Assembly (NCBI GenBank): GCA_047947115.1
Contig: CP170459.1
Span: 1,888,001 to 1,952,000 of the forward strand
Direction of reading: 5' to 3'
Length of the DNA: 64,000 nucleotides
DNA from: Verrucomicrobiota bacterium
GTDB lineage: Bacteria > Verrucomicrobiota > Verrucomicrobiia > Limisphaerales > AAA164-E04
Within the stretch, counting starts at the first letter, position 1. The number at the start of each line of letters is the position of its first letter. This document shows positions 1-64,000 of the stretch, one piece after another. The notes below the pieces were generated by a model. That model saw only the letters and a list, made by a program, of their open reading frames with translations, searched no databases and had not been told where the DNA came from. The translations under genes were made by a program, and so were the position numbers.

Positions 1-1545
1 GTTTTTGGGATAATCCCATATGGTTGTTGGTGTTGAAACAAAAACCAGTAAAAACTCCGCTAATGACAAAGTGTAACCAGATTTCTTTTGAGTTTCCAAG
101 CCTTGAACGACGAAAAATTGAGGCTTCTTTCAGCGGTGGTCACATTTCCTCGGACGGTGGTGCTTTGTTTTTAAGGCAGGCTGATCGGTTACTTGGTCTT
201 ACCAAATCAATTTCCAAGGTGATGACCGATCCTCGTCAATCTGGCCGGACGGCTCATTCCACTCTCGATTTGTTGCGTCAACGCATTTACGGCCTGGCCT
301 TGGGATACGAAGATCTCAACGATCACGATTGCCTCCGAAAGGATCCACTCATTCAAAGTGCTGTGGAACGTTCTGATTCGCTTGCCAGCAGTCCTACTTT
401 GTGTCGCTTTGAAGCTCGGGCAGATCGCCAAACAGCGATGGATTTTTCGAAAGTCTTGATTGAAACTTTTATCAACTCTTTCAAAAAAGCTCCGGAAGAA
501 CTGATTCTGGATTTTGACGCAACTGATGATCGAGTTCATGGCGGCCAGGAGAGACGCAGTTTTCACGGGTATTACGATTGCTGGTGTTTCCTTCCTCTTT
601 ATGTCTTTTGTGGCGAGCAACTCTTGGTCAGTTATCTACGCCCAAGCAATATTGATCCTGCACGTCATGCATGGGCCATTCTCAAATTGCTAGTTCAACG
701 CCTGCGCCAAAAATGGCCCAAAGTACGCATCATCTTCCGGGGAGACTCCGGGTTTTGTCGTTGGAGAATGTTGCGTTGGTGCGAACGTCATGAAGTGAAG
801 TATGTTGTTGGAATCGCCAAAAACCCACGATTGCTTGAACAAGGACAAAACCTTATTTCAGAATCCGCTGTTCTCTTTGAACAGACTGGTGAAAAACAAC
901 GCCACTTTGCCTGTCTCCAATACAAGGCACATTCCTGGGATCAGGAAAGAATGGTGATCATTAAAGCGGAACATAATCGACAGGGCAGCAATCCCAGATT
1001 TGTGGTGAGTAACCTTTCGGGCAATGCCCAGCATATCTACGAGAAGATTTATTGTGCTCGGGGAGAAATGGAAAACCGCATCAAGGAACAACAGCTTGGA
1101 TTATTCGCCGACCGAACCAGTTGTCATAAATGGTGGAGCAATCAGTTTCGACTCCTGCTCAGCAGTGCTGCCTATGTGCTGATGGAAACCATCCGCCGAG
1201 TTGGATTGAAAGGAAGTGAAATGGCTCGAGCCCAGGTCAGCACCATCCGACTGAAACTGTTCAAAATTGGAACCATCGTCCTGAAAAACACAAGACGCAT
1301 TCGATTATTGATGAGTCAGGCATACCCCTATCAAAAACTCTTTGCACATGTTCACGCCAAACTGAACACAGGATAACATGCCCAGAGTGCTGCCCCGGCA
1401 CGTCGAAAAACAATGGGGGATTGGGGGAGTGTATCCTCAATTCGAAAAGAACCTTAAAAAGGTGCGTCTGACCTCTCCAAACTCAACCTTGAGCTACAAT
1501 GAAAACCAATTTGTGGGTATTTCTGGTTTTGATGAAATATCCGGG
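1..1545 (+). mobile_element. IS1380-family insertion sequence (left end outside window)
   Basis: Transposase ORF plus a likely right terminal IR ...GATGAAATATCCGGG (1531-1545) resembling IS1380-family ends, followed by TTAG (possible target duplication; left copy not visible). Confidence 0.85.
63..1376 (+). CDS. IS1380-family DDE transposase
   Basis: Motifs F.GG.ISSDGG, GYEDLNDHD, LDFDATDD, RGDSGF, YCARGEMENRIKE. ATG at 63 is preferred over the TTG at 24. Confidence 0.93.
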   Translation: MTKCNQISFEFPSLERRKIEASFSGGHISSDGGALFLRQADRLLGLTKSISKVMTDPRQSGRTAHSTLDLLRQRIYGLALGYEDLNDHDCLRKDPLIQSAVERSDSLASSPTLCRFEARADRQTAMDFSKVLIETFINSFKKAPEELILDFDATDDRVHGGQERRSFHGYYDCWCFLPLYVFCGEQLLVSYLRPSNIDPARHAWAILKLLVQRLRQKWPKVRIIFRGDSGFCRWRMLRWCERHEVKYVVGIAKNPRLLEQGQNLISESAVLFEQTGEKQRHFACLQYKAHSWDQERMVIIKAEHNRQGSNPRFVVSNLSGNAQHIYEKIYCARGEMENRIKEQQLGLFADRTSCHKWWSNQFRLLLSSAAYVLMETIRRVGLKGSEMARAQVSTIRLKLFKIGTIVLKNTRRIRLLMSQAYPYQKLFAHVHAKLNTG

Positions 1546-1840
1546 TTAGTCATAGTAGATGAGCTTTCCTCGCTGAAGCATCTGCCATCAGGTTGCCTGG
1601 CCTTTAAAATCATTCCAAGCCTCAGAAAGGGATAGGCAGTTGAAGTTGTTAGATGGAGAGGGTTCGTAGTCGAGAAGCCGGCATTTGCTTCATCTTTTTT
1701 TAATCTTGGCATTTTGAGTGCTTTGGTTGGCGCGTACAGTTCTCACGTGGAGTGCGTCGCCAAAAACGGTCGATTTTCACACTTGATGGCAGAATCACCA
1801 ACATTTTGCTGTAGATGCGATCGTTGTCCCGACAACCAGT

Positions 1841-2629
1841 TCACTTACGCACGGAACTCAGACGATCGATTTCCGCGATAATTTTCTCCAAATGATCTGT
1901 CACAAAAAAATGGCCTCCAGTAAAAGTTTTTACTTGAAAGCTGCTTCCAGTGTGTATCTTCCAGGCTTGTAGCATTTCGGTGGTTGCCTCTTCATCGCTC
2001 TCTCCGCCAAATGCCGTTATCGGACATGACAAGGGGGCCTCGTCCATATATTTGTATGTTTCATTAAGTGAAAAATCCGCCCGCAGACATGGCAAGAAGA
2101 GCTCCATTAACTGCTGGTTTTCCAGGACATCCGAAGGCGTGCCATCGAATCGTTTAAGTTCCTGGATGAGTTGTTGATCGGGGAGTTGGTAGATTGGTGG
2201 GTGGCGAAGCGGCAAGTGAGGAGCACTTTTAGCGCATACGAATAAGTGCTCTGGAGCCTTCTTTCCATGTTGCTGGAAGTGTCTCGCCACTTCAAAGGCA
2301 ATGAGCGCGCCCAAGCTGTATCCGAAAAAGTAAAAAGGCAAATCCAGTTGCTTTTCGAGTTCCTTGCTCAGCATGGGAACGAGTGTATCAAGATGATTAA
2401 TGGGTGGACTCGTGATCCGAAATTCGTGGCCGGGCAGGCTTATGATTTGAAGCTCTAGGGGTGAATTTCTCTTATCAAATGCCTCTGGCCATTGGCGAAA
2501 ACTTGATGGACCACCTCCCGCGTAAGGAAAACAGAACAAACGGCCTCTAGCGTTAGCTTTGGGATTGGGAGTGTAAAGCCAACTTTCTTTTAGCGAGGTT
2601 GTGGAGGATGTAATTCGAGTGGGTGGCAT
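1841..2629 (-). CDS. Type II (editing) thioesterase, GrsT/SrfAD-like
   Basis: RLFCFPYAGGG, GYSLG (GxSxG), LRADF and GGHFF motifs. Confidence 0.93.
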   Translation of the reverse strand: MPPTRITSSTTSLKESWLYTPNPKANARGRLFCFPYAGGGPSSFRQWPEAFDKRNSPLELQIISLPGHEFRITSPPINHLDTLVPMLSKELEKQLDLPFYFFGYSLGALIAFEVARHFQQHGKKAPEHLFVCAKSAPHLPLRHPPIYQLPDQQLIQELKRFDGTPSDVLENQQLMELFLPCLRADFSLNETYKYMDEAPLSCPITAFGGESDEEATTEMLQAWKIHTGSSFQVKTFTGGHFFVTDHLEKIIAEIDRLSSVRK

Positions 2630-2638
2630 TCTGTTAAA

Positions 2639-2869
2639 TTATGACCCTATGTATTTGGCAATGGCGTCAACGGAACAGAAGTTTGCCAGCTTTAAGTCAA
2701 CGTCCGGAACATCTCGATTGAATTCGTTCTCAACAAAGAGGACGAGTTGCATCGCAAACAAAGAATTTACCAGCCCCTTTTTGAAAATGTCTTCATCATC
2801 TGCCAAACCCGCGACCGAGATGTGTTGGCTTAAGAATTGGCGGATACGATCTTTGTGCTCCTGTTTCAT
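2639..2869 (-). CDS. Stand-alone ACP, FkbJ/ZmaD type (glyceryl/hydroxymalonyl carrier)
   Basis: 76 aa with GLVNSLFAMQLVLFVE; the NSL attachment motif is typical of FkbJ/ZmaD-type ACPs. Confidence 0.88.
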   Translation of the reverse strand: MKQEHKDRIRQFLSQHISVAGLADDEDIFKKGLVNSLFAMQLVLFVENEFNRDVPDVDLKLANFCSVDAIAKYIGS

Positions 2870-3139
2870 GACTCCTGATATTGATCCGTTGTTTAGTTCA
2901 CATACACTGCGGAGGAAGTAAAGCCGCTGGGCGCATCACTCCGTGGGGCGTGATCTTGCCGAAATTTGGGAGCTTATGCAAGGAAAGTTCGTTCCGATTG
3001 AGCGGGAGCCCAGGTGAAGGGACAGCGTAAAAGGAGGGGGGCTTTATTGGACTTGTGTCCGCCTCAAGGTATTTGGCAGCGGGTGAGCTATGAGGAACAT
3101 CAGTTTTTATACTCTACATGCTGACCGAGGTACGCATGT

Positions 3140-4291
3140 GTGGGGAGTTTTAACTTGCGTTCAAATACGGATCGAATAAGACTGTTACCTCGCAATTTGG
3201 CAAGCGTCATGAATCAAAACAATGACTATCGATTTGGCCACTCCGAACTCGTTTTTGGAGTGCTTATCCGACACGCTCAAATGATGGTCATTCCATTCGT
3301 TTGGGTGGTCTGCTTTTTCCTTACAACAGGAGCCTTTGCGGAGCCAACAGTGATTCTTAAAAGCAAAGATGGTCAGATTCTTAAAGGCGTCCTGATTGAT
3401 CGGGGGAAAGGTGTAATTAAGATTCATTCGGAGGTGTTTGGTCATGTTCAGGTCGAAGAAAGCAAAGTTAAAGTGCGCGATTGGCCGGAAGAGCAACCGG
3501 ATCCCCGTGGTGAAGAAAAAGGTTCTTTACCTGTTCCTCCTTTAACTGCCCCCGTATCCATCGACGAAGATACTCAGAAGGAGAAAACACGAAAATGGCT
3601 CGGTTTACCAAAGGACTTAAATGGCCAAATTGGAGTCGGATTAGGATTCATCGAGGGACATCAGACTAAATCGGAAAACTACTCCACATCGTTGCAGTTG
3701 GGATACGACCATGAACGTTATCATAACCAGATAAGGGGAGACTACCTATATAATAGGGTTAATGATCATCTTGTTAGCAACAACTATAATCTGATTGGTG
3801 AAACCTATCGCTACTTTGGTAGACCCAAGATAGGCCCCTACTATGCTCGATTGCTAGTAATGCATTCGCAGGATGAAGTTCAATTAGTCGACCGGCAAAG
3901 CGAAATCTTTTCGGGGCTGGGAAAGGACATTTACAAGTCCGCTAGTGCCACTTTTCGGGTGGATGCTGGCTATGTTTCGGAGTGGGAAGATTTTTCTCAT
4001 AATCCTGCCTTCGCCTTTTCCGATCCAGGGGTGGAACACCGTCACAAGATTTATCTGCATGAACAGGTTGATTTCCAATTGAACTCAAAATTTCAGATCC
4101 AACATGACGGTCTATTCATGATGGAGAGTAGTGATCAATTCGAAATACGCCTAAAGACTATGTTGAAATATAAGCTTTCAGATCATTTTTCCCTAAACCT
4201 TAATCACTCCTTCATTTTTGACGATACTAGCCCCGTTGGCGTGGATGAGGAATTATCTCAGACGAATCTCCAACTTTCTTACAATTTGTAA
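3140..4291 (+). CDS. Outer-membrane beta-barrel protein, DUF481/YdiY-like
   Basis: Signal-peptide-like segment (MMVIPFVWVVCFFLTTGAFA, so the real start may be ~3282), small N-terminal beta domain, Pro/Glu linker, amphipathic beta strands and C-terminal LQLSYNL. Confidence 0.7.
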   Translation: MGSFNLRSNTDRIRLLPRNLASVMNQNNDYRFGHSELVFGVLIRHAQMMVIPFVWVVCFFLTTGAFAEPTVILKSKDGQILKGVLIDRGKGVIKIHSEVFGHVQVEESKVKVRDWPEEQPDPRGEEKGSLPVPPLTAPVSIDEDTQKEKTRKWLGLPKDLNGQIGVGLGFIEGHQTKSENYSTSLQLGYDHERYHNQIRGDYLYNRVNDHLVSNNYNLIGETYRYFGRPKIGPYYARLLVMHSQDEVQLVDRQSEIFSGLGKDIYKSASATFRVDAGYVSEWEDFSHNPAFAFSDPGVEHRHKIYLHEQVDFQLNSKFQIQHDGLFMMESSDQFEIRLKTMLKYKLSDHFSLNLNHSFIFDDTSPVGVDEELSQTNLQLSYNL

Positions 4292-4590
4292 TCGAGTTTT
4301 CCCCTTCAGCGTGACCCTGGATCATGTATGTGCCAATCGTATTTGTGTCGGAGTTTGGTTGCATCGTGCGAGATTCTCCCCGTGTGTGGCATCTGAGTTA
4401 GGGCGCATCAATACTTGGAAAAATGAGATTTACTCTAATAATTGCAAACCATGCGGGCCGCGTGGGGGTTATGCCCATTGGGGAATTTTAGGCTAATATT
4501 TAAGTGAATTCAGACGCTTGCCTCCTTAGTTTCAGTTAGTTATTTCGTCTTTGACATATCGTTTCAATAAATGTATGAAATCTGTCCATC

Positions 4591-5313
4591 ATGCTAACGG
4601 TTGTGTTAGAGTCAATGTCTGGTGAGCGCGATCTGTCAAAGGAAAAGCAAGCTCAAAAGTTAATCAAAGACGGGGTTATTCTGTCGGTGGGCGGTGGTCT
4701 TCTGCCTGTTCCGATCCTCGATTTGATTGGTATAGCGGGGGGGCAGACCCTCATGCTGAGACAACTTTCCGAGTTATATAGAATTCCTTATTCACAACAC
4801 CGAGCAAAGAACATTATTGCGACTTTGATTGCGAGCTTGGGGACTGGCTACGTCGGAACAGGACTGGTTGCGAGTGTCGTCAAGACGGTGCCATTCGTGG
4901 GGAGCATGGCAGGGGTAGTCAGTTTGCCGATCATAGCCGGGGCATCGACGTATGCACTAGGAAAGGTATTTGTTCAACACTTTGAATCGGGTGGTACTTT
5001 CTTGGACTTCGAACCCGAGAAAACAAAGACTTATTTTGCGCGTCAATTCGCGGAGGGGAAGTTGGTTGTGGGAGAATACAAAGAACATTCTGCTTCGGTT
5101 ACGTGCGACAATAAGTCTGAAGAGGAATCCCTGAAAGGGACTTCCGTGTCTCAAGTGCACTCCTCTGGAGGCGATTCCAACTCTGCTGTCAGCTCCCATC
5201 AATCCGATGTGGATACACCTTCTCATCTCGTCGAGCCCCCTCATCCTTCCAAATCCAGTTCTTCGAGGAAACGATCCCCAAAAAAATCCAAAGGGAAATC
5301 GTCAAGTAATTGA
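4591..5313 (+). CDS. DUF697/YcjF-like membrane-associated protein with Ser/Lys-rich tail
   Basis: GLLPVPILD...Q..ML..LS.LY, K.VP.VGS and GASTYALGKVF..HFESGG motifs; low-complexity C-terminus. Confidence 0.75.
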   Translation: MLTVVLESMSGERDLSKEKQAQKLIKDGVILSVGGGLLPVPILDLIGIAGGQTLMLRQLSELYRIPYSQHRAKNIIATLIASLGTGYVGTGLVASVVKTVPFVGSMAGVVSLPIIAGASTYALGKVFVQHFESGGTFLDFEPEKTKTYFARQFAEGKLVVGEYKEHSASVTCDNKSEEESLKGTSVSQVHSSGGDSNSAVSSHQSDVDTPSHLVEPPHPSKSSSSRKRSPKKSKGKSSSN

Positions 5314-5381
5314 AACAATGGAATGGTTCTTCGGGATGCCATGGAGGATTTCAACGTTCAGGTTAGGAAAGGGAGAGCAAC

Positions 5382-8300
5382 GTGAGCGATGTGAACATAC
5401 TCAAGAAGGCTTATATCACCCTCAAAGAAACCAAATCCGAACTAGCGCGGTTACGTGGCGAGCGGCATGAGCCGATAGCCATCATTGGCATGGCATGCCA
5501 GTTCCCTGGGGGTGTTGAAACTCTCGAGGATTACTGGTCCTTACTGGAGCGTGGAGGAGAAGGGATCTCTGACGTTCCGCCCGATCGATGGGCAAAGGGT
5601 GATTATTATGACACCAACGAAGACGCACCGGGGAAGATGTATACGAGGCGCGCCGGTTTTCTAGAGCGTGATGTTTATGGTTTCGATGCCGAGTTTTTCG
5701 GGCTAACCCCCAAGGAGGCGCGTGCGATGGATCCTCAACATCGACTATTTATCGAGGGATGTTGGCGCGCCATGGAGGATGCCGGGCTGGATGTATCCCA
5801 GTTAAAGGGAAGTCGGACCGGTGTTTTTGCCGGGATTTCCGGAATGGATTATGTTGCTGCCCACTTGCATTCTGGGGACTTGAATCTGGTGGATGCGTAT
5901 TCGGTGACTGGGATTGCGTTTAGCACTTTGACCGGAAGAGTATCCTATCTTTTTGGGTTCGAAGGTCCCTCAATGGCCGTAGATACGGCTTGCTCCTCCT
6001 CATTGGTGAGTTTGCATCTTGCTGTTCAAAGCTTGCGCCGCCGGGAATGCGACTTGGCCTTGGTTGGCGGCGTCAATTTAATCCTGAATCCCGAAATTCA
6101 CGTAGGGTTTTCAAAATTGAAGGGTCTCTCCCGGGATGGCCGTTGTAAGACATTTTCAAAGGATGCTGATGGTCATGGGAGAGGGGAAGGTGTTGGGGTT
6201 ATTGTTCTTAGAAGGCTATCGGATGCCCAGGATAAGCTCGATGCCGTGCGCGGAATCATTCGTGGTACGGCAGTGAATCAGGATGGACGCAGTGTCGGTT
6301 TTACAGCTCCGAACGGACGCTCCCAAGAACGCGTGATCCGCGAAGCATTACTTGATGGGCTAGTTTCGGCCGAGGAAGTCGCATACGTGGAAGCCCATGG
6401 AACGGGAACCCCTTTGGGGGATCCGATTGAAATGGATGCTTTGAATAGAACTTATTGCTCCAGTGTGAGCGGAAGGGGTGAGACGCCGTTGGTTGTGGGG
6501 TCTGTGAAGGCAAATATGGGGCACCTGGAGGCCGCCGCTGGCATTGCGGGCATCATCAAAAGTATTCTGATGCTGGAGCGACGCAGATTTGTCCCTCAAA
6601 TCAATATCTCGGCTCCGAATCCCCACATACCTTGGAGTGAAATGCCCATTCGCATCTCAGATCCGGCCATGAACTGGCAGACTCATGATGAAGGTGCCAC
6701 TTTGCTGTCCGCAGTGAGCGCCTTTGGGTTTAGCGGAACGAATGCACATATTATTCTTGAGAGTGCTCGTGCCGACTCGGGTGACAGCCTGGAGAGTGAA
6801 TCTGGGTTACTTGACAGGGATTGGGAAGTTGTGTGTTTAGCGGCGAAAAGCCGAAAGGCCCTTGCCTCGTTATCCCAGCGGCTGTCGGATCAAGTGGAAA
6901 GCGGCTCTTCTGAGGACGCCTCGTTGAAGGACTTGGCTTTTAGTTCTCGACATCGACGCACGATGCATCGGGTACGTTGCGCTGTGGCGGCGTCCACAAA
7001 AACTGAGCTTATTGAGGGATTAAGGCAGCGGGTTGGAGAGATCATGAAAATGGAATCTGTGGCTGGCGAGCTTGATTCAGAGAGTCGGCCCCAAATAGCG
7101 TTTCTCTTCACCGGCCAGGGCTCACAGTATTTCAGGATGGGGCGGGAATTGTATGAAGGTGTTCCGGTCTTTAGGGATGCGTTCGAACGTTGTGACCGAT
7201 GGCTTCGGGTTCATGCTAACCTGAGTGTGATTGAACTGGTGTATGAAGATGAGACGGAATCTTCCCTGCACCGGACCGCGAATACTCAACCCGTGATTTT
7301 CAGCATTGGTTATGCCTTGTCCGAGATGTGGCGTTATTGGGGGATTGAACCCGATGCGGTTTTGGGACATAGCATCGGAGAGTTCGTGGCAGCGTGCGTC
7401 GCTGGGGTCTTCTCTTTGGAAGACGCCTTATTAATGGTAGCGACGCGAGGAAGGCTCATTCAACAACTTCCAGAAGACGGTGCGATGGGAGTCGTTGTTG
7501 CGAATGCGAAAGCGGTGGCTGAAGTGATGGAGTCCGTTTCGGGATGCGTGACAATTGCTGCGGACAATGCTCCCGAGAATACAGTGATTTCAGGGGATGC
7601 TGCAGCGGTGGACCAGGTGCTCAAGCATTTTAAACGGAGGAATATTCCGGCCCGGAGATTAAGAATCTCTCATGCCATTCACTCACCCAAGATGGAGACC
7701 ATATTGGACGCTTTCGAAAAAGCGGTTGCTCAGGTGGCTTTTCATCCTCCCAGGTTGCCGATACATTCTAATGTCACGGGATGCCTGATAGGGGATGAAA
7801 TCGCCTCCGTCGCATATTGGCGAGAACAGATCGTTAAACCAGTTCGATTTCGTGAGGCGATTCAGCGGCTTCATGCATCGGGGTGTTCGGTTTTCCTTGA
7901 AATTGGTGGAGTGTCTACACTTTCCAGCCTTGGCGTACAGTGTTTACCCGGTTCGAAATGCACGTGGCTGCCCTCCTTGGGGGCCAATTCGTCGATGTTC
8001 AATATGCTTCCCAATCGAGAGGAGGGGCATTCCGATTGGAAATCTGTCATGACAACATTGGGCGCTCTTTTCACTCTTGGTTTGGATGTGCATTGGGCCA
8101 AAGTGGACGAAGGGCGATCGTTTTCCTTTGAGCGCCTCCCGGGGCACCCGTTTTTTCCAGTGCATTTTCGAGTGGATGCTCCGGTCCTCGCAATGCCTCA
8201 ACAGAGTGGTTTGGTGGATTCGGTTCGAGATGGACAGGTTGAACATCAAACCGAATCCAAGAGCGACGGAGGCGCGGCTCACTCCAATCCTCATAATGAC

Positions 8301-11300
8301 GAAATGGCGTTCATGAGGGAAGAAACCTGTTTAAACCTTGTCAAGCGGATGGTCCAGGAAGTGTCAGGGCTTTCCGAGTCCGCATTGACAGGAGAATTGA
8401 ATTGGTTGGAATTGGGCTTGGATTCTCTGATGATCGCTCGGCTCAGGGAACAGGCTTTGTCCGTCTTCCAGGTCGAAGTCGAAATGAGTGCGTTTTTTGA
8501 AGATGCCAGTACGCCTCGACGCTTGGCAGATTACTTGAAGTTACGAATGCCCGCGACTGCCAACAAGGAACCTTCGGTAGGTAGCCGGACGAATAGTAGT
8601 GGTTCCCTCGTCGGCGATGAAAATCGTTTCGAGCCTGGGGACGTTCCGGTCTCAAATGATCATTCAAAGATTAAGGACATTTTCGCCCAGCAACTCAAGA
8701 CTGTCCAGGATTTGATCGATCGCCAGCTTGACGTGTTAAGGCAGAGCGATACGTCTTCGGGAGGAGGGGCTGCCGCATTGCCTGACAGGGAAGCGCTTGA
8801 GCGGATGACTCGTTCCGCGAACGCTCGATCCATGGTGTTTGATAAGGATTCATTGACCACGGAACAGCAGGGCTTTCTGGAACGATTCATCCAGCGCTAC
8901 AACGCGAAAACCGCAAAATCGAAAACCTACACCCAGCAAAACCGACGAGTGTTCGTGGACTGGATCAATTCACTTGGCTTTCGCCGCACACTCAAGGAAC
9001 TGATTTATCCAATCGTTTCGGACGGATCGAAGGGGAGCAAAATCCGGGACATTGATGGGAATGAATACATTGATCTTGCTATTGGTTATGGGGTGAGTTT
9101 TTTTGGACATGGTTTTGAGCCGGTCGTCAACTCGGTCTGTGAACAAATGCAACGGGGTTATGATCTCGGGCCCCAGTCCAAAACGGCCGCGGATGTGGCA
9201 CGGCTCATTTCAAAGATTACGGGTGTCGAAAGGGTGGCCTTTGGTAATACCGGTTCCGAAGCCGTGATGATTGCCCTGCGACTGGCACGGACGGTGACGC
9301 AAAAGAATCACGTGGTCATGTTTGCCGGCTCGTATCATGGGATATCCGATGGCGCCCTTGCGCTACCCGCCCTAAATGGGAGAAGCGCGCCCTCGGCATT
9401 CGGCATTCCGCCCGAAATGGTGCATAACGTGACCGTGCTTCCATACGGAACGCAGGAAGCGATTGAGGCCATCGAATCGATGGCAGGGCAGCTGGCGGCC
9501 GTTTTGGTGGAGCCTGTTCAAAGTCGAAGACCTGGATTTCAGCCCCGAGAGTTCCTGCATCAAGTAAGAAAGATCACCGAAGAGAATGGAGTGATACTCA
9601 TCTTCGATGAAATGCTAACAGGTTTTCGAATTCAGCCGGATGGTGCACAGGGATATTTTGGAGTGCAAGCCGATCTGGTGACTTACGGCAAAGTGGTTGG
9701 CGGTGGATTTCCAATCGGAGTGGTCGCGGGCAAGGCCGAGGTCATGGATGCTGTTGACGGAGGTCCGTGGGAATATGGAGACGATTCCATACCAGACAAG
9801 GATGTCACTTTTTTTGCGGGCACCTTCTGCAAGCACCCTGTTACGATGGCCGCCGCCTACGCAGTGCTGAATCACATCGATACATTGGGGGCCGAACCAT
9901 ACATGGCTTTGCGTGAACGATCCCAAGCATTCGTGGATCGGCTCAATACTTTTTTTACAAGTGAGCGGCTCCCCTTCGAAGCGAATTGTTTTGGTCCGAT
10001 GTTTCGCTTGGAAGCTGCGGGACGATACCATCTGATGCTGCAGCCCCTGGAGTTGGATTTGCTATTCTACCTGCTCATGGAGAAGGGGGTCTATACTTGG
10101 GAAAGACGGATCTGCAGCTGGTCCTTTGCGCATACGCAAGCTGATTTTGAAGCGGTCTATCAGGCGATTGTCGATTCCGTCGCCGAGTTGCGTTCGGGAG
10201 GTTTCAAACTTGAAATTTCCTCCAAGGAGTCGGGGGCCACGCCAATGATTGATGGGACGGTTAATCCGTCGAACCAAAACCTCGCATTGACCTCGTTGCC
10301 AGCTTCCGCTGCCCAACGGCGCATTCACGCGCTGGATCATTTGGAGGATTCGGATTCCGAACCGCAGGCTTATCAGATGCAGGCTGGCTATTGGATTTCC
10401 GGAGAGATTGATTTCGAACGCATGGCTTGGGTGATCCAGGAAATTGGACGTCGGCACGAAGCCCTTAGAACGCGTTTTTATTTTGAGGACGGTCAATTGT
10501 GGCAGCGTATCGACGAGAGTGTTCCATTTCATTTGGAGAGAAAAGAGAGTGAAAGTCTTTCGCCTCAGGATTGGATTAACAAGTTTCGAGAGCGATTTCA
10601 TCTTGAGTCCGGCGGCCTGTTTCGAGCCTGGATCGTCGATTTCACGGAATCGAGAAACCAACACCTCCTGCTTTTGGGGAGCCACCATATCGTCATCGAC
10701 GGGATTTCATGGAATTTGATTGGCCAGGAATTTGCTGCGATTTACGCGGGGCAGTCACTGCCGTATCCGTCTCATCAGTACCAAGACTTTTGCATTCGGA
10801 TGAACGACCGCGCCGTCTCGGAGCAGGCTGAAAGGAGTCGTCAGTTTTGGGGGGAGCAATTTGCCGGTGAAGTGCCCGTCCTGGATTTGCCGACCGATTT
10901 TGTTCGCCCGCGTGAGAGGAGTTCCCAAGGCGGATCCGTTCATGTTACGGTGCCTGAGGAAACGGTCGCGAACCTGCGGGCCTTGGGGCGGAAGGAGGGA
11001 TTGTCAATGTTTATGATTCTCTTCGGTGGTTTCAATCTGTTGCTTCATCGATTGACCGGTCAGACGGATTTGGTGGTGGGGACGCCGGTGGGAGGACGTC
11101 CATCCATGGATTTCGATCGAACTGTCGGGATGTTTGCTAATACCTTGGCGATTCGAACCGGAGTGGATCCTGAAAACACGGTTCTCGGTTACTTGCGGCA
11201 TGTTAGGAGTGTGATGGCAAAGGCGGGGGATCACCAAGATTATCCGTTGGAACTACTATCCTCCGAATTGAATCTGGAGCGCGATCCCAGCCGGAGCGGT

Positions 11301-14300
11301 TTGGTGGATGCACTCCTGGTCTATGAACAGGGAGACGCACGCGTCTGGGAATTGGAGGGGTTGGAAGTCGAATCCTATCCAATACCGAAGATCGCAACCA
11401 TGTTTGATCTTGCTCTCGAAATCATCGAACAAAAAGGCAAGCTTGAGATCAATTTTGACTACAGCACGGCTTTGTTTGAAGCATCTACGATTGAGCGTTG
11501 GGCGGCCTACTACGTCAGGTTGCTGAGCGAACTCCCGGGATTTCTTGAGAGTTCACCGTCGGAGATAGATTTTCTATCCGACGATGAGCGAACGAAACAA
11601 TTGGAGCAGTGGTCCTGTGGGCCCAGGATGACCTTGGGACTTGAGGAGAGCATTCTAGAACGTTTGTCCGCTCACGCCTCGGCCACGCCGGATGCGATTG
11701 CGCTGGCTTGCGACCAGGAAACTTGGACCTATGAGATGCTTGAAAGGAAGTTGCACCTCATTGCCCTCAAATTGAACCGAACGGGAGTCGGTCAGGGGGA
11801 TCGTGTTATACTTTGCGGGAAACGGCGATCTTCCACTGTCGCCGGCATACTTGGCATAATGAGGGCCGGAGCGGCCTACGTTCCCCTAGACCTGGATCTT
11901 CCAAGCGAACGTCAGCGCAGGATGATCGAGGTCGCCAAACCCTCGGCAATTCTGGTTGATCCCAGCCTGGATATACGGTTCGATTACTTCGATGGCCCCG
12001 TGCTGACGATCGATTTCGAATCGGTGAGCGAGCATGATGATTCCAATGAATTGCCCCGCATTTCTGCGAACGACACTGCCTATATCATCTTCACATCAGG
12101 CTCAACAGGTGAACCCAAGGGCGTCGTCATCAATCACGGAAATCTCACATATTCGAATCAAGCGCGATGCGTTTACTATGGCGATCGTTTTGTCACAGGC
12201 ATGATTTCTGTTGCTTCGTTCGGCTTTGACATGGCCATCGCCTCGGTGTTTTGGCCTCTCTACGATGGAGGGATCCTGATTCTGCCAAGAGACGGAGGCC
12301 AAAGCGACGTCCATTACCTGTTGCAGCTAGTGAAGCGCTGGCGTCCGTCTCATTGGCTGAGTGTACCTTCGCTGTATGCATTGCTTTTGGGGGAAACGGA
12401 TCTGAATGCGAACTCAGGGCTCAAGACGGTTGTCGTCGCGGGGGAGATTTGCCCCATCGACCTGATCAAGCTCCACAATAAACGGTTGCCAGGAGTGCCT
12501 GTCCACAATGAGTTCGGCCCAGCGGAAGGAACGGTTTGGTGCAACGTGGAACGCGTGGACCACCTCGACTACGGCAAATTGCGCTCCGTTCCTATCGGTA
12601 AGCCGATCGCTGAAACACGGTGTTATTTGCTCAATCATCGGCAAGCCCTGATCCCTCAGGGGGCTGTAGGCGAGCTTTGCATTGCCGGACCGGGAGTTGC
12701 TCAAGGTTACTTAGACTTGCCGGAGATAACCAAACACCGGTTCCTGGAGAATCCCTATCACCAAGGAGTGTGGCAGCGCCTTTATCGAACTGGAGATCTG
12801 GCAAGGTATCGACCTGGTGGAAGTATCGAGTTTGTAGGGCGCATGGAGGGTGTTTTGAAGGTTGGTGGGAGGCGCGTGGAGATTTCCGAAATAGAACGAG
12901 TGATGCTTGCTGTCGAAGGCGTGGAGGAGGCCATTGTTATTCCCAAGACATCCGGCGACAACATCGATCAGGCGTCCTTGGTAGGCTTCGTCACATTACG
13001 AGACAACAACGGGTCGATGTGTCCGACCGAACAGGCCATGGACCTTTTACGAGAACGATTGGAACATTTCCTCCCGAATTACATGGTTCCATCCGAGCTT
13101 ATCGTGCTGGATACGATTCCCCGCAACCTTAACGGAAAAGCTGATCGCAAGCGGCTCGCCCAAATGGATTGTGCCAACGCGAAACCCACCTTGGCAACGG
13201 AGGCGAGATGGCATCCTTCGACTCCGAAGGAATTGGCTTTGGTAGAGGTTTGGCAAGACGTTTTGGGCGTTAAAGAGGTGGCCTCAACCGACAGTTTTAT
13301 CTCTCTCGGAGGGGACTCCATCAAGTCTATTCAAGTGGTCGCGCGATTGCAGAGCAAGGGATATCGATTGACGGCCTCCGAGCTGTTCCGAAAGCGTACC
13401 GTTCAGAAGGTGGCTGTTCAGATGGTGAGGCATTCCGATACCAACAGGGAGTGTTCTCCACTGGGTGATATTCGTTTGGGGCCGATCCATCAATGGTTTT
13501 TTGATTCTTTCCCCGAGCTCGAACAGCGTTGTTTTTGCCAAGCAACCGTTGTCCGGTTTGGATCAAAGGTCGTGTTGGAGCATGTTTCCCAGGCTTGGGG
13601 CGAAGTGATATGTCATCATGATGTTCTCCGCATGCATGTCCAACGGGATGCCGTGGGGCGGCCTGGTTTATACGTCCCGCCTTCTGTGAATCCTGAGGCT
13701 CCTTCCGTCGATTTATTTGAATTGGAGTCCGAGGCCGCTGTGGGCGAGGCGATCCCGGAACTGGCGCGTCGATTGCAGGCAAGCCTTGACCCCGCCAATA
13801 CCCCGCAAATCCGATTGGCACTTGTCCGCACCCCCAAGGAGGACCGCATGCTTGTCGTCATTCATCATATTGCCGTGGATATGATTTCATGGCCCATCCT
13901 GCTCGAAGATTTTGAATCGGCCTACATCGCCGTTTCGAAGAGTAAGCCCCTCGAATTGCCGCGGAAGACCGCATCGTTTGCGTCCTGGACTCAATTTCTT
14001 GGGGGATTGCTGGGAAGTGATTGGTTCAAGAAACAACTGCCCTATTGGCAATCGACATCAACGCCACCCCCCATCCCTAGAGAGGACCGAGCCCTCGATT
14101 CGTCATCAAAGGAAAGGAACCCGGAAGCTTTCCGTAGCGTTTCGGTTTCCTTAGACGCCGAGCGGACGCGTTCTTTCTTGGCCTTTCAAGGAGAAGATTC
14201 TCAGATCCGATCACACGAACTCCTGCTCGCTGCCTACATGCGAATCCTGTCCCGATGGACGGGGGAGGAAAGGGTGACAGTGAGTTTGGAAGGACATGGC

Positions 14301-14879
14301 CGCTCCCTGTCGGGAGGCATGGGGCCGGATATTTCAAGAACGGTCGGCTGGTTCACATGCATGTACCCGGTCGCGTCGTCGTTTCCGGCGCCAAGCGATA
14401 ACGATAGGCTGCGGCGGGATGCCATCATAGTCAGGAACGCGCTACGTTCCATTCCTGACGACGGAATCGGCTTTTTCCTGTGGCGTTGGTTTTCCGAGGA
14501 AGGACAGCAGATTGGTGAAAAGCTTGAGTCTTGGGCGACCTTCAATTATCTGGGGGAAACGGATCGTTTTCATACGGGTGGAACGGGACTATTGGCAGAC
14601 ATTACCGAATGCCCGCCTGGGCCGAACGGCATTCTTCCTGGTCGCCGCCCACAGGCATTGGAGTTGGTGGCTTCGGTCGAGAAGGGTGTTTTGACGTTGT
14701 CTCTCCTCTACGATCCCCTTCATTTTTCATTCGAAACAATAACGGAGCAAGCGGGAGCAATTAGGGAAGACTTGGATCAAATGATTTCGGATTTCGAACG
14801 CGAGGCTGACCTAAACATTGAAATACCGAAGCAGCACGCACCAGATCCCCTTATTCAGGAACTCTTAGAGGATGCTTAG
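5382..14879 (+). CDS. Hybrid PKS-NRPS: docking-KS-AT-ACP-aminotransferase-C-A(His-like)-T-E
   Basis: KS DTACSSS/EAHGTGT/GHLEAAAG; AT GHSIGE and HAIHS; ACP GLDSL; class III aminotransferase FDEMLTGFR..YGKVVGGG; C HHIVIDG; A FTSGSTGEPKG with hand-read code DMALVAEVWK; T GGDSI; E HHIAVD/EGHGR/RTVGWFT. Confidence 0.95.
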   Translation: MSDVNILKKAYITLKETKSELARLRGERHEPIAIIGMACQFPGGVETLEDYWSLLERGGEGISDVPPDRWAKGDYYDTNEDAPGKMYTRRAGFLERDVYGFDAEFFGLTPKEARAMDPQHRLFIEGCWRAMEDAGLDVSQLKGSRTGVFAGISGMDYVAAHLHSGDLNLVDAYSVTGIAFSTLTGRVSYLFGFEGPSMAVDTACSSSLVSLHLAVQSLRRRECDLALVGGVNLILNPEIHVGFSKLKGLSRDGRCKTFSKDADGHGRGEGVGVIVLRRLSDAQDKLDAVRGIIRGTAVNQDGRSVGFTAPNGRSQERVIREALLDGLVSAEEVAYVEAHGTGTPLGDPIEMDALNRTYCSSVSGRGETPLVVGSVKANMGHLEAAAGIAGIIKSILMLERRRFVPQINISAPNPHIPWSEMPIRISDPAMNWQTHDEGATLLSAVSAFGFSGTNAHIILESARADSGDSLESESGLLDRDWEVVCLAAKSRKALASLSQRLSDQVESGSSEDASLKDLAFSSRHRRTMHRVRCAVAASTKTELIEGLRQRVGEIMKMESVAGELDSESRPQIAFLFTGQGSQYFRMGRELYEGVPVFRDAFERCDRWLRVHANLSVIELVYEDETESSLHRTANTQPVIFSIGYALSEMWRYWGIEPDAVLGHSIGEFVAACVAGVFSLEDALLMVATRGRLIQQLPEDGAMGVVVANAKAVAEVMESVSGCVTIAADNAPENTVISGDAAAVDQVLKHFKRRNIPARRLRISHAIHSPKMETILDAFEKAVAQVAFHPPRLPIHSNVTGCLIGDEIASVAYWREQIVKPVRFREAIQRLHASGCSVFLEIGGVSTLSSLGVQCLPGSKCTWLPSLGANSSMFNMLPNREEGHSDWKSVMTTLGALFTLGLDVHWAKVDEGRSFSFERLPGHPFFPVHFRVDAPVLAMPQQSGLVDSVRDGQVEHQTESKSDGGAAHSNPHNDEMAFMREETCLNLVKRMVQEVSGLSESALTGELNWLELGLDSLMIARLREQALSVFQVEVEMSAFFEDASTPRRLADYLKLRMPATANKEPSVGSRTNSSGSLVGDENRFEPGDVPVSNDHSKIKDIFAQQLKTVQDLIDRQLDVLRQSDTSSGGGAAALPDREALERMTRSANARSMVFDKDSLTTEQQGFLERFIQRYNAKTAKSKTYTQQNRRVFVDWINSLGFRRTLKELIYPIVSDGSKGSKIRDIDGNEYIDLAIGYGVSFFGHGFEPVVNSVCEQMQRGYDLGPQSKTAADVARLISKITGVERVAFGNTGSEAVMIALRLARTVTQKNHVVMFAGSYHGISDGALALPALNGRSAPSAFGIPPEMVHNVTVLPYGTQEAIEAIESMAGQLAAVLVEPVQSRRPGFQPREFLHQVRKITEENGVILIFDEMLTGFRIQPDGAQGYFGVQADLVTYGKVVGGGFPIGVVAGKAEVMDAVDGGPWEYGDDSIPDKDVTFFAGTFCKHPVTMAAAYAVLNHIDTLGAEPYMALRERSQAFVDRLNTFFTSERLPFEANCFGPMFRLEAAGRYHLMLQPLELDLLFYLLMEKGVYTWERRICSWSFAHTQADFEAVYQAIVDSVAELRSGGFKLEISSKESGATPMIDGTVNPSNQNLALTSLPASAAQRRIHALDHLEDSDSEPQAYQMQAGYWISGEIDFERMAWVIQEIGRRHEALRTRFYFEDGQLWQRIDESVPFHLERKESESLSPQDWINKFRERFHLESGGLFRAWIVDFTESRNQHLLLLGSHHIVIDGISWNLIGQEFAAIYAGQSLPYPSHQYQDFCIRMNDRAVSEQAERSRQFWGEQFAGEVPVLDLPTDFVRPRERSSQGGSVHVTVPEETVANLRALGRKEGLSMFMILFGGFNLLLHRLTGQTDLVVGTPVGGRPSMDFDRTVGMFANTLAIRTGVDPENTVLGYLRHVRSVMAKAGDHQDYPLELLSSELNLERDPSRSGLVDALLVYEQGDARVWELEGLEVESYPIPKIATMFDLALEIIEQKGKLEINFDYSTALFEASTIERWAAYYVRLLSELPGFLESSPSEIDFLSDDERTKQLEQWSCGPRMTLGLEESILERLSAHASATPDAIALACDQETWTYEMLERKLHLIALKLNRTGVGQGDRVILCGKRRSSTVAGILGIMRAGAAYVPLDLDLPSERQRRMIEVAKPSAILVDPSLDIRFDYFDGPVLTIDFESVSEHDDSNELPRISANDTAYIIFTSGSTGEPKGVVINHGNLTYSNQARCVYYGDRFVTGMISVASFGFDMAIASVFWPLYDGGILILPRDGGQSDVHYLLQLVKRWRPSHWLSVPSLYALLLGETDLNANSGLKTVVVAGEICPIDLIKLHNKRLPGVPVHNEFGPAEGTVWCNVERVDHLDYGKLRSVPIGKPIAETRCYLLNHRQALIPQGAVGELCIAGPGVAQGYLDLPEITKHRFLENPYHQGVWQRLYRTGDLARYRPGGSIEFVGRMEGVLKVGGRRVEISEIERVMLAVEGVEEAIVIPKTSGDNIDQASLVGFVTLRDNNGSMCPTEQAMDLLRERLEHFLPNYMVPSELIVLDTIPRNLNGKADRKRLAQMDCANAKPTLATEARWHPSTPKELALVEVWQDVLGVKEVASTDSFISLGGDSIKSIQVVARLQSKGYRLTASELFRKRTVQKVAVQMVRHSDTNRECSPLGDIRLGPIHQWFFDSFPELEQRCFCQATVVRFGSKVVLEHVSQAWGEVICHHDVLRMHVQRDAVGRPGLYVPPSVNPEAPSVDLFELESEAAVGEAIPELARRLQASLDPANTPQIRLALVRTPKEDRMLVVIHHIAVDMISWPILLEDFESAYIAVSKSKPLELPRKTASFASWTQFLGGLLGSDWFKKQLPYWQSTSTPPPIPREDRALDSSSKERNPEAFRSVSVSLDAERTRSFLAFQGEDSQIRSHELLLAAYMRILSRWTGEERVTVSLEGHGRSLSGGMGPDISRTVGWFTCMYPVASSFPAPSDNDRLRRDAIIVRNALRSIPDDGIGFFLWRWFSEEGQQIGEKLESWATFNYLGETDRFHTGGTGLLADITECPPGPNGILPGRRPQALELVASVEKGVLTLSLLYDPLHFSFETITEQAGAIREDLDQMISDFEREADLNIEIPKQHAPDPLIQELLEDA

Positions 14880-17800
14880 ACAAGAACAGATCGCGGAAAC
14901 TTACCCGCTGACTCCTTTGCAGGAGGGAATGCTTTTTCACGAGCGTGAAGGGACATCCGGGCAGGCTTATTTTGAACAGTTTGCCTTTACCTTTGAGGGC
15001 GAGCTGGATATCGATCTCTTTTTTTCCAGTTGGAATGAGGTGATTCGCCGACATCCGGTACTTCGGACGATATTTGCTTTCCAAAAAGCGGCGCGACCGA
15101 TGCAACTCGTCTTGAAAGAGTGGGAGGCCAAACCGGAAATCCTGGATTGGCGATCAATGGATTCCCATCGCGTCGATTCGGACTTGGAAACTTTGAAACG
15201 GGACGATCGTCAGCGCCCGTTCCAGCTCAACAAAGAACCCCCCACCCGGTGGACGCTTGTGATGCTGCCGGATCGGAAGATGGTGGTGCTTTGGAGTCAT
15301 CACCATATTATTCTCGATGGCTGGAGCGGAGGGGTTTTACTGAAAGAAGTCCTTGAGGTTTATCAGTCCAAACTTTTGGGGGAAGTCCAGGAATGGAAGG
15401 CTCCACCGAGTTTTAAATCTTTTGTTGAGTGGCTTGAGCAGACGGACTCTTCTGTGGGGTTGGAGCATTGGGATCGTGTCATGGCGACCATGGATGAGAT
15501 ACCTCAATTGCCTCGCGCGGTAGAGCGATCGGAGGACGGAACGTATGTCTTGGAAACGATCAAATTTGAACTTACGCGCGCGCACTCTCAAGCCTTGGAA
15601 CGGCTGGCGCTGGAGTGCGAGATGACCTTGGGGAGTCTGACACAGTTTTTATGGGGGATGGTGGCGGCTCGTTGCGCTGGCAATCTACATACGGCTTTCT
15701 TGACCATTGTTTCAGGCAGAAGTCCGACTTTCCCAGGAATTGAAGATTCCGTGGGCCTCTTTATCAACTCCGTACCTGTCGTTGTCGCAGCTGAGGCCGA
15801 GGATTCCCTGAAAGCATTTGTGGAGCGCAGCTACGATGCATGGCTCGACTCGGAGCAATACCATCACGTTTCGCTGTCTGAAGTTCAGGGAAGGTTGGGT
15901 AGGGGGAGGCATTTCGATCACCTATTTGTGTTTATCAATTATCCCATGGACAAGATGTTGGATGCGTTTCAGCAGAAGTCTTTGGGCTTTCGGCTTGTCA
16001 AAGTGGATGTTTTTGAACATTCGAATTATGATTTGGAAGTGATCGTGCACCCCGGCGATCGAATCCGTTTTGATTTCAAATATAATTCCCATGTTTATTC
16101 CAGCGAGATTGTGTCCGGTTTGGCCGAGGCCATGAGGATTCTTCTTGAACAGGCGGGTTCAAGTCCGAACCCCTTGGTGAGTGATTTGGAGTTAGTATCC
16201 GAGGAAACCCGTTTGCGTTTAATGAATTGGGGAAAGGTGCGTGCGCCGAAAGAGGGAGTCCCTTCCATCATACGGCGCTTTCATTCGACCGCGCTGCAAT
16301 TTCCCGATCGAATGGCGTTGATTTCCGAAGAGGGGAATGTGAGCTACCGCGCGTTGTGGGCGGCAGTCACTTCGTTGGCTGAGGAGATGAGGGAAAAGCA
16401 CGGCATAGGGCCAGGAGACCGGGTGGGAGTGTGCATGCATTCTGGGCGGGGTATGGTGCTGGGCATTCTGGCAGTGCTACATGCCGGAGGAGTTTATGTC
16501 CCCCTTGATCCGAACTATCCTTTGGAGCGCTTAAGATGGATGGTGGAAGACAGCCAAATGCGACTGTTGATTTTGGAGGATGAACTGCAAGCCCGTTTCG
16601 AGGTAATGGGAGTTCGTGCTTTTTTGATTCAGGTATTTCCGAATGCTCAGGGAGAAACCCTGGAGGAATCCGAACCGGGAATTGAAGTTGGGGACGATGA
16701 TCCTGCTTATGTGATTTACACATCCGGTTCTACGGGAAACCCGAAAGGATGCGTTGTTTCGCATGGTAATGTCGCCAAATTGTTCCAACATGAGGGGTTT
16801 CAGTTTGATTTCAACGAGAAGGATGTTTGGATACTTGCTCATTCATTCTGCTTCGATTTTTCAGTTTGGGAAATGTATGGTGCACTCCTTTTTGGTGGGG
16901 TTCTTGTATTGCCCCCTCAAGAAGCCAGGCGCAATCCTGTTCAAATGGTCCGCCTGGTGCGCGAGCATGGCGTATCCGTTCTGAACCAGACTCCGGGGGC
17001 CTTCCTTCAGTTTGTGCAAGCGCATTTCGATGAGCATGAATGTTTGTCCCTCGGGGCGCTTCGATGGGTTATCTTTGGTGGCGATCGTTTGGAGCCAAGC
17101 CGTTTGAAGTTGTGGATACGGCGTTACCCACTTGAGCGCGTGCGTTTGGTGAACATGTATGGGATCACTGAAACAACGGTTCATGTTACCTTCTACCGAT
17201 TGACTGAAACTGACGTGGAAGCCGGCTTAGGAGGGCGCAGTCCGATAGGGCTACCTCTTCCGCATATGGAAGCCTATCTTTGTGATCCATGTTTAAAACT
17301 TGTTCCGCCAGGGATTCCTGGCGAATTTTATATAGGGGGGAGCGGAGTCAGTCTTGGGTATCTGAACCGTCCTGAGTTAACCGAACACCGATTCCTTCAC
17401 AGTCCATTTCGCCACGGAGAGCGTGTTTACCGCACGGGTGACCTCGGAATTTGGCATCCCGATGGTCGGCTTGAATACATTGGCCGGAACGATACACAGG
17501 CCCAGATACGTGGTTTTCGTGTTGAGATGGGCGAGATCGAGGTCCGTGTGCAGCAATTGCCCGGAGTACGCGAAGCTGTTGCAATGCCGGTTTCAGTCGG
17601 TTCAGGTGAAGATGAAGCGATCGCTGCCTACCTTTTGTTGGAAGACGAGGTGAAACGTCGAGGCGAGTTTTCGTCGGAATTCGCCAGAAAATTCCTTGCC
17701 GAGAGAATTCCGACCTACATGGTTCCGAGCTTCTTCATCGTCCTGGATTCGTTCCCGTTGAATCACAATGGAAAAATCGATCGGCATGCGCTTCCTGATC

Positions 17801-20800
17801 CCAGGGTAGCCGCCGCCAGGGCTAGCACGGAAGACATGCCGCGCACGGAGGAAGAGCGTGTTATTTCCAAAATCTGGGCGGAAGCATTGGAACTTGATCA
17901 GGTCGGAATCCGCGACAACTTTTTTGACCTTGGGGGGCACAGTCTTGTGGCGACCCGTATTGCCTCAAGGATTTACAAACAACTTGGAGTTTCGGTGCCG
18001 ATTCGAATGTTTTTCGAGGAATCGACAGTGGAGGCAATAGCCCGAGAGGTTGAGCACGGAAAACCTCTGCCCGAGGAACCTTTGGTGGCGGTGCCTCGGC
18101 AGGATTCCTATCCTCTTTCGAATGCCCAGCGCCGTATGTGGGTTGCAGATCAAGTGAAGGGTGGGGAACCTGCTTACAACCTGGTTGCGCGATACAGACT
18201 CCAGGGATCCTTGAATGTCGAAGCACTTCAAAAAAGCATCTCCTGGGTGGTTGATCGACATGAATCGCTTCGCACATCCATTCATCAGATCGACGGTGAA
18301 CCACGTCAGGTTATCAGTCCGCGAGGTATATTTTCACTGAAAGTTCATGAACGAACCACGGGTGAAGCAGCGGAGGTAATGATTGCCCAGATGGGAAAAG
18401 CCCCTTTCGATTTGGCGGCAACTTCTCTTCTTCGGGTCAGCCTGTTTCCGCTTGGTGCTCAGGAGTGGATACTTGTTTTTTGCCTCCACCACATCATCAC
18501 CGATGGCTGGTCCCTCAGTCTGATGGCCTATCAAATCGGAGTGGCCTACGAGTCATTTTCCGCCGGTCATGCACCAGGGCTACCCGATCTGAAAATCCAT
18601 TACAAGGAATACGCCGATTGGCAGGGACGGGTCATGCGGAGTGGCAAGTTGACACGAGATCGCTCCTACTGGCTCGAACGATTTGGAGAGCATCCTGAAC
18701 CGCTCGATTTGCCTTATGACCATCCGCGTCCGATCGAAAAGTCCTTTGTAGGACAGCACACTCGATTTCAAATGGATAAGGTGCGTCTGGTTGCCCTTCG
18801 AACCCTGGCTGAACGAAACGGAGCGACCTTGTTCATGTCCCTCACCGCTGTCGTCAAGGTTTTGCTGGAACGATTGAGTGGGAATCAGGATATCGTCGTT
18901 GGGACGCCGATCGCCGGCAGGGACCATCCTGACCTGGAAGATCAATTGGGGTGTTATCTGAACACTCTTGCCCTACGGACGACCATTTCAGGCAGAGCCT
19001 CATTCCGGGAAGTATTGCGTGCGGTGAGGACCACGGTGACCGACGCATTCGAACATCGTGAATATCCTTTTGACGTGCTGGTGGATGAATTGCAACTGAG
19101 GCGGGATACTGGACGAGCTCCCTTGTTTGACGTGCTCCTCGGGCTTCAAAGTCAAGCCCCGGTCCTCTTTGGTTTGTCGGGTATTCAGGTGAACTCGGAA
19201 CCCGTGGAAACGGGAAGCAGTAAGTTCGATATTACGTGGAGTTTCGAAGAAGCCGAGGATTGCTTAATGGTCGATATCGAGATCAATACCGATTTGTGGG
19301 ATTCGGAAAGAGCGGGGGATTTTTTCGAACAGTTCCAGCGAATTGTTTCTTTCGCCGTAGAGCATCCGGATGCCGATTTGTCGGAGTTATCCCTGGTGAC
19401 GGATCTGGTCAGAAGGCAAATAGAATCGGAATGGAATCCGGGATGCACACCGTTTCCGGACATGACCGATGTGGCGTCCATGTTTGAAGAACGCGTGGAG
19501 GAATCGCCCGAGGCTATTGCGCTTTGGGATGCCGGCACAGAATTAAGTTATCTCGAATTGAACGGTCGGGCTAACGAGGTGGCTATGGGGTTGCGATCGA
19601 AATTCGAGATCCATCCCGGTGATCATGTTGGCGTGTGCGTTTCCCGCGGAACGGAAGCCATTGTGGTGATCCTGGCGATCCTGAAATTAGGTGCCGTTTA
19701 TGTGCCGATCGATACCTCGTTTCCCGCAGAACGGGCAATTTACCTGGCGCGTGACGGGGAATGCCGCTTGATTGTGAGCGATGAAAGGCAGATGGCGCGA
19801 TTGAGCGAAGGGTTACCGTTCGATTCAGATATTCGCTTGGTGCCAGTCGACCGCTTGTTCGCTCAACTGGAGATGGTTTTCAAAGTGGATGCACGTCGAC
19901 CGGATAACCTCGCATATATCATGTACACCTCTGGATCAACCGGTCTTCCCAAGGGAGTCGCGGTGACACACCGATCGGTTGTGCGTCTGGTTTGCAATAC
20001 AAACTACATCGATCTGAAACAGGGAGATCGTGTGCTGCAGTTCTCGAATATTGCTTTCGATGGTTCCGTGTTTGATATTTTCGGTCCTCTTCTCAATGGA
20101 GCCGCCTTGGTTCTTGTTGACGAGGAAAGTGCTCGGGATCTGGTAAGGTTGCGGGATTTGGTTATGAAAAGCGGTGCGAATATCTCCTTTGTCACGACCG
20201 CGCTTTTCAACCAGTTGGTTGACTTTGATCTCAATTTGCTTGGCAAATTTCGTGCCCTGCTCTTCGGAGGGCAGGAAGCGTCTGTGGATCATGTGAGAAG
20301 AGCCCGTGCCGGCTCATCCGGACTTAAGGAACTGATCCATGTTTATGGTCCGACCGAGACGACGACCTTCGCTACCTTCTATCCTGTCATGAAACTGTCT
20401 GAGGGGTGCCCTCGCGTTCCGATTGGGCGCCCGATCAGCAATACATCGGCCTATGTCTTGGACGCCTACCTGAACCTTCAACCTCCGGGTGTTCCAGGGG
20501 ATCTTTATATAGGAGGACCAGGGTTGGCTAGGGGGTATTGGCGTCATGAGGAGTCAACTCGCGCCCAATTCATTGAGCATCCCTTTCTGAAAGGTGAACG
20601 TCTCTACGCGACCGGGGATCGAGCCATGTGGAATAGGGAAGGCCAGTTGGAATTCCTTGGGCGACGCGATGGTCAAGTCAAGATCCGTGGCTACCGAATC
20701 GAGTTGAGCGAGATCGAGAACGTACTCCTAGGGTATCCGAATTTGTTGCGAGTAGCTGTCACGGCGCGCTCCAACATGTTGGACGGCACGAAGGAGATTG

Positions 20801-22653
20801 TTGCTTATGTTGTCGCGGTGGATGCGTTGGCGCTTGTAGTTGAGGAATTACGGACTTTCATGTCGAGGAGACTTCCAGATTACATGATCCCTGCCCACTT
20901 CGTCGCGTTGGAGGAACTTCCGATAACGCCTAATGGCAAAGTGGACACGAAAGCCTTGCCTGATCCCGATGGGGTCGGTTTAGGGGGCGGCAAGGGCGGT
21001 ATGGAGGCCCGCAACGATCAGGAAAGTACCTTGTTGGCGATTACCAGAGAGATCCTGCGGCGGACAGACATGGGGATTTTCGATAATTTCTTCTCCATGG
21101 GTGGAGATTCGATCAAGGCCATTCAGATTGCCGCTCGTCTGCATGAAATGGGGTATCGGCTTGAGGTCAGGGACATCTTTCTGCATCAGACGATGGAAGA
21201 ACTCGCCGCCGTGCTTCGTCCGGTCGACCCACCGGTGTCTCAGGAGGCCGTTCGCGGCGTGGCGCCGCTAGGGCCGACTCAGAAGTGGTTTTTCGATAGG
21301 ATTCAGGATCAAGCAGGAGGTCATCACTTCAATCAAAGCGTGCGATTGCGATTCCGTGTGCGCATGAAGCTAGAGTGGATCAAACAGGCGCTCGAACAAC
21401 TAGTGATTCATCATGATGCGTTGCGGTGCCGTTTTCGAACGAGTGATCAAGGAGATGTCATCCAGGATTATTCCGACACAACCGTTCGTTTCCGGTTGGA
21501 GACCTTGAGGTCCGTCGAGGAGGGATCTGGCTGTGATGTTCATTGTGTCCAAGCACTTCAGCGTTTGCAGGGTGGGATGTGTCCTGAAGATGGCATGTTG
21601 CTGGGGGCTTTGTTGATTCATGGGGAAGTTTACGATGAAATAGTCATTTCAATTCACCATCTCGCTGTGGATACGGTTTCCTGGAGAATTCTGGCTGAGG
21701 ATCTTGAAGCCTTATTGAACGCGGCTCGCATGGATCAATGCGTTTCGTTGCCCGAAAAAACCACATCCTACATGCAATGGGCCAGTGCGCTGCGCGAAAC
21801 CATCTCGCGGCGGCAACAGTGGTTGACCGAGGAAGAGTCCTTCTGGGAGGCGAGCATTCCCCAACAAATACCCCACTTGTTTGAAGGCCATTTGATGGAG
21901 ACGCCCGGATCGGTGGCCAACGACAGTGCGTTACGACAGGAGTTTCCGGAAGAATCAACCCAGGGCTTGCAGGCGCATGCCGCGAATCGTCCAGGTATCG
22001 GGATGATGGCCCTTTTACTGACAGCCGTCTCAAGGGCGCGCGCTACTCTGGGGGAAGTCTCACCCTTGTTTTGTGCGTTGGAGGGACATGGTCGCGACTT
22101 GTTCGTCGGGGAATCCCTTGAAGTGAATCGTACAGTGGGCTGGTTTACCCACATATACCCTATCTCGATACGACCTGATGAGTCTGGGACAGAGTCGTTC
22201 GGCGACGGATTACTGCGAATCGCCGAGGAACTTGCGCTTGTTCGAAGCAAGCAAATGCCTTTTGTCTTGACCCAATTTGGCAGGAGCTCGAGATTTCCGT
22301 TGAGCGTTAACTACCTCGGGGAGTTTGAATATTCCGCCGAGGGTGGGCTTCTTCAAAGGATCAACGGGGAAGTCGGGCTTTTGGTAGATAAACAGCTTCC
22401 ACGATTTCATGAAGCCGACTTGGTCGCAGAGATTGTCAATGGGCGATTGGTGATAACTCTCTCTTACTCGGTCGTTCAATATGAACCCGGACGTTTGAAT
22501 GATTTTTTCCGTCGCGTCATTGATGAATTGGAAACGGCCGCAAAGGTGACATCGTTCGATTGGGGGAAAAACAGTTCCGTTGCAAGTAAATTTGATGTCG
22601 AGTTCCAGGATTCGGAATTGGATGCGCTGCTGGATAGCTTGGGATCGGATTGA
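14872..22653 (+). CDS. Bimodular NRPS: C-A(Thr)-T-C-A(Ile-like)-T-E
   Basis: C HHIILDGWS and HHIITDGWS; hand-read A codes DFWNIGMVHK (Thr) and DGFFLGVTFK (Ile-like); T GGHSL and GGDSI; E HHLAVD/EGHGR/RTVGWFT. The start overlaps the upstream stop by 8 nt. Confidence 0.95.
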   Translation: MLRQEQIAETYPLTPLQEGMLFHEREGTSGQAYFEQFAFTFEGELDIDLFFSSWNEVIRRHPVLRTIFAFQKAARPMQLVLKEWEAKPEILDWRSMDSHRVDSDLETLKRDDRQRPFQLNKEPPTRWTLVMLPDRKMVVLWSHHHIILDGWSGGVLLKEVLEVYQSKLLGEVQEWKAPPSFKSFVEWLEQTDSSVGLEHWDRVMATMDEIPQLPRAVERSEDGTYVLETIKFELTRAHSQALERLALECEMTLGSLTQFLWGMVAARCAGNLHTAFLTIVSGRSPTFPGIEDSVGLFINSVPVVVAAEAEDSLKAFVERSYDAWLDSEQYHHVSLSEVQGRLGRGRHFDHLFVFINYPMDKMLDAFQQKSLGFRLVKVDVFEHSNYDLEVIVHPGDRIRFDFKYNSHVYSSEIVSGLAEAMRILLEQAGSSPNPLVSDLELVSEETRLRLMNWGKVRAPKEGVPSIIRRFHSTALQFPDRMALISEEGNVSYRALWAAVTSLAEEMREKHGIGPGDRVGVCMHSGRGMVLGILAVLHAGGVYVPLDPNYPLERLRWMVEDSQMRLLILEDELQARFEVMGVRAFLIQVFPNAQGETLEESEPGIEVGDDDPAYVIYTSGSTGNPKGCVVSHGNVAKLFQHEGFQFDFNEKDVWILAHSFCFDFSVWEMYGALLFGGVLVLPPQEARRNPVQMVRLVREHGVSVLNQTPGAFLQFVQAHFDEHECLSLGALRWVIFGGDRLEPSRLKLWIRRYPLERVRLVNMYGITETTVHVTFYRLTETDVEAGLGGRSPIGLPLPHMEAYLCDPCLKLVPPGIPGEFYIGGSGVSLGYLNRPELTEHRFLHSPFRHGERVYRTGDLGIWHPDGRLEYIGRNDTQAQIRGFRVEMGEIEVRVQQLPGVREAVAMPVSVGSGEDEAIAAYLLLEDEVKRRGEFSSEFARKFLAERIPTYMVPSFFIVLDSFPLNHNGKIDRHALPDPRVAAARASTEDMPRTEEERVISKIWAEALELDQVGIRDNFFDLGGHSLVATRIASRIYKQLGVSVPIRMFFEESTVEAIAREVEHGKPLPEEPLVAVPRQDSYPLSNAQRRMWVADQVKGGEPAYNLVARYRLQGSLNVEALQKSISWVVDRHESLRTSIHQIDGEPRQVISPRGIFSLKVHERTTGEAAEVMIAQMGKAPFDLAATSLLRVSLFPLGAQEWILVFCLHHIITDGWSLSLMAYQIGVAYESFSAGHAPGLPDLKIHYKEYADWQGRVMRSGKLTRDRSYWLERFGEHPEPLDLPYDHPRPIEKSFVGQHTRFQMDKVRLVALRTLAERNGATLFMSLTAVVKVLLERLSGNQDIVVGTPIAGRDHPDLEDQLGCYLNTLALRTTISGRASFREVLRAVRTTVTDAFEHREYPFDVLVDELQLRRDTGRAPLFDVLLGLQSQAPVLFGLSGIQVNSEPVETGSSKFDITWSFEEAEDCLMVDIEINTDLWDSERAGDFFEQFQRIVSFAVEHPDADLSELSLVTDLVRRQIESEWNPGCTPFPDMTDVASMFEERVEESPEAIALWDAGTELSYLELNGRANEVAMGLRSKFEIHPGDHVGVCVSRGTEAIVVILAILKLGAVYVPIDTSFPAERAIYLARDGECRLIVSDERQMARLSEGLPFDSDIRLVPVDRLFAQLEMVFKVDARRPDNLAYIMYTSGSTGLPKGVAVTHRSVVRLVCNTNYIDLKQGDRVLQFSNIAFDGSVFDIFGPLLNGAALVLVDEESARDLVRLRDLVMKSGANISFVTTALFNQLVDFDLNLLGKFRALLFGGQEASVDHVRRARAGSSGLKELIHVYGPTETTTFATFYPVMKLSEGCPRVPIGRPISNTSAYVLDAYLNLQPPGVPGDLYIGGPGLARGYWRHEESTRAQFIEHPFLKGERLYATGDRAMWNREGQLEFLGRRDGQVKIRGYRIELSEIENVLLGYPNLLRVAVTARSNMLDGTKEIVAYVVAVDALALVVEELRTFMSRRLPDYMIPAHFVALEELPITPNGKVDTKALPDPDGVGLGGGKGGMEARNDQESTLLAITREILRRTDMGIFDNFFSMGGDSIKAIQIAARLHEMGYRLEVRDIFLHQTMEELAAVLRPVDPPVSQEAVRGVAPLGPTQKWFFDRIQDQAGGHHFNQSVRLRFRVRMKLEWIKQALEQLVIHHDALRCRFRTSDQGDVIQDYSDTTVRFRLETLRSVEEGSGCDVHCVQALQRLQGGMCPEDGMLLGALLIHGEVYDEIVISIHHLAVDTVSWRILAEDLEALLNAARMDQCVSLPEKTTSYMQWASALRETISRRQQWLTEEESFWEASIPQQIPHLFEGHLMETPGSVANDSALRQEFPEESTQGLQAHAANRPGIGMMALLLTAVSRARATLGEVSPLFCALEGHGRDLFVGESLEVNRTVGWFTHIYPISIRPDESGTESFGDGLLRIAEELALVRSKQMPFVLTQFGRSSRFPLSVNYLGEFEYSAEGGLLQRINGEVGLLVDKQLPRFHEADLVAEIVNGRLVITLSYSVVQYEPGRLNDFFRRVIDELETAAKVTSFDWGKNSSVASKFDVEFQDSELDALLDSLGSD

Positions 22654-22684
22654 TTGGATTAACACTGAGTAGTTTTTTTGCCGG

Positions 22685-25600
22685 ATGAAAATCAAGAAAG
22701 AGCACATTCAGAACATCTGCAAATTAACTCCGCTTCAGGAGGGGATGCTCTTTCATGCCCTCTTGGACCCGGATTCAACTGCATATATAGAATTGACCCG
22801 TTACCATCTATCGGGGAATTTGGACCTGGATGCGTTTCGCTCCTCATGGGAGCAGCTGGTCGCTCGTCATGAGGCCCTGAGGACGGTGTTTTTGCACAAA
22901 AACACCCCAGAGCCGGTTCAGGTCATCCTCAAGCATCGTCCAATCGAGTTCTCATATGAAGACCTGTCTGTGTTGGATCCCGAGATTCAGGACGAAGCCT
23001 TAAACTCGCGCATGATTCAGGAAGGATCGCATAGGTTCGATCTCAGCCAAGGCCCATTGATGCGTCTCTTCGTGTGTGGGCTGTCTTCAGAGTCGCATGA
23101 GGTGTTCTGGACATATCACCACATCATTCTTGATGGTTGGAGTCTTGGGGTGTTACAGAAGGAATTCTGGGAGATATATCATGCGCTTGCAAACGGAGGG
23201 GGAGCGCATTTGAGGAAACCGGCGCCTTTTTCAAACTACGTCAAATGGTTGCGCTCCCAGTCAGTGGAATCAGCCGAGACCTATTGGAAGCATCGCTTCG
23301 CGCATCCATTGCCGCCTCCGTCATTCCAGCGGTTCGTCAAAAGGTACCCCAAAAAACCATTTTCACGTGACTCCTTTGAAGTTTTTTTCTCTAAGGAAAT
23401 ATCCGAGGGTGTTCGGTCCTTTGCCAGAAGGAATAGAATTTCCTTGAATGCGGCCTTACACGCTGGTTGGTCTATTACCCTCAATGCTGTTTTGGGAATT
23501 GAGGATGTGGTCTTCGGAGAGACCGTGTCCGGACGACACCCGGAGATCGCTGGTGTGAACGGGATGGTCGGATTGCTGATCAATGCCGTGCCTGTCCGTG
23601 TGACATTACGCCGCCAGGAATCATTGAGAGACCTCGCGCTACGGGTGCATGGGGATGCTGTGGAAGCCGAACCTTACCAATTTGCAGCCCTTCCACTCAT
23701 TCAGTCGACGGTGGGAGCGAATGGCTCCCTCTTTGACCATATTTTGGTTTTTGAAAATTATCCGGAAGCCGAGGAAACAGAGCATGCCGACTCCAGGCGT
23801 CGTTTGGTCATCAACCGATTTGAGCACGTGGATCATACGAACTACGGATTAACGGTTCAGTTCATGCCTGCGGAACAATTGGGAATTCGATTCATCTTCG
23901 ACAATAATACTTACGAACCATCCTTGTTGCACCGTGTGGCTGAAACATTCCAAAAGGCGATTAATGGTTTTTGCCACCATGGCGATTTAACGGTGGAAAA
24001 ATGGTTGCTCGAACGTGGGGGGGCAAGCCTTGTAGTCGAAAACGAGTTTTCCGTGGTTTTGACCGCCACCTTTACCGCGGATTTCTTTACAACGGGACTT
24101 GCGGCGTTCGGTCGGCTGTTTGGCCTGCCTATCCGTGTCAAGATCGCCCCCTATCATCAGGTGTGTCAGGAGTTGCTCAATCCCGGAAGCCTTACGGCAT
24201 CCAACCAGGGCATCAACATCCTGCTGGTACGGTGGGAAGATTTTCTTCCCGAGACGGATGCCAAGGAGGCGGTCACCTCCACTTTGGAAAGGGCCTTTGA
24301 GGATGTTTGCCATGCTGTGTTGGCGAGACGGGGGGCTGGGAGGTATGCATGCGTGTTGCTGCCGGTTGATCCGGGATCCTCGGAATGCGTCCAAAGGATA
24401 CAGCGTCAGTGGCGTGAATTCCTTATCCGGGAGACCAATCTGGAAGTGATCGATGGAACTCGGTTGGAACAAAATTACGCCATTGATGGAGTATTTGATT
24501 CGCAGTCTTACCGAGTTGGGAGAATACCTTTTTCCGATCAATGGTTCGCTGCGGCCAGTGCGCTGTTGTTCCGTTCTCTGATGGCTTCGAAGAAGTCCGA
24601 GTTTAAAGTGATCGCCGTCGATTGCGATTATACCCTTTGGGACGGTGTATGTGGTGAATTGGGGCCGACGGAAGTCCGGATTGGACCTTCCCACAAGGCT
24701 CTTCAGAATTACCTTGTTGAAAAGGCAGCCGAAGGTTTTCTAATCGTGCTGGTTAGTAAGAATCGGGAATCAGATGTGTGGGGGGTATTCGAGAAACACC
24801 CAGACATGCAGTTAAAACTCTCCGACTTGGTAACGACTCGAATCAATTGGAACGCGAAGTCGGATAATTTATGTTCTATCTCCAAGGAATTGAATGTTGG
24901 CTTGGATAGTTTTGTTTTTATTGATGATTCACTCGTCGAATGTTTGGAAGTGCTCAATCATGTTCCGGAAGTGCTTGTTGTCAGGGCCCCGGACGCGGAT
25001 ATCGCTGATCCGGACCTCTATTTTTCCCACGTTTGGGCTTTTGATCGATTTCGCATCACCGAAGAAGATCGGCAACGGGGAGAGATGATGCGGGCAGAGC
25101 AAGCACGGAAGCAAGCATGCAGCGAGATGTTGGTTTCCACGGATGACAACAGGAGCGGGACGCAACTGGATCGATTCATCCGCTCCTTGGAGGTCGAAGC
25201 AGACCTGCGACCAATCGCCGAGCATCAATGGGCTCGAGCGGCTCAACTGACTTTGCGCACGAATCAGTTCAATTTGACAGCCCACAGAATGTCCGAACAT
25301 GAATTGCGGGCATGGGCCGAGAATGAACAGAGTTTTGCCTGGATCGTTCGAGTGCGGGATCGCTTCGGTGATTACGGCGTTACGGGGTTGATTTGCGGTC
25401 GCGTCGAAGGTTCCGATCTCATCTTAGATCAATTCCTGTTGAGTTGCCGCATCCTTGGTCGTGGCGTTGAGGAGGCTATCTTGAAAGGGTTGAGCCAACA
25501 CCTGGATAAGAGGATCATAGGCGCCTTACGAGTTTGCTTTCTTCGGACGGAAAGAAACCAACCCGCACTGGATTTCCTCGAACGCTCGGCTTGGAGCTTG

Positions 25601-28600
25601 GTAAGGGACATGGGACAAACGGCCGAGTATCGCATAGAATTAAAATCTATCAGTCAACTCAAGATCTCGTCCAAGATTATCGTTCATCAACACCCTGAAC
25701 CGGAACAAACAGTCGAACTCGACGTTCCAATGAAATCTCCGGGCATGGCCGTAGACGAGAAACCGAATACCCAGCGCATACAAGATTGGTCGAACTGGAT
25801 CAACTTACCGGAGAGCAAGGATCCCCGTAATCGAGCCTACAGTGAAATGCTTCGATTGACTCACGCATCGTCCCTTCTTGCGTTGATAAATCAAATTTCG
25901 AACACGGACAATCCGTCTGTTTCCGTGGGAGGAAAACTCCCTCGTTCAGGAAATCGGAAAAGTCGGCCGAGCTTCGCACCTGCAACAACAGGAACTGAAA
26001 AGATACTCTTGTCGGTCTGGGAGGATTTGCTCGGATTGAACCAGATTGGAATCGACGAGGATTTTTTTGACATTGGAGGACATAGCTTAAAGGCAACGAG
26101 AATGGTATCTCGGATTCACAAGGTCTTTCAAAAGGAGATCAGTTTGAGTTCCGTGTTTGAAGAAAGGACCATCCGCCAATTAGCCCGCAAAATCGATGGA
26201 GGGCGGAACGATTGGGAAAAGATTCCGAAGCTTGCGAGCGGAGTTGAATTTGTTCTTTCACATTCCCAGCACAGGATGTGGGCCCTCCATCAGTTGGAGC
26301 AGAACTCTATAGCCTATAACAGTACGGGTTTTTACTGGATCAAAGGCGACGTTGATGTCGAACGGTTGCGAAATGCACTGGTCTCCGTTATCCAGGAACA
26401 TTGCGTCCTTCGTGCAGTTTTTCAAGATACCGAGCAAGGTCTTCGCATGATCGTTCGGGATTATGACGATTCTCAGGTTGTCATTATCACTGAAAGTGAA
26501 AGAGGCCGTCCCTTGTCGACACAGGACTTGGAACTTTATGCGAACGATATTACCCGGAAATCGTTCCGCTTGGATTGCGGTCCTCTTTTCTTGGTAAGAG
26601 TGTTGGTGATGGATTCTGGACGCATCCTGCTCGCCTTGCATATGCACCATATCGTCAGCGACGGAGGATCTCTCGATCTTTTTCAACGGGAAGTAATGAC
26701 GCGTTATTCCACAAGTCTCACGACTGATGAAAGCAGCGGTTTCGAAAGAACCAAAAAAGGAATTAGTTATCCCGATTATGCCGTTTGGCACAATCAATGG
26801 GTGGTGAGCGAATCCGGCCTTCGATCCCGTGATTATTGGATACGTCAGTTGACGAAGTTGCCACCACCGCTTCCTCTGCCGACGGATCGTACTCGACCAC
26901 CTGTCCAGTCCTTTCGGGGTGCGGCCGTGAAAATACGTTTGGCGGCACCCGAATGGGAACGTTTAGTCGAGCTTTCATTGAATGAAGGAGGTACTCGGTT
27001 TTCCGCGTTCGTGGCGATTGTTAAGATCCTGCTTCACCTGCACTCTCGGCAAGAGGACATTTTGATAGGCACTGTGGTAAGTGGGCGAGACCATCCCGAT
27101 TTGGAATCGGTCGTAGGTTTGATCGCTAACACGATCGCTTTGCGAGACATGTTGGATGAGGCATCCACCGTGAACGACGTGTTCAGTCAAGTAGCCAAAA
27201 CTTGTCGAGAAGCTTTTTCCCATCAGGGATATCCTTTTGATTTAGTGTTGGAATCCTTGAATTTGGAACGGGATCTCAGTCGTTCGGCGCTGTTTGATGT
27301 CATGGTCAATTACCATGGTGATGTTCCAAACTCCGAAGAGAATCCGATTGTCTTCGAAGAGTGGGAAATCGACTCACCTTTATCCCGCTTCGATTTGACG
27401 TTCAATGCCCTTGAATCCGAATCCGGGCTCATCGTCAAGCTCATCTACAACGTGGACATATTTGATCGGGAACGGATGGATCGGATCGGACAGCGTCTGT
27501 GCGCCTTGGCCTCCAATGCCAGTCAGGATCCTTCCGTGAAGCTCATGGAACTGAACATGCTTCCCAAACAGGAAATAGCATGGTTGCATAGCCGATTCTA
27601 TCCAGAACGCGTTGATTACCCGACTCATCTAAATCTCACGGAGATATTGGATGAAGTGGCGACAGCCCATGGCTCGACCCTGGCATTGGCATCGAACGCA
27701 TTGAGACTTACCTATTCCGAGCTGGTGACGGCGACCGTCCATATCGCGGATGCCCTTGGAGAAACGCTTGGTGACTGCCGTCGACAGATCGTAGCCGTAT
27801 CCATGACATCGCGTCCTCTTTCGGTGGTGGCAATGTTGAGTGTGATGAGGGCGGGCGGATGTTATTTGCCTGTTGATCCTTCCTATCCCAAGGAGAGAAT
27901 CGATTACCTTTTGAATGATTCTGGAGCTTGCGTGTTGATCACCGATACGGAGCGACATGAGATAGGAGACTTGGCTGGAGAACTCAAAGTGATGACGGTG
28001 GATCTTTCCTTCCTTGCCGAAATCACCGCCGGTGGGGCTTCAACTCCCCTATCGAGACGGTCTTATGCGGAGGGCTCTGATCCGGCCTATGTCATCTATA
28101 CATCGGGCTCGACCGGACGGCCCAAAGGAGTCAGCGTGACGCATCAAGCCTTTGTCAACATGATCACCCAACAGATAAAGACCTTTGATGTGCGGCCAAA
28201 TGATCGCGTTGTAATGTTCGCTTCATTGTCTTTCGATGCATCTTTGTCGGAGATTTTTATGGCGCTATTGAGCGGCGCAACACTTTACTGTCCGTCGCGG
28301 GAATGCATTCTGGACGGACGCCGACTGGTCGAATACATCCAAGACGAACAGATCACCATAGCCACCTTACCTCCACTGTATCTCAGGGCGCTGGGGCAAC
28401 CGGATCTAGGAACACTGAAAACACTGATTACAGCTGGTGAATCCGCGGTGCCCAAAGATGCGGCACATTATTCCAAGGATGGACGCCTGCAATATATCAA
28501 CGCTTACGGTCCCACAGAATGTTCCGTATGCACGAGTATGTTTCTTGTTCCTCGGGGATGGCGGGGAGAAAAGGTTCCCATTGGCAAACCTCTGGACAAC

Positions 28601-30787
28601 CTGGGAGTTTGTATCGTCGATCAGCAAGGCCGATTGGTGCCTGTCGGGCATCCGGGCGAAATTTTAATTCGCGGCGACGGATTGGCGGAAGGATACCTCG
28701 GCCAACCGGAATTGACGGTTCAACGATTTGAGACTCGGCCCCAAATACCTTGGATACATGGGAGACTGTATTCAACGGGAGATCTGGGGCAATGGACGGA
28801 AGAAGGCGATTTGCTCTACTTAGGTCGGATCGATGATCAACTGAAAATTCGGGGTCATCGGGTCGAGCCTGGGGAAATCGAACAAATTCTTTCTTCCCAT
28901 GAGAGTGTCACTGAAGGCTGTGTCATTGGGCATCAAATGGGCACCGGCTCCCAGGGGCTTGTAGCATTTTACGCAGGAACAACGACTCAAGCTGATTTGC
29001 GGGCTTACCTCAGAGAACGTTTGCCCGGACACATGGTTCCAACACAAATCGTGCGCGTCGACAAGTTGCCTGTCACTCCAAATGGCAAGATCGATAAATC
29101 CGCATTAAGTATTCCCGAAGCTGAGTTCGCGGAAGCTCCCCGGACTCCCACCCAGAAAGAGCTTCTTTGGATTCGCATTTGGAAAAACGTGTTGGGTGTA
29201 GCCGAGGTTCGTTTGGACGATTCATTCTTCGAGCTTGGAGGGGACTCCATAAAGGCAATTTTAGCCGTCAATCAAATGCTCCGTCAGGGATATCAGGTGG
29301 AAGTGCGCGATCTTGTGTTGCACCCAACTATACATGAATTGGCTCCTATGCTTCGGACAAATGTAAAGAGAGACCATGCTGCCAACCATGCTCGAAGCGT
29401 ATCGAGTGAAGTCGTGCCTCTGACGCCGATCCAGCACTGGTTTTTCAGGGCATTCGGAGACGAACGGGATCATTTTAATCACTCGGAAATGCTCCATTCT
29501 GTCGAGCCATTCGATAAGATTTTACTTGAGCAGGCTATCCAGTCACTGTGGAAGGAACACGATCAGCTGCGCGCTCGATTTCGAATGAAGGCAGAGACTA
29601 ACAAGGATCGGACAGTCTGGGAGCAATATATCCCTGAGGCCAGAGAAGAAAATATTTTACGTGAATTTGACTTAACGAAAGAGGACCAGCCTGATTCCCG
29701 TTTGCTACAATTCGCCAATCAACTGCAATCAAGTTTCCGCCTATCTGAGGGACCTTTGATGGCCGTGGGATTGTTTCGGTGTAAGGACGGGGATCGATTG
29801 CTTTTCGTGATTCATCATTTGGTCGTCGATGGGGTATCCTGGAGGTTGTTGCTGGAGGATTTTCAAGAAGCTTATCAATCCTTGAAAGCTGGTTTCGGTT
29901 GGGAACCGAAAGCGAGGAGCGCGTCCTATTCGGAATGGGCGCATGCTTTGGTTAAACTCTCTTCCCGAGAGAATCTTGCGAGGCAGCGTAGCTATTGGAA
30001 GAAGGTATTAAGTTTTCGCGGACCGGATCTCCCTTTGCGTGGGGTTTCCCTTGGAAGACTTCGATCCGAACAAACCTTTCGTTCCATTGAACTAAGTGCG
30101 GAGGAAACCAAGCATTTGTTGAATCATGCCGACTCGGGGAGTCAAGTGGTGGATTTCATTCTCGTGGGGCTGGGCTTGGCACTACACAGCTGGTCCGGCA
30201 TGAAACAATGCCTCATTGCCTATGAAACCCATGGGCGGCATTGGATAGAAGGGATGCCCCGGATAGATGTTTCCCGCACTGTAGGTTGGTTTACAAATGT
30301 GTTTCCGATGATACTTGATATCCGGCCCGAACAATCGTTGCAGAGCAATGTCAGACGCATCGCTGAGGCTAGGGAGTCTGTTCCCGGACATGGAATGGGA
30401 TTTGGCATCCTGGCCTATTTGGCAGGCGATGCGAATACTGCCGATGCGGGGCAACAGCCAAGAATTAGCTTCAATTACCTTGGGCAATATGAAAAACCAG
30501 CTGAAGCGACTTTTGAGGTTGGATTGGATGCGGACGGTGAATCCGTCAGTTCCAAAGCTCGACTGAATTATGATTTGGAGTGGAATGCGATCTTGCTGGA
30601 TGGCCGATTGAAAATCGTGGTGGCGTATGCTGAGGGGGCTTTGAGCGAGCCTGATGTAGAGTTATTGCTCAGATGTTTGTGGGAATCCATGGTGAGTGGA
30701 GCGGAAGTTGATGAAATCGAAGGTTCAAGTTCGGCGCTCGAACATATAGGGTCAAATTATGAGGAAAACACGACAACCAGGAGGTAA
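22685..30787 (+). CDS. NRPS with embedded FkbH domain: C-FkbH-T-C-A(Tyr)-T-E
   Basis: C HHIILDGWS; HAD motif DCDYTLW at 24620, VFIDD, RTNQFN, DRFGDYG, LLSCR; T GGHSL; C HHIVSDG; A code DASTIAAVCK (Tyr); T GGDSI; E HHLVVDG/ETHGR/RTVGWFT; no TE domain. Confidence 0.93.
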   Translation: MKIKKEHIQNICKLTPLQEGMLFHALLDPDSTAYIELTRYHLSGNLDLDAFRSSWEQLVARHEALRTVFLHKNTPEPVQVILKHRPIEFSYEDLSVLDPEIQDEALNSRMIQEGSHRFDLSQGPLMRLFVCGLSSESHEVFWTYHHIILDGWSLGVLQKEFWEIYHALANGGGAHLRKPAPFSNYVKWLRSQSVESAETYWKHRFAHPLPPPSFQRFVKRYPKKPFSRDSFEVFFSKEISEGVRSFARRNRISLNAALHAGWSITLNAVLGIEDVVFGETVSGRHPEIAGVNGMVGLLINAVPVRVTLRRQESLRDLALRVHGDAVEAEPYQFAALPLIQSTVGANGSLFDHILVFENYPEAEETEHADSRRRLVINRFEHVDHTNYGLTVQFMPAEQLGIRFIFDNNTYEPSLLHRVAETFQKAINGFCHHGDLTVEKWLLERGGASLVVENEFSVVLTATFTADFFTTGLAAFGRLFGLPIRVKIAPYHQVCQELLNPGSLTASNQGINILLVRWEDFLPETDAKEAVTSTLERAFEDVCHAVLARRGAGRYACVLLPVDPGSSECVQRIQRQWREFLIRETNLEVIDGTRLEQNYAIDGVFDSQSYRVGRIPFSDQWFAAASALLFRSLMASKKSEFKVIAVDCDYTLWDGVCGELGPTEVRIGPSHKALQNYLVEKAAEGFLIVLVSKNRESDVWGVFEKHPDMQLKLSDLVTTRINWNAKSDNLCSISKELNVGLDSFVFIDDSLVECLEVLNHVPEVLVVRAPDADIADPDLYFSHVWAFDRFRITEEDRQRGEMMRAEQARKQACSEMLVSTDDNRSGTQLDRFIRSLEVEADLRPIAEHQWARAAQLTLRTNQFNLTAHRMSEHELRAWAENEQSFAWIVRVRDRFGDYGVTGLICGRVEGSDLILDQFLLSCRILGRGVEEAILKGLSQHLDKRIIGALRVCFLRTERNQPALDFLERSAWSLVRDMGQTAEYRIELKSISQLKISSKIIVHQHPEPEQTVELDVPMKSPGMAVDEKPNTQRIQDWSNWINLPESKDPRNRAYSEMLRLTHASSLLALINQISNTDNPSVSVGGKLPRSGNRKSRPSFAPATTGTEKILLSVWEDLLGLNQIGIDEDFFDIGGHSLKATRMVSRIHKVFQKEISLSSVFEERTIRQLARKIDGGRNDWEKIPKLASGVEFVLSHSQHRMWALHQLEQNSIAYNSTGFYWIKGDVDVERLRNALVSVIQEHCVLRAVFQDTEQGLRMIVRDYDDSQVVIITESERGRPLSTQDLELYANDITRKSFRLDCGPLFLVRVLVMDSGRILLALHMHHIVSDGGSLDLFQREVMTRYSTSLTTDESSGFERTKKGISYPDYAVWHNQWVVSESGLRSRDYWIRQLTKLPPPLPLPTDRTRPPVQSFRGAAVKIRLAAPEWERLVELSLNEGGTRFSAFVAIVKILLHLHSRQEDILIGTVVSGRDHPDLESVVGLIANTIALRDMLDEASTVNDVFSQVAKTCREAFSHQGYPFDLVLESLNLERDLSRSALFDVMVNYHGDVPNSEENPIVFEEWEIDSPLSRFDLTFNALESESGLIVKLIYNVDIFDRERMDRIGQRLCALASNASQDPSVKLMELNMLPKQEIAWLHSRFYPERVDYPTHLNLTEILDEVATAHGSTLALASNALRLTYSELVTATVHIADALGETLGDCRRQIVAVSMTSRPLSVVAMLSVMRAGGCYLPVDPSYPKERIDYLLNDSGACVLITDTERHEIGDLAGELKVMTVDLSFLAEITAGGASTPLSRRSYAEGSDPAYVIYTSGSTGRPKGVSVTHQAFVNMITQQIKTFDVRPNDRVVMFASLSFDASLSEIFMALLSGATLYCPSRECILDGRRLVEYIQDEQITIATLPPLYLRALGQPDLGTLKTLITAGESAVPKDAAHYSKDGRLQYINAYGPTECSVCTSMFLVPRGWRGEKVPIGKPLDNLGVCIVDQQGRLVPVGHPGEILIRGDGLAEGYLGQPELTVQRFETRPQIPWIHGRLYSTGDLGQWTEEGDLLYLGRIDDQLKIRGHRVEPGEIEQILSSHESVTEGCVIGHQMGTGSQGLVAFYAGTTTQADLRAYLRERLPGHMVPTQIVRVDKLPVTPNGKIDKSALSIPEAEFAEAPRTPTQKELLWIRIWKNVLGVAEVRLDDSFFELGGDSIKAILAVNQMLRQGYQVEVRDLVLHPTIHELAPMLRTNVKRDHAANHARSVSSEVVPLTPIQHWFFRAFGDERDHFNHSEMLHSVEPFDKILLEQAIQSLWKEHDQLRARFRMKAETNKDRTVWEQYIPEAREENILREFDLTKEDQPDSRLLQFANQLQSSFRLSEGPLMAVGLFRCKDGDRLLFVIHHLVVDGVSWRLLLEDFQEAYQSLKAGFGWEPKARSASYSEWAHALVKLSSRENLARQRSYWKKVLSFRGPDLPLRGVSLGRLRSEQTFRSIELSAEETKHLLNHADSGSQVVDFILVGLGLALHSWSGMKQCLIAYETHGRHWIEGMPRIDVSRTVGWFTNVFPMILDIRPEQSLQSNVRRIAEARESVPGHGMGFGILAYLAGDANTADAGQQPRISFNYLGQYEKPAEATFEVGLDADGESVSSKARLNYDLEWNAILLDGRLKIVVAYAEGALSEPDVELLLRCLWESMVSGAEVDEIEGSSSALEHIGSNYEENTTTRR

Positions 30788-30927
30788 CTTAATAGCATTG
30801 ATAAATAATGAAATTCTAATTATTATTTCGCAATCTATTAAGAAGTTCGGTGGTCTGAGGTCGCTAGAGAATTTTTTGTAGGCGTGTTAAGACAGCTAGA
30901 AACTCAATATTAAAAAAGGAAAATATA

Positions 30928-32547
30928 GTGAAAACATTAATCACCATCTTGTTATTAATGGCGGCTTCATGTGTGATGACCTCCATGGTCGAGGCTCAGG
31001 ATTTGAGTGTCCAAAGGGCAATTCAGGTCGAATTCCCAACGGAAGCCGGTAAGAAGTATCAACTGCAATTTGGGGGAACGGTCAATGGACCTTGGTTTGA
31101 TTGGGGGGGGGCATTTGAAGGGACGGGCGGAGTGGCGCAGCGCGTTTCGGTGACCGTTGGGCAAGAAGCGGGCTTTTTTCGGCTTCAAGTGTCAGGCGAG
31201 GTCGTTCTTACACAATTTAAAAAGGATGCTATCAACGCCCGACTGGCTCAGGCAATTGACGATTTCGGTATCCCTGGCATTGCTGCAGGGATCTGGGTTG
31301 GGGAAGAGGAACCGTGGTTGACCGCGCGAGGGCTTGCTAATCTGGAAACAAAGGAACCACTTACCCCGGATCATCGCTTTCGAATCGGAAGCGCTTCCAA
31401 GACATTTGTTGCGATGGCGGCGATGCAACTGATCCACGAAGGCAAGGTAAGGTTCGACGATGTGATTACTCGCTATCTGAATCAGGAGGAGATGGATGCG
31501 CTAAGCGCCTACAATCTGGACGCGATCACGGTTCGCATGCTGTTGCGGCACACAAGTGGTTTTGCCAACTACACTTCGGATGTGCCAACTTGGTTTTTGC
31601 CCTATATTACTGATCGCACCCGGGTATGGAATAATTTGGAATTACTCAAGATAGCGAATGCGCCTGCAGGGCCCGATGGCACGCCGGAAACGGTTCCATT
31701 ATTTACACCGGGCATCGCATGGAGTTATTCAAATACCAACTACGTGTTGCTTGCCATTGTTGTCGAGCGCGTCACGGGTGAGTTCATTGGCACTCAGTTG
31801 GCCAAGCGCTTTTTTGAACCGCTCGGATTGATGCAAACTCGTTACCCGATTCCCGGTGAGTCGGAGATCCAAGGTGACAAAGTTTCCCGTGGTTATATGA
31901 ATTGGCGCAATATGCTCAATGGCGAGACTTCCGTACCTGCCGGGCTTATTGATGTGACTCAGTACGATCCATCCGGAGTTGGACCGGCTGGCCCATTGAC
32001 CTCTACCGTGGGTGATCTCTTGACTTGGATTCGAAATATCGCTCACGGAGCCGAGTTGATCGGTGATTTAAGTTTGCCGCAGATCAATTGGCATTATTTC
32101 CGCGCTGTCGGAGTGACCCCCAACACATGGCAAGCCCTCGATTTCTCGTATGGCATGGGCTTGGCGCATGAGGATGATAATGAGAATGACGCAAATTATT
32201 ATTTGATTGGGCATCGGGGACAAATCAGTGGTTTTGACACGGCCATGCAGTATTTGCCAGATCAAGATACCGGAATTGTGGTGTTCTGTAATCGAACACT
32301 ATCAAACGGTCCCGGAGACGGGCCTTTCAATCCATTTCCAACGGAGGGCTGGCCCAGCAACGCCAATGAAGTGGCAGTCTATTATATTATCAATCAATTG
32401 TATCCCGAGTTGATCGCATCTTCAAAAATTAGTGATCCCGGATCATTTTCAGGGGCTTCCGTACGTTCCTTGATTCAGAGTTCGCGAAGCAAGGATGCCG
32501 CACAGCCTGGTTTTAGGGTGCGTCCACCCTTGACCGAGTATCCTTGA
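30928..32547 (+). CDS. Exported serine hydrolase, beta-lactamase/S12 D-peptidase family
   Basis: Signal peptide ending VEA-QD; SxxK (FRIGSASK), LLRHTSG, YxN (YSNTNY), GHRG; extra ~60-aa N-terminal beta domain. Confidence 0.9.
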   Translation: MKTLITILLLMAASCVMTSMVEAQDLSVQRAIQVEFPTEAGKKYQLQFGGTVNGPWFDWGGAFEGTGGVAQRVSVTVGQEAGFFRLQVSGEVVLTQFKKDAINARLAQAIDDFGIPGIAAGIWVGEEEPWLTARGLANLETKEPLTPDHRFRIGSASKTFVAMAAMQLIHEGKVRFDDVITRYLNQEEMDALSAYNLDAITVRMLLRHTSGFANYTSDVPTWFLPYITDRTRVWNNLELLKIANAPAGPDGTPETVPLFTPGIAWSYSNTNYVLLAIVVERVTGEFIGTQLAKRFFEPLGLMQTRYPIPGESEIQGDKVSRGYMNWRNMLNGETSVPAGLIDVTQYDPSGVGPAGPLTSTVGDLLTWIRNIAHGAELIGDLSLPQINWHYFRAVGVTPNTWQALDFSYGMGLAHEDDNENDANYYLIGHRGQISGFDTAMQYLPDQDTGIVVFCNRTLSNGPGDGPFNPFPTEGWPSNANEVAVYYIINQLYPELIASSKISDPGSFSGASVRSLIQSSRSKDAAQPGFRVRPPLTEYP

Positions 32548-32633
32548 TGCAAATTGAGCTAATACATTTCGGAATGTGAAACACTTAGCGCCCGCAACTT
32601 TCCTGAAAACTGGGAGGACCATTTCTGGGAAGC

Positions 32634-34118
32634 GTGTCGATGGCGCATCATTACCCTATTGATCGGCGGTTTTTGCCGATAATTCATTCAACAAATAAGG
32701 AAACAGTGGTCGTGGAGGAACTCATCACTCAAGACGCCGGTGTAAAGGAAGCGATAATCGTCAATTCGATTGCTTACATCGTTTTGCGAAAACATGTATT
32801 GGAAGAAACGGTTCGTGACCGGCTTTTGCGGATTCCTAAGATCCGAAATGCAGTCGCCCGGGTTGTGTGTTTGCCGCGCCTACCGTTGGATGCCCGTGGG
32901 AACATAGACCATGAAAACTTGGTAAGACGACCGGTATGGGACGATGCCTTGCTCGAAAGATTGGCAAACGAGGTTGAAACGTGGCCCGGGATGCGGCGTG
33001 CGGCCTGCCTTCGATCCCCCAAGCGACCGGGTAACATTCCCTTGGCGTGGCTCCTTCAATCCGAAGCTGCTCCGCAGGGGGAACAGGAACCTTCGTCCGC
33101 TCAAAATTCGCTCAGTCCCTTGCCCAATTCCTTGGTGCGACCGGCCGATGTGCCTTCAGGGAAGCTCCCGTTGGCATTGGTTGAAACGGAGGAACCACAC
33201 GAATACCGGAAAAAGCCCGGAGATCTTGTTGGCTCGTTGGAAGCATCCGTTCTTCGTTATCCCGATAAAGAGCTGGTTTTCCGGTTAGGGAAAGGTGATG
33301 AGAAACGGTTGAATTTCAAGGAACTTCGGGAGCGAACTAATCGTCTGGCGACCTCCGTCCGGAAATTGGGAAATCGACCTCCGCGTTTCGCTGTCATAAT
33401 CAGTCAGAGTAACTTAGAACTGGTGCTTGGCTTTTGGGCCTGTGTTCAAGCAGGGATCGTTCCGGTCATTGTTCCCGTCCCTGTTAGTTTTGATGGTGCC
33501 AACCGCCAAACCGTCCAACTGCGTCGAGCTCTGGAACTCCTGGAAGATCCGATCTTGCTGGCCGATCAAGCTACCAAGGATTTGCTCCTACCTTATGCAC
33601 AAGATTTGGGGGTGCGTAAGGATCACCTTGCGTCGATCATCGAGCTGGAACGCGACGGGAATCCGATGATTCCAGAGGTCGCCGACCCGGAGACCGTTGC
33701 CTTGTATGTGCTTACCTCAGGGAGCACGGGAACTCCCAAACTGGTTGGATTGACTCATTGGAACCTTCTCTCTCGAGCCCGGGGAGCGAATCAGCTAGCC
33801 GGCTTCACGTCCAGTGACCGTATCTTGAATTGGCTTCCATTCGATCATATCGGAACCATTTCAGATTGGCATATCCGGTGTATTGATCTTGGTTGTGAAA
33901 TGGTTTATGTCGATAAAGAGGCTGTCATCGCTGAGCCGGCTCGCTGGTTATCTTACCTATCAACATATCAGGCTACCCATAGTTGGGCTCCTAATTTTGC
34001 CTTCACCGCTGCAGTGAAAGGGGGGGGAGCGTGGCCCAAAGCGAACGGGATTCCTGGGATCTTTCATGCGTCCGAGGCCTTCTCACTGCAGGGGAAATGG
34101 TTTCTTCCAACACGATGA
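32634..34118 (+). CDS. Starter PKS-NRPS part 1: pseudo-Asub plus N-terminal half of a keto/hydroxy-acid-type adenylation domain (frameshift at G8, 34020-34027)
   Basis: LTSGSTGTPK, LNWLPFDHIG, WAPNFAF; homology continues in another frame right after the G run. Confidence 0.85.
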   Translation: MSMAHHYPIDRRFLPIIHSTNKETVVVEELITQDAGVKEAIIVNSIAYIVLRKHVLEETVRDRLLRIPKIRNAVARVVCLPRLPLDARGNIDHENLVRRPVWDDALLERLANEVETWPGMRRAACLRSPKRPGNIPLAWLLQSEAAPQGEQEPSSAQNSLSPLPNSLVRPADVPSGKLPLALVETEEPHEYRKKPGDLVGSLEASVLRYPDKELVFRLGKGDEKRLNFKELRERTNRLATSVRKLGNRPPRFAVIISQSNLELVLGFWACVQAGIVPVIVPVPVSFDGANRQTVQLRRALELLEDPILLADQATKDLLLPYAQDLGVRKDHLASIIELERDGNPMIPEVADPETVALYVLTSGSTGTPKLVGLTHWNLLSRARGANQLAGFTSSDRILNWLPFDHIGTISDWHIRCIDLGCEMVYVDKEAVIAEPARWLSYLSTYQATHSWAPNFAFTAAVKGGGAWPKANGIPGIFHASEAFSLQGKWFLPTR

Positions 34119-37100
34119 ATGATTTCGTCGAAGCACTTTCACCGTACGGACTCAAACCTGATGTGTTTATACCTGCATTTGGTATGGCGGAGATGGGATC
34201 AGGAACTACCTATTCGGTTTCCAAAGCCGGTGAACACGCACGGATTCGCCGGGTTTCCGAAGAGAGCCTAAGACTTGGATTTTGCCGTGATGTGAACGAG
34301 GAGGAAACGGCAGTGGAACTTTCCAGTCTAGGAAAACCAATTCCCGGGATCAGTATCCGGATTTGTGATGCCGATGGAAAGCTTGTGGAGGAGGGAAGAG
34401 TCGGGCGTTTTCAAGTCAAGGGGAACGCCGTGTTTGAAGGATATTACAAGGACGAAGAGGCGACACGTTCCGCTTTCACGCCAGATGGTTGGTTTGATAC
34501 GGGAGACCAAGGATTCGTTCATGCCGGAGAGCTTTACTTAACGGGACGATCCAAGGAATCGATCGTCATCAACGGTGCCAACTACTATCCGGCGGAAATC
34601 GAAGCGGTCGTTGAAAGTCTTCCAGGTATTTCCCCCGCCTTTTGTGCGGCCTTCTCGATTCCCGCAGAAAAGGGGGGGCGTGAGCAACTGATCGTAATCT
34701 TTCATACCTCTCTACCTGACAGGCTCAAGAAGCGGGTCGTGTCCGAAATTCGTCGCAAGGTCGTCCAAGCAATTGGAATAAGTCCTGACCTCGTTATCCC
34801 TGTAGAACGGGATGAAATTGAAAAAACGGCTATTGGCAAACTTCAGCGCAGTCTCATGGCTAGGAAATTCCTTGAAGGAGGTTTCTCCGATGCAATGATA
34901 CGTGTGGATACCATCCTGGGTGATGAGGATGCGCTTGTGCCGGACGCTTTTTTCGAACGGCAATGGGTGCCAAACGTAAGATCCGGTTTTTCTCCCCCGA
35001 CTCGGTCTCTTCAGGGAACATGGCTTTTAATTGAAAGCTTGCCTGCCTCTCCTGAGGGGGTAGCCATTGTCTCGGAATTGGCTTCGGAAGACCTTACGAT
35101 CATCCGGTTTTCGATGGGCGTATCGGGAGATATCAGTTCAAATCTCAAACCAGAAGCTGTTTGTCGGTTGGAATTACAGGGGGCACTCGACGATTTGGGT
35201 GCGAGAGGACTTTCGGGTATCTTCATACTGATGCCGGCAATACCGAATTCCAAGAACATTCGGAAGTCGGAGCTTACAAATGCGTTGGGAGTGAATGATT
35301 GGGACAAGCTGAGATCATTGAATCACCTGTGGCAAGTGCTGTCCGAGGATCTTCCACTCGATTTCCACCTCCCGGTGCGCTTCCTTCTGTCAAATATTAA
35401 TTCCGTTGCTTCGCAGTCTGATCAGGTTTTGGGATTGGGTTTTTGGGGCGAAATGCTCAAGGTGTGGAACTCGACTTATCCTTGGTTTGAAGGGCGAGTT
35501 GTAGGATCGATCAAAGTGTTTGAAAAGGAGCGTATTTGGAAACCCTTGTTGGATGAACTTCAGCGATCTGCGGTTTCGTCTGAAGACCCTGTCCGAATTG
35601 ACCAAGACGGTTCCTGGAGATTGATTGAGAGGAAAGTGGACCTTTCCGAGAAAACGAGTGGAAAGAAGCTGAAAGCGCCTGGGAATTTGCTTGTCATCTC
35701 CGGAAATGAAGACGTGACGATGGAAGTCTGTCTGCAGGCCATAGAACGTTCGCATTCTCGTGTGCGCCTCTTTCTTGTGGGGAAGGAACGAAGTCGGTTT
35801 CGGGAGATTCAAAAGTCGGTTTCAGAGCATCTTTCCGGGAAACTGGCTCGTGGAGTTGAACTCAAATCACTTTTTTCGATCATCCATACGGACCAGGAGG
35901 ATGTAAACAACATAGTGTCGGAATTTTTGGTGCCCGAGTTGTCTGAAGCTGATGGAATCGTCGTTGTGGGAGAATTCATCGATGCGTCACAGAGTGAGAT
36001 CCATTCAATGACGAACGAAGAGCTCAAGCAAATTCCAATTTGGGAACGAATCCTGCAAAGCATCGTTCACGCATGGACCCCAAAAAAAGAAGGATCCTTT
36101 CTGGCGATAACACGTCGCGCATTCAACGGGGGAGTGGGTGCAGACGCTTTCCTTACCGGATTGTGCCTTGAGACTGGGAGAAAGCTCAAACAGTCCGGCC
36201 GAAGAAATGTTTCGGTTTGCATGGCTCAAATTCGTAACGACTATGGCCAATCCGATAAGGCTCGAAGCGACTGGATGAGTTTGGCGCTTTCACCGGCGCA
36301 ACTGGTGGAAGTTGCGAATGCGGGGTTGAAAGCCGGACTTTTCGAGTGGTCCCTTGGGGGATACGTTCCCGATAGCGAACCCGAGACCGTTTCGGTATAT
36401 TTCTGCGCAGATGAGATCGTTCCCGAATCTTTCTGGGAGGAACGAATACTCAGAGACCATTTAGGAACTCCACTCCCGTGCCAATTCGTTCAACTCCGTG
36501 ACACACGTCGCCTGGCCCACATGCATGGCATGGAGTGGTGGCCATCCGTGGCTGATTACTTTGTATACGACGAATTGATTTATCATGCCCTGACACACGA
36601 CGAAAGGAGGAATGCCAGTTACAAACTGGCAATACGTAATTTGGTCAAGGGAAAAACGGTCGTTGATGTCGGCACTGGGAAAGAGGCCATTTTAGCCCGG
36701 TTTTGTGTGGAAGCAGGCGCCGCGAAAGTGTATGCTCTCGAAATAGGAGACGAGGCATATAAGGCTGCTTCCGAGCTGTTGAAATCGCTTGACTTGACTG
36801 ACCGTATTCACCTTATCAAGGGCGATGCTCGTCGTCTGGAACTACCGGAATTGTGTGATGTTTGTATTTCGGAGATAGTAGGTCCAATAGGGGGATGTGA
36901 AGGAGCTTCGTTGATCCTGAATGACTGCCGTCGCTTTTTGAAACCTGATGGAATCATGATTCCTTGCCGCAGCGAAACCAGGGTTGCCGCGGTAACTTGT
37001 CCCGATGCTCTGTTGGAACATCTGGGATTCCACGAAGTGCCCGGATCCTATGTGAAAAAAATTTACGATGACATCGGTCATGCGATGGATTTACGCGTAT

Positions 37101-37657
37101 GCATCAAACAATTCCCCCATTCACATTTTATTTCGGATTCCGCCATTTATGAGGACCTGGACTTTTCACAGCAGACCGAACCGGATCAAAAGCATCGCAT
37201 TCGACTTCTCGTCCACCGTTCCGGTCGTCTCGACGGGTTCCTGGTTTGGCTGAACCTCCATACGATGGAAGGTGAAGTGATAAACATCATCGAGCATGAG
37301 TACAGTTGGCTGCCCGTTTATTTTCCCGTCTTTTCCCCGGGTGTGATGGTGTCCAAAGGGGATTGGATCGAGGCTGAATGTGAGCGATGTGTTTCCTCCA
37401 ACGGGGTCAATCCGGATTATTTTCTGCGGGGGTACTGCACCGGACCAACGATGAGGATCTTCCATTCGAGCACGAGTCCTATCATCACGATGGCGGTTTC
37501 AAAGCGACACCGTTTTATCAGCGCATGTTTGGCGAGAATCCATTTGGCTGCCTGGCTCAGGATACAAACGAATTCTACGGCCGCTACTTGGATGATATGG
37601 TGTTCGATGTCACCGGACATCCGGATACCGCAGTACTGGCAACGCTCGGAGAGCTGA
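34031..37657 (+). CDS. Starter PKS-NRPS part 2: rest of A domain, degenerate KR, SAM methyltransferase (frameshift at G5, 37428-37432)
   Basis: TAGE, PAFGMAE, GWFDTGD, KTAIGKLQR; KR-like region lacking GGxGxxG; SAM-binding VVDVGTG, AGAAKVYALE. Confidence 0.85.
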   Translation: MAQSERDSWDLSCVRGLLTAGEMVSSNTMNDFVEALSPYGLKPDVFIPAFGMAEMGSGTTYSVSKAGEHARIRRVSEESLRLGFCRDVNEEETAVELSSLGKPIPGISIRICDADGKLVEEGRVGRFQVKGNAVFEGYYKDEEATRSAFTPDGWFDTGDQGFVHAGELYLTGRSKESIVINGANYYPAEIEAVVESLPGISPAFCAAFSIPAEKGGREQLIVIFHTSLPDRLKKRVVSEIRRKVVQAIGISPDLVIPVERDEIEKTAIGKLQRSLMARKFLEGGFSDAMIRVDTILGDEDALVPDAFFERQWVPNVRSGFSPPTRSLQGTWLLIESLPASPEGVAIVSELASEDLTIIRFSMGVSGDISSNLKPEAVCRLELQGALDDLGARGLSGIFILMPAIPNSKNIRKSELTNALGVNDWDKLRSLNHLWQVLSEDLPLDFHLPVRFLLSNINSVASQSDQVLGLGFWGEMLKVWNSTYPWFEGRVVGSIKVFEKERIWKPLLDELQRSAVSSEDPVRIDQDGSWRLIERKVDLSEKTSGKKLKAPGNLLVISGNEDVTMEVCLQAIERSHSRVRLFLVGKERSRFREIQKSVSEHLSGKLARGVELKSLFSIIHTDQEDVNNIVSEFLVPELSEADGIVVVGEFIDASQSEIHSMTNEELKQIPIWERILQSIVHAWTPKKEGSFLAITRRAFNGGVGADAFLTGLCLETGRKLKQSGRRNVSVCMAQIRNDYGQSDKARSDWMSLALSPAQLVEVANAGLKAGLFEWSLGGYVPDSEPETVSVYFCADEIVPESFWEERILRDHLGTPLPCQFVQLRDTRRLAHMHGMEWWPSVADYFVYDELIYHALTHDERRNASYKLAIRNLVKGKTVVDVGTGKEAILARFCVEAGAAKVYALEIGDEAYKAASELLKSLDLTDRIHLIKGDARRLELPELCDVCISEIVGPIGGCEGASLILNDCRRFLKPDGIMIPCRSETRVAAVTCPDALLEHLGFHEVPGSYVKKIYDDIGHAMDLRVCIKQFPHSHFISDSAIYEDLDFSQQTEPDQKHRIRLLVHRSGRLDGFLVWLNLHTMEGEVINIIEHEYSWLPVYFPVFSPGVMVSKGDWIEAECERCVSSNGVNPDYFLRGYCTGPTMRIFHSSTSPIITMAVSKRHRFISACLARIHLAAWLRIQTNSTAATWMIWCSMSPDIRIPQYWQRSES

Positions 37658-40600
37658 GTTCGGGTAGCCAAATTCGGGGGCGTGCACCGAGGGGAACAGT
37701 TGAACAAAAAATCGCCGAGATATGGTGTGAATTATTGTCAATCAAAGCTGTGGGGATTGAGGATAGCTTTTTCGAACTTGGCGGTCATTCTCTGCTACTG
37801 GTACAAGCCGAGCATCGATTGAATCAATGTTTTGAAAAGCAAGTGACTTTGGTTGATTTGTTCAAGTACTCAACGATTGAATTGCTGGCGAAGCATTTGG
37901 GGGAATCGGGTGAAGAACAGCCGAGTCTGGCTCGCGGTGACGATCGGGCTAAGCATCGACTTTCCAGTTCTTCCAGTGAGCATCTGAGCGAGGGAGTGGA
38001 AATTGCGGTGGTGGGCATGGCTTGTCGGTTCCCTGGCGCGGAGAATCCGGAGAGTTTTTGGTCAAATCTCATGAACGGTGTGGAGTCGATTACGTTCTTT
38101 TCGGACGAGGAGATCTTGGCTTCCGGAATCGATCCGCGCTCGGTGTCTGATCCTAGATATGTCAAAGGCAATCCGGTCCTTGAAGGAATTGAATGGTTTG
38201 ACGCCGGCTTCTTCGATCTGAGCGAGCGAGAGGCCAGGTTGATGGATCCACAGCAGAGACTTTTTTTGGAATGCGCGTGGGAAGCTCTTGAGGATGCAGG
38301 TTACGATTCGACCCGATATGAAGGTTCCATAGGCGTTTTCGGGGGAGCCAGCATGAGTACCTATCTGCTCAATAATGTTTTCGCGAATCGTGATCGCCTG
38401 GATGCACAGGATGATCTCGATGTGGCCACTTTGGACTCGATGGGGGGATTCCAACTCATGGTTGCCAATGATAAGGATTACTTGACGACGCGAGTTTCCT
38501 ATAAGATGGATCTCAAGGGACCCAGTGTAAATGTTCAAACCGCGTGCTCGACTTCCCTTGTCGCAGTACATCTTGCGGTGCAAAGCATCCTTAACGGTGA
38601 ATGCGACATGGCGATGGCGGGAGGGGTCTCGGTCAAATCGCCCCAGAAAGTGGGACACCTTTTTCAAGAGGGAATGATTGTCTCTTCGGATGGGCATTGC
38701 AGGGCCTTTGATGAACACGCCGATGGAACGGTGTTTGGAAGCGGCGCCGGAGTTGTCGTCCTGAAGAGTCTCGATCAAGCACAGCGAGACGGGGATCACG
38801 TTTATGCCGTCATCAAGGGGTCGGCGGTGAACAATGACGGTGGAGCCAAAGTTGGGTATATGGCTCCGAACGGTGAGGGTCAAGCGGCGGCCGTCATGGA
38901 AGCGTTAGGGGTGGCTGGAATCTCTCCCGAAACCATCGGATACGTGGAAGCCCACGGCACCGGAACACCGATTGGAGATCCGATCGAAGTTAGCGCCTTG
39001 AGCCAAGTATTTAGAAAATACACGGACAAAGCGGGATTCTGTGCGCTTGGCTCCGTTAAGACAAACGTCGGACATCTTCAAATTGCCTCGGGGATCGTTG
39101 GATTTATCAAAGCGGTCTTGGCCTTGAAATACGGCACCGTTCCACCGACGCTCCACTTCCATCGGCCCAATCCGGCGATTAGACTGGAAGAAAGCCCGTT
39201 TTTCATCAACACCCAAGGACTGCACTGGCCCGATCGCGGGAATGGTCCACGTCGCGCGGGCGTCAATTCACTGGGCATCGGTGGAGCGAACGCTCATGTT
39301 ATATTGGAGCAAGCGCCTCAATCGTACGTCAGCACTTCCGAAGAAGGAGCGCGGGGGCGTCATGTTCTCACGATTTCCGCCAAGAACCCCGAAGCGTTAC
39401 TAGGAAACGTCGAACGATTGGAGAGCTGGTTAAGCCAAGACCGATCCTGCGTTCTGCCTGACCTTTGCTACACGTATAACGTGGGACGAAAATCCTTCGG
39501 ATATCGAACTGCCATCACAGCATCATCCGTTGAGGAATTACGAACCGAAGTCAAGGAACTCAGAAGACGTCTTCTTGTCGGGGAGACTGTGGCCAAGCAT
39601 GCGAATGATTCCTCGGCAAAAGTCTGTTTTGTGTTTACCGGACAGGGTGCCCAGTACCCGGGGATGGGACGAGAGTTGTATGAGATATTTCCGACTTTTC
39701 GTGATGCGTTTGATCGCTGTGATGTCCCCCTTGATGGAGAAGCAGGTCCTTCTTTGAAAACCATGCTTGGTTGGGATGATTCGCAGGGAAACATCGTCAA
39801 TCTCACGGAAAATGCCCAACGCTACCTGTTTGCGTTTGAATACTCGCTGGCGCAGTTGTGGATGTCATGGGGGATTCAGCCCTCAGCGTTCATCGGACAC
39901 AGCGTGGGCGAATATGTCGCCGCATGTCTTTCTGGACTTTTTACTTTGGAGGAAGGGATGCGTCTTGTGTCCGCACGTGGAAGGCTGATGGGGGCTTTGC
40001 CCGCGGGAGGGGGCATGGCTGCCGTGTTCGCTTCGTCGGAGGAAGTGCAAAAGCGTATTGATGGGATGGAATCAACCCTCGATATCGCTGCGATCAACAG
40101 CTCCACGCATACGGTGATTACCGGTCCTATTGATTCGATACGTAAAGCGATGAGTCTTTTCGAAGATGTGGGAGCCCGGGAACTGCGGGTTTCTCATGCC
40201 TTCCATTCCGCCTTGTTGACCCCAGCGTTAGATGAGTTTGAAAGTCACTTGAATGCCATCCAGTGGGGCACGGCTGTCATTCCGATATACGCCAACCTCA
40301 CCGGTAAGCTGGCGACTGATGATATTGCCACGGCGGATTATTGGTTGAAGCATGCCCGACGGCCGGTGCTTTTCGAGGACGCGGTGGAAGCTGCTGCTGA
40401 GGCCGGATATCACACTTTCCTGGAAATCGGACCCCGAGGCGTGCTGATGGAATTTCTATCGAGCATACTGAAAGGCAAGCGCGGACATTGTTTAACCAGC
40501 GTGACGGCAGGGAGGGGGGAAGTCGATCAACTTGTCGATACCGCTGCCGCCATTTTTCGGCACGGTATCGACGTCGATTGGGTTGCCTTCGATGCCCCTT

Positions 40601-43600
40601 TCTCCAGACGCCGTATTCCGGCGCCGACTTATGCCTTTCAACGCAATCGATATTGGTTGGACGTTCGGCCAGCCCGGGGAGCGGTGACAAATCAGACCCG
40701 AGCGGATACGGATAGCATCCATTTGAACGTTGACGAAACAAGCGAGGGTGAACGTCTGGGGATACTCGGTGAGCGCCTTCCTTTGCCTCTTATTGAGGAT
40801 GCTGTGTTTCAAACAGCTCTCGATGTCCGTCGGTTTGCGTTTTTAGCTGATCACCGAGTTTTTGGGAAACTGGTGGTTCCGGGTGCCGTCTATGTCTCCA
40901 TGGCCCTTGAGGCCGTCAAGCGGTTGGGGAATTCGGAGACACAGGCAGTTGCGTTGGAGGGAGTGGCTTTCCGTCGTGCCCTTGTGCTTCCGGATTCCAG
41001 CGAAGGTTCTGTAATGGTCCATCTCGCAATGGGGAAGGAACTAAACTCAGTGAGATCCTTCCGGCTCGCTCAGGTGGGAGAAGATACCCGGTCCTTTACC
41101 CTGCACGCAGAGGGTAAAGCTATCCTCGAACCCGGAGGGATGCATGTTTCGGAAAATGGTCGAGGCACTATTGCTTCAAATCACGAGGGATTCGAATCCT
41201 CACGAAAAGGTTGCCCCACTCCCATCTCGCTCGATGCATTTTACGAGATGCAACATTCTAGATCTATTCAGCTGGGGGCTTCATATCGATGGATGCAGGA
41301 AATCTGGCGTGGCGATGGGCGGGCTGTATGCCGCATCAAATCCCCTGATAGTGTGCGGGCCAAACTGGGGCCATCTTTACATCCCGGTTTGATAGATGCC
41401 TGCTTTGGCTTGCTGGTTGCCAGTCTGGATATGGCTGTCGAGGAATCACTTGTTCCATTCCGTGTAGAGAAAGTCGAGTGGCTCAACGACTGCGAGGGGG
41501 TCGGGTTTTGGGCCGAAGCCGTGATCTCCACGGAGACTAACATTGAGGAAGGGCGACTGATTGGAAGCATCACTCTGTTCGATGACGATAATCGCGAGGT
41601 GCTTCGGTTGATCGACTTGGAGGGACGCCGGGCGAGTCGTTCCGAGATCCTAAGGGAAATCCTTCCACATGCCGATTTGCCTCGTTGGGAACATCATTGG
41701 CGCGCGATGAATCTCCCGGATTTGGTGAAGAAACCCTCTGATTCTTATGCTGGAAAATGGTGGGTGGTGTCCTTGGGAGGCGCTATAGAAGGATGCTCCC
41801 TGGTGTCAAACTTACTTGAGGAAAGAGGCTCCAATGTCATTCACTGGACGGTGTCGAGTGATAGCTCATCAACTTCCGGATCAGTTTTGTCTTCGGAAAA
41901 TGTCGTTGAAATGCGGAAACAGCTCTGCAAAGAGGACGCAAAGTTCCAGCCATTGCGAGGCGTGGTTGTGCTGGCCACGAATTCCAAGGAGGAACAGTTG
42001 TCTCTCCACGCTGGTTACGATCAATTACGTGGCATGCTTAGTTTGGTAAAGGTGCTGGCTGGCGGTAATTTGGATCCCGATTTTTCACTCTCCTTGATAA
42101 CTCGGAATGCGTTTGCGGCGGTGGACGGTGAGGCTTCGCACGAGCCGTTTTCTCGGGCGCTATGGGGGTTTTTCCGCAGCATGGAGGTCGAGTTTCCCAA
42201 CTGGGCGATTCGTTTCCTAGATTGCGATGGCTTGGATGCGGATGCCTCTCAAAGTACTGACAATCTGGAGCAACTTAAATCCATGCTCAATGCTTGGTTG
42301 ATCGATACGTCCGGTTCGATTGCTTGGAGATATCGGTTGGGACATCTTGATCAACTCCAAATCCAGGCCAGCTCCGCCAAGAGCTCTCACCGCTTGGATT
42401 CACTGGAGGCATTGGCCTCAAATGGCGGAGGGGTATTACTGGTTGGAGGAACGGGCGCGTTGGGATCTCTGGTGGCGGAATGGTTGCTATCAAGACGAAT
42501 CGAGCGAGTTTATTTGATGTCTCGGAGTGGTAAACTCAAGGCCGATGATCATTCCAAAGATCACTCGCTCTCTCAAAGTTCCAGAGTCCGATGTATTCAG
42601 GCGGATGCTGCCGACCTAAATTCCTTGAGCACCGCGATCAATCGGATTGAATCTGAGGATGGGCCGGTTCGTGGGGTTATTCACATGGCCGGAATCTTGA
42701 AGGACGCGATGGTTACGGAGCAGACTTGGGAGAACTTTGAAACCGTGTTGGAATCCAAGATTGCCGTGGCAGCCAATCTGGATGAGGTGTTTCAAGACCG
42801 CACGCTTGATTTTTTCGTGCTCTTCTCCTCCGCCGCAAGCGTTCTGGGTAACCCCGGGCAAACGAATTATTCAGCAGCTAATGCTTATCTGGATGCGCTT
42901 TCGTCTGCACGTAGGGCGAGGGGAGTCGTTGCTTCGTCCGTCGCCTGGGGACCATGGGCTTCTTCGGGGGGGATGGCTGACTCTCGACTCACTCATGAGC
43001 ATTTTGCTTCCGTGGGTATTAGCCCGATCGAACCTGCGGGCGCTCTCCGGGCTTTGGAATACATTCTTGAATATCAACCCGCTCATGTTGTTATCATGGA
43101 CGTTGATTGGTCCCGTTACTTGCAAGTCTACCCTAATCGTCATAGATGGATCCCCGTGACTTCCATGGTCACCGAGGATTCGTATCATCCGAGTTCATTC
43201 AATAAATCGCAATACGTGGATAGATTGGGGCTAGCCGAGGAGCAGGACGATTGGAAACCGGAAGTCGGCAAGATCGTTGACGAGGTGGTTCAATTGATTC
43301 TGGGGTTAGATGATCCATCTAAACTGTCCGGCAGTGTCCCTTTGATGGATCAAGGGCTCGACTCGCTCATGGCCGTCGAGCTACGTAATAAATTAGCCGC
43401 TGGATTCGGTCTGACACTTCCGGTGGGCCTTGTTTTTAGCTGCCCAACGACACGGGACCTCAGCGAATACTTGATCGAACAGATACATAACACCAAAGGG
43501 CTGGACAAGGTCGATGCCGGTCATGAGGGTGATCTCGTCGGTGCGGAAAAGGATGCTAGCGATTATACCTATTTGGATGGCTTGAGCAGGGAGGAAATCG

Positions 43601-43629
43601 AGAGCTTGCTTGATGAAGAACTGGAGTGA
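37387..43629 (+). CDS. Starter PKS-NRPS part 3: end of MT-T-KS-AT(malonyl)-DH-KR-ACP-docking
   Basis: GGHSL; QTACSTS/EAHGTGT; GHSVGE and HAFHS; DH HRVFGKLVVP; KR GGTGALG, LKD, NYSAAN; ACP GLDSL; acidic C-terminal helix. Confidence 0.93.
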   Translation: MCFLQRGQSGLFSAGVLHRTNDEDLPFEHESYHHDGGFKATPFYQRMFGENPFGCLAQDTNEFYGRYLDDMVFDVTGHPDTAVLATLGELSSGSQIRGRAPRGTVEQKIAEIWCELLSIKAVGIEDSFFELGGHSLLLVQAEHRLNQCFEKQVTLVDLFKYSTIELLAKHLGESGEEQPSLARGDDRAKHRLSSSSSEHLSEGVEIAVVGMACRFPGAENPESFWSNLMNGVESITFFSDEEILASGIDPRSVSDPRYVKGNPVLEGIEWFDAGFFDLSEREARLMDPQQRLFLECAWEALEDAGYDSTRYEGSIGVFGGASMSTYLLNNVFANRDRLDAQDDLDVATLDSMGGFQLMVANDKDYLTTRVSYKMDLKGPSVNVQTACSTSLVAVHLAVQSILNGECDMAMAGGVSVKSPQKVGHLFQEGMIVSSDGHCRAFDEHADGTVFGSGAGVVVLKSLDQAQRDGDHVYAVIKGSAVNNDGGAKVGYMAPNGEGQAAAVMEALGVAGISPETIGYVEAHGTGTPIGDPIEVSALSQVFRKYTDKAGFCALGSVKTNVGHLQIASGIVGFIKAVLALKYGTVPPTLHFHRPNPAIRLEESPFFINTQGLHWPDRGNGPRRAGVNSLGIGGANAHVILEQAPQSYVSTSEEGARGRHVLTISAKNPEALLGNVERLESWLSQDRSCVLPDLCYTYNVGRKSFGYRTAITASSVEELRTEVKELRRRLLVGETVAKHANDSSAKVCFVFTGQGAQYPGMGRELYEIFPTFRDAFDRCDVPLDGEAGPSLKTMLGWDDSQGNIVNLTENAQRYLFAFEYSLAQLWMSWGIQPSAFIGHSVGEYVAACLSGLFTLEEGMRLVSARGRLMGALPAGGGMAAVFASSEEVQKRIDGMESTLDIAAINSSTHTVITGPIDSIRKAMSLFEDVGARELRVSHAFHSALLTPALDEFESHLNAIQWGTAVIPIYANLTGKLATDDIATADYWLKHARRPVLFEDAVEAAAEAGYHTFLEIGPRGVLMEFLSSILKGKRGHCLTSVTAGRGEVDQLVDTAAAIFRHGIDVDWVAFDAPFSRRRIPAPTYAFQRNRYWLDVRPARGAVTNQTRADTDSIHLNVDETSEGERLGILGERLPLPLIEDAVFQTALDVRRFAFLADHRVFGKLVVPGAVYVSMALEAVKRLGNSETQAVALEGVAFRRALVLPDSSEGSVMVHLAMGKELNSVRSFRLAQVGEDTRSFTLHAEGKAILEPGGMHVSENGRGTIASNHEGFESSRKGCPTPISLDAFYEMQHSRSIQLGASYRWMQEIWRGDGRAVCRIKSPDSVRAKLGPSLHPGLIDACFGLLVASLDMAVEESLVPFRVEKVEWLNDCEGVGFWAEAVISTETNIEEGRLIGSITLFDDDNREVLRLIDLEGRRASRSEILREILPHADLPRWEHHWRAMNLPDLVKKPSDSYAGKWWVVSLGGAIEGCSLVSNLLEERGSNVIHWTVSSDSSSTSGSVLSSENVVEMRKQLCKEDAKFQPLRGVVVLATNSKEEQLSLHAGYDQLRGMLSLVKVLAGGNLDPDFSLSLITRNAFAAVDGEASHEPFSRALWGFFRSMEVEFPNWAIRFLDCDGLDADASQSTDNLEQLKSMLNAWLIDTSGSIAWRYRLGHLDQLQIQASSAKSSHRLDSLEALASNGGGVLLVGGTGALGSLVAEWLLSRRIERVYLMSRSGKLKADDHSKDHSLSQSSRVRCIQADAADLNSLSTAINRIESEDGPVRGVIHMAGILKDAMVTEQTWENFETVLESKIAVAANLDEVFQDRTLDFFVLFSSAASVLGNPGQTNYSAANAYLDALSSARRARGVVASSVAWGPWASSGGMADSRLTHEHFASVGISPIEPAGALRALEYILEYQPAHVVIMDVDWSRYLQVYPNRHRWIPVTSMVTEDSYHPSSFNKSQYVDRLGLAEEQDDWKPEVGKIVDEVVQLILGLDDPSKLSGSVPLMDQGLDSLMAVELRNKLAAGFGLTLPVGLVFSCPTTRDLSEYLIEQIHNTKGLDKVDAGHEGDLVGAEKDASDYTYLDGLSREEIESLLDEELE

Positions 43630-43807
43630 TAGGCTTGATCGCGTTGCGTTGCATGCCGTCTGGTTCGTGGTGTTCTGCGGACACAACGTTACTCATAAAA
43701 GAACCGATGCTTTGAGATTGCGGTGATACTTAGGATTGTTTACAAAAGGAGTCAGAAAATGGCCCTGTTGCCGTTGCTTTTATGGCCAACGGGATACGAT
43801 ACCAATA

Positions 43808-45466
43808 ATGGAATTTCTTAAATACCTTCGCCGAGAGTCCGAGGACTTCAATGCCAACTTGATCCTTGTTGGCGTATTCGCGGGCGTCGTTAACCTCATC
43901 TTGATCATTGTGTTGACCCTTGCGGCTTCCAAGGCTGCAACAACGCGGCCGGATGGCACGAGTCTGGCGCTTACCGCGCTTTGCATCGCAGCTTTTTGGT
44001 TTAGCAAGAAGTATCTCCTGACTAGAGCAACCATTATTGTTGAAGAGATCATTGGCAAAGTCCGACGTAGGATAGTATCCAAGATCAGGGAAACGGATTT
44101 GGCCTCTTTTGAAAATACGGGTCCGGAAGCATTTATCAATGCCGTGTCGATACATGCGAACACACTTTCGCAGGCGTCCATCCACGTCATCCATAATTCC
44201 CACGCGGTTGTCATGGTTCTGCTGGCCTTCGGATTCATTTATTATCTCTCGCAGCCAGGCTTCTGGATCGTGACAAGTGTACTGGGCGTTCTGGTTTGGG
44301 CTTTTTTTCGCAATCGTACCCCGTTGAACAAGGCTTTGAGGAAAATAGCGCACACAGAAAACGAATTCATGCGCGGCTTTGCTGATTTAACGGATGGATT
44401 CAAAGAATTGAAAATGGACACCAAGCGTGACCGGGAGTTTATAGAAGATTTTCTTCACGGACTGATCGAACGGTGCATGGATCTGAAGAAGCGGACAAGC
44501 CACATGATTAACCACAATCTCCTTATCGCTCACTCAGCACTTTTTTTTCTGCTCAGCGCGGTCGTTTTTATCCTGCCTTCCTTTGGAGAGCAGGAAGCCG
44601 CCAGCGTCGTTCCCGTTGCCGCGGTTGTGATTTTTATTTTTGCGCCAGTCTCCGACTTGGTAGGAGCCATTCCGTTTCTTGCCCATGCTGGTGCTTCCGT
44701 TGAAGAGTTGGAACGTATCGAAAATGTTCTCAATGCCATCCGCAAGGAGGATGCCTCAGTGATGAACGGCAACGATGGACTTGTCGAGGAGGAGTTCTCC
44801 AAGCTTGAGATGAAGCAAATCAAATTTCATTACCAGGACAAGTCGACCGATGAAACTTTCACTCTCGGCCCAGTCGACTTTGAACTGAACAAAGGAGAGT
44901 TGGTTTTCATGATCGGTGGCAACGGCAGTGGTAAGTCGACTTTTCTAAAATTGCTTACCGGCCTTTACCAACCGGATTCGGGTGTTATCGAAGTAAATGG
45001 GCGTAGGCTGGGGAATAAGCAGATCCGCGGATATCGTAATCTCATGTCGCCCATTTTTTCGGATTTTCACCTATTCAACCAGCTCTTTGGAATCAATCCT
45101 GTTGAATCAGAAAAAGCGGAACGGTATATCGAATGGCTTGAATTGACCGGGAAAACCAAAATTAAGAATAAGTCGATTGCCAATTTGAGTCTCTCAGCCG
45201 GACAACGTAAACGAGTGGCGCTCTTGGTGTCTTTGTTCGAGGACAAACCGATTCTGGTATTTGACGAATGGGCTGCGGAGCAAGATCCGGAGTTTCGTAA
45301 AAAGTTTTATCTGGAGATTATTCCGGAGTTTCGCAGAGCCGGTAAAACCATTTTCGCTATTACTCATGACGAGCACTTCTTTCACACTGCAGACAGAATC
45401 GTCAAAATGGATTACGGCCAGATTAGCGAGATCAGCTCTGGTAAAGCCAAACGACCAATGGGTTAA
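43808..45466 (+). CDS. Cyclic-peptide export ABC transporter, SyrD/YojI/PvdE family
   Basis: N-terminal TM domain, GFKELK, Walker A GGNGSGKST, IFSDFHLF, LSAGQRKR, FDEWAAEQDPEFR. ATG at 43808 preferred. Confidence 0.93.
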   Translation: MEFLKYLRRESEDFNANLILVGVFAGVVNLILIIVLTLAASKAATTRPDGTSLALTALCIAAFWFSKKYLLTRATIIVEEIIGKVRRRIVSKIRETDLASFENTGPEAFINAVSIHANTLSQASIHVIHNSHAVVMVLLAFGFIYYLSQPGFWIVTSVLGVLVWAFFRNRTPLNKALRKIAHTENEFMRGFADLTDGFKELKMDTKRDREFIEDFLHGLIERCMDLKKRTSHMINHNLLIAHSALFFLLSAVVFILPSFGEQEAASVVPVAAVVIFIFAPVSDLVGAIPFLAHAGASVEELERIENVLNAIRKEDASVMNGNDGLVEEEFSKLEMKQIKFHYQDKSTDETFTLGPVDFELNKGELVFMIGGNGSGKSTFLKLLTGLYQPDSGVIEVNGRRLGNKQIRGYRNLMSPIFSDFHLFNQLFGINPVESEKAERYIEWLELTGKTKIKNKSIANLSLSAGQRKRVALLVSLFEDKPILVFDEWAAEQDPEFRKKFYLEIIPEFRRAGKTIFAITHDEHFFHTADRIVKMDYGQISEISSGKAKRPMG

Positions 45467-45610
45467 CCCGGCTGGAGATTTTCGAGGGGAATCCAACGTT
45501 CCACTTCGCCGAGTAATAATCACGTGGGGTAGGGTGAAAGTGCGTTTTATGTGTGCGCACCTTCCGCTATTCCTCGTAACTCATGGGATCGAGGAGAAAC
45601 CACAGGCCCT

Positions 45611-45650
45611 CCTGCGGGTTTGAACCATGACCACGCCACAAACCCGCAGG
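45611..45650. terminator. Stem-loop between convergent genes (possible terminator)
   Basis: Perfect 12-bp IR CCTGCGGGTTTG / CAAACCCGCAGG with a 16-nt loop; no clear U tract. Confidence 0.4.
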
Positions 45651-45681
45651 GAAACAAGCGCAAAAGCGCATCCTGTAATGC

Positions 45682-45873
45682 TTAATTCGATGTAGAAGAA
45701 CTTGCCCGCGTTTCTTCCATACGTTGCTCGAAAGCTATCGCAAGCAAGCCGAGCACGGGGGATAACAAAAGACTCAAGATAAAATTGCCCCAGAATTTAA
45801 GGGTCCGATCCTTGCCGATGTAAGCGACCAGGAGGCAAATAACCGTGTATGTTAATAGAAGCATTGGGTTCAT
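45682..45873 (-). CDS. Small two-helix membrane protein
   Basis: Two hydrophobic segments flanking GKDRTLKFWG, then SLLLSP; start 45873 or 45864 is more plausible than 45939. Confidence 0.6.
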   Translation of the reverse strand: MNPMLLLTYTVICLLVAYIGKDRTLKFWGNFILSLLLSPVLGLLAIAFEQRMEETRASSSTSN

Positions 45874-46330
45874 ATTTCGAATGTTGTGTTGTTTGACGTT
45901 ATAAATATTATTGCGGATCAGACGATATTTTCTCATCACTGCAAAGCAGCCTTTAAATCACCATCCACGTTAAGACGATAAAATATATCCAATTCTTATG
46001 CAAGATGAAAATCCCGCAATTCCAAATCACCCATTATACTCAATCACAGAAGGATGCAAAAACTTGTCCAAGGAAATGAGGGATCATCTTAAGGAACTTT
46101 TTTTAACCTCAATAAGCCGTCCGAAAGTTTGCCTTTTTCCTTAGCCCAATTTCTGTCGCCCGTTCGGAACGATTTTGGACTTAGGGCTTATTACATCGGG
46201 AGGTATCATATTGCACTAATACGCAATAACCGCCTCGCTTCGTGCTTGCCTGTTTAGAAATGTTCGAACACACTGGCCTCGCAGTGTTTGTTGAAACAGA
46301 AGGAGGTGCGCTTTGCTATCCAAACATGTC

Positions 46331-47401
46331 ATGAACCAGGAAAATGAATCTCAGAAAGAGATAAAATGCGTCATATGGGATCTCGACAATACCATTTGGG
46401 ATGGAACCCTGCTTGAGCCCGAGCCAGTGGTATTGAAGGAGGGAGTGACCGAAATATTGGAGGAGCTTGATCGCCGGGGGATCCTTTTGTCTATCGCCAG
46501 CAAAAACAACCATAAAGCTGCCATTCAGCAGCTTCAAACCTTCAAATTGGATCACTTTTTCTTAACCCCGGAGATTGGTTGGAATGCGAAATCCTCATCG
46601 ATAAGTCGCATCGGAGAGGTCCTCAATCTTGGCCTTGATACATTTCTGTTTATTGACGACCAACCGTTCGAACTCGCCGAAGTTTCATCAGCCCACCCGG
46701 AAGTGCGTTGTTTCCACGCCGAATCGATCGATGATCTATTGGCTCGAAGGGATCTGAATCCACGTTTTATTACGGGGGAAAGCAGCCGAAGACGAAGCCT
46801 CTACCGAGAGCAACTCAATCGACGGACTGCGGAACGGGAATACGTCGGTCCAAAAGATTCGTTTTTGGCCTCTCTTGGCATGGTATTCTCGATCCGTCGT
46901 GCAAAGGAAGCGGACTTGCGAAGAGCCGAAGAGTTGACGGTCCGCACTAATCAAATGAATGCTACGGGGCGCACCTACAACTACGATGAGTTGAAGGTGC
47001 TGAGCAATTGCCCTCAACACCTTTTGCTTATATGCTCGCTTAAAGACCGGTTTGGAGATCATGGTTACATCGGTCTAGCCTTGATTCAACGCCAGGAGCG
47101 GGCGTTCCTGCTTAAACTACTCTTGATGTCTTGCCGCGTAATGTCCCACGGCGTTGGTTCCGTTTTGCTGACATATGTCATGCACCTTGCGAAAAAACAT
47201 GCCCAAGAACTGATGGCTGAGTTCGTTCCTACACAAAGAAACCGGATGATGAAGATTACCTATCACTTCGCCGGATTCAATGTGCTGAGTGAGTTGGATG
47301 GCGTTCAGATTCTCAAGCATGATCTCGAAGCCATTCCGCTTTATCCGAACTATATCGAATTGCATGGACCTCAAGACATGAACAGCGCACACTTCCAGTA
47401 A
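46331..47401 (+). CDS. fkbH: Stand-alone FkbH/ZmaN-like glyceryl transferase/phosphatase (HAD-IIIC)
   Basis: WDLDNTIW (DxDxT), SIASKN, FIDD, RTNQMN, DRFGDHG, LLMSCRV. Confidence 0.93.
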   Translation: MNQENESQKEIKCVIWDLDNTIWDGTLLEPEPVVLKEGVTEILEELDRRGILLSIASKNNHKAAIQQLQTFKLDHFFLTPEIGWNAKSSSISRIGEVLNLGLDTFLFIDDQPFELAEVSSAHPEVRCFHAESIDDLLARRDLNPRFITGESSRRRSLYREQLNRRTAEREYVGPKDSFLASLGMVFSIRRAKEADLRRAEELTVRTNQMNATGRTYNYDELKVLSNCPQHLLLICSLKDRFGDHGYIGLALIQRQERAFLLKLLLMSCRVMSHGVGSVLLTYVMHLAKKHAQELMAEFVPTQRNRMMKITYHFAGFNVLSELDGVQILKHDLEAIPLYPNYIELHGPQDMNSAHFQ

Positions 47402-47414
47402 CAAGCCAACAAGT

Positions 47415-48284
47415 ATGAGTGACATGACTCCAATCAAAACAATCGGAATCGTCGGTGCGGGAACGATGGGGGTGGGAATTGCCGTTGATGCCATGCTGCA
47501 CGAGCTAAAGGCGATCATTGTGGACAAAGAGCCTGCACAACTTGAGAGGGCTCGAGCCGAGATTGCAAAAGGCGTTAGATTTGCGCCCATGATGAAGACG
47601 GGGATCCCGCGAGTTCACAGTGACCATTCCGACAAGGGGCTTTCCTTTTCAACCGATTTAGGGATGCTCGCCGAATGCGATTTTATTGTTGAGAACGTGA
47701 GTGAGCACCTCGAAACCAAACAGGAAGTTCATCGATCACTGGATCATATATGCCCGCCACAAATCTGTTTTGGAATAAATACTTCGTGTTTGCCAATCAC
47801 CCGGATAGCCGCAGTCACCAAGCGTCCCGACAAGCTTGTTGGGATGCATTTCATGAATCCTGTCTTCCTGAAGCCTGTTGTCGAGGTCATGAAGGGATTT
47901 CATACTTCAACGGAGACGCTTGATCAAGTAGCCGCTTTTCTTGGGCTTCTTGAGAAGGAGGCGGTGATCGTCCAAGACCTTCCAGGATTTGTGTCCAACC
48001 GCGTTTCACATCTTCTCATGAATGAGGCTATGTGGGTAGTGCAGGATCAGGTAGCAAGCGCCGAGCAGGTGGATCGGATCTTCAAGCAGTGTTTTGGTCA
48101 TGCAATGGGCCCCTTGGAGACAGCCGACCTGATTGGGTTGGATGTTGTTCGCGATTCTCTCAACGTGCTATATGAAAGCTTCCAGGATTCGAAATTCCGT
48201 TGTTGTCCCCTGTTGCAGCAAAAAGTCGATGCCGGAGAGCTTGGGCGTAAATCAGGTCAGGGTTTTTTCAGTTACACCAACTAA
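47415..48284 (+). CDS. 3-hydroxyacyl-ACP/CoA dehydrogenase, FkbK/ZmaG-like
   Basis: GAGTMG, NTSC, GMHFMNP, PGFVSNR, MGPLETADLIGLD; follows fkbH. Confidence 0.9.
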   Translation: MSDMTPIKTIGIVGAGTMGVGIAVDAMLHELKAIIVDKEPAQLERARAEIAKGVRFAPMMKTGIPRVHSDHSDKGLSFSTDLGMLAECDFIVENVSEHLETKQEVHRSLDHICPPQICFGINTSCLPITRIAAVTKRPDKLVGMHFMNPVFLKPVVEVMKGFHTSTETLDQVAAFLGLLEKEAVIVQDLPGFVSNRVSHLLMNEAMWVVQDQVASAEQVDRIFKQCFGHAMGPLETADLIGLDVVRDSLNVLYESFQDSKFRCCPLLQQKVDAGELGRKSGQGFFSYTN

Positions 48285-48298
48285 CCAAAACAATTTCC

Positions 48299-49474
48299 AT
48301 GCAAGCACAACTTACGCCTGAAGAGATTGAATCATATGAAGAATACAAGAAATTTGCGCGCGAATATGTTTCTAAAAAAGCCCTGAACTGGGAACATCAA
48401 CGGGGATTCGATAATGAAATCATTGATGCATGTCGCAGGAAGGGATTTCTTGCTGGGACACTATCCAAGGAGAACGGCGGATTGGGATGGACCGCGTGCC
48501 AATTTGGATTTTTCACCGAAGCCATCGCCCGCCACAGCCCGTCTCTTTCTTCTCTTTTCAATGTGCATACGATGGTCCTTCAATCCTTGCTTCGGTGGGG
48601 GAGTGACCAACAAAAATCGGAACTCCTTCCCGAGTTGGCCAGCGGTCGGAAGCTTGGCGCCATTTGTTTTACCGAACCGAATGCTGGCAGCGATCTCGAG
48701 GGAATCAAAACCACATTCGTCGAGGTGGGCGATATGATCGAGGTCTCGGGCTCAAAAAAGTGGATCACTTGCGGGGCGATTGCAGACGTCTTCATCGTGT
48801 TTGGACGTCTGGGGGACAAGCCTGTGGCGATCCTGATCGACAAGGATACCCCTGGAATAAAGATCAATCCTGCCCCCGAAATGCTGGGATTCCGAGCTGC
48901 ACACCTTGCTAATATCCAATTGAACGGTTGTATGGTTCATAAGGACAATTTGTTTGGGCATCCTGGGACGGCTTTTCGGTTCATGGCTCCCTATGCGCTC
49001 GATTGGGGAAGGTTGAGCGTTACGTGGGCCTGCGTTGGAATGTTACGTGCGTGCGTTGAAGAAACGGCAGAATTCGTGCTTCGTCGAGAGTCATTCGGTC
49101 ATGCTCTCATCGAACACGGCAGCGTACGTTCGCTGTTCACAGAATTGGCGATTCAATACGACGCGGCTCTCCTCCTGACGCTTCAGGCCACTCGTTTGAA
49201 AGACGCGCAAGTTGCCCATGCATCAAATGACATTCTCACGGCCAAGTATTTTTCCTCAAGGGCGATTGCTGGCCAGGCTGCCACGGCGGTGCAACTGTTT
49301 GGCGCACGCGGATGCGAAGAGACTGGCCCTGTTGCTCGCTTCTACCGTGATGCCAAAATAATGGAAATCATCGAAGGAAGTACGCAGATTTCCGAAATTT
49401 TGCTCGCTAAGCGTTATGCTATCCGACACAACAATACCAAAAAACGGGAAATCGAAACAATGGGACAAAACTGA
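48299..49474 (+). CDS. Acyl-ACP/CoA dehydrogenase, FkbI/ZmaE-like
   Basis: TEPNAGSD, GSKKWIT, Q.FGA.G, YRDAKIMEIIEGSTQI. Confidence 0.9.
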   Translation: MQAQLTPEEIESYEEYKKFAREYVSKKALNWEHQRGFDNEIIDACRRKGFLAGTLSKENGGLGWTACQFGFFTEAIARHSPSLSSLFNVHTMVLQSLLRWGSDQQKSELLPELASGRKLGAICFTEPNAGSDLEGIKTTFVEVGDMIEVSGSKKWITCGAIADVFIVFGRLGDKPVAILIDKDTPGIKINPAPEMLGFRAAHLANIQLNGCMVHKDNLFGHPGTAFRFMAPYALDWGRLSVTWACVGMLRACVEETAEFVLRRESFGHALIEHGSVRSLFTELAIQYDAALLLTLQATRLKDAQVAHASNDILTAKYFSSRAIAGQAATAVQLFGARGCEETGPVARFYRDAKIMEIIEGSTQISEILLAKRYAIRHNNTKKREIETMGQN

Positions 49475-49635
49475 AACTCCTACCGGTTTTTACAGGCAAC
49501 ATGAGTACCAATCCAAGCAAGATGTTTCCACATTTGCCGGTTGTGAGAGTCGCACCATCGATTGGTTTGAGTTTCAAATACTCGACGGCTGCCTCTTTGT
49601 GGACACCTTCAACTCATTAGCTTAATCATTACTCA

Positions 49636-50382
49636 ATGAACCTCGCCCATCCGGCAAGTACACAGACGCAATATCAACGGATCGAACTAAGCTATGGCGA
49701 GGATCGTTATGTCGCCCACCTCGTCAGCTTGGCTAAACCTGCATATGATTCCCTGAAGTCTGAACAGGCTCAGTGGCTCCACCCTGAAGAATTGGCCTAT
49801 GTGAAGCAACTGGGTGTTAGTGAAATTCGCAAACGGAGCTACCTGTTGGGTAGGGTGGCAGCCAAGTCCGCTCTCAACCAATACCTAGGCCTCGAAAAAC
49901 TCACAGACTTTCGCATACTACCGGGTATTCTGATGGATCCCATTGTCTATCACCCAATGGCGGTGCCTTGGCAGGTATCCATCACGCATTCCAATACGAT
50001 GGCCTGTTCAGTGGCATTTCCATCCAAACTTCCCATGGCAATCGATCTGGAAGATCATTGTCCGAAGAATGCCAAGGCGATTCAAAGCAAATGCACGCAC
50101 GGAGAGATGGTCATGATACGCGAACTCGGCTTTTCGGCTGAGCAGGCTTGGACAGTCCTTTGGACCGCAAAGGAAGCCCTTTCAAAGGCCATTCGAACCG
50201 GTTTGACCTGTCCGTTTCACCTATTCGAAGTGAAGGCCGTGAGGCGGTTCTCCGAGGAGATCATTACGGGAGAATTTCAATATTTCGATCAATACCAATT
50301 CCGCACATGGCTCGTCGGACGGCACTTTTTATCTCTCATCTTTCCGGTGGGGACTCAGTTGGACTTGAAAACTATTCAATAA
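49636..50382 (+). CDS. Sfp-type 4'-phosphopantetheinyl transferase
   Basis: LHPEE, SYLLGR.AAK, VSITHS, AIDLE, WTAKEALSK. Confidence 0.9.
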   Translation: MNLAHPASTQTQYQRIELSYGEDRYVAHLVSLAKPAYDSLKSEQAQWLHPEELAYVKQLGVSEIRKRSYLLGRVAAKSALNQYLGLEKLTDFRILPGILMDPIVYHPMAVPWQVSITHSNTMACSVAFPSKLPMAIDLEDHCPKNAKAIQSKCTHGEMVMIRELGFSAEQAWTVLWTAKEALSKAIRTGLTCPFHLFEVKAVRRFSEEIITGEFQYFDQYQFRTWLVGRHFLSLIFPVGTQLDLKTIQ

Positions 50383-50545
50383 GGAATGGATTCCTGGATG
50401 GGGGAACGTACGTTAAAAAAATTCGATTGATGCGCGCGTGTGCATCAGTTGTGGGCAATTTCGGCTTCGATGTTGGTGTTGCAAGGAAGGATTCAATTCG
50501 GAAAGCTGGAGTCAGAATTTTTTGTTGCTATGATGGTGAAGTCCG

Positions 50546-52105
50546 ATGATTGTTGGCGTAATGAGTTCACTCCTCCTTGAATTGCTCGGAAAGTTCGCGC
50601 CTAGCTCTGACACGATTTTGTGCGGCCGGAAGCTTAGCGGCTGGACAAAGATCTTAAGTTACGGGAGCCTTATCTGCCTCTCGGTGGGTTGCTACAATCG
50701 TCAGGAGGTAGAAAACCATGAACATTCCGGTTCTCGATTGGACCTTCGTGGACGGGAGGAAGTCATACTAGAGCATCTAGGCTCTCAATACGACAAGAAG
50801 CAAGAACCGCCCGAAGGGAAAACTCCGATTAGGTTACTGGTTCAAGCTGGTTTGCTGGATGGGTTGCCAGCTAAAGACGGGGAACCTTTCCCGCCACGGG
50901 CCGCCGCTCTGGATCGGTTTCAATCCTTTTATGGGGTGGACGTGGATGTTACGCAGGTAACGGAAGCGGATCTTGTCGACGGTCAGTTGACCGAGGAGTT
51001 GCTTGGCGAACATGAATTGATTCTCGTTCCCTCTTATTGGCTTGTATCGGCCAAGGATCAGCGTCGACTTCTTCCTCTTGAAGAGGCGAACATAGAAGGT
51101 CTCAAGTTGATACTAGAAGATTTTGTAAACATCTTTTCTCCGATTCCTCCAAGTGTTGACTTGAATTATTTATTGCCTTACATGCGATTATCCTACGGTA
51201 TTTACTACAATCAGGCCCATCTTTCCACTCCTCCATCGACTTGGGAACAATGTTTTTTGCTTATCGAGGATAGCCGCTTTTGGGATGCCGTTTATTTTTT
51301 GAATGATCCGGAAATTACCTTGAGCATTGCCGCCATCCTGGTAGCTAATTTGGATGAAAGTAGGCAGGCTAAACTGGCCACTACAACGGAGGAATTAGCG
51401 GCGAGATTCCGCGATTTTGGGAGTGGTTTCACATTGCCGGCCATCGATTCGCTTCGGACAGAATGTGTGGATTGGTTCAGTTCAAAAGGAGAGCGGATGA
51501 ACCACGTCAGATTGGAAATGCATCAGAGTGTATTTAAGGAGCATCATGCAGATCAGGATTTGGGATTGCATCAGTACGTCCGCACATTATCAGAAAAAGA
51601 ATTGGATCTAGCTGTTCGATTAATTCAATTGGCACTCGTTTTCGGGGCCGATTTTAGAGGAAATATGGAAAATCCTGTCGACTCAGTGCTTAAGAAATGG
51701 GCGATGATTGTCAGTGCTTCGGGAGACTTGATCCCCAAGGATAATCATTATGCGGATATTCATTACGTGATCCCAGAAGAGGGATCGCTCATTTTGATTG
51801 ATACGTTCGCCATTCCTGCTGGATTATCGGAAGAACGGCTGCATCATGCTTCCAAATTGTTAAACTTTATGTTGCTAAAGCCTGTGGCGGCCAGTGTGAC
51901 CACTTATTCCTCCAGGGCAAGTCTGATTCCCGGATCATCGGCATTTGTGCCATCTGAATTGATCAACTCCCCAATTTATACGCTCCCTTCGCGTGATCGA
52001 ATGCATTTCTTGCCATTTTTTTCACCCGAGCTTATGTCGAGAAAATGGGAACAAATCACTTCTTTTCAGCAAACCCTTCAGTCAGGGATGGGGGTCGCTC
52101 AGTGA
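50546..52105 (+). CDS. Extracytoplasmic solute-binding protein, PotD/PotF-like, with insertion
   Basis: Possible lipobox LSVGC; PY....GIYYN, P.TW and YVIPEEGS....D.FAIP motifs; unusually long; start uncertain. Confidence 0.6.
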   Translation: MIVGVMSSLLLELLGKFAPSSDTILCGRKLSGWTKILSYGSLICLSVGCYNRQEVENHEHSGSRLDLRGREEVILEHLGSQYDKKQEPPEGKTPIRLLVQAGLLDGLPAKDGEPFPPRAAALDRFQSFYGVDVDVTQVTEADLVDGQLTEELLGEHELILVPSYWLVSAKDQRRLLPLEEANIEGLKLILEDFVNIFSPIPPSVDLNYLLPYMRLSYGIYYNQAHLSTPPSTWEQCFLLIEDSRFWDAVYFLNDPEITLSIAAILVANLDESRQAKLATTTEELAARFRDFGSGFTLPAIDSLRTECVDWFSSKGERMNHVRLEMHQSVFKEHHADQDLGLHQYVRTLSEKELDLAVRLIQLALVFGADFRGNMENPVDSVLKKWAMIVSASGDLIPKDNHYADIHYVIPEEGSLILIDTFAIPAGLSEERLHHASKLLNFMLLKPVAASVTTYSSRASLIPGSSAFVPSELINSPIYTLPSRDRMHFLPFFSPELMSRKWEQITSFQQTLQSGMGVAQ

Positions 52106-53185
52106 TGGTGGTTCGGGCATCAGATCATGCAGGAGCGGCATGGCCCGGAAAACCTCAGTAGCTTGCTGAATCTGATCGTCGAGCAAAGCGGGGTCAGTCA
52201 TTTGAAATCGTGATGCTGTGGATGCATCACGGGGAGGCCCTAGCTGATTAGATGCGGCTAGTTGGCGATTTGTATTCGAAAGTGAATCAGGAAGATTCAG
52301 GATGAGCGGTAATCCTTTTTCTCCGCCGACCACCACGACCTTGGCGTTTTCCGAAGTGGCCAGAGCCAAGGTTGCTTGGATACCGAGGAAGGTCAGGTAG
52401 TCATGGAATGAGCTTCCCTGACCTTCTTCGATGAGTGTTTGGAACTTTTGGATGCCTTCTGCTTCAATCTTCTTGCGCAACGCTTCTTGTTCTTCGCGAC
52501 GGATTCTGAATTCATATTCCAGGAATGCTTGTTCTTGTTTGAGCTTGTTTTCGATTGCCGTTTGCAAACTTCTTGGAAGCTCGATTTTTGTCAGCAGAAG
52601 GTCGTCCAAAACAACCAGTTTTTCCTCCAATTCAGGCGCGGCGGCCTCAACCACTCGCCGAACGAGAAGGCCTTGAGAGCGGTATATTTCGTCGGGAGTG
52701 TACTGCCCGAACAGGTAGCGGAGTTTCCCGATGATTTCTGGAACTACCACTTTTTTCGCGTAGTCTGGGCCTAAGTTAACGTGCAACTGAGGTAAAGTTT
52801 CCTTCCTAGGGCGAAAACGAATGGAAACTTGAACTTTTAAACTAAGACCATCCTTTGCAAGAACACTAAAATCCTCCAGCACTTGTTGGACGCGCACGTC
52901 GTATCTCGTCATTTTGTCCCAAGGAAAAATTGTCGTAAGCCCTTCCTTATATCGATAGCGCAGATCCGTGCCACCGAAAAAACGGCGATAAAGGACTCCG
53001 TTCTCACCAGGCTGAATGAAGATGAATATTTGCTGCCAATAGTAGATGGTAAATCCTGAGAGAATGAAGAGACAGATTAAGATCCGTGGTCCCCATTTAT
53101 CAGAAAATCGTACGTAGCGGTCCGTAGCTTTCTTCTTTCGAGAAGAAGGATCGGTTCCCTGCGATTGTTCTCCAGTTTCAGCCAT
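52082..53185 (-). CDS. SPFH/prohibitin-family membrane protein
   Basis: N-terminal TM helix, I.PGE.GVLYRRF.G, EG.....PWD....YDVR, coiled coil AIENKL.QEQ...EA.RK.IEAEGI; 3' end overlaps the convergent gene by 24 nt. Confidence 0.88.
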   Translation of the reverse strand: MAETGEQSQGTDPSSRKKKATDRYVRFSDKWGPRILICLFILSGFTIYYWQQIFIFIQPGENGVLYRRFFGGTDLRYRYKEGLTTIFPWDKMTRYDVRVQQVLEDFSVLAKDGLSLKVQVSIRFRPRKETLPQLHVNLGPDYAKKVVVPEIIGKLRYLFGQYTPDEIYRSQGLLVRRVVEAAAPELEEKLVVLDDLLLTKIELPRSLQTAIENKLKQEQAFLEYEFRIRREEQEALRKKIEAEGIQKFQTLIEEGQGSSFHDYLTFLGIQATLALATSENAKVVVVGGEKGLPLILNLPDSLSNTNRQLAASNQLGPPRDASTASRFQMTDPALLDDQIQQATEVFRAMPLLHDLMPEPPSLSDPHP

Positions 53186-53398
53186 ATCGAACGAGATCTA
53201 TTCGGTGATGATGCATTTTTTCAGATTTGGGTGTGCAGTCATTATTTGGCCTTTATCAATCTTTCCTCATAGTGAAAGAAGAATGGCAAGGGCCTTGTTG
53301 CCTCTTTTAACCTGAGTTAGGATTGTATCACACTGGGCTACTGGCAGGATGCCTAATCCTGACGGCGATTGGCAAGTAGATTCATAAAATCACACGGC

Positions 53399-53804
53399 TG
53401 TGGTTCCTGAATATTCATCGATCCTGTGTTTATTCGGCTATTCTCGTGTATTGATGATGCCGTAGGGGCTGTCCCTCCTAAATATTCATCGAACCAGTGT
53501 TTATGCGGCTTTTCTTGTGTAATGATGATGCAACCCGCCAACCTTCGGGATGGCTACGACCTTTCCTTGACCAGATGGTTCGATTGGTCTCGGTTCCGTG
53601 AATCTTGGTTTTGGCCTACTTCGTTTCAACACCATCAGTTGGTGTTTGAGCGTGAGATTCTCCATCATTAGGTAATTCCGTTGTCGGAGTATTCCCATCA
53701 GCCATTTTGAAATAATTTCCATCCAATCAATCATGTGAATTGAGCCTATTGGCCAGTGTCATAACGTCAACGGGATCAACTGCGGTGAATTTTCAGGAAC
53801 CACA
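53399..53804. mobile_element. Miniature non-autonomous IS derivative with TGT...ACA ends
   Basis: 22-bp terminal IRs TGTGGTTCCTGAATATTCATCG (53399-53420) and its reverse complement at 53783-53804 (20/22 match), plus an internal end-like copy at 53470-53491 (18/22). Confidence 0.75.
53501..53734 (-). pseudogene. Internally deleted integrase-core (rve-type) transposase remnant
   Basis: N-terminal ENL.LKHQL.VLKR joined directly to C-terminal G.VVAIP.VGGLHHHY.R.AA; the catalytic core is absent. Confidence 0.7.
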
Positions 53805-53871
53805 AGGGAACTTCTGTTCTTTAGTCGTTGTGGTGAAATGCGACTCCAACGACCTGAAGTGCTGTACCCGA

Positions 53872-53883
53872 TCCAGAGGTTGG
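53872..53883 (-). repeat. 12-bp copy of tRNA-Asn 3' region (att-like)
   Basis: TCCAGAGGTTGG at 53872-53883 is identical to 53991-54002 inside the tRNA gene. Confidence 0.55.
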
Positions 53884-53986
53884 TTTGCTACCTTAGCAAA
53901 GTTGGATTCGGTGAATTTCCGGTGGAACTTGTCAAGGGAGTACTAACGGAGTACGTCCTAGTAGTAGTGGTGTACTGAGGGAGTAG

Positions 53987-54061
53987 TGGCTCCAGAGGTT
54001 GGACTCGAACCAACAACCGATCGGTTAACAGCCGATTGCTCTACCATTGAGCTACTCTGGA
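53987..54061 (-). tRNA. tRNA-Asn (GTT)
   Basis: Reverse complement TCCAGAGTAGCTCAATGGTAGAGCAATCGGCTGTTAACCGATCGGTTGTTGGTTCGAGTCCAACCTCTGGAGCCA: acceptor stem, D arm, GTT anticodon, TTCGA loop, encoded CCA. Confidence 0.97.
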
Positions 54062-54164
54062 TCCCAGATGGAGTTGGGAATCTAAGAATCGACGGGAGGT
54101 TCGTCAATAGCTTTTAGCGGGTTTTTGTTACTTTTTTGTGGTTTGGTCGGCAATGGCTGCCTTC

Positions 54165-54923
54165 TTAGTCGGTTTGGATGATTTCGATGCCTCGTTGGCG
54201 TAGGGGTTCCAGGCTTGATTGGGGGGCTCGGGCGTCGGTGATGATGGTGTCGACTTGGTCGAGTTCGCAGAGGTGGGAGACGGATTTGCGGCCGAATTTG
54301 GTGTGGTCCAGGCAGAAAATCACTTTCTGCGCCGCCCGGATCATTTCTTTTTGAATGTCGATGAGAAGATTATGGGAGTTGGTGATGCCTTCTTCGGTGA
54401 TGCCGCCGGATCCCATAATGGCGATGTCCGCATGGATGCGGGAAAAGGATTCAACAGCTAAGGGACCGACCAATACGCCCAGTCTGGGGTAAATCACTCC
54501 TCCCGACAGGATCACTTCCACCATGCCGTTGGATGCGTAGAGATTGGCGACGGGGAGGGAGTTCGTGATGATCTGGGGGGATTTGGTTTCCAGGTGTTTG
54601 GCGACATGATAGGCCGTGGTGCCGGCGTCGATGATCACACTTTGATTGCCTGGGATGTAGTCCGCGCAGATTTTACCGATTTTTTCCTTTTCGTCGATCT
54701 CGTGGGTGTCCCGTTCGGAGAAGATGAATTCCTCGGATTTGGGCTGGATCAGGCGCGCTCCGCCATGGGTGCGCTTGAGCTGACCTTTGGATTCAAGGTA
54801 TGTCAGGTCACGCCGGACGGTGGATACGGATGCATCCACCAATTCGGACAGTTCTTCCAGTGAGGAGAACTCCGCTTTTTGCAGGTGCTCGGTGATTCGT
54901 TTCTGACGTTCTTCCGCTTGCAT
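54165..54923 (-). CDS. DeoR/GlpR-family regulator (PvmR-like)
   Basis: HTH S.STVRRDL..LE...L.RTHGGA; IDAGTT, ITNSL, DHTKFG; divergent from the BMC operon. Confidence 0.93.
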   Translation of the reverse strand: MQAEERQKRITEHLQKAEFSSLEELSELVDASVSTVRRDLTYLESKGQLKRTHGGARLIQPKSEEFIFSERDTHEIDEKEKIGKICADYIPGNQSVIIDAGTTAYHVAKHLETKSPQIITNSLPVANLYASNGMVEVILSGGVIYPRLGVLVGPLAVESFSRIHADIAIMGSGGITEEGITNSHNLLIDIQKEMIRAAQKVIFCLDHTKFGRKSVSHLCELDQVDTIITDARAPQSSLEPLRQRGIEIIQTD

Positions 54924-54936
54924 GTTTTTCTTTGGT

Positions 54937-55113
54937 TTAACCGCATCACCGCAGTGGCGGGATCTTTGAGATTTTACAGATTTTCGCAGATTGTTTTTTG
55001 GAAATGCTTGGCAATTATTAACGCCAATTCCTTCCTTTCACGTGAGGGTAGGCCTATGAGTTATACAACGACTTACCTCAACATCTGCGCTAATCTGCGA
55101 AATCTGCGGTTAA
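54937..55113. repeat. Intergenic inverted-repeat element built from GCAGAT units
   Basis: Left arm TTAACCGCA..GATTTTACAGATTTTCGCAGATT pairs with right arm ATCTGCGCTAATCTGCGAAATCTGCGGTTAA. Confidence 0.65.
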
Positions 55114-55188
55114 TATAATGCGAATTTCTGAGGCTCAACTTTGCACAATGTCACCGAACCGTCACTCAAAAACGTTCAAAATCTATCA

Positions 55189-55211
55189 AATATGCTATCT
55201 CATAGCATATT
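55189..55211. promoter_or_regulatory. Palindromic candidate operator in the divergent promoter
   Basis: Perfect 10-bp IR AATATGCTAT-CTC-ATAGCATATT between the regulator and pduL. Confidence 0.45.
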
Positions 55212-55337
55212 GATTTTAATGCATCTTGTTGGAAATGAACATGAGGGTCGCTTGAGTGATAGAAAATGGAAGATATTGAGAGTTATTTCTTGACTTTTTT
55301 CTCGATTTGGAAGATTGTGGATCTTATAAACAAGCTT

Positions 55338-56015
55338 ATGTCCATTCCAACGACCATACCGCATCGAGCTGTTGTCGAGCATTGGGTACGCCAGTCGGTG
55401 TATCAGCGGCTTGGCAAGTCCATGCCGCGCGTGGCGCAGGCGCCGAATCCGCTGGTGGTGAACGTCAGCGCTCGCCATTGTCATCTGACGCAGGAAGCGG
55501 TGGAGGCTTTGTTTGGTCCGGGGCATCAACTTTCCGTTCACAAGTGGCTGTATCAGGATGGCCAGTTTGCGGCCAAAGAAACCGTGACGCTGGTTGGTCC
55601 TCGCAGTCGGGTGATTTCCAATTTACGTATCCTCGGCCCTTGCCGAACCTTGAATCAGGTTGAGCTGGCTTACACAGATGCCATTGCATTGGGATTTGAT
55701 GTTCCGATGCGCAGTTCGGGGAGTATAGAGGGAACGCCGGGAGGCATGCTGATGGGGCCCAAGGGATTCTTTGAAATGAATGAGGGTGTGATCCGCGCCT
55801 TGCGGCATGTGCACATGGCGCCTGAGGATGCCAAGTTTTACGGGGTGAGCCAGGGGGATTTCATGAAGATGAAAGTCGGTGGTCCTTGTGCGATGACCTT
55901 TGACGAGATGTTGGTGCGTGTGGATCCGAGTTTCAAGTTGGAGGTACACATCGACACGGATGAGGGGAACGCGTGCAATTTATTACCGAACACCCCGTGT
56001 GAACTTTTGAAGTAA
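55338..56015 (+). CDS. pduL: Phosphate propanoyltransferase PduL
   Basis: SARHCHL, Q.GQFA, RILGP.R...QVEL, GVIRALRHVHM, HIDTDEGNA; amphipathic N-terminal helix. ATG 55338 preferred. Confidence 0.93.
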   Translation: MSIPTTIPHRAVVEHWVRQSVYQRLGKSMPRVAQAPNPLVVNVSARHCHLTQEAVEALFGPGHQLSVHKWLYQDGQFAAKETVTLVGPRSRVISNLRILGPCRTLNQVELAYTDAIALGFDVPMRSSGSIEGTPGGMLMGPKGFFEMNEGVIRALRHVHMAPEDAKFYGVSQGDFMKMKVGGPCAMTFDEMLVRVDPSFKLEVHIDTDEGNACNLLPNTPCELLK

Positions 56016-56075
56016 GCATCGAATCGTTAATAAAACTATTTTTCCAAAAATCGTATAATCCAAAACAAAATCATT

Positions 56076-56363
56076 ATGAGTGAAGCATTAGGCATGATTG
56101 AAACCAAGGGCTATGTCGGCGCGGTGGAAGCCAGCGACGCCATGGTCAAGGCCGCGAACGTGCGGCTTGTCAAAACCATCCCCATCGGGGGAGGCATGAT
56201 CACCGTTCTCGCACAGGGCGATGTGGGTAGCGTGAAGGCGGCAGTGGATGCCGGTTCCAACGCGGCAGCTCGCGTCGGCGAGTTGATCAGTTCGCATTTG
56301 TTGGCTCGTCCGCATGACGACCTGTTGAAGGCCTTCGTGACCGATGGCAAGGCGAAGAAGTAA
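56076..56363 (+). CDS. BMC-H hexameric shell protein
   Basis: ALGMIETKG...A.DAMVKAANV...GDVGSVKAA..AG...ARPH. Confidence 0.95.
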   Translation: MSEALGMIETKGYVGAVEASDAMVKAANVRLVKTIPIGGGMITVLAQGDVGSVKAAVDAGSNAAARVGELISSHLLARPHDDLLKAFVTDGKAKK

Positions 56364-56401
56364 TTCGCAAGAAACCAATAGAATTTTAACGAAAAGACAT
56401 T

Positions 56402-56683
56402 ATGGCAAATCAAGCAATTGGCATGATCGAAACGCGTGGACTTTGCGCCATGCTCGAAGCATGTGACGCCGCCTTGAAAGCGGCCAACGTCACCATGGTG
56501 GGGTGGGAAAAAGTTGGTTCAGGATTCGTGACCGGATTCTTCCGTGGCGATGTCGCCGCAGTGAAGGCCGCCACAGACGCCGGTGCCGCCGCCGCATCTC
56601 AAGTCGGTGAAGTGATTGGTGTTCAGGTGATCCCTCGTCCGCATGAAGATCTCAGCGGATTAGGTCCTTGGCTGAAGCAATAA
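56402..56683 (+). CDS. BMC-H hexameric shell protein
   Basis: AIGMIETRG...DAALKAANV...[10 protein letters not shown]...VIPRPH. Confidence 0.95.
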
Positions 56684-56763
56684 GCAACCGGTTGTCAGTC
56701 GAATTTGGCTTCTTGCCTGTTCGAGGACAACACATTGAATGATCTCAAGTTGATTCGTAACGC

Positions 56764-57951
56764 ATGAAGATATTGGTCGCAAATTTAGGTTCGACGTCCT
56801 TGAAGTGGCGCTTGTTTGCCTTTAATGGGCAACAATCCGAAGTGCTGCACAAGGGCGGGCTTGAGCGCGTGACCGATTATCCTTCGGCGATCAACGACTG
56901 TCTTGGTCAGCTCAAGGAAGCCGGCGCCATTCAGGACGAATCGGAACTGACGGCCGTCGGTTTCAAGACGGTGTTGGCCCAAACAGTGTCGGGCTGTGTG
57001 GAGTTGACGGATGCGGTTCTCCAGGACATGGAGGGCGGCAACCTGATTGCTCCTGCCCACAATCCGCCTTACCTTACGGGGATTCGTCTCTTTGCGGAGC
57101 GGATGCCTCAAACGCCACTGGTCGGCCTTTTTGAAACGGCCTTTTACCAATGGATCCCTGAAACCGCCAAACGTTATGGCGTGCCTCATTCCTGGCATCA
57201 AGCCGGGGTTCGGCGATGGGGATTTCATGGTGCCAGCCACAAGTTCATGGCGGAGCGTTCCGCTGAATTGTGTGGTCGCGAAGATATCGCACATCGTGCG
57301 CGTCAGTTGTACGTCGATGCCGGCAACAGCACGGTGGGGGATGCCGATTTCCGGGTGATTTCCTGTCATCTCGGCGGTAGTTCATCGGTGACGGGGATTC
57401 GCAACGGGATTGCGATCGGTAACAGCATGGGGTTGAGTCCTCAATCAGGATTGCCACACAACAATCGTGTGGGAGATCTGGATGCGATGGCGATTCCGTT
57501 CATGATGCAGAAAAAGGGATTAACCCTGGAGCATGTGATACGAGATCTCTGCAGCGAGGGGGGATTGAAAGGGGTTTCAGGCGGATACAACGACCTGCGC
57601 GACATTCAATCCGAAGCCAACAAAGGCAATGAAGACGCTCAGCTGGCGCTGGACTTTTTTGTTGCGGAAGTCAGGCGATGGATTGGTGCCTATTATCTGG
57701 AATTAAACGGTATTGATGCTCTTGTGTTCACTGCCGGTATCGGTGAGAACCAGGCCTCCATGCGCACAGCCATCTGCGAAAACCTCGGCAACCTTGGAAT
57801 TTATCTGGACCCGGAAGCCAATGAGTCCTGTCGGGCCACTGAAGCGGTGATCAGTCACGAGGATTCACCTGTAAAGATCATGGTCATTCCCACCAATGAA
57901 GAGCTGGTGGTGGCCAGAGAAGTAAAACGATTTTTGGAAAAGAACTCTTAA
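56764..57951 (+). CDS. ackA: Acetate/propionate-family kinase
   Basis: ILVANLGSTSLK, APAHNP, GFHGASH, CHLGGSSS, FTAGIGEN, IPTNEELVVA. Confidence 0.9.
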   Translation: MKILVANLGSTSLKWRLFAFNGQQSEVLHKGGLERVTDYPSAINDCLGQLKEAGAIQDESELTAVGFKTVLAQTVSGCVELTDAVLQDMEGGNLIAPAHNPPYLTGIRLFAERMPQTPLVGLFETAFYQWIPETAKRYGVPHSWHQAGVRRWGFHGASHKFMAERSAELCGREDIAHRARQLYVDAGNSTVGDADFRVISCHLGGSSSVTGIRNGIAIGNSMGLSPQSGLPHNNRVGDLDAMAIPFMMQKKGLTLEHVIRDLCSEGGLKGVSGGYNDLRDIQSEANKGNEDAQLALDFFVAEVRRWIGAYYLELNGIDALVFTAGIGENQASMRTAICENLGNLGIYLDPEANESCRATEAVISHEDSPVKIMVIPTNEELVVAREVKRFLEKNS

Positions 57952-57970
57952 CAACGCACAACATAATCTT

Positions 57971-58249
57971 ATGTCAAATCAAGCAATTGGAATGATCGAA
58001 ACACGTGGTCTGATCGCCCTCGTCGAGGGAACGGACGCGATGTTGAAGGCGGCGAATGTCAAGCTCGCCGGTCCGATGAAACAAGTCGGCAATGCCCTGG
58101 TTTCCGCAGTGGTTGTTGGTGATGTGGCGGCTGTCAAAGCCGCGACGGATGCCGGCGCCGAAGCCATTAAATCTATTGGCGGCGAATTGGTCAGTGTGCA
58201 CGTGATCGCACGTCCGCACTCCGACATCGACGCTGTATTGCCCGGTTGA
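57971..58249 (+). CDS. BMC-H hexameric shell protein
   Basis: AIGMIETRG...DAMLKAANV...GDVAAVKAA...VIARPH. Confidence 0.95.
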   Translation: MSNQAIGMIETRGLIALVEGTDAMLKAANVKLAGPMKQVGNALVSAVVVGDVAAVKAATDAGAEAIKSIGGELVSVHVIARPHSDIDAVLPG

Positions 58250-58279
58250 TTCCGGCTGTCCTAATCCGTAAAACCGCGC

Positions 58280-58591
58280 ATGTTTCTCGCACGAGTCGAA
58301 GGAGCGGTGGTTGCCACCAAGAAGGATCCCTCCATGTCGGGACAAAAGCTGTTATTGCTTCGTCCCCAATTGGTCGATGACCAGGATCCGACGCAGTTTC
58401 GGCCCGGTAAAAACACCATCGTGGCCGTCGACAGCGTCGGCGCGGGGGTGGGCGAGATGGTGCTTTTCTGTCAGGGAAGCAGCGCTCGGCTGGCGCCCAA
58501 TATGAAGAGTGCGCCAGTGGACGCGGTGATCATTGGCATCGTCGATACCGTCGATGTGAAAGGGGAACAAATATTCAACGCACGGACTTAA
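58280..58591 (+). CDS. BMC-P pentameric vertex protein (EutN/CcmL)
   Basis: MFLARVEG.VVATKK...VAVD.VGAGVGE.VL..QGSSAR...PVDAVIIGIVD. Confidence 0.95.
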   Translation: MFLARVEGAVVATKKDPSMSGQKLLLLRPQLVDDQDPTQFRPGKNTIVAVDSVGAGVGEMVLFCQGSSARLAPNMKSAPVDAVIIGIVDTVDVKGEQIFNART

Positions 58592-58624
58592 GTGGCGAAC
58601 CCAGTCAAATTTGAATCTGCCAGC

Positions 58625-58851
58625 GGTAGGGCCGCGGTGCTCCGCGGCTGTGGGGCGTCCGTTAGCGCTGTGGGGCATCCAAGGTTCAAGTATGCTTCGA
58701 CGTTGAGCGGCGGACACGCAGCAGCGTATCCCTACCAGCCAGGAGCCTTCGGCTCCGGCTGTTGTGCGACCGATGGCGTTAGGGGCGGCCACCTTAGGTT
58801 CAAGGTTGCCGCGGCGTTGAGCGACGGACGCGCGGCAGCGCATCCCTACCA
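58625..58851. repeat. REP/BIME-like intergenic repeat cluster
   Basis: Two 56-bp direct repeats (58682-58737 and 58796-58851, 47/56 identical) ending in CCCTACC, an inverted GGTAGGG at 58625 and GC-rich hairpins. Confidence 0.7.
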
Positions 58852-58880
58852 AAATAACATTTGTTAAACATTTTTTTATC

Positions 58881-60392
58881 ATGAGTTCACAGATCAACGA
58901 GGCAGTCATTCGCGATGTTATCACGGAAGTGCTGAGCAGGCTTGGGAGCAACGGCAGCGCCGTGAGCCCCGCACCTGCACCTGCGCCTTCCGCACCGACC
59001 GCTTCGTCCTCTTCTTACGCACCGCCTTCATGCGGGTGTAATAGCGGACGTTCCGGTGGCAAACATGGCGTGTTCGCAACCGCGAATGAAGCGTGCGATG
59101 CCGCGCAGCAGGGCTTCCTCCAACTTCAGAAGAAGGGCATCGCAGCCCGCCGCAAGGTCGAGGAAATCATCAAAACCATGTGCGCGGATCGCGCGAAGGA
59201 ATGGGGACGCATCGAACTGGAAGAATCCAAGATCGGACGGCTGGATCACAAGATTGAAAAGCTGCAGATTATCGGACTTGTTCCCGGGGTGGACTGGATA
59301 CGGCCTGATGCCCGCAGCGGTGACCATGGGATTACTTTGGAGGAATACACTCCCTTCGGTGTGGTTGGAGCGATTACGCCTTCGACCCATTCGATTCCGA
59401 CACTGGCTGGTAATATTGTGAACATTGTCGCCGCCGGTAATTCGGTGGTGTTCAATGCGCATCCCTCTGCGGCACGTTGTGCGGCGATGGCTGTGCGTGA
59501 GTTCAACAAGGCCATCGAACGCGAAACTGGCATTCACAATCTGGTGTGCATCATCGAAGAACCCACGCTGGATTCATTCAAAGAACTTTGCGCACACGAG
59601 GCTGTCCGTTTGTTGTGTGTGACGGGTGGTCCCGGTGTGGTTAAAGCGGCCATGCAAACCGGCAAAAGAGCCATCTGTGCAGGGCCGGGCAATCCTCCCG
59701 TACTTGTCGATGATACGGCCTGTTTGAAACGTGCCGCTGAATCGATCATCCAGGGCGCTTCCTATGACAACAATTTGTTGTGCATTGGTGAAAAGGAAGT
59801 GTTCGCTTTGGAGCATATTGCCGATGATTTGATGCAGGCGATGCAGACGGCAGGGGCCGTTCGATTGAATGCTGCGCAATTGGATCAATTGACTCGGGCA
59901 GCCTTTACCTTCAAGGAAGGACAGGGAGCTGGTTGTCCGCATCCGGTGGTCAACAGGGATCTTATCGGTAAAGATGTCAGTGTTCTGGCTGAAGCCGCCG
60001 GTATCCAGGTTCCGGATGGCACTGATTTGCTCTTTGCGGAAACAGACGAAAATCATCCTTTTGTCGATGAAGAGCAAATGATGCCCTTCATTCCGATTGT
60101 GCGGGTTGGTTCTGTCGATGAAGGTATCCGGGCAGCGCTGAAGGCTGAGCACAATTACAGACATACCTCCATCATTCACTCCCACAATGTCAATCACATG
60201 ACGGCGATGGCGCGTGCGCTGGACACAACCTTGTTCATCAAGAATGGACCTTGTGGTGCCGGTCTCGGGCTGGGTGGTGAAGGTTATCTGAGTTTTTCCA
60301 TCGCAACGCCGACCGGAGAAGGCGTGACCAATCCAAGGACATTCACCCGTGTGCGACGTTGCGTGATGGTGGACAACCTACGGATTTATTGA
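58881..60392 (+). CDS. CoA-acylating aldehyde dehydrogenase (EutE/PduP family) with encapsulation peptide
   Basis: PFGVVGAITPST, TGGPGVV, AGPGNPP, DNNLLCIGEKE, EQMMP, IATPTGEG; N-terminal helix plus Pro/Ala/Ser linker. Confidence 0.95.
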   Translation: MSSQINEAVIRDVITEVLSRLGSNGSAVSPAPAPAPSAPTASSSSYAPPSCGCNSGRSGGKHGVFATANEACDAAQQGFLQLQKKGIAARRKVEEIIKTMCADRAKEWGRIELEESKIGRLDHKIEKLQIIGLVPGVDWIRPDARSGDHGITLEEYTPFGVVGAITPSTHSIPTLAGNIVNIVAAGNSVVFNAHPSAARCAAMAVREFNKAIERETGIHNLVCIIEEPTLDSFKELCAHEAVRLLCVTGGPGVVKAAMQTGKRAICAGPGNPPVLVDDTACLKRAAESIIQGASYDNNLLCIGEKEVFALEHIADDLMQAMQTAGAVRLNAAQLDQLTRAAFTFKEGQGAGCPHPVVNRDLIGKDVSVLAEAAGIQVPDGTDLLFAETDENHPFVDEEQMMPFIPIVRVGSVDEGIRAALKAEHNYRHTSIIHSHNVNHMTAMARALDTTLFIKNGPCGAGLGLGGEGYLSFSIATPTGEGVTNPRTFTRVRRCVMVDNLRIY

Positions 60393-60438
60393 TCAAACAA
60401 ACCAGCGGACGAAACACCTCGAAAGAAGGAACGAACCT

Positions 60439-60717
60439 ATGCAACTCGCGCGCGTTGAAGGAAGCATGATCGCCACCCGCAAGCATCCCAGCTTGAACGG
60501 ATGGCGCATGTTGATCTGTCAACCGCTCGATGCCGAGGGCAAGGCCGAGGGAACTCCGATCATCGCGATTGATCCTTATGGCGCGGGCATGCATCAGAAA
60601 GTGATCGTGTCCTCCGATGGTTTGACAGCACGCAAATTTGTGGGAGACGATTTGAGTCCCGTGCGGCAGATCATCATCGCCATTGTGGACGAGACAACGG
60701 AGGAACAAGCCGCATGA
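60439..60717 (+). CDS. BMC-P pentameric vertex protein (EutN/CcmL)
   Basis: MQLARVEG..IATRKH..L.G...AIDP.GAG....VIVSSDG...IIAIVD. Confidence 0.92.
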   Translation: MQLARVEGSMIATRKHPSLNGWRMLICQPLDAEGKAEGTPIIAIDPYGAGMHQKVIVSSDGLTARKFVGDDLSPVRQIIIAIVDETTEEQAA

Positions 60718-61022
60718 GATTGGGAAGTGTGATTGGTCGCGTGACCTTGAGCCAGACGATTCCTCAATTGAAAGGGGCACGTTGGTTGGTGGTCAGTCCG
60801 CATAACCGAGAACATTTTCAATCCGGGGCCGAGCCCCTGAACACGATCACCGAGGAACCTTCCCTGGTGGTTTATGACAACCTTGGCGGTGGAGAGGGAG
60901 ACACCATCGGATTCGTGGAAGGCCGCGAAGCCGCATCGCCCTTTGATCCGCCCATCCCCATCGACGCGATCAATGCCGCGTTGGTGGATGAAACTTTTTA
61001 CACACCCAAAGAAGACGCATGA
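60714..61022 (+). CDS. BMC-P pentameric vertex protein (divergent)
   Basis: MRLGSVIGRVTLS...VYD.LGGG.G..I...EGREAA.PF...PIDA.NAALVD. Confidence 0.88.
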   Translation: MRLGSVIGRVTLSQTIPQLKGARWLVVSPHNREHFQSGAEPLNTITEEPSLVVYDNLGGGEGDTIGFVEGREAASPFDPPIPIDAINAALVDETFYTPKEDA

Positions 61023-62071
61023 AAAAGATAATCAGCGCCAAAGATGTTGAAGCACTTTTGAGACAAGGGAAATCCGCCGACGCGATTGCTGCCGACGCCA
61101 TTCTCACACCTTCCGCCAAGGACTTGTTGAAGTCTGCCAGACCTGGAGGGCGAGTGGTTTCAAGTCCGGCAGCAGCGACGATGATCAAGTCGCAGGGGCC
61201 GATTTCGGCAAGCAGTTCCCAGTCCGATCTCGACGCCTTTTTCCGCACGGCGGACATGGAAGAACTCAAGGAGCAGATCTGCGACGTGGGCCGACGCATG
61301 TGGCAGCGCGCTTACGTGGACGGTAATGGTGGCAACATTGCGATCCGCGTGGCGGACGATTTGGCTCTTTGCACACCCACTTTGGTGTCCAAAGGATTCA
61401 TGAAACCAGCCGATCTTTGTCTGGTGGATCTTGATGGCAATCAGAAAGCCGGTGAAAAAAAACGCACCAGCGAAATCCTGATGCACTTGGAGATCATGAA
61501 GCGCCAGCCCCGCGCCAAAGCGACCGCACATTGCCATCCGCCGCATGCCACGGCTTACGCCGTGGCCGGAGTGGAACCGCCCACCTGTATGATTCCGGAG
61601 ATCGAGGTGTTCATCGGCAAAGTACCCATTGCGCCTTATCGCACACCGGGAACCCCGGAGATGGGCAAACTGGTTGCCGACTTGGTGGATAAGCACAATA
61701 CCGTCTTGATGGGAAATCACGGTGCGGTGTCCTGGAGTCACCTGACGGTTGAGGACGCCTATTTCAAGATGGAGATTCTTGAGGCTTACTGCCGCACCAT
61801 CTGGGTGGCGTCCCAATTGGGTACACCACTCAAGACCATGGATCCCTCTCAGTTGAAGGATTTGCTGAACATTAAGCAAAACCTCGGTATTCCCGATCCG
61901 CGCTTTGGTTTGAAGGAATGCGAACTTTGTGACAACCAGGAATGGCGTCCGGGCGTGACCTGTGCCGTTCCGCCCCATGATGAAGTGGCGGATGTCGCCA
62001 AAGATTCCAGCTCCGAAGCCGCTGTCCAGGCCATCACCGATCAGATTATGGCCAAACTTGCTGCCAAGTAG
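61019..62071 (+). CDS. Class II aldolase (FucA/RhaD-like, PVM signature enzyme)
   Basis: GGNI, TPT..SKG, TSEILMHLEI, HCHPPHAT, NHGAV; N-terminal extension and C-terminal encapsulation helix. Confidence 0.93.
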   Translation: MKKIISAKDVEALLRQGKSADAIAADAILTPSAKDLLKSARPGGRVVSSPAAATMIKSQGPISASSSQSDLDAFFRTADMEELKEQICDVGRRMWQRAYVDGNGGNIAIRVADDLALCTPTLVSKGFMKPADLCLVDLDGNQKAGEKKRTSEILMHLEIMKRQPRAKATAHCHPPHATAYAVAGVEPPTCMIPEIEVFIGKVPIAPYRTPGTPEMGKLVADLVDKHNTVLMGNHGAVSWSHLTVEDAYFKMEILEAYCRTIWVASQLGTPLKTMDPSQLKDLLNIKQNLGIPDPRFGLKECELCDNQEWRPGVTCAVPPHDEVADVAKDSSSEAAVQAITDQIMAKLAAK

Positions 62072-62104
62072 AACTATTTCAACCTGACAAAAACGAAGTC
62101 TAAT

Positions 62105-63031
62105 ATGAAAGTCAGTATCATTGGAGGAGGAGGAAGAGTCGGATCATGCGCTGCGTTCGCTTTGCAGTGCGGGGCGATTGTTTCCGAGATTCAACTCATC
62201 GACGCCAACCAGGCCATGGCCGAAGGCGAAGCATTGGATTTGATGCATGGTTCCGCGTTTACCGCCGATCAGAAGATCTATGCCGGTAGTTACGAAGAGG
62301 CGGCTGATTCCGATATCTTTTTGATCACCGCCGGACTTCGCCGCAAACCCGACGAATCCCGACTCGATCTGATCAACCGTAACGTTGCTTTGTTTGCACA
62401 AATCCTGGAGAGCATCAAACAAGCCGGGATGCGTGATGACGCGATCGTCTTTGTGGTGTCCAATCCGGTGGATATTTTGACGCACCTCGCGGTTCAAAAG
62501 ATAGGCTTACCCTGGCAGCAGGTGATCGGATTGGGAACCATGCTGGATTCCACACGCTTCAGCTCCTTGATTGCTGAAGCACTTAAAGTGGCTCCGACAC
62601 AGGTCAAAGCGTTGACTCTGGCTGAACATGGTGATTCCATGGTTCCGATTTGGTCTTCTTCATCCATCAACGGATTGCCGTTGACCGAATATCCCGGTTG
62701 TGGACCGGCTTTTCAAAATCAGATTTTTACCCGCACACGCGGCAGCGGTGCGGAGGTGATCAGTCGCAAAGGCGGCGCCGGTTACGCCGTGGGTATTGCG
62801 ATCCGCGACGTGATCCATGCCATCGCGCTCGATCAAAAACGTATCCTGCCCGTTTCCTCTTTGGTGCAGGGTGTCTACCATGTGCGTGATGTGTGTTTCA
62901 GCGTCCCGACCGTTGTGGGCCGCAAGGGCGTGTTGGATCAAGTGGAATTGAAGCTTTGGCCGAAAGAACTAACCGGTCTGCAGCAATCCGCCCGCGCGCT
63001 CAAGGAAACCATGGCCAAAGTTCAGCTTTGA
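62105..63031 (+). CDS. Lactate/malate dehydrogenase-family protein
   Basis: IIGGGGRVG, TAG.RRKP.ESRLDL...N, VSNPVD, GTMLDSTR, EHGDS. Confidence 0.92.
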   Translation: MKVSIIGGGGRVGSCAAFALQCGAIVSEIQLIDANQAMAEGEALDLMHGSAFTADQKIYAGSYEEAADSDIFLITAGLRRKPDESRLDLINRNVALFAQILESIKQAGMRDDAIVFVVSNPVDILTHLAVQKIGLPWQQVIGLGTMLDSTRFSSLIAEALKVAPTQVKALTLAEHGDSMVPIWSSSSINGLPLTEYPGCGPAFQNQIFTRTRGSGAEVISRKGGAGYAVGIAIRDVIHAIALDQKRILPVSSLVQGVYHVRDVCFSVPTVVGRKGVLDQVELKLWPKELTGLQQSARALKETMAKVQL

Positions 63032-63047
63032 GTTAAATGTCTTTTTT

Positions 63048-63098
63048 CCGCATCACCGCTTTACGGGATCTATGAGATGACGCAGATTGCCGCAGATG
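63048..63098. repeat. Second copy of the GCAGAT-element left arm
   Basis: CCGCATCACCGC-n4-CGGGATCTATGAGA..CGCAGATTGCCGCAGAT matches CCGCATCACCGC-n5-CGGGATCTTTGAGA..CAGATTTTCGCAGAT at 54941-54992. Confidence 0.6.
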
Positions 63099-63195
63099 AA
63101 GTCGTTGTTACAGGGCGGTTTTGCCCATACAGGCAACCGTTTTTAAGTGATCGCGTTTGTTCTGTTGTTGGCGGTTTTGTTTGGGAGGATGAAAT

Positions 63196-64000
63196 ATGAT
63201 GAAGTCTTTGGATCAGAAACTGGCTGAAATCAAGGCCAACTCGAGTTCACGCGCCTTCATCATTGCGGATGCCAAGGACGCCGACATGGCGTTTGGGGTA
63301 AGGGCTACTGGAGGACGTCACTACCTTTCCAATCGAGGTGAACGTCCCGCCAGATTTTCTCCTGAGATATGGAGTCGGGATGAATTCGGCTACCGTAATT
63401 TACCCGAGTTTCTTGATATTATCCGCGAGGTCATTCGACAGGAGAAGGTGGACATCGTTCTGATGTCGGCTTACGTGAGTGAACTGCTGGCGATCAAGGA
63501 AGGTCTTTTCAAAAATTCTCCCATTACGCCCGCAGCACGTGCCAATGACGCGACCGATGTCTGGGCGATTCGTCACGGGTGTTACACAGCGGAACCCGCA
63601 CAACCATTTCGTTCGGCCAGTATTGATCATATTCAATGTGGACAAAATGAGTGTGATCGTAGCACGGGCGAATTTCCAGGCGCTAATCTCGGGCTTTATT
63701 CGGTCACTTTTGTCAATGAGCTGGAGCAGGACAAAGCCACACTGAACGCTTTCAAGGCATTTCGCGAAGAAGCCGAAGCCAAGCATTTTCGTTACTTTCT
63801 CGAAGTCTTTAATCCGAACGTTTCGACGGGTATTGCCCCGGAGAAACTGGGGGAATTTATCAATGACCAGATCCTTCGCAGCCTGGCGGGGGTGACCGAA
63901 GCCGGGCGTCCGGCATTTCTTAAGATTCCCTATCATGGACCCCGTGCCATGGAGGAGTTGGTGCAGTACGATCCCAGCATGATAGTGGGTGTGCTTGGTG
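63196..64000 (+). CDS. Conserved hypothetical protein, possibly class I aldolase-like TIM barrel (runs off window)
   Basis: Open frame MMKSLDQKLAEI...FIIADAKDADMAFG...VDIVLMSA...FLEVFNPN...FLKIPY...VGVLG, preceded by GGAGG. Confidence 0.65.
   Translation, partial: MMKSLDQKLAEIKANSSSRAFIIADAKDADMAFGVRATGGRHYLSNRGERPARFSPEIWSRDEFGYRNLPEFLDIIREVIRQEKVDIVLMSAYVSELLAIKEGLFKNSPITPAARANDATDVWAIRHGCYTAEPAQPFRSASIDHIQCGQNECDRSTGEFPGANLGLYSVTFVNELEQDKATLNAFKAFREEAEAKHFRYFLEVFNPNVSTGIAPEKLGEFINDQILRSLAGVTEAGRPAFLKIPYHGPRAMEELVQYDPSMIVGVLG

Follow-up and report, generated by a model that had tools for sequence, protein, structure and literature searches.

A Verrucomicrobiota island gene cluster for a predicted new cystomanamide relative, with a conserved D-residue-glycerate-Tyr terminus and a secreted D-peptidase

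A 55-kb island in the genome of an uncultured aquatic Verrucomicrobium carries a PKS-NRPS cluster whose predicted product is a new relative of the cystomanamides known from myxobacteria. We consider it about an even chance that the line builds the linear depsipeptide aryl-beta-amino-acyl-D-His-L-Thr-D-(allo)Ile-O-glyceroyl-D-Tyr and that the ester-linked tail is then cut off, after export, by a secreted D-peptidase encoded in the cluster. Few pathways of the Verrucomicrobiota have been linked to a chemical family, and this one can be pursued, being intact, found in two genera, mobile at a tRNA-Asn and present in aquatic metagenomes.

The island and its host

The window, i.e. the whole stretch analysed, spans 64,000 nt (Verrucomicrobiota assembly GCA_047947115.1, contig CP170459.1, positions 1,888,001-1,952,000, forward strand) and contains the following landmarks and synthase genes.

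3..1376 (+): IS1380 transposase, within the left end of the island
5382..14879 (+): PKS-NRPS, KS-AT(GHSIG/HAIH)-ACP-aminotransferase-C-A(His-like)-T-E
14872..22653 (+): NRPS, C-A(Thr)-T-C-A(Ile)-T-E
22685..30787 (+): terminal NRPS without a TE, DCL-type C-FkbH-T-C-A(Tyr)-T-E, homologue of Cystobacter fuscus AID65225.1
32634..43629 (+): starter PKS, about 3639 aa, one gene, A(keto-acid-type)-KR(dead by sequence)-MT(predicted Tyr-type O-MT)-T-KS-AT(HAFH)-DH-KR-ACP
53987..54061 (-): tRNA-Asn, the island's right boundary lying at its 3' end

A tRNA-Asn repeat marks both ends of the island: the tRNA 3' end recurs 55 kb away as a 22-bp copy, the only one in the genome at <=3 mismatches, and this att-like repeat, 1.1 kb to the left of the window (G000:C1:1886858-1886879), forms the left end. 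The island is mobile at this tRNA; its boundary had gone unmentioned in the original prediction. An orthologous cluster is intact in G018, a genome of the same GTDB family (Limisphaerales), and a further locus that encodes the same protein (L003) bears the title Limisphaerales, that is, Verrucomicrobiota, which bears out the PVC host proposed earlier. The cluster is thus far found in two genera of one family, while marsh, estuary and other aquatic metagenomes from 10 studies hold the pathway.

In the window, two single-base frameshifts, each within a G run (~34019 and ~37427), break the starter gene into three ORFs; the original prediction did not mention them. Both are assembly errors, because 3/3 DNA runs (3 studies) carry an extra G at both sites and an intact 3639-aa starter protein exists in the database (P0127). 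These frameshifts, the atypical tetranucleotide make-up of the island (rank 4 of 110 windows) and the fact that no independent contig was seen to span the tRNA boundary could suggest a pseudogene cluster in decay, or else a chimeric assembly that does not belong to the verrucomicrobial host; but the extra G in the reads, the intact database protein, the intact G018 cluster and the unique tRNA-end copy that closes the island have already largely refuted this reading, to which we give hardly any weight. Chimerism at the tRNA boundary, against which the original prediction had cautioned, is unlikely, since the G018 orthologue and the repeat bounding the island both speak against it. The cluster is genuine and intact.

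A predicted aryl beta-amino acid head

All the domains named in the original prediction are seen in the sequence, in the order proposed. The starter A domain displays keto-acid signatures, with Ile, a hydrophobic residue, at position 235 and a Gly-Met pair in motif A5; such signatures are described for StsA-type A-KR loading modules (PMC11253843). The loading KR lacks the nucleotide-binding glycines and the YxxxN motif expected of an active StsA-type KR and is, by sequence, dead; YxxxN is absent from the KR in 14/14 A-KR-MT proteins, while 5 of the 7 aligned A-KR proteins without an MT keep it. The MT carries the SAM motif GxGxxA, given as the mark of type III Ms(O,Tyr) methyltransferases in PMC8341866. 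Among NRPS A domains bearing this type of MT, 17/23 differ from the Tyr code by at most one residue (15/21 without duplicates) and the other six have other codes. The MTs of the starter proteins group into a clade (100/99) that lies within the MTs of Tyr-selecting A domains, in a comparison that took in no characterised member (ThxA2, DidJ, VatN), and this kinship, together with the SAM motif, points to a phenol (Tyr-type) O-methyltransferase. Since the A domain is of the keto-acid type, the KR is dead and the O-methyltransferase is Tyr-type, the starter unit is probably p-methoxyphenyl. The keto- or hydroxy-acid starter with a methyl group foreseen earlier is thereby retained in its A domain and its methylation, and replaced by a more specific unit where a generic acid had been assumed.

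A 4-hydroxyphenyl-pyruvate/lactate unit is the likely substrate of the starter A domain. Its conversion to p-methoxyphenyl would fall to the O-methyltransferase, and one carbon would probably be lost, by analogy with microsclerodermin and McyG. The KS-AT-DH-KR domains seen in the sequence would then add malonate to give an alkene, and the KS-AT-ACP-aminotransferase module, whose aminotransferase domain keeps the PLP lysine motif, would add a second unit to give a 3-amino acid. The 2-hydroxy group that the latter may carry would come from the extender cassette.

46313..49474 (+): extender cassette, FkbH/ZmaN-like, FkbK/ZmaG-like (3-hydroxyacyl dehydrogenase) and acyl-CoA dehydrogenase-like proteins (57%, 58% and 32-44% to Zma proteins)
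2639..2869 (-): small ZmaD/ZmaH/FkbJ-type ACP of the cassette (34-42% to ZmaD/ZmaH; 76% to G018)

The zwittermicin-type hydroxymalonyl set is present (FkbH, dehydrogenase, acyl-CoA dehydrogenase and ACP, with neither an O-MT nor a seryl-AMP ligase), the ACP being encoded far from the other cassette genes. The ZmaN- and ZmaG-like genes, at 57-58%, are the likeness to zwittermicin. In contrast, the second AT reads GHSIG/HAIH in the window and in G018 and lacks the ZmaA-type signature (GYSFG/GAAH). The ACP (42% to ZmaH vs 34% to ZmaD) and the acyl-CoA dehydrogenase (44% to ZmaI vs 32% to ZmaE) are also nearer to the aminomalonyl proteins, although the cluster has no ZmaJ-like gene. If the HAIH AT accepts the hydroxymalonyl-ACP of the cassette, the beta-amino acid is probably 2-hydroxylated; because this AT retains the malonyl-type GHS and has no ZmaA signature, the 2-hydroxy group may be absent. 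The earlier proposal of a transaminated (hydroxy)malonyl unit therefore keeps its aminotransferase, while its hydroxymalonyl part is weakened and now draws on the cassette.

Comparable heads are known. The microsclerodermin head is made from a Phe-derived phenylacetate starter with malonate and hydroxymalonate extenders and an aminotransferase, giving an aryl beta-amino acid (PMC6163206, section 5.2); the likeness is one of logic rather than of aligned sequence. The msc system also builds its chain iteratively and to a greater length, includes a monooxygenase, and releases another cyclic peptide by means of a TE. The Athmu/Atpoa/Ahoa residues, McyG and puwainaphycin/microginin also start from a keto- or aryl-acid A domain followed by KS-AT-ACP-aminotransferase; there, according to PMC13252402, a monooxygenase domain provides the 2-hydroxy group and the Athmu loading KR is active, whereas the window has no monooxygenase, a dead KR and an inserted O-methyltransferase. 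The head group of the predicted product, a p-methoxyphenyl beta-amino(-alpha-hydroxy) acid, is new. Beta-amino(-alpha-hydroxy) acids belong to the motif class found in aminopeptidase inhibitors, bestatin and microginin among them.

A conserved D-residue-glycerate-Tyr terminus

The A-domain codes, positioned by an alignment anchored on motifs in the Thr domain of the window and not on GrsA, are DMALVAEVWK, DFWNIGMVHK, DGFFLGVTFK and DASTIAAVCK and are identical in the G018 orthologue. They are predicted to specify His-like (8/10 match to the His code), Thr, Ile and Tyr, so that the amino acids named in the original prediction hold, and its glycerate holds as well. So do its three epimerised residues, as the three E domains retain their His, E4 and E5 motifs. 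The three modules, with these codes and E domains seen, would add D-His-like, L-Thr and D-Ile. The terminal protein, given its architecture and the chemistry of cystomanamide, would load glycerate, esterify D-Ile to one glycerate hydroxyl and cap the chain with D-Tyr; it ends 37 residues after its E domain, without a TE.

This design had been thought to match nothing known, a view that the cystomanamides of Cystobacter fuscus overturn, although the searches made found no matching compound. Their ctm cluster is reportedly the subject of Etzbach 2014. It is covered in PMC9581180 and PMC8949500, and Table 2 of the former gives the order C-A-T-E, C-A-T, C-A-T-E, C-FkbH-T, C-A-T-E-TE. The window shares this order (D, L, D, glycerate, Tyr with E), a beta-amino acyl head, as predicted here from the aminotransferase domain, and the terminal protein, which is full-length, collinear and 35% identical to AID65225.1 over 2716 columns; by organism and architecture AID65225.1 would be the ctm terminal gene product. 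The two systems differ in the starter (fatty-acyl, 3-amino-9-methyldecanoate, vs an aryl-polyketide head with a StsA/McyG-type A domain, dead KR and O-MT), the core (Asn/OH-Asn/OH-Phe vs His-like/Thr/Ile), the terminal TE, missing here, the hydroxymalonyl-type cassette and secreted D-peptidase, which are features of the window cluster, and the host, a myxobacterium vs a member of the Verrucomicrobiota.

The terminal DCL-FkbH-T-C-A(Tyr)-T-E protein is found in myxobacteria, Verrucomicrobia, Magnetococcales, Desulfuromonadales and Cloacimonetes. A final Tyr module follows FkbH in 15/20 DCL-type but 3/34 LCL-type representatives, a count biased by the query and by shared ancestry. Mapping the Tyr tail onto the FkbH tree takes 5 label changes, so the proteins that have it are clustered without forming one clean clade. 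D-residue-glycerate-Tyr is thus a terminal cassette conserved across phyla, of which the odd glycerate-Tyr end of cystomanamide B is an instance.

The secreted D-peptidase and the fate of the tail

30928..32547 (+): class C PBP-fold serine peptidase, SxxK, YxN and HxG, signal-peptide-like start, nearest solved relative alkaline D-peptidase
1841..2629 (-): stand-alone type II-like thioesterase, the sole TE of the cluster (PF00975; 63% to the G018 orthologue)
43736..45466 (+): cyclic-peptide export ABC transporter (TIGR01194 above cut-off; 32% to the ABC half of ZmaM; 80% to G018)

The role of the secreted D-peptidase was not discussed in the original prediction. The peptidase is present in exactly 2/22 genomes of the family, the two with the aminotransferase module, and its signal-peptide-like N-terminus was judged by eye in the window and in G018. 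It shares the class C PBP fold, the SxxK/YxN/HxG motifs and, by prediction, a D-residue at P1 with alkaline D-peptidase (Bacillus cereus DF4-B, PDB 4y7p) and with the PBP-type thioesterases SurE, PenA and Ulm16, from which it differs by its signal-peptide-like start, an extra N-terminal domain and its place inside a biosynthetic operon. As in SurE systems, the NRPS ends in E without a TE; the lipocalin-like C-terminal domain of that family was not recognised, Pfam finding no domain after the catalytic one, and the signal-peptide-like start does not fit an enzyme that reaches cytoplasmic carrier-bound chains.

Because there is no terminal TE, the chain would be released by the stand-alone TE. 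The ABC transporter would export it and the peptidase, in the periplasm, would cut after D-Ile to leave the mature beta-amino(-alpha-hydroxy)acyl tripeptide; alkaline D-peptidase prefers a hydrophobic D-residue at P1 (PMC4570186). Both halves of zwittermicin ZmaM, the PBP-fold peptidase and the cyclic-peptide ABC exporter, are separate genes here. The N-acyl-D-Asn start module of ZmaM/ClbP systems, C-A(Asn)-T-E, is absent, and none of the four amino-acid A domains reads as Asn; a pro-moiety, if there is one, would thus sit at the C-terminus in ester linkage. A removable pro-moiety is the most likely role of the tail.

It is possible, though clearly less probable than cleavage, that the full-length depsipeptide with glyceroyl-D-Tyr is the final product and that the peptidase serves self-protection or turnover. 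According to PMC9581180, cystomanamide B was isolated with its tail, but cystomanamide A lacks it; that text reports no antimicrobial activity for these compounds. D-stereospecific peptidases have been reported as degraders of nonribosomal peptides, and relatives with other N-terminal domains are widespread, so this enzyme may act as a resistance factor or be a secreted D-peptidase of general function. The Tyr code, however, is constant over 15 families at 50% identity while upstream residues vary (His/Thr/Ile in this cluster vs Asn/Asn/Phe in the cystomanamides), which argues for a handle and not a variable pharmacophore.

A leaving group for extracytoplasmic ring closure is a less likely role for the tail. 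We regard as unlikely that, after export, an acyl-enzyme formed at D-Ile cyclises the chain, either through the beta-amine to a 13-membered cyclic tetrapeptide or through the Thr hydroxyl. A D-residue at the C-terminus is what PBP-type cyclases use; they accept ethylene-glycol oxo-esters, and some of them close tetrapeptides (PMC11735501); the ester donor here would be D-Ile, made by a DCL-type C domain, and the exporter falls in the cyclic-peptide ABC family. Against this, the cystomanamides described in the PMC9581180 text are all linear and, besides the lack of a domain after the catalytic one, the enzyme is far nearer to alkaline D-peptidase (E 5.8e-39) than to 6ksu (E 1.2e-14), which we take to be the SurE-type entry.

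More doubtful still is that the peptidase has no role in release and that the entire chain is cyclised via D-Tyr to a cyclic depsipeptide in a cytoplasmic step so far unrecognised, catalysed by the stand-alone TE or by the terminal E domain. A terminal module ending in E without a TE, as in 11/15 Tyr-tail representatives, does require trans-acting release, and the stand-alone TE is conserved in G018; yet, with PF00975 as its one domain and 30% identity to the zwittermicin TE, it looks like a usual type II TE with an editing role, and the known family member is linear.

Returning to the cleavable tail, we tentatively suggest that glyceroyl-(D-)Tyr is a general, so far unnamed C-terminal handle of nonribosomal peptides, a portable activated glycerate ester on the last D-residue that is unmasked or macrocyclised outside the cytoplasm by a secreted PBP-fold enzyme. 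If true, it would mirror the N-acyl-D-Asn prodrug strategy at the C-terminus, with an ester, and would be nature's equivalent of the ethylene-glycol leaving group that chemists use with SurE. As the tail and a dedicated secreted D-peptidase are paired in one cluster, a single soluble enzyme and a single synthetic substrate would be enough to test the purpose of the tail.

The remaining genes of the cluster and its flanks are as follows.

49636..50382 (+): phosphopantetheinyl transferase, for which a search of G018 with this query gave no match
4591..5313 (+): DUF697 protein, directly 5' of the first synthase gene in both genomes
3140..4291 (+): DUF481 protein; G018 has a 31% homologue beside its cluster
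50546..52105 (+): solute-binding-like protein with a counterpart (51%) in the cluster of G018
52082..53185 (-): SPFH/Band 7 protein, likewise with a counterpart there (71%)

Integrity, host and mobility of the cluster

The PKS-NRPS cluster is real, intact and mobile, and it belongs to a Limisphaerales verrucomicrobium whose genome is a single contig of 6.08 Mb (95.8% complete). Its gene content was established by ORF listing and family scans of the window, which recovered every domain part that the original prediction had named from the sequence alone.

Main features of the window
1841-2629, type II thioesterase (TE)
2639-2869, ACP of the extender cassette, a 76-aa ORF lying away from the rest of the cassette
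5382-14879, PKS-NRPS, KS-AT-ACP-aminotransferase-C-A-T-E
14872-22653, NRPS, C-A-T-C-A-T-E
22685-30787, terminal NRPS, C-FkbH-T-C-A-T-E, without TE
30928-32547, beta-lactamase-fold protein, between the terminal NRPS and the starter gene
32634-43629, starter PKS
54165-64000, microcompartment genes: DeoR, phosphate propanoyltransferase, kinase, shell vertex proteins, aldehyde dehydrogenase, aldolase, LDH

Further cluster genes found in the same way encode a cyclic-peptide ABC exporter, FkbH, FkbK-like and FkbI-like proteins and a PPTase. Intact catalytic motifs occur in the two KS and two AT domains, in the DH and aminotransferase, in all five C and all three E domains, and in the FkbH embedded in the terminal NRPS. 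Alignment gave the A-domain codes DMALVAEVWK, DFWNIGMVHK, DGFFLGVTFK and DASTIAAVCK, which we take to denote a His-like residue (8/10 positions of a His code), Thr, Ile and Tyr, respectively. The starter gene appears in the window as three ORFs, interrupted at two G runs; these breaks are assembly errors, since one additional G is present at 34019 and at 37427 in all three DNA runs examined (3 studies), an unbroken 3639-aa starter protein exists in the database (P0127), and the orthologue in G018, a genome of the same GTDB family but another genus, is a single 3632-aa frame. We also noted a hydrophobic 85-aa ORF (45682-45939, minus strand), flanked by the ABC exporter and FkbH, which has no match in the corresponding G018 region.

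Of the 24 listed runs, 20 contained the stretch 32000-40000; they came from 10 studies and from marsh, estuary, aquatic, seawater and urban samples, and six of the 20 were RNA runs. In the metatranscriptome X15, contigs fell in 27 of 30 bins, which we do not read as evidence of expression. A search of the ESM Atlas with a piece of the starter protein returned nothing usable. Of the 21 other genomes in the family, one, G018, has the whole cluster. All four A codes are identical there; the synthases share 54-63% identity, the accessory genes 51-80% and DUF481 31%, and G018 has no match to the PPTase. A contig scan with the FkbH-T region gave 11 loci with only one true orthologue, and the same protein occurs in locus L003, titled Limisphaerales (an order of Verrucomicrobiota).

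A 22-bp copy of the tRNA-Asn 3' end (1 mismatch, direct orientation) lies at positions 1886858-1886879 of the host contig and is the sole one in the genome at up to 3 mismatches; this repeat bounds a 55-kb island. In 7/7 congeners, similarity to the tRNA/microcompartment region begins exactly at the tRNA end, and genes lying 78-90 kb from the tRNA in the host come within 9-15 kb of it in two of the six congener regions fetched. No left-flank genes were found within 16.6 kb in the congener G002, and three of the six regions were too short to tell. The island ranks fourth in tetranucleotide distance against 110 windows. The SPFH and TE genes, at opposite ends of the cluster in the window, are neighbours in G018, an arrangement that would fit transfer of the cluster as a circle; no integrase was seen within the island.

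Several observations concern the surroundings. The microcompartment locus (54165-64000) is of the Planctomycetes-Verrucomicrobia type, belongs to the core genome and adjoins tRNA-Asn in 7/7 congeners. A 165-aa ORF (contig positions 1887209-1887706, minus strand), putatively a PIN-domain protein, and a short ORF downstream of it sit immediately within the att-like repeat, 0.3 kb beyond the left end of the window; together they may form a toxin-antitoxin pair stabilising the island. Left of the island, contig positions 1864000-1887000 have lower GC, a duplicated gene (1866425 and 1884477) and ORFs that by eye resemble IS21 and integrase-type remnants, which suggests that this tRNA was already a hotspot for insertions in earlier times.

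The predicted aryl head group

The nearest solved relatives of the starter A domain are StsA, which takes a keto acid, and McyG, and the domain has both keto-acid marks described in PMC11253843, a hydrophobic residue replacing Asp235 and Gly-Met. The KR that follows is dead by sequence; all 14 A-KR-MT proteins lack the YxxxN motif, although two of them show a Tyr where the alignment is poor, and five of the seven MT-less proteins in the same alignment keep it. The starter MT has a PRMT-like fold, but 42 metagenome loci of its family point to its likely role. Among 23 NRPS A domains carrying this MT, 12 had the exact Tyr code, five were one residue off and six had other codes; after removal of duplicates, a Tyr or near-Tyr code was present in 15 of 21. 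An arginine N-methyltransferase, to which the PRMT-like fold and an acidic A-pocket residue had pointed, was rejected on two grounds: members of this MT family are also found within Tyr-code A domains, and none of the 23 codes is known for a basic residue. In addition, the starter MT carries GxGxxA, given as the motif of type III Tyr O-methyltransferases in PMC8341866, and the starter MTs group within the Tyr-module MTs as a 100/99 clade. We infer that the starter is a p-methoxyphenyl group. In 400 other genomes of the phylum, the MT was detected at E<=1e-40 in three, always as a short stand-alone frame (31-39%).

According to PMC6163206, the microsclerodermin head starts from phenylacetate made from phenylalanine, takes malonate and hydroxymalonate as extenders and involves an aminotransferase. 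This analogy suggests that one carbon would be lost and that a 3-amino-2-hydroxy-6-(4-methoxyphenyl)hexenoyl unit is formed. Cyanobacterial pathways make the 2-hydroxy group with a monooxygenase, as outlined in PMC13252402, and none is present in this cluster. Hydroxymalonyl as extender is favoured by a cassette complete in both genomes, with a ZmaN-like FkbH (57%), without ZmaJ and with no other plausible customer in the cluster; against it, the AT of the aminotransferase module has the motifs GHSIG/HAIH in both genomes rather than the GYSFG/GAAH of ZmaA, and the ACP and dehydrogenase resemble ZmaH/ZmaI more than ZmaD/ZmaE.

The same type of starter gene, with different downstream genes, occurs in Niveispirillum, Rhodospirillum and Methylobacter tundripaludum. 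It recurs as a family of ~3,600-aa proteins, A(keto acid)-dead KR-O-MT-T-KS-AT-DH-KR-ACP with a near-constant pocket (loci L026, L027, L029-L035 and L042-L045; proteins P0128-P0139), in Alphaproteobacteria, M. tundripaludum and metagenomes, often with amidohydrolase, TE and MbtH genes alongside. We know of no product for this recurring aryl-methoxy starter family. DUF697, DUF481, SPFH and ABC genes also lie beside related starter genes elsewhere (L029:3606-5057, L030:1307-4757), so these unusual accessory genes travel with this pathway type.

The glycerate-Tyr tail and the cystomanamide precedent

PMC9581180 gives the cystomanamide modules as (C-A-PCP-E)(C-C-A-PCP)(C-A-PCP-E)(C-FkbH-PCP)(C-A-PCP-E-TE), with a 3-amino fatty acid bearing Asn-Asn-Phe-glyceric acid-Tyr, and reports glyceric acid and Tyr in cystomanamide B but not in congener A; the role of FkbH is covered in PMC8949500. 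The window cluster has the same module order and differs in starter, residues and release, three points that set it outside strict membership. The pathway works like that of cystomanamide, and the aryl head is new. A search of 1.84 billion representatives retrieved Cystobacter fuscus AID65225.1 (DCL-FkbH-T-C-A(Tyr)-T-E-TE), which aligns with the window's terminal protein at 35% over 2716 columns and is probably the terminal gene product of the cystomanamide (ctm) cluster. We found no matching product in the main texts of the open-access literature, in line with the original prediction, which could match the combination to no recognised compound; the module order shared with cystomanamide shows that the design itself is known. 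Judged by titles and listings, none of the papers retrieved, among them some on Pedosphaerales BGCs, dealt with the feature combination or this cluster.

FkbH-T-C-A occurs in 67 of the 150 representatives listed. Among the matches listed, a Tyr-code module comes next in 15 of 20 representatives with a DCL-type C before FkbH, versus 3 of 34 above threshold with an LCL-type C (two with Phe-like codes), a count biased by query choice and by kinship; 13 of the 67 have no C immediately before FkbH. All 15 Tyr-module proteins stop there (11 with T-E, two with T-E-TE, two with T and ~240 residues), and those with a named source belong to Cystobacter, Magnetococcales, Desulfuromonadales and Cloacimonetes. 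On the FkbH tree the Tyr-tail label needs 5 changes versus 16 when shuffled; these proteins form a loose family, not independent origins. The 15 DCL-type proteins ending in a Tyr module, spread over several groups, argue for a Tyr-capped D-residue-glycerate ester as a conserved cassette attached to different peptides.

Two smaller groups were seen. P0117, P0401 and P0424 are DCL-FkbH-T-C-A-T terminal proteins with the constant code DAKNAGIDIK, perhaps making a glycerate tail with a different capping residue. P0003, P0121 and P0355 are NRPS proteins with two FkbH modules (in tandem in a Cellvibrio MAG), predicted to place two glycerate units in each chain.

A candidate enzyme for tail removal

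In this cluster the recurring tail is paired with a candidate processing enzyme that can be tested. The beta-lactamase-fold protein (30928-32547) has SxxK, YxN and HxG and, by eye, a signal-peptide-like start in both genomes; it is found in two of 22 family genomes, the same two that hold the cluster and that together supply the link from tail to peptidase. The two halves of ZmaM have counterparts in this peptidase (29%) and the exporter (32%). Enzymes related to the peptidase but bearing other N-terminal domains are common. Among solved structures, it matches alkaline D-peptidase best, an endopeptidase whose acyl-donor site needs a hydrophobic D-residue, as PMC4570186 describes. Unlike SurE, the peptidase could not unload a cytoplasmic carrier if secreted. 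The best-fitting bond would be D-Ile-O-glycerate, and cutting there would yield an analogue of cystomanamide A. Calculated [M+H]+ values for the predicted products are 854.393 for the full chain, 603.314 for the core acid, 585.303 for the ring and 270.097 for glyceroyl-Tyr; use of malonyl would lower the first three by 15.995, and a starter with all its carbons retained would give 882.388 or 884.404. Ring closure instead of hydrolysis is less likely but has an analogy, as PBP-type cyclases take glycol esters and close tetrapeptides (PMC11735501).

Follow-up and report, generated by a model that had tools for sequence, protein, structure and literature searches.

A conserved export-type S12 hydrolase beside an NRPS line that ends in an epimerization domain: possible removal of a C-terminal ester cap

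Main finding

The nonribosomal peptide synthetase (NRPS) line described here ends in an epimerization (E) domain with no thioesterase (TE), and is followed by a gene for an S12 serine hydrolase that is present in all 14 of the examined genomes that carry such a cluster. The window analysed is a 64,000-nucleotide stretch of a host genome assembled as a single contig of 6.08 Mb (95.8% complete). We tentatively propose that a standalone type II TE would release the chain, an ABC exporter would carry it out and the hydrolase would then cut the ester between D-Ile and glycerate; taken whole, this pathway is slightly more apt to fail than to hold, and its parts are graded below. Positions refer to the window, and features lie on the plus strand unless the minus strand is given.

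Architecture of the assembly line

Domain searches and A-domain codes gave the order of the line. PKS-NRPS1 (5382..14879; KS-AT-ACP-aminotransferase-C-A-T-E, A code DMALVAEVWK) is predicted to supply a β-amino acyl unit plus D-Xaa, NRPS2 (14872..22653) reads C-A-T-C-A-T-E with codes that we take to specify Thr and Ile, and the terminal NRPS3 (22685..30787; 2700 aa) reads C-FkbH-T-C-A-T-E, with a TIGR01686 FkbH domain and a Tyr code (DASTIAAVCK). The module-1 codes were DMALVAEVWK / DALL[TC]AEVVK. An alternative module order was ruled out by other clusters, where the modules are fused in a fixed order. The predicted product, with residue identities deduced from the codes, is β-amino-acyl-D-Xaa-L-Thr-D-Ile-O-glyceryl-D-Tyr.

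The terminal E domain (29408..30694) has intact motifs, with HHLVVDG at 29813, ETHGR at 30224, TVGWF at 30278 and FNYLG at 30470, and only about 30 residues follow it in NRPS3; these contain neither a TE nor a reductase nor an additional C domain. NRPS1 and NRPS2 also terminate in E, with acidic docking-type tails; NRPS3 has no such tail. A sequence-only reading of this locus had described a line stopping at T-E with no TE, reductase or terminal C domain, next to a gene with SxxK, YxN and HxG motifs, and the present analysis agrees. Its suggestion that a final module might lie outside the window is unsupported because all eight C/E domains of the one-contig genome are inside the window, and the homologous lines read to their stop codons, 14 of 14, end alike in E with no TE. 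No NRPS was found outside the window in the whole 6.08-Mb genome, a genome-wide search for reductase-type release domains returned nine weak matches in short frames distant from the cluster, and the TE-terminated partner NRPS that the earlier reading had thought worth seeking was not found in this genome, an outcome in that reading's favour. An orphan NRPS or TE elsewhere was ruled out by these genome-wide searches.

The remaining genes flank the line on both sides. A standalone type II TE with a GYSLG motif (1841..2629, minus strand; PF00975, E = 7e-46) is the only TE in the genome and the candidate release enzyme. Beside it lie a discrete ACP for a hydroxymalonyl-type extender (2639..2869, minus strand), matching at 44% the G327 ACP found between ACAD and HCDH, a DUF481 protein, likely of the outer membrane and also seen in related clusters (3140..4291; PF04338), and a DUF697 protein (4591..5313) occurring in one to three copies in 12 of the 14 clusters, to which a protein atlas look-up added nothing. 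Downstream of the hydrolase, the loader PKS (32634..43629; FAAL-(KR-like)-MT-ACP-KS-AT-DH-KR-ACP) is one gene that appears here in three frames. In the related genome G018 it is a single 3633-aa ORF, and all four DNA runs carry one extra G near 34019 and near 37427; the split is the result of assembly errors at these two sites. A pseudogene cluster was ruled out, both breaks being assembly errors. Then follow a SyrD-type cyclic-peptide ABC exporter (43736..45466; TIGR01194 above cutoff), a hydroxymalonyl-ACP-type cassette recognized by domain profiles as FkbH, 3-hydroxyacyl dehydrogenase and acyl-CoA dehydrogenase (46313..49474), a phosphopantetheinyl transferase (49636..50382; PF01648), a solute-binding-protein-like gene shared with related clusters (50546..52105; PF13416) and an SPFH/band 7 protein kept in the clusters (52082..53185, minus strand; PF01145). 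RNA-library contigs from four runs in three studies, with no silent control, overlap the hydrolase and NRPS genes in part.

The hydrolase and its probable export

The next gene after NRPS3 (30928..32547, GTG start) encodes a 539-aa S12 serine hydrolase of the ADP/R61 type, as judged by fold and PF00144 (E = 6.6e-54). A signal peptide is heuristically predicted at residues 1-23 (30928..30996; MKTLITILLLMAA...VEA|Q), followed by a small β-domain (31003..31200) that has matches in 12 other proteins of the genome, some at weak E-values, and is C-terminal in 11 of these likely secreted proteins. By motif reading, the catalytic region (31390..32220) holds S155xxK158 (S155-A-S-K at 31390), Y267xN269 (Y267-S-N at 31726) and H429RG431 (H429-R-G at 32212), with the Ser/Tyr/His/Lys tetrad of ADP/R61-type S12 hydrolases, and S155, K158, Y267, N269, H429, R430 and G431 are invariant in 62/62 subfamily members. 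A C-terminal PLxEY motif (32527..32541) is conserved in 55 of the 62 members and occurs in one of 5039 genome ORFs of at least 200 aa.

The subfamily forms a separate clade (support 100) with an HRGQ motif III and the PLxEY tail; compared with ADP/R61, its members have extra segments inserted near the active site. The nearest solved folds were ADP, DHy1, DAH and R61 (TM by target 0.83-0.87), with SurE at rank 50, and by profile ADP scored E = 1.5e-58 against 1.5e-21 for ClbP and 1.5e-16 for SurE. Those four nearest enzymes are D-specific at the acyl side; by analogy, the hydrolase may cleave with D-specificity at P1. A generic housekeeping role was ruled out, the six paralogs in the genome being about 25-31% identical at best. 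Among 60 relatives the only ortholog is in G018, beside the same cluster.

The hydrolase is very probably exported. An N-terminal hydrophobic stretch is found in 56 of the 62 members by a hydrophobicity heuristic with no background control, and two of the other six are N-terminal fragments, in agreement with the signal peptide noted in the sequence-only reading. Several unrelated accessory N-domains have been swapped into the subfamily, some wider-clade members are predicted lipoproteins, and a lipoprotein is also predicted for a distant member directly behind a terminal-E gene. No conserved internal Met was found in the subfamily, any Met occurring in only 16 of 62 members. At the other end, the model has no lipocalin domain and finishes in a low-confidence tail of about 40 residues with no β-barrel, and no C-terminal membrane anchor is seen (over the last 110 residues, no 19-residue stretch exceeds a hydropathy of 0.63).

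Conservation and co-occurrence

The 14 clusters come from 13 Verrucomicrobiota and one member of another phylum; G704, which is fragmented with its terminus out of view, G410 and G145 lie outside this count. All 14 genomes have the hydrolase, an outcome in favour of the earlier reading, which had allowed that it might prove not to be conserved. In 11 of them its gene is at most about 20 kb away, on one contig or on two that overlap; in five it is directly downstream of the NRPS. A standalone type II TE was seen in 13 of the clusters. Among 301 genomes of one family the hydrolase occurs in eight, and because all eight carry an FkbH-bearing NRPS the pairing is not due to chance. A glycerate-Tyr-E end was present in none of the nine genomes read out of ten FkbH-positive, hydrolase-negative ones, a reading that excludes G487 and a second G629 match. 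Two collection scans were dominated by generic S12 genes and held at least five subfamily loci among the 160 kept. None of 1174 matching plasmid records covered the FkbH-to-A stretch at 80% coverage.

The cluster from the other phylum, G928, has a different core and a module 1 with no E, and it retains D-aa3-glycerate-Tyr-E, the hydrolase, the type II TE, the ABC exporter, band 7 and DUF697. Therefore, the D-aa-glycerate ester would be the sole common D-acyl bond within reach of an exported enzyme. Across 10 clusters, hydrolase identity tracked the ABC exporter (rho 0.97) and band 7 (0.93) and the last carrier only at 0.49, and type II TE identity tracked the terminal E (0.91) and the last carrier (0.88), values that come from 45 non-independent pairs and are driven by a few deep splits.

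Wider-clade hydrolase P0551 and P0196, a glycerate-Tyr NRPS with a type I TE, apparently come from one source, a circumstantial pairing that suggests that the hydrolase persists even where a line can already release its product. For P0141 and P0554, both genes are in one genome, on different contigs with distant locus tags, a point against the proposed pathway. The 15 plasmid matches to P0551 listed out of 231 were Bacillus and actinomycete serine hydrolases (36-43%).

Release from the line

A standalone type II TE probably frees the chain from the last carrier, judging from gene context and trees; the sequence-only reading had overlooked this gene and called release unexplained. Among the 120 matches listed, 28 NRPSs terminate in glycerate-Tyr, of which 13 end in E, six in E plus TE, seven in a type I TE with no E and two in E-C. 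Lines with a cis TE include those of Hyalangium versicolor (P0146) and Noviherbaspirillum (P0207). In a quick tree, the TEs fused after E in the six relatives group with type II TEs (SH-aLRT 93); therefore, a type II fold can unload a glycerate-Tyr terminus. The window TE is 27-32% identical to these fused TEs and of the same class (support 93), not orthologous, and in the quick tree it nests among generic type II TEs and is not sister to the standalone TEs of other clusters. In G625 and G647 the type II TE gene immediately follows the terminal-E gene.

Type II TEs are common editing enzymes, and we consider it rather unlikely, although a serious candidate, that this one only edits and that the chain leaves by intramolecular attack (from the Thr or glycerate hydroxyl or the β-amine), through the terminal E, or by an unrecognized protein such as DUF697. 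This alternative concerns the release step alone and would fit whatever the hydrolase does. The generic character of the window TE agrees with it, as do the two relatives ending in E-C, the presence in 12 of 14 clusters of a DUF697 protein to which no role has been assigned, and the terminal E itself, which is less conserved than any other part compared (mean identity 0.36) and reads HHxxxDW in 10 of 12 clusters. However, all E catalytic motifs are kept, and a type II-like TE sits fused at the exact position or adjacent in the relatives above.

Proposed pathway and known systems

In the favoured pathway, the line, which lacks a fused TE, would build β-amino-acyl-D-Xaa-L-Thr-D-Ile-O-glyceryl-D-Tyr, and the type II TE would hydrolyse this capped chain off the last carrier. 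The SyrD-type exporter would then move the capped product out, and the S12 hydrolase would cleave the D-Ile-glycerate ester, which would take off the glyceryl-D-Tyr cap and leave a linear lipotripeptide acid as the mature product, related to its precursor as cystomanamide A is to B. The D-Ile-glycerate ester seems the bond most plausibly cut, an assignment that we hold to be somewhat better than even; hydrolysis is likely rather than transfer, and the cap would probably be a pro-piece, making this a prodrug step at an unusual end of the chain, the carboxy end.

The cystomanamide synthetase of Cystobacter fuscus offers a comparison. In a review (PMC9581180), its modules are given as (C-A-T-E)(..C-A-T)(C-A-T-E)(C-FkbH-T)(C-A-T-E-TE) and its product is Asn-Asn-Phe-glycerate-Tyr, with glycerate-Tyr in congener B and not in congener A. 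On that description, both systems share a FAAL/PKS-aminotransferase start that yields a β-amino fatty acyl, a set of five modules of which 1, 3 and 5 have an E, a C-FkbH glycerate module and a terminal Tyr. Cystomanamide has a TE fused after the last E, whereas here a type II TE stands alone with no cis TE; its core is described as Asn/Asn/Phe, whereas the codes here point to Xaa-Thr-Ile; and an extra PKS module and the hydroxymalonyl-type cassette set the present cluster apart, as does its dedicated exported hydrolase, to the extent that the review's description of the cystomanamide cluster permits comparison. The cystomanamide B-to-A conversion could be non-enzymatic.

Vioprolide and corramycin also have a C-FkbH module that forms a glycerate ester. 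Ester hydrolysis as the maturation step has been reported for vioprolide; for corramycin, a periplasmic hydrolase has been proposed to carry it out. In both, the ester joins a fatty acid to glycerate at the N-terminus and the glycerate is kept in the product, whereas the ester here is internal and glycerate-Tyr would be discarded. The prodrug peptidases ClbP and ZmaM share with the present enzyme the presence of an exported S12 enzyme in the cluster and the cut after a D residue, which is inferred here. ClbP has a C-terminal transmembrane anchor and works with an N-acyl-D-Asn initiation module. By contrast, the hydrolase here lacks such an anchor, the module-1 code is not an Asn code, the module-1 E is absent in G928, and the putative pro-piece is C-terminal and ester-linked rather than N-acyl-D-Asn. 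ADP, DHy1, DAH, R61, BogQ/TriF and Lip3/Lip7 are of the same secreted D-stereospecific type, but identity to ADP/R61-type enzymes is only about 30%, and the hydrolase here is tied to one cluster type.

Alternative roles of the hydrolase

The same ester could serve acyl transfer, the β-amine attacking a D-Ile acyl-enzyme to give a 13-membered cyclic lipo-tetrapeptide outside the cytoplasm, and glyceryl-D-Tyr would then be a built-in activated leaving group, installed by the NRPS, for macrocyclization or ligation uncoupled from the line. ADP uses D-amino acid esters and can synthesize peptides from them (PMC4570186), and PBP-type TEs are reported to cyclize peptides that end in a D residue when these are offered as ethylene-glycol esters (PMC11735501). 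In the predicted substrate the amine is free and the residue at the ester is D, the exporter belongs to a cyclic-peptide family, and the subfamily has its insertions around the active site. However, cystomanamide A, the one characterized family member, is described as linear, the hydrolase has no lipocalin domain, the ring would be strained and water competes outside the cell; we regard both forms of this idea as improbable. Less improbable, though still unlikely, is self-resistance or turnover. In this reading, which follows the BogQ/TriF logic, the capped lipodepsipeptide is active and would be broken down in the producer envelope by the exported D-peptidase, with either the ester or the D-Xaa-L-Thr amide as the site of the cut. 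The S12 enzymes BogQ and Lip3/Lip7 cut after D residues of nonribosomal peptides and Lip3/Lip7 have signal peptides (PMC12903863); export and strict cluster linkage fit this role equally well, and lipoproteins are predicted in the wider clade. Against this, a cap that stays the same across phyla while the core varies has the look of a pro-piece, the accessory domains of secreted-protein type suggest action beyond the inner membrane, and the module-1 D configuration is not universal (G928).

By far the least probable is a SurE-type trans-acting offloader, a cytoplasmic form that would cyclize or hydrolyse the chain at D-Tyr from the last carrier. The SurE pattern is that of an NRPS with a terminal E and no TE beside a PBP-fold gene, in five of 14 clusters the hydrolase comes directly downstream, and the type II TE might only edit; SurE, PenA and Ulm16 likewise share the PBP fold, the SxxK/YxN/HxG motifs and a standalone position beside a TE-less, E-terminated NRPS. 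Such TEs act in trans on the carrier and hence in the cytoplasm, whereas the hydrolase N-terminus is of export type, with its widespread hydrophobic stretch and swapped N-domains. They carry at their C-terminus a domain resembling lipocalin (PMC11735501), which the hydrolase lacks, and it lies on a different fold branch; the SurE-type substrate starts with an L-amino acid and the one here with a β-amino acyl. The weak tracking of the last carrier and the likely retention of the hydrolase beside a cis-TE line also speak against it. The sequence-only proposal of a SurE-type cyclase made from an internal start is unsupported because the hydrolase lacks a lipocalin domain, SurE comes only 50th in the fold ranking, no internal Met is conserved and the distant member behind a terminal-E gene is a predicted lipoprotein. 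That reading's interpretation is thus supported in part: extracytoplasmic maturation at the D-Ile-glycerate ester emerges as the best-supported of the options offered, the outside module and the internal-start cyclase are unsupported, and the description of release as unexplained overlooks the type II TE.

Significance

For genome mining, the clusters are a warning that a SurE cyclase cannot be called from a terminal E, no TE and a PBP-like gene alone. An esterase or transferase with D-specificity would be of use in biocatalysis. If the hydrolase cyclizes, it would represent a new ring-closure route and a natural counterpart of the SurE diol-ester trick used in vitro, and leaving-group macrocyclization outside the cytoplasm would, in that improbable event, span several phyla. 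No description of the cluster family or of the hydrolase clade was found in the literature searched, which mostly excluded subscription papers. In Verrucomicrobiota the clusters form a conserved lipodepsipeptide family that is apparently undescribed and has relatives in other phyla, and they provide a testable reason for the glycerate-Tyr tail of cystomanamide B: it may serve as an ester cap that can be taken off the C-terminus, in mirror image to the N-acyl-D-Asn prodrug motifs.

Cluster organization and predicted product

The window carried a hybrid PKS/NRPS gene cluster comprising PKS-NRPS1 (5382-14879, KS-AT-ACP-aminotransferase-C-A-T-E), NRPS2 (14872-22653, C-A-T-C-A-T-E), NRPS3 (22685-30787, C-FkbH-T-C-A-T-E), an S12 (PF00144) serine hydrolase gene (30928-32547), and a FAAL-loaded PKS (32634-43629), as well as a SyrD-type exporter, an FkbH/dehydrogenase/ACP cassette, a PPTase, and SBP, band 7, DUF481, and DUF697 genes. 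NRPS3 stopped about 30 residues past an E domain with intact motifs, which bears out the sequence-only reading that the line ends in E. Its further claim that a thioesterase (TE) is lacking held for NRPS3, to which none is fused, but had not considered a standalone type II enzyme (TEII, 1841-2629), the sole TE of the genome. A final module beyond the window, also suggested there, was not supported by the source genome, a single 6.08-Mb contig (95.8% complete) with all eight of its C/E domains inside the window; this genome contained no TE-bearing partner NRPS elsewhere.

The A-domain codes were, in order, DMALVAEVWK, DFWNIGMVHK, DGFFLGVTFK, and DASTIAAVCK; the first is unassigned, and we take the last three to specify Thr, Ile, and Tyr. 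The line is predicted to assemble beta-amino-acyl-D-Xaa-L-Thr-D-Ile-O-glyceryl-D-Tyr, with alpha-hydroxylation possible via the hydroxymalonyl-type cassette.

The apparent break of the FAAL-loaded PKS into three ORFs was rejected as an assembly error. Single-G homopolymer errors at 34019 and 37427 split the gene, the extra G was present at both positions in all four DNA runs checked (marsh, estuary, aquatic, and unlabelled metagenomes), and the comparison genome G018 has a single 3633-aa ORF. The methyltransferase and KR-like insert of this PKS occurred only in the source genome (G000) and G018, and its AT was apparently truncated in G460, G461, G462, G553, G478, and G463. In G000 and G018 the PKS-NRPS1 AT carried HAIH, an unusual motif, which read HAFH in G327, G460, G461, and G462. 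At G223:C1:1280826-1289042, module 1 read C-T-E with the A-domain match absent, and is possibly loaded in trans. The region 54165-64000 (DeoR regulator, phosphate propanoyltransferase, acetate kinase, aldehyde dehydrogenase, class II aldolase, lactate/malate dehydrogenase) is similar to the microcompartment locus by which Planctomycetes and Verrucomicrobia use deoxy-sugars, and is unrelated to the NRPS/hydrolase finding.

Conservation of the hydrolase with the cluster

Lines were followed to their stop in 14 genomes (G000, G018, G223, G327, G460, G461, G462, G463, G478, G553, G571, G625, G647, and G928), and all terminated in C-FkbH-T-C-A-T-E, none with a TE. The terminal A code was DAST[IV]A[AG]VCK in 13 and DAAILAAVCK in G460, the module-3 code was Ile-type in 12, and a standalone TEII was found in 13 of the clusters. 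The association of hydrolase and line, on which the earlier reading depended, held in homologous clusters: all 14 genomes carried the hydrolase, linked within about 20 kb in 11, accompanied by further cluster genes on a separate contig in two, and at a contig end in one. G928, drawn from a 251-genome sample of a different phylum, has a different core without the module-1 E; its sole PF00144 gene directly follows the terminal E gene, on contigs joined by a 123-base overlap, and its product, predicted to be a lipoprotein, belongs to the wider clade enclosing the hydrolase subfamily.

Among 60 relatives, an ortholog occurred only in G018, adjoining a syntenic cluster, while a 401-genome phylum sample held the hydrolase in four genomes (G000 included), each with the cluster. 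Within the 301 genomes of the family of G168, a member of the same class as the source genome, eight had the hydrolase and 18 a strong FkbH match; all eight fell within the 18, and nine of the ten FkbH-positive, hydrolase-negative genomes were read, all with unrelated systems. None of the seven same-genus genomes searched (75-94% complete) yielded the hydrolase of the cluster, which, together with a DDE transposase (PF13701, 3-1376) at the left edge of the cluster, fits horizontal movement.

DUF697 (4591-5313), band 7 (52082-53185), SBP-like (50546-52105), and DUF481 (3140-4291) genes travel with these clusters and perhaps form an export or immunity module; DUF697 occurred in one to three copies in 12 of the 14, and DUF697 and band 7 were present even in G928. 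A separate conserved cluster in the family of G168 (loci L227-L232; G446, G523, G505, G544, G629) combined a standalone Ser-type A domain, KS-AT-KR-ACP, a DH-FkbH-T fusion, two dehydrogenases, and NRPS modules, with no S12 hydrolase of the subfamily.

Properties of the hydrolase

The subfamily comprised 62 sequences of about 39-73% identity, well separated from the next matches by identity and coverage, and its representatives formed one clade (support 100) within a wider, mostly GHRGQ-type clade (support 96, FastTree). The structure model (mean pLDDT 81.9) had a small N-terminal beta-domain, a PBP fold, and a disordered tail, with no lipocalin domain. The sequence also has no membrane tail. 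Fold and profile ranking placed DHy1, alkaline D-peptidase (ADP), R61 DD-peptidase, and DAH on top, with ClbP 17th and SurE 50th. DHy1 is reported to cleave after D residues (PMC13206553), and ADP is D-specific and forms peptides out of D-amino acid esters (PMC4570186). The signal-type N-terminus described earlier recurred, with export-type N-termini in 56 of the 62 members by a hydropathy heuristic run with no control; several unrelated types of N-terminal accessory domain were swapped in.

The N-domain (31003-31200, roughly 65 residues, beta, no Pfam match) had matches, some of them weak, in another 12 proteins of the genome, likely secreted and all with hydrophobic N-termini; it was C-terminal in 11 of these and may serve as a tag for secretion or surface display in Verrucomicrobiota. 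In 55 of the 62 members, a linker that is variable and of low complexity leads to a C-terminal PLxEY motif (32527-32541), and EY-type ends also occur in many wider-clade hydrolases. Since PLxEY is unique in the source genome, it is not a general sorting signal; the tail may fold back onto the active site.

Proposed release and maturation of the chain

Among the best 120 of 495 relatives of the NRPS3 FkbH region, 28 had a glycerate-Tyr terminus, ending in E (13), E-TE (6, one from Hyalangium versicolor), a type I TE without E (7), or E-C (2). The E-C ends (P0129, P0130) may represent a third means of release. A second family of NRPSs, about 4490 aa long (P0136, P0147, P0148, P0152, P0156, P0157, P0167, P0174, P0182, P0183, and, by size, G410:C112) read C-A-T-A-T-C-A-T-C-FkbH-T plus a TE by Pfam, with the glycerate module at the end. 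Hydrolase cluster P0420 and TE-less NRPS cluster P0133 had three members each, apparently from the same three sources, and hydrolase P0551 and TE-bearing P0196 apparently had one common source, both circumstantial; P0141 and P0554 lay in one genome on different contigs, and linkage there is unsupported.

The TEs fused after E shared 27-32% identity with the window TEII, type I TEs reaching at most 40 bits, and clustered with type II TEs (SH-aLRT 93). The TEII gene lies directly downstream of the terminal-E gene in both G625 and G647. Type II TEs are reported to be able to release final products (PMC10510592). The window TEII nests among generic TEIIs (nearest about 43-51% identity), and the fused TEs are not its orthologs, so the argument for TEII release applies at class level only. 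Across 45 non-independent pairs from 10 clusters, taken descriptively, TEII identity tracked that of the terminal E (rho 0.91) and of the last carrier (0.88), and hydrolase identity that of the ABC exporter (0.97) and of band 7 (0.93), with only 0.49 for the last carrier.

In the favoured reading, TEII would hydrolyse the chain, capped by glyceryl-D-Tyr, from the last carrier, the ABC exporter would move it out, and the hydrolase would then cleave the D-Ile-glycerate ester to give a linear lipotripeptide. The ester is favoured as the cut site because it is the only D-acyl bond common to all clusters and reachable after export. Exported maturation at this ester, as proposed earlier, is the most likely reading here, although for the whole path our confidence falls just short of even. 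The hydrolase itself is unlikely to be the offloader, since an exported enzyme is unable to reach the carrier-bound thioester. A cytoplasmic SurE-type role is highly improbable: a lipocalin domain defines PBP-type TEs (PMC11735501), the hydrolase lacks one, and SurE ranked only 50th. The cyclase from an internal start envisaged earlier is not supported either, as no internal Met is conserved in the subfamily and only 16 of 62 members have any.

Capture of the same acyl-enzyme by the beta-amine would give a macrocycle instead; PBP-type TEs do take diol esters in vitro (PMC11735501), but cystomanamide A is linear, and we consider this outcome quite improbable. Self-resistance of the BogQ/TriF type, for which PMC12903863 offers precedent, is unlikely.

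Relation to known systems

In the review PMC9581180, the cystomanamide line is (C-A-PCP-E)(C-C-A-PCP)(C-A-PCP-E)(C-FkbH-PCP)(C-A-PCP-E-TE), making Asn-Asn-Phe-glycerate-Tyr, and congeners B and A differ by Tyr plus glyceric acid. That line ends in E-TE, whereas the window line ends in E without a cis TE. Vioprolide has a known glycerate-ester precursor, and one has been proposed for corramycin (PMC8949500, PMC10099666), but with the ester at the N-terminus, unlike the internal D-Ile-glycerate ester predicted here. No account of the cluster family or hydrolase clade was found in the full-text literature, whose coverage mostly leaves out subscription papers and the original cystomanamide report. 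The hydrolase clade falls outside both the SurE and the ClbP families. Judged from sequence, a line of the cystomanamide type that lacks a cis TE, together with a dedicated clade of exported, predicted D-specific hydrolases, is a new combination of known kinds, and by analogy the hydrolase probably works like ClbP, but on the other end of its substrate molecule.
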